From: Azolla caroliniana
Taxonomy: Eukaryota > Plantae > Polypodiophyta
DNA: 35,091 nucleotides
Direction: 5' to 3'
Assembly: GCA_043228905.1 (NCBI GenBank)
Contig: JBHGNT010000321.1
Location: forward strand, 1 to 35,091
Position 1 is the first letter of the stretch. The number at the start of each line of letters is the position of its first letter. The position numbers and the translations under genes are program-made. The notes below the pieces were generated by a model. The model searched no databases. It saw nothing but the letters and a program-made list of their open reading frames with translations, and was not told where the DNA came from. Positions 1 to 35,091 of this stretch are shown here, one piece after another.

Positions 1-3000
1 AACAAGTAACAGAGGATTATCCTAACACACTCTCGTTGTTAAGATTTAAAAAGTTCACCGGTTTTTGTCGATGAAAAATTAACTCATGAGCTATGATGTA
101 TCTAGTTTTTCCTATTCCTGCACTTGTACCCACGTGTCTCGGGTAAAAATCAATGATTCCAGGTATCTCGATTACATAGGAATTCATTTAGTAAATGAGT
201 TAGTTAATGCACTATTCTAGTGCCATGGTCGAAATAAAAAAAATGGTGCAATGCTTGTCGACAGTTGAACATTATTCTGCAATCTATGCATATTGTTTGA
301 AATTGTATCAAGTTATCTAAACTATAATTGTTGGTGTACTAATTTATCGTAACAATGTTGAGGAATAACCACAACTAAATATACTTCTTCTTGTTGTCCT
401 GAACAACATATTATTTTGTCCAATTTCATTCGAAACCTCTACCATTAATCGAATAATGGAATTAAGTTTAGAAATTGATGTTAGGAGAAAAAAATCAAAG
501 TAAAGTTCCTTATCAATCCTTCAAACATAATATTGATTATTTTGTTAGTTGTACATTATTGTATCACCTACTTTAGGTCTGGAGTTATTCAGTTATCAAA
601 CAGATAACAAATGATATGCGTCGGAAAGGTAATATATGATATGGTCCTTTCTATTCCTAAGAGTTGAACCCGGGTCTCTTGGGTCAGAGTCAAGTATTCT
701 ATCCAACTAGACTATCGTGGATCACATCTTGTGTGCTTTTTAATCTTGCTATCACTGATTAGAAATAAATAATATTTATATATTTCACAAGCATCAACAA
801 AAAACTGAGGATTATTCTAACACACTCTCGTTTTTAAGATTTAATAATTTCAAGGGTTTTTATCAATGCCATATAAACTCATGATATAGGATATATCTAC
901 TTGTAGCCGAGCGTCTCAGGTAAAAAGCAAGGATTCGAGGCAACTTGATTACAATGGTGTTCATTTAGTAAATGACTTAGTTAATGTACCATTTCAGTCC
1001 TTTGTTAGAAATAAAGAAACATGGTGCAATACTCATCGACAATTGACGATTACTCTGCAATCTATGCGTATTGTTTGAAATTCTATCGAATTATTGAAAC
1101 TGTAGGTGTACTAATTTGTCGTAACAATGTTGTGGATAACCAGAACTAAATATACTGCATCTTGTTATCCCGAACAACATAATGTTAGGTCTTCAGTTTT
1201 TGAGTTCTCGAGCACATGACATGCGTCGCAAAATATGATATATGATATTGTCTTTTCTATTGGTGGGAGTTGAACCCGGGTCTCTCGACAGTTGACCATT
1301 ATTCTGCAATCTATACGTAAAAAAACAAGGATCCGAACCAACTAGACTACAATGGAATTTATTTACTAAATGAATTAGTCAATGTAATATTCTAGTGCTT
1401 TGCTTCAAAGAAAGAAATATGGTGCAATGTTGATCGAGAGTTCCCCATTATTCTACAATCTATGTGTATTTTTGGAAATTCTATCAAGTCATCCAAACTA
1501 TAATTTGTCAGTATACTAATTTGTCGAGAGTAACCACGACTAAATCTATTGCTTCTTCTTGTCCCGAACAACATAATGTTTTGTCAAATTTCATTTGAAA
1601 CGTCTACTATTAATTGAATAATGGGATTAACTTTAGAAATTGATGTTAGGAGAAAAATATCAAAGCAAAGTTCGTCATCAATCCTTCAAACATAATATTG
1701 ATTATTTTGATATTTGTACATTATTGTAACATCTACTTTAGGTCTTGAGTTATCAAACCGTTAACACATGGTATGAGTCAGAAATTTAATATATGATATA
1801 CTTGTTTCCATTGCCGGTAGTTGAACCCGGGTCTCTCGGGTAACAACCGAGTATCCTAACCAACTATACTACAATGGATCCTATCTTCTCTACTTCTTAA
1901 TATTGCAATCATAGAATAGTAATAAATAATATTTATATGTTGCGCAAGCATCAACGAGAAACTGAGGATTATTCTAACACACTCTCGTTTTTAAGATTTA
2001 ATAATTTCAAGTGTTTTTATCAATACGATATTAACTCATGATCTATGATGTACCTAGTTTTTCCCATGCCAATTGTTGTACCCGGGAGTCTCGTGTAAAA
2101 AAGAAGGATCCGAACCAACTAGACTATACTGGAATTCTTTTAGTAAATGAATTAGTTAATATAATAGTCTAGTGCATTACTTCAAATCAAGAAACATTGT
2201 GCAATGCTCATCGAGAATTCACCATGATTCGACAATCTATGCGTATTTTTGAAATTGTATCAAGTTATCCAAACTATAATGCTTGGTGTACTAATTTGTC
2301 GTAACAATGTTGAGGAATAACCACGACTAAATATACTGCTTCTCCTTGTCCCGAACGACATGATGTTTTGTCAAAGTTCATTAGAAACCTCTACTATTAA
2401 TTGAATGTTCGTATTAAGTTTAGGAATTGATGTCAGGAGAAAATAATCAAAACCAAAGTTCATTATCAATCCTTCAAACATAATTTTGATTATTTTGTTA
2501 ATTGTACATTATTCGAACGACTACTTTAGAGGTTGAGTTTTATAGTTCATTTAGTTTATTGTACATTATTGTAACTACTTTACGTCCTGAGTTTTTGAGC
2601 TATCAAACAGTTAACACATGACATGCGTCGCAAAATTTTATATATGATATTACCTTTCTATTGCCAGGAGTTGAACACGGGTATCTCGGGTGAGAGCCGA
2701 GTATTCTAACCAATTAGACTTCAATGGATCACATCTTGTCCAATTTTTAATATTGCAATCATTGATTGGTAATAAATAATATTTATATATTGCTTAAGCA
2801 TCAATGAAAAACTAAGGATTGTTGTAAGACACTGTCGTTTCTAAGATTTAATAATTTCACGGCTTTTTATAGATGCCACAGTAACCTATGATATATAATG
2901 TATCTAGTTTTTCCAATTGCGTTTCAAGTAAGAATCAACGATTCAAGGCAACTTGATTACAATGGAATTCATTTTGCAATGCTCATCGACAGTTGACCAT

Positions 3001-3358
3001 TATTCTGGAATCTATGCGTATTGTTTGAAATTGTATCGAGTTATCCAAACTATAATTCTTAGTGTACTAATTTGTCGTACCAATGTTGATGAATAACCAC
3101 AACCAAATATACTACTTCTTGTTGTCTTGAACAACATAATGTTTTGTCCAATTTCATTTGAAACCTGTACCATTAATCGAATAATCAGATTAAGTTTAGA
3201 AATTGATATTCGGAGAGAAATATCAAAGTAAAGTTCATCATCAATCCTTTAAACATAATATTGATTATATTTTTAATGGTACAATATTGTAACATTTACT
3301 TTAGGTCTTGACTTTTTGAGTTATCATGCGTCGGAAATTTAATATATGACACTGTCAT

Positions 3359-3431
3359 TTCCATTGCCGGGAGTTGAACCCGGGTCTCTCAGGTGAGAGC
3401 CGAGTATCCTAACCAACTAGACAACAATGGA
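3359..3431 (-). tRNA. trnE-CUC: tRNA-Glu(CTC), near-intact copy
   Basis: Acceptor stem (TCCATTG/CAATGGA) and T arm are perfect. It differs from the array consensus by a G-U wobble in the anticodon stem and A9->T. Confidence 0.8.
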
Positions 3432-4879
3432 TAACATTTTGTGTGCTTTTTAATTTCGCAATCATTGATTAGAAATAAATAATATTTATATTTTGCGCAA
3501 GCATCAACGAAAAACTGAGGATTATTCTACCACACTCTAGTTTTTCAGATTTTATTATTTCAAGGATGCCACATTAACTCATGATAACTGATGGGAGTCT
3601 AGTGTAACAAACAAGGATCCAAACCAACTAGACTACAATGCAATTCATTTAGTAAATGAATTAGTTAATGTAATATTCTAGTCCTTGACTTCAAATAAAG
3701 AAACATGGTGCAATGCTCATCGAGAATTCATCTCTATTCGACAATCTATGCGTATTTTTGGAAATTGGATCAAGCTATCCAAACTATAATTGTTGGTGTA
3801 CTAATTTGTCATAACAATGTTGAGGAATAACCACCACTAAATATACTGCTTCTTCTTGTCGCGTACAACATAATATTTTGTCAAATTTCATTTCAAAGCT
3901 CTACTATTACGTGAATAATGGGATTAAGTTTAGAAATTGATGTGAGGAGAAAAAAATCAAAGCAAAGTTCTTTATCAATCCTTCAAACATAATATTGATT
4001 ATTTTGTTAATTGTAAATTATTGTAACTACTTTACGTCTTGAGTTTTGGAGTTATCAAACAGTTAAGACATGACATGCATTGCAAAACTTTATATATGAT
4101 ATTGTCCTTTCTATATCAGAGAGTTGAACTCGGGTCTCTTAGGTGAAAGCCGAGTATTCTAACCAACTAGACTACAATGGATCACATAGTCTACACTTTT
4201 AAATATTGCAATCACCGATTACTAATAAATAATATTTATATATTGCTTAAGCGTAAATGAAAAACTGAGGATTGTTCTAACACACTGTCATTTTTAAGAT
4301 CTAATAACTTCATGGCTTTTTATCGATGCCACATTAACTCATGATATATAATGTATCTAGTTTTTCCTATCGAGTTTCGAGTACGAATCAACGATTCGAG
4401 GCAACTTGATTACAATGGAATTCATTTAGTAAATAAATTAGTTAATTTTCTATTCTAGTGCTTTGCTACAAATAAAGAAACATGGTGCAATGCTTGTCGA
4501 CAGTTGAGCATTATTCTGCAATCTATGCCTATTGTTTGAAATTGTATTAAGGTATCCAAACTATAATTGTTGGTGTACTTATTTATCGTAACAATGTTAA
4601 AGAATAACCACAACTAAACATACTACTTCTTGTTGTCTCGAACAATATAATGTTTGGTCCAATTTCATTCAAAACCTGTAGCATTAATCAAATAATGGGA
4701 TTAAGTTCAGAAATTAATGTTATTAGAAAACAATTAAAGTAAAGTTCGTCATCGATCCGTCAAACATAATATTGATTATTTTGTGAATTGTACATTAATG
4801 TAAAACCTACTTTAGGTCTTGAGTTATCAAATAGTTAACACATGATATGCGTTGGAAATTTAATGTATGATATTGTTGT

Positions 4880-4952
4880 TTCCATTGCCGGTAGTTCAAC
4901 ACGGGTCTCTCGGGTGAAAGCCGAGTATCCTAACCAACTAAACTACAATGGA
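4880..4952 (-). pseudogene. tRNA-Glu(TTC) variant pseudogene (same anticodon also at ~4110, 6495, 22779)
   Basis: Plus-strand gtgaaag gives the loop CTTTCAC. The T arm and B box are damaged (ccggtagttcaacacgg). Confidence 0.75.
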
Positions 4953-7900
4953 TCCTATCTTGTGTATAGATATATTGCAATCATAGATTAGTAACAAGTA
5001 ATTTTATATATTGCACAAGCAGCAATGAGAAACTGAGGGTTATTCTAACCCACTCTCGTTTTTAAGATTTAATAATTTGAATGGTTCTTATCGATACGAC
5101 ATTACCTCATGATCTATGATGTATCTAGTTTTTCCAATGCCTATTGTTGTACCCGGGAGTCTCGTGTAAAAAACAAGGATTTGAACCAACTAGTCTAGAA
5201 TAGAATTCATTTATTAAATGAATTAGTAAATGTAATATTCTACTGCTTTGCTTCAAATAAAGAACTATGGTGCAATGTTGATCAAGGGTTCACCATTATT
5301 CTACAATCTATGTGTATGTTTGGGAATTCTATGAAGTTATCCAAACTATAATTGTCGGTATACCAATTTGTCGTAACCATATTGAGAAATAACCACCACT
5401 AAATATACTGCTTCTTCTTATCCCGAACAACCTAATGTTTTGTCAAATTTCATTTGAAACCTCTACAATTAATTGAATAATGGGATTATGTTTAGAAATT
5501 GATGTTAGGTGAAAAACCTGAATGTAAAGTTCTTTCTCAATCCTCCAAACATAATATTAATTATTTTGTTAATTACACATTATTGTAACAACTACTTTAG
5601 GGCTTGAGTTTTTGCGTTATCAAACAGTTAACACATGTTATGTGTCTTTTCCATTACCGGGAGTGGAACCCGGGTCTCTCAGGTGAGAGCTGAGTATTCT
5701 AACCAAGTAGACTCCAATGGATCACATCTTGTGTCCTTTTTAATATTGCAATCATTGACTAGAAATAAATAGTATTTATATATTGTGCAAGCATTAACGA
5801 AAAACTGAGAATTATTCTAACACACTCTCAATTTTAAGATTTAATAATTTCAAGGGTTTTTCTCTATGCCACATTAACTACTGATATATGATATATCTAC
5901 TTGTACCCGAGCATGTGAGGTAAAACAGCAAGGATCCGAGCAATTTGATTCCAATGGAATTCATTTAGTAAATGAATTAGTTAATGTTCCATTCTAGTCC
6001 TTTGTTACAACGAAAGAAACATTGTGCAATGATCATCGACAGTTGACTATTATTTTTCAATCTATGCGTATTGTTAGAAATTGTATCAAGTTATCGAAAC
6101 TATAATTTTTGGTGTACTAATTTGTCGTAACAATGTTGAGGAATAACCACAACTAAATATACTGCTTCTTCTTGTCCCGAACAACATAATGTTTTGTCAA
6201 ATTTCATTTGAAACCTCTAGTATTAATTGAATAATGGGATTAAGTTTAGACATTCATGTTAGGAGAAAAAAACCGGAGTAAAAGTCTTTATCAATCCTCC
6301 AAACATAATATTGAATATTTTGTTAACTGTACATTATTGTAACACCTACTTTAGGTCTTGAGTTTTGTACATTATTGTAACACCTACTTTAGGTCTTGAG
6401 TTTTTTTTGATACCTCTTTAGGTCTTGAGTTTTTGGGTTATCAAACAGTTAACACATCATATGCATCGGAAATTTAATATATGATATTGTTGTTTCTATT
6501 GCCGGTAGTTCAACACGGGTCTCTCGGGTGAAAGCCGAGTATCCTAACCAACTAGACTACAATGGCTCCTATCTTGTGTATAGATATATTGCAATCATAG
6601 ATTATTAATAAGTAATATGCATCGGAAATTTAATATGCATCGGAAAGGGTTTCCATTGGATCGGAAATTTAATTTCATATGCATCGAAAATTTAATATAT
6701 GATATTGTCGTTTCCATTGCTAGGAGTTGAACCTAGGTCTCTAAGGTAAGAGCCAAGTATCCTAACCAACTAGACTACAATGGATCATATCTAGTGTAGT
6801 TTTGAATATTGCTATGATTCATTAGTAATAAATAATATTGTTATGGTTGAACCCGGGTCTCTCGGGTGAGAGCCGAGTATCCTAACCAACTAGACTACAA
6901 TGGATCACATCTTGTGTAGTTTTTAATATTGGAATCATTGATTAGTAATAAATAATATTTATATATTGCGCAAGCAACAAAGAGAAACTTAGGATTATTC
7001 AAACACACTCTTGTTTTTAAGATTTAATAATTTCAAGGGTTTTTATCGATGCGACATTACCTCATGATCTAAGATGTGTCTAGTTTTTCCAATGACAACT
7101 AGACTACAATGGAATTCATTAAGTAAATGAATTAGTTAATGTAATATTCTAGTGCTTTACTTCAAATAAAAAAATATGGTGCAATGTTGATCGAGAGTTC
7201 ATCATTATTCTACAATCTATGTGTATTTTTGGAAATTCTATCCAATTATCCAAACTATAATTGTCGGTGTACTAATTTGTCATAACCATGTTGCGAAAAA
7301 ACCACGACTTAATATACTTCTTCTTCTTGTCATTAACAAGATAATGTTTTGTCAAATTCCATTTGAAACCTCTACTATTAATTGAATAATGGCATGAAGT
7401 TTAGAAATTGATGTTAGGAGAAAAAAATGAAAGTAAATTGCAATGATTGAATAGTAATAAATAATATTTATATAATATGCAAGCATCAACTAGAAACTGA
7501 GGATTATTCTAACACACTCTCGTTTTTAAGATTTAATAATTTCAAGGGTTTATATCGATGTCATATTAACTCATAATCTATGATATATCTAGTTTTTCCC
7601 ATGCCAATTGTTCTACCCGGGAGTCTGAAGTAAAAAACAAGGATCCGAACCAACTAGACTCCAATAGAATTCATTTAGTAAATGAATTAGTTAATGTAAT
7701 ATTCAAGTTCTTTACTTCAAATAAAGAAACATGGTGCAATGCTCATCGAGAATACACCATTATTCGACAATGTATGCGTATATTTTGGAAATTGTATCAA
7801 GTTATCCAAACTATAATTCTTGGTGTACTAATTTTTCTTAACAATGTTGAGGAATAACCACAACTAAATATACAACTTCTTTTTGTCCCGAACAACATAA

Positions 7901-8912
7901 TGTTTTGTAAAATTTCATTAAAAACCTCTACTATTAATTGAATATTGGGATGAAGTTTAGAAATTAATTGGAGGAGAAAGAAATCAAACCAAAGTTCTTT
8001 ATCAATCTTCAAACATAATATTGCTTATTTTGTTAATTGTAAATTATTGTAACTACTTTACGTCTTGAGCTTTTGAGTTATCAAACACATGACATGCGTC
8101 GCAAACTTTTATATATGATATTGTCCTTTCTATTCCCACGGGTCTCTTGTGTGAGAACTGAGTATTCTAAGCAACTAGACTTTAATGGATCAAATCTTGT
8201 ACACTTTTTAATATTACAATCATTCATTAGTAGTAAATAATATTTATATATTGCACCAGCATCAACAAGAAACAAAGGATTATTCTAACACACTCTCATT
8301 TTAAAGCTTTATTAATTTCACGAGTTTTTATTTATGCCACATTAACTCATGATACATAATGTATTTAGTTTTTCGTATGCCTGTACTTGTCGCCGCACGT
8401 TTCGAGTAGAGATTAACGATTCCACGTAACTTGATTACTATGGAATGCATTTAGTAAATGAATTAGTTAATGTACCATTATACTCCTTTGTTACAAATAA
8501 AGAAACATGGTGCAATGCTCATCAACAGTTGACCATTATTCTGGAATCTATGCGTATTGTTTGAAATTGTATCGAGTTATCCAAACTATAATTGTTGGTG
8601 TACTAATTTGTCGTACCAATGTTGACGAATAACCACAACCAAATATACTGCTTCTTGTTATCCCGAACAACATAATATTTTGTCCAATTTCATTTGAAAC
8701 CTCTACCATTAATCGAATAATTGGATTAAGTTTAGAAATTGATGTTAGAAGAGAAAAGTAAAAGTAATGTTCGTCATCAATCCTTCAAACGTAATATTGA
8801 TTATTTTGTTAATTGGACATTATTATAACAACTACTTTAGGCCTTGAGTTTTTGAGTTATCAAACAGTTAACACATGATATCCGTGGGAAATTTAATATA
8901 TGATATTGTCGT

Positions 8913-8985
8913 TTCCATTCCCGGGAGTTGAACCCGGGTCTCTCGGGTGAGAGCCGAGTATCCTAACCAACTAGACTACAATGGA
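8913..8985 (-). tRNA. trnE-CUC: tRNA-Glu(CTC), best-preserved full-length copy (one G7:G66 acceptor-stem mismatch)
   Basis: Reverse complement reads TCCATTG TA GTCTAGTTGGTTAGGAT A CTCGG CTCTCAC CCGAG AGAC CCGGG TTCAACT CCCGG GAATGGA A. It has a cloverleaf fold, CTC anticodon, A box (TAGTCTAGTTGG) and B box (GGTTCAACTCC), and closely resembles land-plant nuclear tRNA-Glu(CTC). Confidence 0.85.
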
Positions 8986-9010
8986 TCATATCTTGTGTAC
9001 TTTTTAATAT
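8986..9010 (-). promoter_or_regulatory. Plant tRNA-gene-like 5' flank (CAA at -10..-8, TATTAAAA at about -24..-17)
   Basis: Plus strand has ttg at 8993-8995 and tttttaatat at 9001-9010, both conserved in most units. Plant tRNA genes typically have upstream CAA and TATA-like elements, but such motifs are weak evidence in AT-rich DNA. Confidence 0.35.
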
Positions 9011-11030
9011 TGCAATCATAGATTAGTAATCAATAATATTTATATATAGCGCAAGCATTAACGAGAAACTGAGGATTATTCTAACACAATCTCGTTTTTA
9101 AGATTAAATAATTTCAAGGGTTTTTATCGATGTGACATTACCTTATGATCTATGATGTATCTAGTTTTTCCAATGCCTATTGTTGTACCCGGGAGTCTCG
9201 TGTAAAAGACAAAGATCCGAACCAAATAGACTACAATGAAAATACTTTACTAAATGAATTACTTAATGTAATATTATAGTGTGCTTTGTTTCAAATAAAG
9301 AAATAGGTTGCAATGTTGATCGAGAGTTCACCATTATTCTACAATCTATGGGTATTTTTGCACTATTTCGAGGAAAGTTCGTCATCAATCCTTCAAACAT
9401 AATCTTGAGTTTTTGAGTTATCAAACAATTAAAACATGATATGCGTTGAAAATTTAATATATGATATTGTCGTTTCCATTGTCGGGTGTTGAACCCGGGT
9501 CTCTCGGGTGAGAGCCTAGTATCCTAACGAACTAGACTACAATGGATTATATCTTGTGTACTTTTCAATAATATTTAAATATTGCGCAAGCACTAACGAG
9601 AAACAGGGGATTATTCTAACACACTCTCGTTTTTAAGATTTAATAATTTCACGGGTTTCCATCGATGCGATATTAACTCATGATCTATGATGATCTAGTT
9701 TTTCCCATGCTAATTGCTGTACCCGGGAGTCTCGTGTAAAAATCATGGATCTGAACGAACTAGACTACAATGGAATTCATTTAGTAAATGAATTAGTTAA
9801 TGTAATATTCTAGTGCTTTACTTCAAATAAAGAAACATGGTGCAATGCTCATCGTGAATTCACCATTATTCGACAATCTATGCATATTTTTGGAAATTGT
9901 ATCATGTTATCCAAACAATAACTCTTGGTGTACTAATTTGTCGTAACAATGTTGAAGAATAACCACGACTAAATATACTACTTATTCTTGTCCCGAACAA
10001 CATAATGTTTTGTCAAATTAGATTTGAAACTGCTACTATTAATCGAATAATGGGATTATGTTTAGAAATTGATGTTAGGAGAAAAAAATCGAAGTAAAGT
10101 TCGTCATCAATCGTTCAAACATAATATTGATTATTTTGTTAATTGTACATTATTCTAACAACTACTTTATTTCTTGAGTTTTTGAGTTATTAAATACATG
10201 ACATGCGTCGCAAACTTTTATATATGATATTGTCCTTTCTATTCCCAAGAGTTGAACACGGGTCTCTTGGGTGAGAGCCGAGTATTCTGACCAACTACAC
10301 ATTAATGGATACATCTTGTACACTTTTTAATATTACATTCATTCATTAGTAGTAAATAATATTTATATATTGCACAAGCATCAACAAGAAACAGAGGATT
10401 ATTCTAACACACTCTCGTTTTTAAGATTTATTAATTTCACGGGTTTTTATCGATGCCACATTAACTCATGATATATAATGTATTTAGTTTTTCGTATGGC
10501 TATACTTGTCCCCGCATGTTTCGAGTAGAAATTAACGATTCGGGGCAATTTGATTACAATGCAATCATTTAGAAAATAAATTAGTCAATGTACTATTCTA
10601 GTGCTTTGCTGCAAATAAAGAAACATGGTGCAATGCTTATCGACAGTTGAACATTATTTTGTATTCTATGCGTATTGCTTGAAATTGTATCGAGTTATGC
10701 CAACTGTAATTTTTGGTATACTAATTTGTCATAGCAATGTTGACGAATAACCACAACCAAATATACTTCTTCTTGTTGTCTCGAACAACATAATGTTTTG
10801 TCCAATTTCATTGGAAAGTTGTACCATTAATCGAATAATGGGATTAAGTTTAGAAATTGATGTTAGGAGAAAAAAATTAAAGTAAAGTTCGTGATCAATT
10901 CTTCAAACATAATATTGATTATTTTCTTAATTGTACATTATTATAGCAGCTAGTTTAGGTCTTGAGTTTTTGAGTTATCAAACAGTTAACACATGATATC
11001 CGTCGGAAAATCAATACATGATATTATCGT

Positions 11031-11103
11031 TTCCATTGCCGGGAGTTGAACCCGGGTCTTTCGGGTGAGAGCCGAGTATCCCAACCAACTACACTACAAT
11101 AGA
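11031..11103 (-). pseudogene. tRNA-Glu(CTC) copy with acceptor and D-arm substitutions
   Basis: Full length with intact T arm and CTC anticodon, and about 4 substitutions versus the consensus. Confidence 0.75.
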
Positions 11104-14100
11104 TCATATCTTGTGTTCTTTTTAATATTGCAATCATAGATTAGTAATATATAATATTTATATATTGCGCAAGCATCAACGAGAAACAAAGGATTATTCT
11201 AACACACTCTCGTTTTTAAGATTTAATAATTTCAACGGTTTTTATCGATGCGACAATACCTCAACATCTATAATGTATCTAGTTTTTCCAATGCCTATTG
11301 TTGTACCCGAGAGTCTTGTGTAAAAAACAAGGATCTGAACGAACTAGACTACAATGGAATTCATTTAGTAAATGAATTGGTTACTGGATTTCATTTGAAA
11401 CCTCTACCATTAATCCAATAATGGAATTAAGTTTAGAAATTGATGTTAGGAGAAAGAAATCAAAGTAAATTTCGTCATCAATCCGTGTAGCATAATATTG
11501 ATTATTTAGTTAATTGTACATTATTGTAACACCTACTTTAGGATTTGAGTTTTCGAGTTATCAAACAGTTAACACATCATATGTGTCGGAAATTAAATAT
11601 ATGATAATATCGTTTCCAATGCCAAGAATTGAACCCGGATCTCTCGGGTGAGAGCCAAGTATCCTAACCACCTAGACTACAATGGATCACATCTTGTGCA
11701 ATCATTGCTTAGTAATAAATAATATTTATATATTACGCAAGCAACAACGAAAACCTGAGGATTATTCTAACACACTCGTTTTTAAGATTTAATAATTTCA
11801 AGGGTTTTTCTCGATGCCACATTAACTCATGATCTATGATATATCTAGTTTTGAGTTATCAAACAATTAACACATGACAAACGTTGCAAAATTTGATATA
11901 TGATATTGTCCTTTATATTCCCGGGAGTTGAACCAGGGTTGCTCGTGTGAGAGCCGAGTATCCTAACCAACTAGACTATAATGGATCACATCTTTTGCAC
12001 TTTTTAATATTGCAATCATTGAGTAGTAATAAAAAATACTGATATATTTCACAAGCATCAACGAGAAACACAGGATTATTCTAACACACTCTCGTTGTTA
12101 AGGTTTAATAATTTCAAGGGTTTTTATCAGTGGCACAATACCTCATGATCTATGATGTATCTAGTTTTCCAAATGCCTATTGTTGTACCCGGGAGTCTTG
12201 TGTAAAAAACAAGGATCTGAACGAACTAGACTACAATGGAATTCATTTAGTAAATGAATTGGTTAGTGTAATATTCAAGTTCTTACGTTCAAATAAACAA
12301 ACATGCTGCAATGCTAATCAAGAATTCACCATTATTTGACAATCAATGCGTATTTTTGGAATCTTGATCGAGGAAAGTTCATCATCAATCCTTCAAACAT
12401 AATCTTGAGTTTCTGAGTTATCAAACAATTAAAACATGATATGCGTCGGAAATTTTATATATGATATTGTCGTTTCCATTGTCGGGAGTTGAACCCTGGT
12501 CTCTAGGGTGAGAGCCTACTATCCTAACCAACTAGACTACAGTGGATCATATCTTGTGTACTTTTCAATATTGTAATCGTTGATTAGTAATAAATAATAT
12601 TTATATATTGCGCAAGCATCAACGAGAAACAGAGGATTCTTCCAACATACTCTCGTTTTTAAGATTTAATAATTTCATGGGTTTCCATCGATGCGATATT
12701 AACTCATGATCTATAATGGATCTAGTTTTTTCCATCCCAATTGCTGTACCCGGGAGTCTCGTGTAAAAATCATGGATCTGAACCAACTAGACTACAATGG
12801 AATTCATTTAGTAAATGAATTAGTTAATGTAATATTCTAGTGCTTTACTTCAAATAAAGAAACATGGTGCAATGCTCATCTCGAATTCACCATTATTCGA
12901 TAATCTATGCGTATTTTTTGAAATTGTACCATGTTATCCAAACTATAATTGTCAGTGTACTAATTTGTCGTAACAATGTTGAGGAATAACCACGACTAAA
13001 TATACTACTTATCCTTGTCCCGAACAACATAATGTTTTGTCAAATTATATTTGAAACCGCTACTATTAATCGAATAATGGGATTATGTTTAGAAATTGAT
13101 GTTAGGAGAAAAAAATCAAAGTAAAGTTTGTCATCAATCGTTCAAACGTAATATTGATTCTTTTGTTAATTGTACATTATTCTAACAACTACTTTATGTC
13201 TTGAGTATTTCAGTTATTAAACACATGACATGCGTCGCAAACTTTTATATATGATATTGTCCTTTTTATTCCCAGGAGTTGAACACGGGTCTCTTGGGTG
13301 AGAGCCGAGTATTCTGACCAACTAGACATTAATGGATACATCTTGTACACTTTTTAATATTGCAATCATTCATTAGTAGTAAATAATATTTATATATTGC
13401 ACAAGCATCAACAAGAAACAGAGGATTATTCTGTTAATTGTACATTATTCTAACAACTACTGTAGAGCTTGAGTTTTTGAGTTATCAAATAATTAACACA
13501 TGATATGGCTCGGAAATTTAATATATGATATTGTTGTTTCCATTGTCGGGAGTTGAACCCGGGTCTCTTGGGTGAGAGCTGAGTATTCTAACCAACTAGA
13601 GTACAATGGATCTCATTTTCTGTGCTTTGTAATATTATAATCGTTGATTAGAAATAAATACTATTTATATTTTGTGTAAGCATCAATGAAAAAGTGAGGA
13701 TTATTCTAACACACTCTCGTTTTGAAGATTTAATAATTTCAAGGGTTTTGATCGATACCACATTAACTCATGATATATGATATATCTACTTCTACCCGGG
13801 CGTCCCAGGTAAAACGCAAAGATCCGAGGCAATTAAATTACAATGGCATTTAGTTAATGTACCATTCTAGTCCTTTGTTACAAATAAAGAAACATGGTGC
13901 AATAGTCATCGATAGTTGACACTTATTCTCTAATCTATGCGTATTGTTTAAATTGTATCAAGTTATCCAAACTATAATGTTTGGTGTACTAATTTATCGT
14001 AACAATGTTGAGGAATAACCACAACTAAATATACTGCTTCTTGTTGTCCCGAACAACATAATGTTTTGTCCAATTTCATTTGAATCCTCTACCATTAATC

Positions 14101-17100
14101 GAGTAATGGGATTAAGTTTAGAATTTGATGTTAGGAGAAAAAAATCAAAGTAAAGTTCCTTATCAATCCTTCAAACATAATATTGATTATTTTGTTAATT
14201 GTACATTATTGTAACACCTACTTTAGGTCTTGAGTTATTCGGTTATCAAACAGTTTACACATGATATGCGTCGGAAATTTTATATCTGATATTGTCCTTT
14301 CTATTCCCGTTAGTTGAACCCGGGTCTCTTGTGTGAGAGCTAAGTATTCTAACGAAATAGACTACAATGGATCAGATCTGTTGCTCTTTTTAATATTGTG
14401 ATCATTGATTAGTAATAAATAATATTTATGTATTGCGCAAGCATCAACGAGAAACAGAGGATTATTCTAACACACTCTCATTTTTAAGATTTAATAAGTT
14501 CACCGGTTTTTATCGATGTCAAATTAACTCATGAGCTATGATGTATCTAGTTTTTCATATGCCTGTACTTATAGCCACGCGTCTCGGGCAAAAATCAACG
14601 ATTCGAGGCATCTTGATTACAATGGAATTCATTTAGTAAATGAGTTAGTGAATGTACTATTCTAGTGCTATGCTATAAATAAAGAAAAATGGTACCATGC
14701 TTGTCGACAGTTGAAGATTATTCTGCAATCTATGCGTATTGTTTGAAATTGAATCAAGTTATCTAAACTATAATTGTTGTTGTACTAATTTATCGTAATA
14801 ATGTTGAGAAATAACCATATAATATTTTCTTCTTGTTGTTGTCCCGAATAACATAATATTTTGTCCAATTTTATTCGAAACCTCTAACATTCGAAACCTC
14901 CAATTTTGACGAATAACCACAACCAAATATACTTCTTTTTGTTGTCTCGAACAACATAATGTTTTGTCCAATTTCATTGGAATGCTCTACCATTAATCGA
15001 ATAATGGGATTAAGTTTAGAAATTGATGTTACGAGAAGAAAATCAAAGTAAAGTCCATCATCAATCGTTGAAACATAAAATTGATTATATTGTTAATTGT
15101 ACATTATTGTAATACCTACTTTAGGACTTCAGTTTTTGAGTTATCAAACAGTTAACACATGATATGCATCGGAAATTAAATATATGATAATATCGTTTCC
15201 ATTCCCGGGAATTGAACCCGGATCTCTCGAGTGAGAGCCAAGTATCCTAACCAACTAGACTACAATGGATCACATCTTGTGCAATCATTGCTTAGTAATA
15301 AATAATATTTATATATTGCGCAAGCATCAACAAATAACTGAGGATTATTCTAACACACTCTCGTTTTTAAGATTTAATCATTTCAAGGGTTTTTCTCGAT
15401 GCCACATTAACTCATGATCTTTGATGTATCTAGTTTTTGAGTTATCAAACAATTAACACATGACAAGCGTCGCAAATTTTGATATATGATATTGTCCTTT
15501 ATAATCCCGGGAGTTGAACAAGGGTTGCTCGTGTGAGAGCCGAGTATCCTAACCAACTAGACTATAATGGATCACATTTTTTGCACTTTTTAATATTGCA
15601 ATCATTGAGTAGTAATAAACAATATTGATATATTTCACAAGCATCAACGAGAAACAGAGGATTCTTCTAATACACTCTCGTTGTTAAAGTTTAATAATTT
15701 CAAGGGTTTTTATAAATGGCACAATACCTCATGATCTATGATGTATATAGTTTTCCCAATGCCTATTGATGTACCCGGGAGTGTCGTGTAAAATACAAGG
15801 ATCCGATCCAACTAGACTACAATGGAACTCATTGAGTAAATGAATTAGTTAATGTAATATTCTAGTGCCTTGCTTCAAATAAAGAAACATGGTGCAATGA
15901 TCATCGAGAGTTCACTATAATTCTACAATCTATGCGCATTTTTGGAAATTGTATCAAGCTACCCAAACTATAATTGTCAGTGTATTAATTTGTCGTAACG
16001 ATGTTGAGGAATATCCACGTCTAAATATATTGCTTTTTCTTGTACTGAAATACATAATGTTATGTCAAATTTCATATGACACCTCTACTTTTAATTGAAT
16101 AATGGGATTAAGTTTAGAAATTAATGTGAGGAGAAAAAAATCAAAGTATAGTTGTTTATCAATCCTTCAAACATAATATTGATTATTTTGTTAATTGTAC
16201 ATTATTGTAACAACTACTTTAGGTCTTCAGTTTTTCAGTTATCGAACAGTTAACACGTGACATGCATCGCAAAATATGATATATGATATTGTCTTTTCTA
16301 TTGGTGGGAGTTGAACTAGGGTCTCTCGATAGTTGACCATTATTCTACAATCTATGCGTAAAAAAACAAGGATCCGAACCAACTAGACTACAATGGAATT
16401 TATTTGCTAAATGAATTAGTTAATGTAATATTCTAGTGCTTTGCTTCAAATAAAGAAATATGGTGCAATGTTGATCAAGAGTTCACCATTATTCTACAAT
16501 CTATGCGTATTTTTGGAAATTCTATCAGGTTATCCAAACTATAATTGTCAGTGTACTAATTTTTCGTAACCATATTGAGAAACAACCACGACTAAATATA
16601 TTGCTTCTTCTTGTCGCGAACAACATAATATTTTGTCACATTTAATTTGAAACCTCTACTATTAATTGAATAATGTGATTAAGTTTAGAAATTGATGTTA
16701 GGAGAAAAAAAGGAAAGCAATGTTTGTCATCAATCCTTCAAACATAATATTGATTATTTTGTTAATTGTACATTATTGTAACATCTACTTTAGGTCTTGA
16801 GTTTTTGAGTTATCCAACAGTTAACACAAGATATGCCTCGGAAATTTAATATACGATATTCTAGTTTTCATTGTTGGGAGTTGAACCCGGGTCTCTCAAG
16901 TGAGAGCTGAGTATTCTAACTAGCTAGACTTCAATGGATCACATATTGTACACTTTTTAAAATTGCAATCATTGATTAGTAATAAATAATATTTATATAT
17001 TGTGCAAGCATCAACAAGAAACAGAGGATTATTCTAACACACTCTCGTTTTTAAGATTTAATAAGCTCACCGGTTTTTTTATCGATGGCAAATTAACTCA

Positions 17101-20100
17101 TGAGCATTGATATATCTAGTTTTTCCTATGCCTGTACTTGTACCCACGTGTCTTGGGTAAAAATCAACGATTCCAGGCATCTCGATTACATAAGAATTCA
17201 TTTAGTAAATGAGTTACTTAATGCACTACTCTAGTGCCATGCTCCAAATATAAAAAAATGGTGCAATGCTTGTCGACAGTTGAACATTATTCTGCAATCT
17301 ATGCAAATTGTTTGAAATTGTATCAAGCTATGTAAAGTATAATTGTTGGGGTACAAATTTATCGAACAATGTTGAGGAATAACCACAACTAAATATACTT
17401 CTTCTTGTTGTCCCGAACAACATATTAGTTTGTCCAATTTCATTCGAAACCTCTACCATTAATTGAATAATGGAATTAAGTTTAGAAATTGATGTTAGGA
17501 GACGAAAATCAAAGTAAAGTTCGTCATCAGTCGTTGAAACATAAAATTCTTTATTTTGTTAATTGTACATTATTGTATCACCTACTTTAGGGCTTGATTT
17601 TTTCAGTTATCAAACAATTAACACCTGATATGCGTCGGAAATTTAATAAAGGATATTGTCGTTTCCATTGCCGGGAGTTGAACCGGGGTCTCTCAGGTGA
17701 GGGCCGAGTATCCTAACCAACTAGACTATCGTGGATCACATCTTGTGTGCTTTTTAATCTTGCTATCACTTATTAGAAATAAATAATATTTATATATTGC
17801 GCAAGCATCAACATAAAACTAAAGATTATTCTAATGCACTCTCATTTTTAAGATTTAATAATTTCAAGGGTTTTTCTCAATGCCATATTAACTAATTATA
17901 TAGGATATATCTACTTGTACCCGGGCGTCTCAGGTAAAAAGCAAGGATCTGAGGCAACTTGATTACAATGGTGTTCATTTAGTAAATGACTTAGTTAATG
18001 TACCATTTTAGTCCTTTGTTAGAAATAAAGAAACATGGTGCAATATTCACCGACATTTGACCATTATTCTGCAATCTATGCGTATTGTTTAAAATTCTAT
18101 CGAATTATCCAAACTATAATTGTCGGTGTACTAATTTGTCGTAACATAGTTGTGGAATAACCAGAACTAAATATACTGCATCTTGTTATCCCAAACAACA
18201 TAATGTTAGGTCTTCAGTTTTTGAGTTATCGAGCACTTAACACATGACATGCGTTGCAAAATATGATATATGATATTGTCTTTTCTATTGGTGGGAGCTG
18301 AACCCAGCTCTCTCGACAGTTGACCATTATTCTGCAATCTATGCGTAAAAAAACAAGGATCCGAACCAACTAGACTACAATGGAATTTATTTAGTAAATG
18401 AAGTAGTCAATGTAATATTCTAGTGCTTTGCTTCAAATAAAGAAATATGGTGCAATGTTGATCGAGAGTTCACCATTATTCTACAATCTATGCGTATTTT
18501 TGGATATTCTATCAAGTTATTCAAACTATCATTGTCGGTGTACTAATTTGTCGTAACCATGTTGAGAAATAACCACGACTAAATATACTGCTTCTTCTTG
18601 TACCCAACAACATATTATTTTGTCAAATTTCATTTGAAACCTCTACTATTAATTGAATAATGGGATTAAGTTTAGATATTGATGTTAGGAGAAAAAAATG
18701 AAAGCAAAGTTCGTCATCAATCCTTCAAACATAATATTGATTATATTGTTAATTCTACATTATTGTAACATCTACTTTAGCTCTTGAGTTTTTGAGTTAT
18801 CCAACAGTTAACACAAGATATGCCTCGCAAATTTAATATATGATATTGTCGTTTTCATTGCCGGGAGTTGAACCCGGGTCTCTCAAGTGAGAGCTGAGTA
18901 TTCTAACTAGCTAGACTTCAGTGGATCACATATTGTACACTTTTTAAAATGCAATCATTGATTAGTATTAAATAATATTTATATATTGCGCAAGCATCAA
19001 CAAGAAACAGAGGATTATTCTAACACACTCTCGTTTTTAAGATTTAATAATTTCACGAGTTTTTACGATGCCAAATTAACTTATCATGTATGATGTATAT
19101 AGTTTTTCCTATGCATGTGCTTGTAACCGCAGGTCTTGGGTAAAAATACACGATTCGAGGCCACTTGATTACAATCGAATAATGGGATTAAGTTTAGAAA
19201 TTCTGGTTAGGAGGAGAAAATAAAAGTAAAGTTCTTTATCAATCCTTCAAACATAATATTGATTATTTTGTTAACTGTACATTATTGTAACACCTACTTT
19301 AGGTCTTGAGTTATTGAGTTATCAAATAGTTAACACATGATATGCTTCGAAAATTTAATATATGATATTGTCGTGTCCATTGCCGGTAGTTGAACCCGGG
19401 TCTCTCTAGTGAGAGTTGAGTATCCAAACCAACTAGAGTACAATGGATCACATTTTCTGTGCTTTGTAATATTACAATCATTGATTAGAAATCAATACTA
19501 TTTATATTTTGTGCAAGCATCAACGAAAAACTGAGGATTATTCTAACACCACTCTCGTTTTTAAGATTTAATAGTTTCACGGGTTTTTATCTAGTTTTTC
19601 CTATGCATGTGCTTGTACCCACGCGTCTGCGACAAAAATCAACGATTCGAACCAACTTCATTACAATGGAATTCACTGACTAAATGAATTAGTTAATGTA
19701 CTATTCTAGTGCTTTGCTATAAACAAAGAAACATGGTGCAATGCTAGTCAACAGTTGACCATTATTTTGCAATCTATGCATATTGTTTGAAATTGTATCA
19801 TGTTATCGAAACTATAATTCTTGGTGTAGTAATTTGTGGTAACAATGTTGAGGAATAACCACAACTAAATATACTGGTTCTTCTTGTCCCAAACAACATA
19901 ATGTTTCGTCAAATTTCATTTGAAACCACTAGTATTAATTGAATAAGGGGATTAAGTTTAGAAATTGACGTTAGGAAAAAAAATCAAACTAAAATTCTTT
20001 ATCAATCCATCAAACATAATATTGATTATTTTGTTAATTGTACATCATTGTAACTACTTTAGGTCTTAAACTTTTGAGTTATCAAACTGTTAACACATAA

Positions 20101-20135
20101 CATGCATTGCAAAATTTAATATATGATATTGTCTT

Positions 20136-20208
20136 GTCTATTCCCGGGAGTTGAACCCGGGTCTCTCGTGTGAGAGCCGAGTATTCTAACCAAGTAGACT
20201 ACAATGGA
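20136..20208 (-). pseudogene. tRNA-Glu(CTC) pseudogene, representative of the 'tctattc' subfamily
   Basis: The 3' acceptor strand GAATAGA mispairs with TCCATTG at two positions. The same variant is shared with copies at ~650, 8128, 10238, 14300, 33114 and 34478. Confidence 0.75.
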
Positions 20209-20391
20209 TCACATCTTGTGCACTTTTTAATATTGCAATCATTTATTGGTAATAAATAATATTTATTTATTGCGCAAGCATCAACGAGAAACTGAAGATT
20301 ATTATAACCCACTCTAGTTTTTAAGATTTAATAATTTCAAGGTTTTTTGTCAATGTGACATTACCTCATGATCTATGATGTATCTAGTTTT

Positions 20392-20463
20392 CCCAATGCC
20401 TATTGTTGTACCCAGGAGTCTCGTGTAAAAAACAAGGATCCGAACCAACTAGACTACAATGGA
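20392..20463 (-). pseudogene. Second, decayed tRNA-Glu-derived copy within the unit (representative; also 2062, 5133, 9169 and others)
   Basis: Its consensus tccaatgcctattgttgtacccgggagtctcgtgtaaaaaacaaggatccgaaccaactagactacaatgga aligns without gaps to the 72-nt tRNA consensus at 56/72 by hand count. It lies 255 bp from the primary copy (20137->20392, 8914->9169). Confidence 0.85.
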
Positions 20464-23400
20464 ATTCATTTAGTAAATAAATTACTTAATGTACTATTCT
20501 AGTGCTTTGCTACAAAAAAAGAAACATGCTGCAATGCTTGTCGACAGTTGACTATTATTTTGCAATCTATTACAATCATAGATTAGTATAGATATATTAC
20601 AATCATAGATTAGTAATAAGTAATCTCTATATATTGTGCAAGCATCAACGAGAAACTGAGGATTATTCTTACACACTCTCGTTTTTAAGATTTAATAATT
20701 TGAATGGTTTTTATCGATGCGACATTACCTCATGATGTATGATGTATCTAGTTTTTCCAATGCTTATTGTTGTAGCCGGGAGTCTCGTGTAAAAAACAAT
20801 TATCCGAACCAACTAGAAAACAATGGAATTCATTTAGTAAATGAATTAGTTAATGTTATATTCAAGTGCTTTCGTTCAAATAAAGAAACATGGTACAATG
20901 CTCATCGAGAATTCACCATTATTCGACAATCTATGTGTAGTTTTAGAAATTGTATCAAGTTATCCAAACTATAATTCTTGGCGTACTAATTTATCGTAAC
21001 AATGTTGAGGAATAACCACAACTAAATATACTGCTTCTTCTTGTCCCAAACAACATCATGTTTTGTCAAATTTCATTTGAAACCTCTACCATTAATCGAA
21101 TAATGGGATTAAGTTTAGAAATTGATGTTCGGAGAGAAATATGAAAGTAAAGTTCGTCATCAATCCTTCAAACATAATATTGATTGTTTGGTTAATTTGA
21201 CATTATTGTAACATTTACTTTAGGTCTTGAGTTTTTGAGTTATCAAACAGATAACGCATTATCTGTGTCGGAAATTTAATATATGACATTGTCGTTTCCA
21301 TTGCCTGGAGTTGAATCGGGGTCTCTCGGGTGAGAGCCGAGTATCCTAACCAACTAGACAACAATGGATCACATTTTGTGTGCTTTTTAATATTTCAATC
21401 ATTGATTAGAAATAAATAATATTTATATTTTGCGCAAGCATCAACGAAAAATAGAGGATTATTCTACCACACTCTCGTTTTTAAGATTTAATAATTTAAA
21501 GGGTTATTCTCGATGCCACATTAACTCATGATATCTGATGGGAGTCTAGTGTAACAAACAAGGATCCGAACCAACTAGACTACAATGGAATTCATTAGTA
21601 AATGAATTAGTTAATCTAATATTCTAGTGCTTTACTTCAAATAAAGAAACATGTTGCAATGCTCATCAAGAATTCCTCTCTATTCGGCAATCTATGCGTA
21701 TTTTTGGAAATTGTATCAAGTTATCTAAACTATAATTGTTGGTGTACTAATTTGTCTTAACAATGTTCAGGAATAACCACGACTAAATATACTGCTTCTT
21801 CTTGTCGCGTACAACATAATATTTTGTCAAATTTCATTTGAAACCTCTACTATTAATTGAATAATGGGATTAAGTTTAGAAATTGATGTGAGGAGAAAAA
21901 AAACAAAGCAAAGTTCTTTATCAACTACTTTACGTCTTGAGTTTCAGAGTTATCAAACTGTTAAGACATGACATGCATTGCAAAATTTTATATATGATGT
22001 TGTCCTTTCTATATCCGAGGGTTGAACCCGGGTCTCTGAAGTGAGAGGCGAGTATTCTAACCAACTAGACTACAATGGATCACATCTTCTACACTTTTAA
22101 ACATTGCAATCACCGATTACTAATAAATAATATTTATATATTGCTTAAGCATCAATGAAAAACTGAGGATTGTTCTAAAAGACTGTCATTTTTAAGATCT
22201 AATAACTTCACTGCTTTTTATCGATGCCACATTAACGTATGATATGTAATGTATCTAGTTTTTCCTATCGCGTTTCGAGTAAGAATCAACGATTCGAGGC
22301 AACTTGATTACAATGGAATTCATTTAGTAAATAAATTAGTTAATTTACTATTCTAGTGCTTTGCCACAAATAAAGAAACATGGTGCAATGCTTGTCAACA
22401 GTTGAGCATTATTTTGCAATCTATGCCTATTGTTTGAAATTGTATTAAGGTATCCAAACTATAATTGTTGGTGTACTAATTTATCATAACAATGTTGAGA
22501 AATAACCACAACTAAACATACTACTTCTTGTTGTCCTGAACAACATAATGTTTGGTCCAATTTCATTCGAAACCTGTACCATTAATCAAATAATGGGATT
22601 AAGTTTAGAAATTGATGTTATGAGAAAAAAATTAAAGTAAAGTTCGTCATCGATCCGTCAAACATAATATTGATTATTTTGTTAATTATACATTAATGTA
22701 AAACCTACTTTAGGTCTTGAGTTATCAAACAGTTAACACATGATATGCGTCGGAAATTTAATATATGATATAGTTGTTTCTATTGCCGGTAGTTGAACAC
22801 GGGTCTCTCGGGTGAAAGCCGAGTATCCTAACCAACTAGACTACAATGGCTCCTATCTTGTGTATAGATATATTGCAATCATAGATTAGTAATAAGTAAT
22901 ATTTATATATTGCGCAAGCATCAACGAGAAATTGAGGATTATTCTAACAGACTCTCGTTTTTAAGATTTAATAATGTGAATGGTTCTTATCGATACGACA
23001 TTACCTCATGATCTATGATGTATCTAGTTTTTCCAATGCCTATTGTTGTACCCGGAAGTCTCGTGTAAAAAACAAGGATCCGAACCAACTAGTCTAGAAT
23101 AGAATTCATTTAGTAAATGAATTAGTTAATGTAATATTCTACTGCTTTGCTTCAAATAAAGAACTATGGTGCAATGTTGATCAAGGGTTCAGCATTATTC
23201 TACAATCTATGTGTATTGTTAGAAATTGTATCAAGTTATCCAAACTATAATTCTTGGTGCACCAATTTGTTGTGACCATATTGAGAAATAACTACGACTA
23301 AATATACTGCTTCTTCTTGTCCCGAACAACCTAATGTTTTGTCAAATTTCATTTGAAACGTCTACTATTAATTGAATAATGAGATTAAGTTTAGAAATTG

Positions 23401-26400
23401 ATGTTAGGAGAAAAACCTTAATGTAAAGTTCTTTCTTAATCCTTCAAACATAATATTCATTATTATGTTAATTGTACATTATTGTAACAACTACTTTAGG
23501 GCTTCAGTTTTTATGTTATCAAACAATTAACACATGACATGTGTCGCAAAATTTGATATATGATATTGTCTTTTTCATTACCGGGAGTGGAACCCGGGTC
23601 TCTCGGGTGAGAGCTCAGTATTCTAACCAACTAGTCTACAATGGATCACATCTTGTGTGCTTTGTAATATTGTAATCATTAATTAGAAATAAATAATATT
23701 TATATATTGCGCGAGCATCAACGAAAAAGTGAGAATTATTCTAACACACTGTCATTTTTAAGATTTAATAATTTCAAGGGTTTTTATCGATGCCACATTA
23801 ACTCATGATATATGATATATCTACTTGTACCCGAGCGTGTTAGGTAAGACAACAAAAATCCGCCGCAACTTGATTACAATGGAATTCATTTAGTAAATGA
23901 ATTAGTTAATGTACCATTCTAGTCCTTTGTTACAAAGAAAGAAACATTGTGCAATGATCATCGACAGTTGACTATAATATTTCAATCTATGCGTATTGTT
24001 AGAAATTGTATCAAGTTATTGAAACTATAATTTTTGGTGTACTAATTTGTCGTAACAATGTTGAGGAATAACCAAAACTAAATATACTGCTTCTTCTTGT
24101 CCCGAACAACATAATCTTTCGTCAAATTTGATTTGGAACCTCTAATATTAATTGAATAATGGGATTAAGTTTAGAAATTGATGTTAGGAGAAAAAAACCA
24201 AAGTAAAAGTCTTTATCAATCCTCCAAACATAATATTGAATATTTTGTTAACTGTACATTATTGTAACCCCTAATTTAGGTCTTGAGTTTTTGAGTTATC
24301 AAACAGTTAACACATGATATGCATCGGAAATTTAATATATGATATTGTTGTTTCCATTGCTGGGAGTTGGACCCGGGTCTCTAAGGTGTGAGCCAAGTAT
24401 CCTAACCAACTAGACTACAATGCATCATATCTAGTGTTCTTTTTAATATTGCTATGATTGATTAGTAATAAATAATATTTATATATTTTGCAAGTATCAA
24501 CGAAAAACTAAGGATTATTATAACACACTCTCATTTATAAGATTTAATAATTTCAAGGGTTTTTATCGATGCCACATTAACTCATCATATATGATATATT
24601 TACTTGTACCAAGGCGTTTCAGGTGAAAAGCAAGGAACCGAGGCAACTTGATTAGAATGGAATTTATTTAGTAAATGAATTAGTTAATGTACCATTCTAG
24701 TCCTTTGTTACAAATAAAGAAACATGGTGCAATACTCATCAACAGTTAACCATTATTCTGCAATCTATGCGTATTGTTTGAAATTGTATCAAGTTATCCA
24801 AACTATGATTGCTGGTATACTCAATTCTCGTAACAATGTTGAGCAATAACCACAACTAAATATACTACTTCTAATTGTGCTGAAAAACATAATGTTTTGA
24901 CCAATTTCATTTGAAACCTCTACCATTAATTGAATAATGGGATTAAGTTTAGAAATAGATGTTAGGAGAAAAAGTTCATCATCAATCCTTCAAACATAAT
25001 CTTCAGTTTTGGAGTTACAAACACTTAACACATGATATGTGTCGGAAATTTAATATATGATATTGTCATTTCCATTGTTGGGAGTTGAACCCGGATCTCT
25101 CAGGTGAGAGCCAAGTATCCTAAACAACTAGACTACAATGTATCATTGTACTTTTTAATATTGCAATCATTGATTAGTAATAAATAATATTTATATATTG
25201 CTTAAACAAGGATTTGAACCAACTAGACTACAATGGAATTCATTTAGTAAATGATTTAGTTAATGTAATATTCTAGTGGTTTAATTTAAATAAAGAAACA
25301 TGGTGCAATGCTCATCGAGAGTTTACCATTATTCTGCAATCTATTCGTATTGTTTGAAATTGTATCAAGTTATCCAAACTATAATTGTTGGTGTACTAAT
25401 TTATCGTAACAATGTTGAGGAATAACCACAACTAAATATATTGTTTCTTCTCTTCCCAAACAACATAAAGTTTTGTCAAATTTCATTTGAAACCTCTCCT
25501 ATTAATTGAATAATGGGATTAAATTTAGAAATTGATGTGAGGAGAAAAAAATTAAAGAAAAGTTCTTTATCAATTCTTCAAACATAATATTGATTATTTG
25601 GTTAATTGTACATTATTGTAACTACTTTACGTCTTGAGTTTTTGAGTTATCAAACAGTTAACCCATGACATGCGTCGCAAAATTTGATATATGATATTGT
25701 CTTTTTCATTGTTGAGAGTTGAACTCGGGTCTCTCGGGTGAGAGCCGAGTATCCTAACCAACTAGACTACAATGGATCACATCTTTTGCACTTTTTAATA
25801 TTGCAATCATCGATTTAAAATAAATAATATTTATATACTGTGCACGCCTCAACGAGTAACCGAGGATTATTCTAACACACTCTCCTTTTTAAGATTTAAT
25901 AATTTCAAGCGTTTTTATCGATGCCACATGAACTTATGATCTATGATGTATCTAGTGTTTCCAATGCCTGTAGTTGTACTTGGGCATCTCGGGTAAAAAG
26001 CAAGGATGGACTACATTGGAATTCATTTAGTAAATAAATTAGTTAATGTAATATTCTAGTACTTTACTACAAATAAAGAAACATGGCGCAATGCTCATCG
26101 ACAGTTGACCATTATTTGACAATCTATGCATATTTTTTGAAATTGTATCAACTTGTCCAAACTATAATTTTTGGTGTACTAATTTGCTGTACCAATGTGG
26201 AGGCATAACCCCGACTAAATATATTGTTTCTTCTTGTCCCGAACAACATAATGTTTTGTCAAATTTCATTTGAAACCCCTACCATTAATCAAATAATGGG
26301 ATTAACTTTAGAAATTGATTTTATAAGAAAAAAATCAAAGTAAAGTTCATCATCAATCCTTCAAACATAATATTGATTATTTTGTTAATTGTACATTATT

Positions 26401-26608
26401 GTAACAAGTACTATAGGTATTTCGCAAGCATCACCAAACAACTGTGGATTATTCAAACACACTCTCGTTTTTAAGATTTAATAAGTTCAAGGGTTTTTAT
26501 CGATGCCACATTAACTTAAGATCTATGATGTATATAGTGTTTCCAATGCCTGTAGTTGAACTCGGGCGTCTCGGGTAAAAACCAACGATCCGAACCAACT
26601 AGACTACA

Positions 26609-26890
26609 CGTATCATTTATGTTGGGTCCAAGAAATTCAGGCTACCATTCTCCACAATTTGCGTGATGCTCAAAGTACATACAAGAGGATTGTGAACCGT
26701 CATCACCTAGAATCCTCAAAAAAAATTTATGTGCGGGATCGTGTATGGCTTCTATAACACAACATCAAGACCACTATGCCTCGCGGTAAATTATATTTCC
26801 AACGCTTTGGCCCATACGAGATCACTGGTAATATAAGCGATGTTGCATTTCGTCTTGGCCTCCCTCCTCACATGCATCTTCACCCGGTGT
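26609..26890 (+). mobile_element. Ty3/Gypsy (chromovirus/Tf2-like) integrase C-terminal fragment with GPY/F region
   Basis: Translates as QEIQATILHNLRDAQSTYKRIVNRHH...VRDRVWLL*HNIKTTMPRGKLYFQRFGPYEITGNISDVAFRLGLPPHMHLHPV. It has one stop and is cut off just before the usual FHVS motif. Confidence 0.88.
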
Positions 26891-26910
26891 CCGGAATTCG
26901 AGATTGTTGC

Positions 26911-26913
<3 letters not shown>

Positions 26914-26944
<31 letters not shown>
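26914..26944. repeat. (TC)n microsatellite, ~15 units
   Basis: Directly visible. Confidence 0.95.
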
Positions 26945-26946
<2 letters not shown>

Positions 26947-26991
26947 ATACCTACTTAATTAAAATGATTATGAGATACTACCTTGATCGAT

Positions 26992-27340
26992 TGTTAGTTA
27001 TATACATAATATGCATAATAGAGATGACAAGCAAGGCAGTTGACACATAATATACTCTATCAACCAAAATTATATTACGATAACCAAACGGATCAATCTT
27101 GACACAATGCTCCCGATCCCTTTTTATAGGCGATCTGAGAGACTCTTCCAAGATATACACTTGCCATTCGGCAAGAATCTACAATTACACTAACTGTTCT
27201 ATTTTCTTAACTATTCTATTCTACTACTTGGCAAAAAATATTACTTCAGCTACTTCCTTTCACACTAGTCTTTTACACCTCTGACTCCGACTCCGACTAG
27301 CTTGTCGCCTTGTAGACTTTGTCTAGCCGACCGGCTAACA
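26992..27340 (-). mobile_element. Solo-LTR-like element, 349 bp
   Basis: Perfect 6-bp terminal inverted repeat TGTTAG...CTAACA and an internal TATAAAAA on the minus strand (27121-27128). It begins exactly where Copia similarity stops. Flanks ATCTT/ATCGA match at only 3 of 5 bp, so a TSD is not demonstrated. Confidence 0.65.
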
Positions 27341-28125
27341 AAGATTTTGGATGGCAAGCCTTGAACTCTTTTTTGTTGTTGACATTGTTGTAGTGCTTCA
27401 TAGTGTACATGCCCAAGCCGGAAATGCCATAATTGAGTTAGTGAAGATCTTTTCTTGTGTTGTATTTGCAAGACTGTTGAGAATGCATTTGGAGGATGAC
27501 TCTATATTGGATACAAGTGCGTCTCCTTAGGATACACCAACTGTGTACTTGTGTTTCCAGTTTTGAAAATTAGAATTGCGTTCCCCTTACATAATTGTAT
27601 TATTAGTCCATCTATAGTTGCTTGTCCAATTGATAATAAGTGTTTGGCTAGTCCTAGTACATAATAGACATTTGGGACTGTAATCACGTGATTGTCTGAC
27701 AATCTGAGTTCAATAGTTCCTTTTCCGATTGTTGTTTTTCGTTTGTTGTCTCCAAAAGTAAATGATAGTGGATTGGAAAGAATCTTATAGCAATTCAACC
27801 AGTCCTTTCGATATGTGAGGTGATGTGTAGGACTAGTGTCTAGGTACCATGTATCATGTTCGGTTTTTGTCTCTTCTGTAGTGACATGGTATGCTTGCAA
27901 AATATTGTCATCTTCTGGTATTTCATCCAAATTCTATATATTCTTTTGACTTCAAGTTTGATTTGGCTTCTAATGTTGCATTATTTGCTTGTGATTGTCT
28001 TTTGTTCTCTGCAACTTGCTTGAATCGACATACCCATTCTGTATGCCCTTCTTTCTTACAATATCTTCAAATCAGTTTGAAACGGGTTTGTCTTGTGGAC
28101 GCGGGTTTGTGTGGGTGTGGTGGTC
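27341..28125 (-). mobile_element. Ty1/Copia gag-pol fragment (zinc knuckle, protease, GAG-pre-integrase), pseudogenised
   Basis: CCHC knuckle *RYCKKEGHTEWVC (28028-28069, first Cys is a stop), protease motif WYLDTSPTHHLT followed by VPNVYYVLGLAKHLLSIGQ, and LWHFRLGH. Frameshifts and stops separate the pieces. The upper boundary is approximate. Confidence 0.92.
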
Positions 28126-28617
28126 GCTAGAGGACACATGGGCGTGTTCAAAAAGAGATTTTGTTATTGTAGGCATGCAAAGGGGATCTCCACCACCCCA
28201 TTCTAGGGGAGGTGAGCTAAAGGTATCAAACAACTTTTGAAAGAAGATGAACTTCTTTGCGGCCGAGAGTTTGGTGATGAATTCTTTATAACCTTCAATT
28301 TTAAGGTCTTCTAAGTTTTCTATGAGTGAACTAAAGGGAGATTTGGGGGAGGGGGAGGGAATGCTTTGCGTGCTACTAGGGCTAGTTGAGGATAAATCTA
28401 GTTGGAGCATCCTAGATGGCGGGGGGATTTTTTTAGGTGGGGATTTGGGGTTGTTAAGACACACATTATATAGATGTTGGATTTCATGTGGGACTTCGTT
28501 ATTTATTAATTGACAAGAAAGACGGTGGGGTGAGGGAGCTTCCCTGTTTACAACGGTTGTTTGAGTGTTGGCGACGACGTGCTTGAGATTGGTCGTCATT
28601 GGTGGAGAATCCGGCAC
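28072..28617 (-). CDS. Pro/Ser-rich ORF of unknown function, possibly an accessory ORF of the PLE; its end runs into Copia sequence
   Basis: 181-aa ORF in the track, and the stop-free frame extends upstream past 28750. It has the same C/A-rich sense-strand bias as the PLE RT. No domain recognised. Confidence 0.3.
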   Translation of the reverse strand: MPDSPPMTTNLKHVVANTQTTVVNREAPSPHRLSCQLINNEVPHEIQHLYNVCLNNPKSPPKKIPPPSRMLQLDLSSTSPSSTQSIPSPSPKSPFSSLIENLEDLKIEGYKEFITKLSAAKKFIFFQKLFDTFSSPPLEWGGGDPLCMPTITKSLFEHAHVSSSDHHTHTNPRPQDKPVSN

Positions 28618-28861
28618 AAAGTCGATGGTGGTTGTGGGTGGATCCGTGAGTATGTCGGCGATGGTGGATCTGTGGGTGCGTCGGCGTTGGGTGTGCGACG
28701 TTGAATGGATCGTGTTTTGGGTCCTCTTGTTGAGACGTTTGTGGCCATGTATCTGTATTGGAACAAAAGAGGAGAGAGAGGAGAGAAGGGGAGAAAAAGA
28801 GGGAAAGATATGAGGGAGGGAAATATAGTAGTGTGGGGTAGGATGGAGCGTATGTTGAGAA

Positions 28862-28880
28862 GGTTAGGGTTTAGGGTTTT
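28862..28880 (+). repeat. Short plant-type telomeric repeat tract (GGTTAGGGTTTAGGGTTTT) / telo-box
   Basis: About 2.5 units of TTTAGGG, with the C-rich strand on the PLE sense strand. Confidence 0.6.
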
Positions 28881-29317
28881 GTAATAGTTGCTAGTTTTTG
28901 TAGGGGTAAAGCTATTAGTATGGAGAATTGAAAGAGTAAGAGAAGTAGAGGGCAGAAAACCAAGTTTATGGGGGTGTACGACTACTAGGAGGTATGGAAC
29001 ATATGATGTAATAAAAATAGAAATTTATGTTGGTATATGACTACTAGGGGTATAATATATATGATATGAAGTGATGAGTGCTTTTCTAAGATTGATTAAA
29101 GTGTGCGGCACTTCATCGGGGGTTGTTTGGGGTGGACTCAAGTTTAGATCTTATTTGTATGTCTAAACATAAGTAGTGATATAGTTTTAGAAGAATAGAA
29201 AAGTGAGGGTGTGGGTGGGGGTTAGGGGAGTGTAGCTTGTTGAAGATATCAAAAGGATTTAAACCTAATCAAAGTTTTTAGAACATATTAAAGATCATTG
29301 GGATAACTTAAGTTATT

Positions 29318-29925
29318 AGACACCAATAAAGTATTATTAAAACACCAATATAGAGTATTATTAAAACGGGAGCACACGCTTAGATGAAAGGGAGTTGTTT
29401 AAACACACGCTTAAACAAACACTTAAAAGAAAGATTATTATAAAAAATAAAAAATAAAAATAGAAAAGAGAGATTGAGATTAAAAAATGATTATGGTTAA
29501 GAAGGGATTATGATTAAGGGGGAGGGGGTTGCTAAAACAAAGTACTTAAACGAATGTTTAAACAAATATTTAGATAAGAAAACACTTGGGCAAACACTTA
29601 AAGCAAGGTTATGATTAAAACAGAAGGGAGGGATTATGGTTAAAGAAAAGGGGTCATGGCTAAGAAGAGAATGATTATGATTAAGAGAGGAGAATACTTA
29701 AACAAATGTTTAAACAAAAAGTTAAACCTAAAAATGATTGAACAAGTACTTTAAAAAAAGGGGTTAAACAAGTACGTAATAAAAATGATTATTAAACAAG
29801 TACTTAATAGAAAATGATTAAATAAATACTTAAAAACTTAAGACAAAAAAATTTGATAAAAAAGTGATTAAACAAGTACTTAATAAAAATTTATTAAATA
29901 AGTAGTTAAGAACTTATGACAAACA
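29318..29925. repeat. Degenerate short-period AT-rich repeats downstream of the PLE RT
   Basis: Recurrent taaacaagtact(taa) and gattatg(a/g)ttaag motifs, plus a duplicated acaccaata..gtattattaaaac at 29320-29367. Confidence 0.7.
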
Positions 29926-29980
29926 ATTAGATAAGAGCAACACATAGAAGGAAAGAAAGTTTTACTATCACAAGGCAACG

Positions 29981-30026
29981 ATCGACAAATGCATTTCGCC
30001 TCGATGGAGGCGCTTCAGTGCCTGAT
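29981..30026 (-). ncRNA. Minimal type I hammerhead ribozyme motif (A9C core variant)
   Basis: Minus strand reads ATCAGGCA-CTGAAGC-GCCTC-CATC-GAGGC-GAAA-TGCA-TT-TGTCGAT. Stem I is ATC(A)GGCA/TGTCGAT, stem II is a perfect 5 bp, and stem III is a palindromic mini-stem. It lies ~160 nt after the RT stop, where PLE hammerheads are expected. Confidence 0.75.
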
Positions 30027-30188
30027 GTACAAATGATGAAAACTAAGCCTACTAGGTTGCTCTTTTTATAGGGAGAGGGAGGAGAGTCCTTTGTATGTAG
30101 GACATACAAAAGTGTGTACAAAGGGAAGGTAAAAGAGTGTACACAAGACTTTAGGTGGGGGTTAAGAGGGGTGAGAGTACATAAAACA

Positions 30189-31953
30189 TTAGGTGGGGGG
30201 AAAGGATAAGTGTACTAGGTGGTTTCTTAGTTTTTTATCATTTAGCCAACATGTCAGAGGGGGTGTAAGGGAACTATATTGTGGTTGTCCTAGAAGGGGT
30301 TTATGTTTGTTTCTCACGAGCGCTCCGATCTGGAGTTTTTTGATACATGGGGAGTAACGAAGCTTAATAACAATGGGTGGAGGTTTTTTGTTGTTGGGTT
30401 GGTTAGGGAGTAGTTGGTTTCGTATGGAGTAGGGGACGGTCGAAAAACACTTGAGTAGGAACTTCAATGGGTAGCCCCTAGCTCTTAGGTGGTCGTAGAA
30501 CTTTTTGCGTAGTTCCATGTAGCCATTTTCCGAGCTCTCCCGGATAGCATACCATTTTAGTTCTCCCGTGATGAAGCCCTTTTTTGTGCTATGGGGTGCG
30601 AGGATTTCCACGGGAGGTACATTTAGGCATTGAGAGGTTTTTGGTGGCATGCGGTGTCGAGGATGCCGAATTCTTTAAAGTATGGGCCTTTGAAGAAGAC
30701 ATCGTCCAGGATGGTGATCTCTTTAGGGGAGGTTGTTGATTCAATACGGATTTGTTGTTGTAGAGGCATGCCGTATTGGTGTAAGAAGGTGTGAAGTGTA
30801 TCGGGGGAACCTTCCCAAACTCATATGGCATCATCGATGTAGCATTTTGTAGTAGAGTAGTTGCGATGTTTGGAAAGCTAGGTTGTCATCCTCTAGCTAC
30901 GAAAGAAACAAGCAAGCGTAAACAAAGGCAAAATTACCACCCATTGCGATGCATTTAATTTGTAACCAAAAAGTATTATTAAAGGAGAGAAAATTGTTTC
31001 TAAGTATAAGTTCGGCGACACTCATAATGATTTTGGTTTTATGTGGTGGGAAATGATGTGAAATAGATTTTTCAAAAACCAATAGACCTTCCATGGTAGG
31101 TATACTGGGATATAATGACACTATGTCAAAAGAAAACAATGTGCAATTTTTGTGGAAGGTGTGGTGTGCTAGGTCCTTAACAAGTGTTAAGGAGTCTTTG
31201 AGGTGTTGTTTTTTAGACAATAAGATGTATTAGATGGTGTAGCCATTTAGAGGCTCTTTCGAAAACATAATTGTTGTAGGCGCAAATAGGGCATCCTACA
31301 ACAATGGGCTTGTGGATTTTGGGGATGATGTAGAAACGACATATCTTGAAACCATGTTTGGGTTTCTGAAGGAGGAATCTAATTTCCTCCTTGGAGAGGT
31401 GGGGGGAAGCTTTTATACATAGGTGTTCAAGTCGACTGTGGAGAGTTTCTAGGGGGACGTCTTTGACGGGGGTGTAGGTGTTTTTGTCGTTGAGCTGTCT
31501 AAGGCATTCGTTAAGGTACCAATCCTTAGAGAGAATGCATGTGCCTAGATTTTTATCCGTGGGTTTAATAACTATGTCTTGATTGTTTTTGAGATTATGT
31601 AGTGCAGTTCTAAAGTTCCTATGTGGGCGAGGTTGGATGGTGGGTGGGGAGGGGAGGGCAGAGGTGATAGATGTGATGGTTTGGGTGATTTCTGGCACGG
31701 TTGGGGGATTCCAACTGGGGTTCGGTATTCTAAATGAAGAGATAATGTTAGTAGAGTTTATAAAGAAATATTTGAGGCGGTAAGTTCTATCTAAGGATAC
31801 AACGACATCTATCAATTGTTGTTTTCTAATAGGCTAGGGTGGGGGAATAAAGTCTAGACCTAAGCTTAAAAGTTTGAGTTGGGGTGGAGGAAGGTGGAAA
31901 GAGGAAAGGTTGTGCAATGAGTGATTAGTGATCCTATTCTCGGGCTGGGAGGG
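30189..31953 (-). mobile_element. Penelope-like retroelement reverse transcriptase, endonuclease-deficient type, pseudogenised and 5'-truncated
   Basis: PLE motifs appear in order: HNLSSFHL..LKLLSLGLDFIP (~31835-31915), IVIKPTDKNLGTCIL, FYIIPKIHK, LFSFDIVSLYPSIP, IAMGGNFAFVYACLF, catalytic YIDD (30830-30841), KPLNA*MYLPWKSSHP, and thumb region KGFITGEL..LRARGYP. The frame ends at KKLRNHLVHLSFPPT* with no GIY-YIG domain. Several stops and frameshifts. Confidence 0.92.
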
Positions 31954-34520
31954 TGTTCATCGACAGTTGACCATTATTCTTCAATCTATGCGTATTCTTT
32001 GAAATTGTATAGAGTTATCCAAACTATAAGTGTTGGTGTACTAATTTGTCATACCAATGTTGACAAATAACCACAACCAAATATACTGCTTCTTGTTGTC
32101 TCGAACAACATAATGTTTTGTCCAATTTCATTTGAAACCCCTACCATTAATCGAATAATGGGATTAAGTTTAGAAATTGATGTTAGGAGACAAAAATCAA
32201 AGTAAAGTTTATCATCAATCCTTCAAACATAATATTGATTATTTTGTTAATTGTACATTATTGTAACATTTACTTTAGGTCTTGAGTTTTTGAGTTATCA
32301 AACAGTTAACGCATTACATGCGTCAGAAATTTAATATATGACATTGTCGTTTCCATTGCCTGGAGTTGAACCCGGGTCTCTCGGGTGAGAGCTCAATATT
32401 CTAACTAACTAGACTACAATGGATCACATCTTGTGTGCTTTTTAATATTGCAATCATTGATTAGAAATAAATAATATTTATATTTTGCGCAAGCATCAAC
32501 GAAAAACAGAGGATTATTCTACCAGACTCTCATTTTTAAGATTTAATAATTTCAAGGGTTATTCTCGATGCCACATTAACTCATGATATTTGATATATCT
32601 AGTTGTACACGGGTGTCTCAGGTAAAAAGCAAGGAACCGAGGCAACATGATTACAATGGAATTCATTTAGAAAATGAATTAGTTAATGTACCATTCTAGT
32701 CCTTTGTTACAAATAAAGAAACATGGTGCAATACTCATCAACTGTTAACCATTATTCCGCAATCCCTGCGTATTGTTTAAAATTGTAACAATTGTTGGTG
32801 CACTGATTTATCGTAACAATGTTGAGGAATAACCACAACTAAATATATTGGTTCTTGTTGTCCCGAACAACATAATGTTTAGTCCAATTTCATTCGATAC
32901 CTCTACCATTAACCGAATAATGGGATTAAGTTTAGAAATTGATGTGAGGAGAGAAAAATCAAAGTAAAGTTCGTCATCAATCCTTCAAACATAATATTGA
33001 TTATTTTGTTAATTGTACATTATTATAACAGCTACTTTAGCTCTTGAGTATTTGAGTTATCAAACAGTTAACAAATGACATGCATCGCAAAATTTTATAT
33101 ATGATATTGTCCTTTCTATTCCCGGGAGTTGAACCCAAGTCTCTCGTGTGAGAGCCGAGTATTCTAACGAACTAAACTACAATGGATCACATCTTGTGCA
33201 CTATTTAATATTGAAATCATTGATTAGAAAAATATAATATTTATATTTTGCGCAAGCATCAACAACAAACTGAGAATTATTCTAACACACTCTCGTTTTT
33301 AAGATTTAATAATTTGAACGGATTTTATCGATGCCACATTAACTCATGATATCTTATATATCTAGTTGTACCTGGGCGTCTCAGGTAAAAAGCAAGGATC
33401 CAAGGCAACTTGATTACAATGGAATTCGTTTACTAAATGAATTAGTTAATGTACCATTCTAGTCCTTTGTTACAAATAAAGAAACATGGTGCAATACTCA
33501 TCAATTGTTAACCATTATTCTGCAATCTATGCCTATTGTTTGAAATTATTTCAAGTTATCCAAACTATAATTGTTGGTGTACTAATTTATCGTAACAATG
33601 TTGAGGAATAACCACAACTAAACATATTGCGTCTTGTTGTCCCGAACAACATAATTTTTTGACAAATTTCATTTGAAACCTCTACCTTTAATTGATTAAT
33701 GGGATTAAGTTTAGAGATTGATGTTAGGAGAAAAAAATTAAAGTAAAGTTCGTCATCAATCCTTCAAACATAATATTTAGTTTTTGAGTTACAAACACTT
33801 AACACATGATATGCGTTGGAAATTTAATATATGATATTGTCATTTCCATTGCCGGGAGTTAAACCCGGATCTCTCAGGTGAGAGCCAAGTATCCTAAACA
33901 ACTAGACTACAATGGATCATTGTACTTTTTAATATTGCAATCATTGATTAGTAATAAATAATATTTATATATTGCTTAAACAAGGATCTGTACCAATTAG
34001 ACGACAATGGAATTCATTTAGTAAATGATTTAGTTAATGTAATATTCTAGTGGTTTACTTCAAATAAAGAAGCATGGTGCAATGCTCATCGAGAGTTTAC
34101 CATTATTCGGCAATCTATTCGTATTGTTTGAAATTGTATCAAGTTATCCAAACTATAATTGTTGGTGTACTAATTTGTCGTAACAATGTTGACGAATAAC
34201 CACAACTAAATATATTGTTTCTTCTCTTCCCGAACAACATAATGTTTTGTCAAATTTCATTTGAAACGTCTCCTATTAATTGAATAATGGTATTAAGTTT
34301 AGAAATTGATGTGAGGAGAAAAAAATCAAAGCAAAGTCCTTTATCAATCCTTCAAACATAATATTGATTATTTGGTTAATTGTACATTATTGTAACTAGT
34401 TTACGTCTTGAGTTTTTGAGTTATCAAACATTAACACATGACATGCGTCGCAAAATTTTATATGTGATATTGTCCTTTCTATTCCCGGGAGTTGAACTCG
34501 GGTCTCTCGGGTGAGAGCTG
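31954..34520 (-). repeat. tRNA-Glu-containing tandem satellite array (right block)
   Basis: Same unit and orientation as the left block. tRNA copies start at about 32352, 33114, 33845 and 34478 (truncated). Confidence 0.97.
34477..34520 (-). pseudogene. 3' part of tRNA-Glu(CTC), truncated by retroelement sequence
   Basis: Acceptor 3' strand, T arm and anticodon loop are present. Similarity ends at gagagctg|ggtgcg. Confidence 0.85.
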
Positions 34521-35091
34521 GGTGCGAAATGTGTGGCCGCCGATTGTTACTTCCAAATCTTGTATCAAGCTGGTCGGTCGCACTAAGCTGGTATCCGCCA
34601 TCCATAGCCAGAACGGGCATGGTTCCCACTCTTTGATTCCCAAGGTTGTGCATGTTCGGAGGCTAATCTCATTGACGTCGGATCCTCCATCTATTACTGT
34701 TCCGGGTAACTCCTTTCCCTTCACGATGGCCGTGATCACCAGACTGTTTGTGTCTACCACCGCCGGTCCCTCCTCCGGATTTGAGAAGAATGTTGGTGTC
34801 GGTGGTGTTTCTCCTGTCGTCATGCCTGTCTTGAGTCCTTCTATGAATCTGGGCACTAGTTGCAGGAGCCATCCTAATGGCAGCGTGATTTGGCACTCTT
34901 GCAATGCCTGCCATGTCGCATTTTCGGTTTCACTACCGCCGACGAGCTCTTCGGTGTTCTCCTTTTGCTGCGCAAGTTCTGCTATGTTTCGCTCATTTGC
35001 CTTTTTCACCCATTCTGTTGCCTACTTCCGGATGGCCTCTTGTGTCTCCCATTCTGTCGTCTTACCCTTCGACCCTGTGCTAACCTGCTAT
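34521..35091 (-). mobile_element. Ty3/Gypsy gag-pol fragment with retropepsin-like aspartic protease
   Basis: ORF 34479-35009 reads ITLPLGWLLQLVPRF ... TVIDGGSDVNEISLRTCTTLGI..CPFWLWMADTSLVRPTSLIQDLEVTIGGHTF. GC content rises sharply and the element continues off the window. Confidence 0.85.

Follow-up and report, generated by a model that had tools for sequence, protein, structure and literature searches.

Tandem tRNA genes can be a working gene cluster, a structural element of the chromosome or a decayed remnant, and the question raised by this locus of Azolla caroliniana is which of these is represented by an array in which almost every repeat unit carries a tRNA-Glu(CTC) sequence. The stretch analysed, referred to here as the window, is the 35,091 bp of contig JBHGNT010000321.1 (assembly GCA_043228905.1). 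We consider it probable that a nuclear tRNA-Glu(CTC) gene of plant type was the seed of the array, and that what is left is a fossil satellite evolving neutrally, with pseudogenes as its tRNA parts.

Extent and anatomy of the array

Tiling of the window with nhmmer, using a unit HMM constructed from 14 full monomers, assigns 29,065 bases to the satellite, in two parts (window positions 1-26609 and 31954-34523) that lie on the minus strand throughout. The unit consensus is 796 bp long and the units are arranged head to tail. The main block (1-26609), which is also recovered by BLAST with one unit, comprises ~33 units of ~796 bp, whether full-length or truncated, the first of them cut off by the edge of the window; the array probably extends past this edge to the left. 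The second block (31954-34523) adds ~3.5 units, and the array ends at 34523. A complete unit is illustrated by that at 8191-8985 on the minus strand (HMM positions 1-795), in which a tRNA segment that we call tRNA-A lies at 8913-8985 and a second, relic segment (tRNA-B) at 8372-8444. Tandem Repeats Finder, with a longest period of 500, did not report the ~796-bp array, and BLAST and nhmmer tiling were used instead. A protein-coding reading was rejected, with no ORF recurring in unit phase. The locus thus has the organization of a satellite, with a single non-coding 796-bp monomer repeated on one strand over 29.1 kb.

The initial annotation had described ~42 co-oriented minus-strand tRNA-Glu(CTC) copies in 29 kb, and the tiling bears this out, with 42 tRNA-A segments no shorter than 20 nt in the 29.1 kb covered. 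It had also placed the array at 1-34520 with a unit of ~790 bp; the array and, at 796 bp, its unit stand, but the span is not continuous, as 5.3 kb within it (26610-31953) are non-array sequence.

This interruption consists of composite transposon debris, delimited by the unit HMM coordinates at both edges and by a shift in composition, and the break has cost the unit ~75 bp (HMM positions 471-545). It includes a fragment of a Ty3/gypsy-type integrase C-terminus (SH3_Tf2-1; 26776-26958, plus strand; Pfam E=9e-8), which is shorter at either end than other copies in the genome and for which four sequencing runs show loose ends (26627 and 26890), as well as a Ty1/copia fragment on the minus strand at 27265-27930 in which Pfam recognizes the domains Pol_BBD and GAG-pre-integrase (E=2e-17 and 8e-7). 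Broken ORFs from the ORF list at 30189-31815 (minus strand) resemble Penelope-like reverse transcriptase, with 33-40% identity to proteins with PF28514. Rfam searches of the insertion (26600-32000, E up to 1) detected neither a hammerhead nor any other family. In the right flank, a minus-strand ORF at 34479-35009 resembles an LTR-retrotransposon aspartic protease, judging from 76 relatives, some with PF13650 or PF13975, and from its protein-atlas neighbours. Together, the gypsy, copia and Penelope-like debris and the flanking LTR-element ORF suggest a heterochromatic context.

Abundance and growth of the array

The family is not confined to this contig. In each of four DNA runs from four studies, 806-2481 Logan contigs align to 5.6 kb of the array at 85-100% identity, and 20-28% of the k-mers of the stretch are found in low-coverage runs. 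The presence of so many diverged contigs in four independent runs extends the sequence beyond one locus and indicates a repeated family rather than an assembly artefact.

Within the window the units have a mean identity of 84.5% (range 77-95%), and neighbours, at 83.5%, are no closer to each other than distant units are, such that the local homogenization of monomers characteristic of concerted evolution was not found. The best unit pairs are instead 19 units apart and 90-95% identical. They reflect a block of ~8 units at 1-6366 that is matched, unit for unit at 90-95% identity and with an offset of 19 units, by a paralogous copy at 16939-24423, both on the minus strand. Similarly, the units at 33187-34523 are 90-94% identical to those at 24426-25776. 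These relationships suggest that the array grew by duplication of multi-unit blocks, with unequal crossing-over presumably the amplifying mechanism. A regular higher-order repeat of short period was also considered and rejected, there being no peak of identity at offsets of 1 to 12 units. We note that two unit subtypes alternate in places.

Substitutions are strongly biased by context, with transitions per cell of 0.150 at CG, 0.170 at CHG, 0.069 at CHH and 0.021 at A/T sites. The excess at CG and CHG suggests long-term cytosine methylation, and the array is presumably methylated and silent today. We infer an age of a few to ~10 million years.

The tRNA-Glu copies

With the unit profile, 37 of the 42 tRNA-A segments reach a length of 60 nt or more, and 31 are 73-mers free of gaps. 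The 23 tRNAs predicted by ARAGORN and the 29 tRNA matches of Rfam (29-59 bits) lie without exception on the minus strand; the 73-nt consensus, used as a BLAST query, has 38 long matches and 17 short ones. That consensus pairs at 21/21 cloverleaf positions and, as the initial annotation had noticed, no copy equals it. The nearest, at 8913-8985 on the minus strand (Rfam 57 bits), has one mismatch (C66G) that breaks a pair in the acceptor stem. Only two copies keep all 21 pairs. One, at 3359-3431 (minus strand; Rfam 58.7 bits), has two mismatches (A9T and C40T) and no T4 run within 260 nt downstream, and the other is mutated at the invariant G19 and C56. Anticodons have drifted among the copies to TTC, GTT, CTT, CAC and CTG, and the 'Asn', 'Lys' and 'Val' calls made by ARAGORN are Glu copies with point-mutated anticodons.

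The second tRNA-Glu-derived segment of the unit is more degenerate. There are 40 tRNA-B segments in total, and tRNA-B matches tRNA-A at 57/74 positions; a representative at 9168-9240 (minus strand, HMM positions 542-614), 255 bp upstream of the next tRNA-A, has a broken B box (GGTAC). The two segments share the same orientation and are spaced at 255 and 540 bp in the unit. The idea that the 796-bp unit could itself be a higher-order repeat of a ~255-bp monomer finds only partial support: the second tRNA relic is real, but the flanks following tRNA-A and tRNA-B show no significant likeness (z=0.3-1.6).

The origin of the array is nevertheless recorded in its consensus, which differs from a high-confidence plant tRNA-Glu(CTC) isodecoder at just 3/73 positions (G4A, G59C and C69T), in a comparison with the supplement of PMC12652284 based on tRNA k-mers no longer than 21 nt. 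The full 3' acceptor strand is retained, complete to the discriminator base, and the upstream flank of tRNA-A contains an AT-rich, TATA-like stretch and a CAA motif. Judged by this 70/73 identity, the intact acceptor strand and the TATA-like/CAA flank, the founder of the array was probably a real nuclear plant-type tRNA-Glu(CTC) gene.

Decay of the tRNA relative to the spacer

All 21 stem pairs are kept in 2 of 37 tRNA-A copies, paired stem cells amount to 83.3% as opposed to 82.4% when shuffled, and no compensatory evolution was found in the stems of these 37 copies. Variants that break stems (G24A, C66G and G70A) are each present in ~40% of copies, and have spread along with the amplification. 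When CpG and CHG sites are set aside, tRNA and spacer have diverged from the consensus to a near-equal extent (0.076 and 0.080, respectively), and the context-adjusted ratio of tRNA to spacer divergence (0.76) lies within the range of the spacer itself (0.74-1.42). The same is seen in the internal promoter elements, with divergences of 0.082 for the B box and 0.077 for the A box compared with 0.089 for the spacer; such equal decay of boxes and spacer was named in the initial annotation, together with a lack of Pol III, TFIIIC or CENH3 signal, as the mark of a neutral satellite. In the 11 paralogous unit pairs that are most alike, the difference is 9.7% in the tRNA and 6.95% in the spacer. Selection is not acting on the tRNA part, whose decay since the last duplications has been no slower than that of the spacer.

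Some observations count against a wholly neutral reading. Measured against the consensus, tRNA-A divergence is at the low end, its ratio of 0.76 ranking 8 of 724 windows, and at A/T sites it is 0.032 compared with 0.057 in the spacer (p=0.024). Weak early constraint or gene conversion could account for this.

Pol III signals are still numerous. The minus strand has 19 strict B boxes and the plus strand none, with 0.2 expected from shuffled sequences, and there are 37 core B-box matches and 29 A-box-like sites; with these strict B boxes and A-box-like sites still in place, protein binding may be possible. Strict A and B boxes occur together in only seven copies, however, and in the unit consensus the first run of four or more T is ~155 nt downstream of the tRNA. 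Each tandem unit does carry a tRNA gene of one isotype, as in a functional homocluster, but intact tRNA genes with conserved Pol III cis-elements were not found among the 37 copies. The suggestion in the initial annotation that the array may not be a source of tRNA is well founded, given the scarcity of full cloverleafs and of paired boxes, the distance to the first T run of the unit consensus, the lack of compensatory change in the stems, and a rate of decay no lower than that of the spacer.

Alternative explanations

The array has the architecture expected of a silent reserve of functional tRNA-Glu genes, repressed by methylation and open to reactivation by tissue or stress, with tandem units that include a tRNA gene and a native-looking upstream flank. 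There are parallels in Arabidopsis, where clusters are described as silent and methylated (PMC7544208), and where the SYY cluster is reported to be reactivated in root tips (PMC12308677). The Arabidopsis clusters are, however, described as having well-conserved Pol III cis-elements (PMC7544208), whereas neither of the two intact cloverleafs here is free of defects (the G19 and C56 mutations in one, the missing T4 run in the other), anticodons have drifted, and the tRNA decays no more slowly than the spacer, all of which makes a reserve cluster highly improbable. Transcription is not required if the B boxes form a platform that binds TFIIIC, with or without condensin or cohesin, at a heterochromatin boundary or a site of nuclear organization, and the co-oriented boxes in 29 kb, far above expectation, would suit such a role; for a human tRNA tandem repeat, a function as boundary element has been put forward (PMC4041453), and a structural role is discussed for the Entamoeba arrays (PMC2652664). 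But the B box diverges as the spacer does and is lost in the tRNA-B relic, the units are not homogenized, and methylation-type decay together with transposon invasion suggests a position inside heterochromatin, not one that bounds it. We regard a structural element of this kind as quite unlikely. The length of the array and its retrotransposon-rich context could be read as those of a functional centromeric or pericentromeric satellite, an interpretation to which we give very little weight, with units that are only 77-95% identical and show neither local homogenization nor a regular higher-order repeat. The proposal in the initial annotation of a TFIIIC/B-box platform, boundary or centromere finds no support here: the boxes diverge like the spacer, the units are old and unhomogenized, and the array has been invaded by transposons.

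A different origin would be from tandem copies of a retroelement that is non-autonomous and has a head derived from a tRNA; the array would then be a SINE-derived satellite or else a TRIM/LTR structure of the Cassandra type. Both SINE-derived satellites (PMC10702118) and tandem Cassandra arrays (PMC7215508) are known, and the two co-oriented tRNA-like segments of the unit, 255 and 540 bp apart, could be read as marking two LTRs and an internal region. A SINE would consist of a tRNA head, a body and an A- or T-rich tail, but the unit has a complete 73-nt tRNA, closer to the canonical gene than SINE heads are and running as far as the discriminator base. Its upstream flank is of native type, and the unit consensus shows no tail that is poly(A) or A-rich. 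A Cassandra-like element should have two LTRs alike over their whole length; the sequences after tRNA-A and tRNA-B are not significantly alike, hence there is no LTR pair, and no clear primer-binding site or polypurine tract was seen by eye in the unit consensus. A retroelement origin is accordingly hard to credit.

The neutral fossil satellite, which we favour, could have arisen in a few steps. A genomic segment containing a genuine tRNA gene and its own flanks would have been duplicated, giving rise to a ~796-bp unit with one good copy (tRNA-A) and one already degenerate (tRNA-B). This unit would then have been amplified head to tail through unequal exchange, with later growth by duplication of multi-unit blocks of several kb to ~17 kb, followed by neutral decay in repressed, cytosine-methylated and transposon-rich chromatin.

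Relationship to other tRNA arrays and significance

The nearest parallels are the clustered tDNAs of Arabidopsis thaliana, which comprise 27 tandem tRNA-Pro genes, 27 Tyr-Tyr-Ser units on chromosome 1 and tRNA-Cys units of 0.4 kb (PMC7544208, PMC2886086, PMC10701932), and are methylated and transcriptionally silent (PMC7544208). Like the array described here they consist of head-to-tail units with a nuclear tRNA gene and its flanks, derived by local duplication. They differ in that their genes are intact, whereas the Azolla array consists of pseudogenes, has units that are ~15% diverged, is longer (>29 kb), belongs to a highly repeated family and has been invaded by transposons. The Entamoeba arrays also have long tandem units around tRNA genes, and a proposed structural role (PMC2652664), but they hold almost all of the functional tRNA genes as well as short tandem repeats; the decayed copies here cannot be a working set. 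The human 1q23.3 tRNA tandem repeat (7.3-kb unit, 9-43 copies) similarly has tRNA-bearing units on a macrosatellite scale, although its unit is GC-rich, binds CTCF and contains several tRNA genes (PMC4041453). SINE-derived satellites of squamates (PMC10702118) and rDNA-spacer-derived satellites of tomato (PMC2679016) are further cases in which a non-coding tandem repeat has a seed transcribed by, or derived from, Pol III or Pol I genes; here an entire tRNA gene of the genome, together with its native flanks, served as the seed rather than part of a retroposed SINE, and the monomer is long (796 bp).

A literature search found no described tRNA-Glu satellite, which is weak evidence of novelty as subscription journals lay largely outside its scope. 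In recent surveys, clustering in land plants is small (typically <5% of tDNAs) and involves few isotypes such as Pro, Ser, Tyr, Gln, Ile and Ala (PMC13437025, PMC13578239); Glu is not among the clustered isotypes in these or in PMC11700998. Since the first two surveys discard pseudogenes before analysis, arrays of decayed tRNA copies are invisible to them. In annotation, such arrays inflate tRNA gene counts and yield false 'Asn', 'Lys' and 'Val' calls.

The array can be regarded as the end state of a tDNA cluster, in which a tRNA gene seeds a long-monomer satellite that is still amplifying after the death of the gene. A broader proposal is that tRNA genes of several isotypes are preferred satellite seeds in this genome, possibly through stalling of replication forks at Pol III/TFIIIC-bound tDNA that leads to re-replication, unequal exchange or circle-mediated amplification, and that the resulting B-box-rich arrays then keep a TFIIIC-/condensin-dependent role in heterochromatin. 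We think this unlikely, but if true it would reveal a route, specific to the lineage, by which housekeeping Pol III genes become structural DNA on the megabase scale. If further tRNA-based arrays in the genome are real, they would provide a good system for understanding why Pol III genes so often turn into tandem repeats, and whether dense relic B boxes recruit TFIIIC.

Organization of the array

A single repeat unit used as query aligns across the whole window at 75-90% identity, and a unit HMM built from 14 full monomers (consensus length 796 bp) covers positions 1-26609 and 31954-34523, a total of 29,065 bases, exclusively on the minus strand. The left edge of the window cuts the array, which probably runs past it. 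The better tRNA-Glu(CTC) copy of each unit, here tRNA-A, is represented by 42 segments of at least 20 nt (in HMM coordinates), by 37 of at least 60 nt, and by 31 that are gap-free. The majority consensus over the copies is a 73-nt tRNA-Glu(CTC) in which 21 of 21 cloverleaf pairs are formed; the closest copy, at 8913-8985, differs from it by just one mismatch. About 42 co-oriented copies in 29 kb, with a perfect cloverleaf consensus that no full-length copy equals, had been proposed in the initial annotation and are confirmed here; the array is also present as described, but its span of 1-34520 is not uninterrupted and includes a 5.3-kb non-array stretch.

ARAGORN reports 23 tRNA genes in the window, all on the minus strand, of which 19 are Glu (CTC or TTC) and the remainder single 'Asn', 'Lys' and 'Val' calls that are Glu copies with mutated anticodons. 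The Rfam tRNA model gives 29 matches of 29-59 bits, again on the minus strand only, and the 73-nt consensus as a BLAST query gives 38 long and 17 short matches, minus strand nearly throughout. Every unit also carries a second, more degenerate relic, tRNA-B, at HMM positions 542-614 (40 segments), which is identical to tRNA-A at 57 of 74 positions. No Rfam family other than tRNA is matched in the window, and a search of 26600-32000 with all families at E values up to 1 returned nothing, neither a hammerhead ribozyme nor any other RNA.

Between 26610 and 31953 the array is interrupted, with about 75 bp of the unit lost at the break. The transposon debris there includes a gypsy-type integrase SH3 fragment (26776-26958, plus strand), a copia Pol_BBD/GAG-pre-integrase fragment (27265-27930, minus strand), a perfect (TC)15 microsatellite (26914-26944) and an AT-rich minisatellite block with periods of 17-76 bp (29313-29934). 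Within the element region at 30189-31953, whose 5' side adjoins the array at unit position 470, broken ORFs at 30189-31815 on the minus strand resemble Penelope-like reverse transcriptase; identity to their best relatives, which all carry PF28514 and of which one is from a sea anemone, is only 33-40%, and a Pfam scan of these ORFs gave no match. The insertion also contains a G-rich stretch without a family match. A 263-codon stop-free stretch at 28075-28863 (minus strand), where GC skew is strong and the plus strand is G-rich, has no Pfam match. In the right flank, a protease-like ORF belonging to an LTR element faces a 208-codon stop-free stretch at 34468-35091 (opposite, plus strand), which continues past the right edge and also lacks a Pfam match; at most one of these two is a real frame.

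The repeat family in independent DNA runs

A 3-kb stretch of the window is partly present in ten sequencing runs from five studies, all of DNA. We compared 21296-26900 with the contigs of four runs, from organism A (three studies) and organism B, and found that 806-2481 short contigs per run align at 85-100% identity, with similar profiles in the two organisms. Because hundreds to thousands of contigs align in each run, an assembly artefact is ruled out and the family is present in the genome as many diverged copies. Contigs about 12% diverged also cross the array/gypsy boundary at 26609/26610 in both organisms, and thus a larger block that includes the insertion seems to have been duplicated elsewhere in the genome.

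Origin of the unit

The array consensus differs at just three positions (G4A, G59C and C69T) from a high-confidence tRNA-Glu(CTC) isodecoder common to several angiosperms, with a tRNAscan score of 78.9 (PMC12652284 supplement). Positions 4 and 69 form one base pair, and G4A and C69T are both CpG transitions. The A4 form occurs only once among the tRNA files of five species, as a CpG-decayed Arabidopsis pseudogene scoring 22.3, so the founder was either a lineage-specific isodecoder or a copy already methylated and slightly decayed. In the consensus, tRNA-A is preceded by an AT-rich TATA-like stretch, with a CAA motif near -10, an arrangement described for plant Pol III tRNA promoters (Yukawa et al. 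2000, as cited in PMC13578239). Downstream, the first run of four Ts in the consensus is only at about +155, and TTTT is present at +21/22 in one copy out of three. Three features, an acceptor strand that is complete at the 3' side, a flank of native type and the missing tail, speak against a SINE origin and favour a genomic gene, duplicated in tandem, as the probable source of the unit.

Decay of the tRNA segments

Transitions per cell relative to the consensus are 0.150 at CG, 0.170 at CHG, 0.069 at CHH and 0.021 at A/T positions. CG and CHG are methylation contexts typical of plant heterochromatin, and deamination of methylated cytosines there would produce such an excess of transitions. 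Across the whole array, C>G (236) and G>C (206) changes exceed C>A (172) and G>T (135); this is unusual, and repeated counting of subfamily variants such as C66G may be the whole cause.

Four tests speak against selection on the tRNA part. tRNA-A has diverged from the consensus by 0.096 and the spacer by 0.089, and the A and B boxes are spacer-like (0.077 and 0.082). Excluding CpG and CHG sites, a comparison put forward in the initial annotation, reveals no constraint on the tRNA (0.076 in tRNA-A, 0.080 in the spacer). The context-adjusted ratio for tRNA-A is 0.76, close to the lower limit of the spacer windows (0.74-1.42), and divergence at A/T sites is somewhat lower in tRNA-A than in the spacer (0.032 vs 0.057, p=0.024). 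The most direct test is the comparison of the 11 closest paralogous unit pairs, in which tRNA-A differs at 61 of 628 positions (9.7%) and the spacer at 415 of 5971 (6.95%; Fisher p=0.015), or 8.1% and 6.5%, not significantly different, once CpG sites are removed. Decay of the tRNA has thus been no slower than that of the spacer after the most recent duplications.

The stems tell the same story: 83.3% of stem cells are paired in 37 copies, compared with 82.4% when partners are shuffled. Double stem changes number 12 cells against 8.2 expected and are located at CpG-containing pairs; they resemble compensation because deamination on both strands at such pairs mimics it. All 21 pairs are intact in only two of 37 copies, of which the one at 33844-33916 has lost G19 and C56 and the one at 3359-3431 lacks a T4 run in the 260 nt downstream. 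Both boxes, A and B, remain strict in seven copies. About 40% of copies carry each of the stem-breaking variants G24A, C66G and G70A, which means that amplification also involved pseudogene subfamilies.

Growth and age of the array

Mean unit identity is 84.5% (range 77-95%), and adjacent units (83.5%) are no closer than distant ones, with no peak at offsets 1-12. The block at 1-6366 matches that at 16939-24423 unit by unit at 90-95%, and 24426-25776 matches 33187-34523. A rearranged unit (HMM pieces 41-149, 430-464 and 1-578) is found three times, at 1185-1878, 16296-16938 and 18206-18925, as would follow from propagation by block duplication. These relationships indicate that the array grew by duplication of multi-unit blocks and then underwent prolonged decay.

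In parts of the array two distinct tRNA-B subtypes alternate (8372-8444, 9168-9240, 10491-10563, 11286-11358 and others), and the tRNA-A 3' end variants GGCAATGGAA and GGGAATAGAA alternate in step with them, which hints at an old two-unit period of about 1.6 kb, now blurred. With textbook neutral rates for plants (0.7-1.3e-8 substitutions per site and year), the bulk divergence suggests an age of roughly 6-12 million years and the youngest blocks one of roughly 2-5 million years; both figures are probably too high, since mutation is faster in methylated DNA.

Relationship to known systems

The nearest known systems are plant tDNA clusters, including Arabidopsis Pro, Ser-Tyr-Tyr and Cys, maize Ile and Ala, and Gln in some grasses and Rosaceae, which are methylated and silent where studied (PMC7544208, PMC13437025, PMC13578239, PMC11700998). 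In architecture, and probably in chromatin state, the array is like them; however, those clusters are defined by intact genes with conserved Pol III elements, which the array lacks. It is better placed with SINE-derived and rDNA-derived satellites, although typical satellites are homogenised and these units are not. The plant tRNA surveys considered here exclude pseudogenes, and Glu is absent among their clustered isotypes (PMC13437025, PMC13578239, PMC11700998). Our literature search, of incomplete coverage, found no described tRNA-Glu satellite of this kind, which is weak evidence of novelty.

The initial annotation suggested that the array may act structurally rather than supply tRNA. The second part agrees with the scarcity of intact cloverleaves, but a possible role as a TFIIIC platform, boundary or centromere finds no support, the boxes having diverged like the spacer. 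Equal decay of boxes and spacer, combined with a lack of Pol III, TFIIIC or CENH3 signal, had been named there as the mark of a neutral satellite in which the tRNA is just a captured sequence; the sequence shows such decay, and the array is most likely neutral. It is a real, large and well-defined tRNA-Glu-derived satellite in decay, better classed as satellite DNA with a Pol III gene as its seed.
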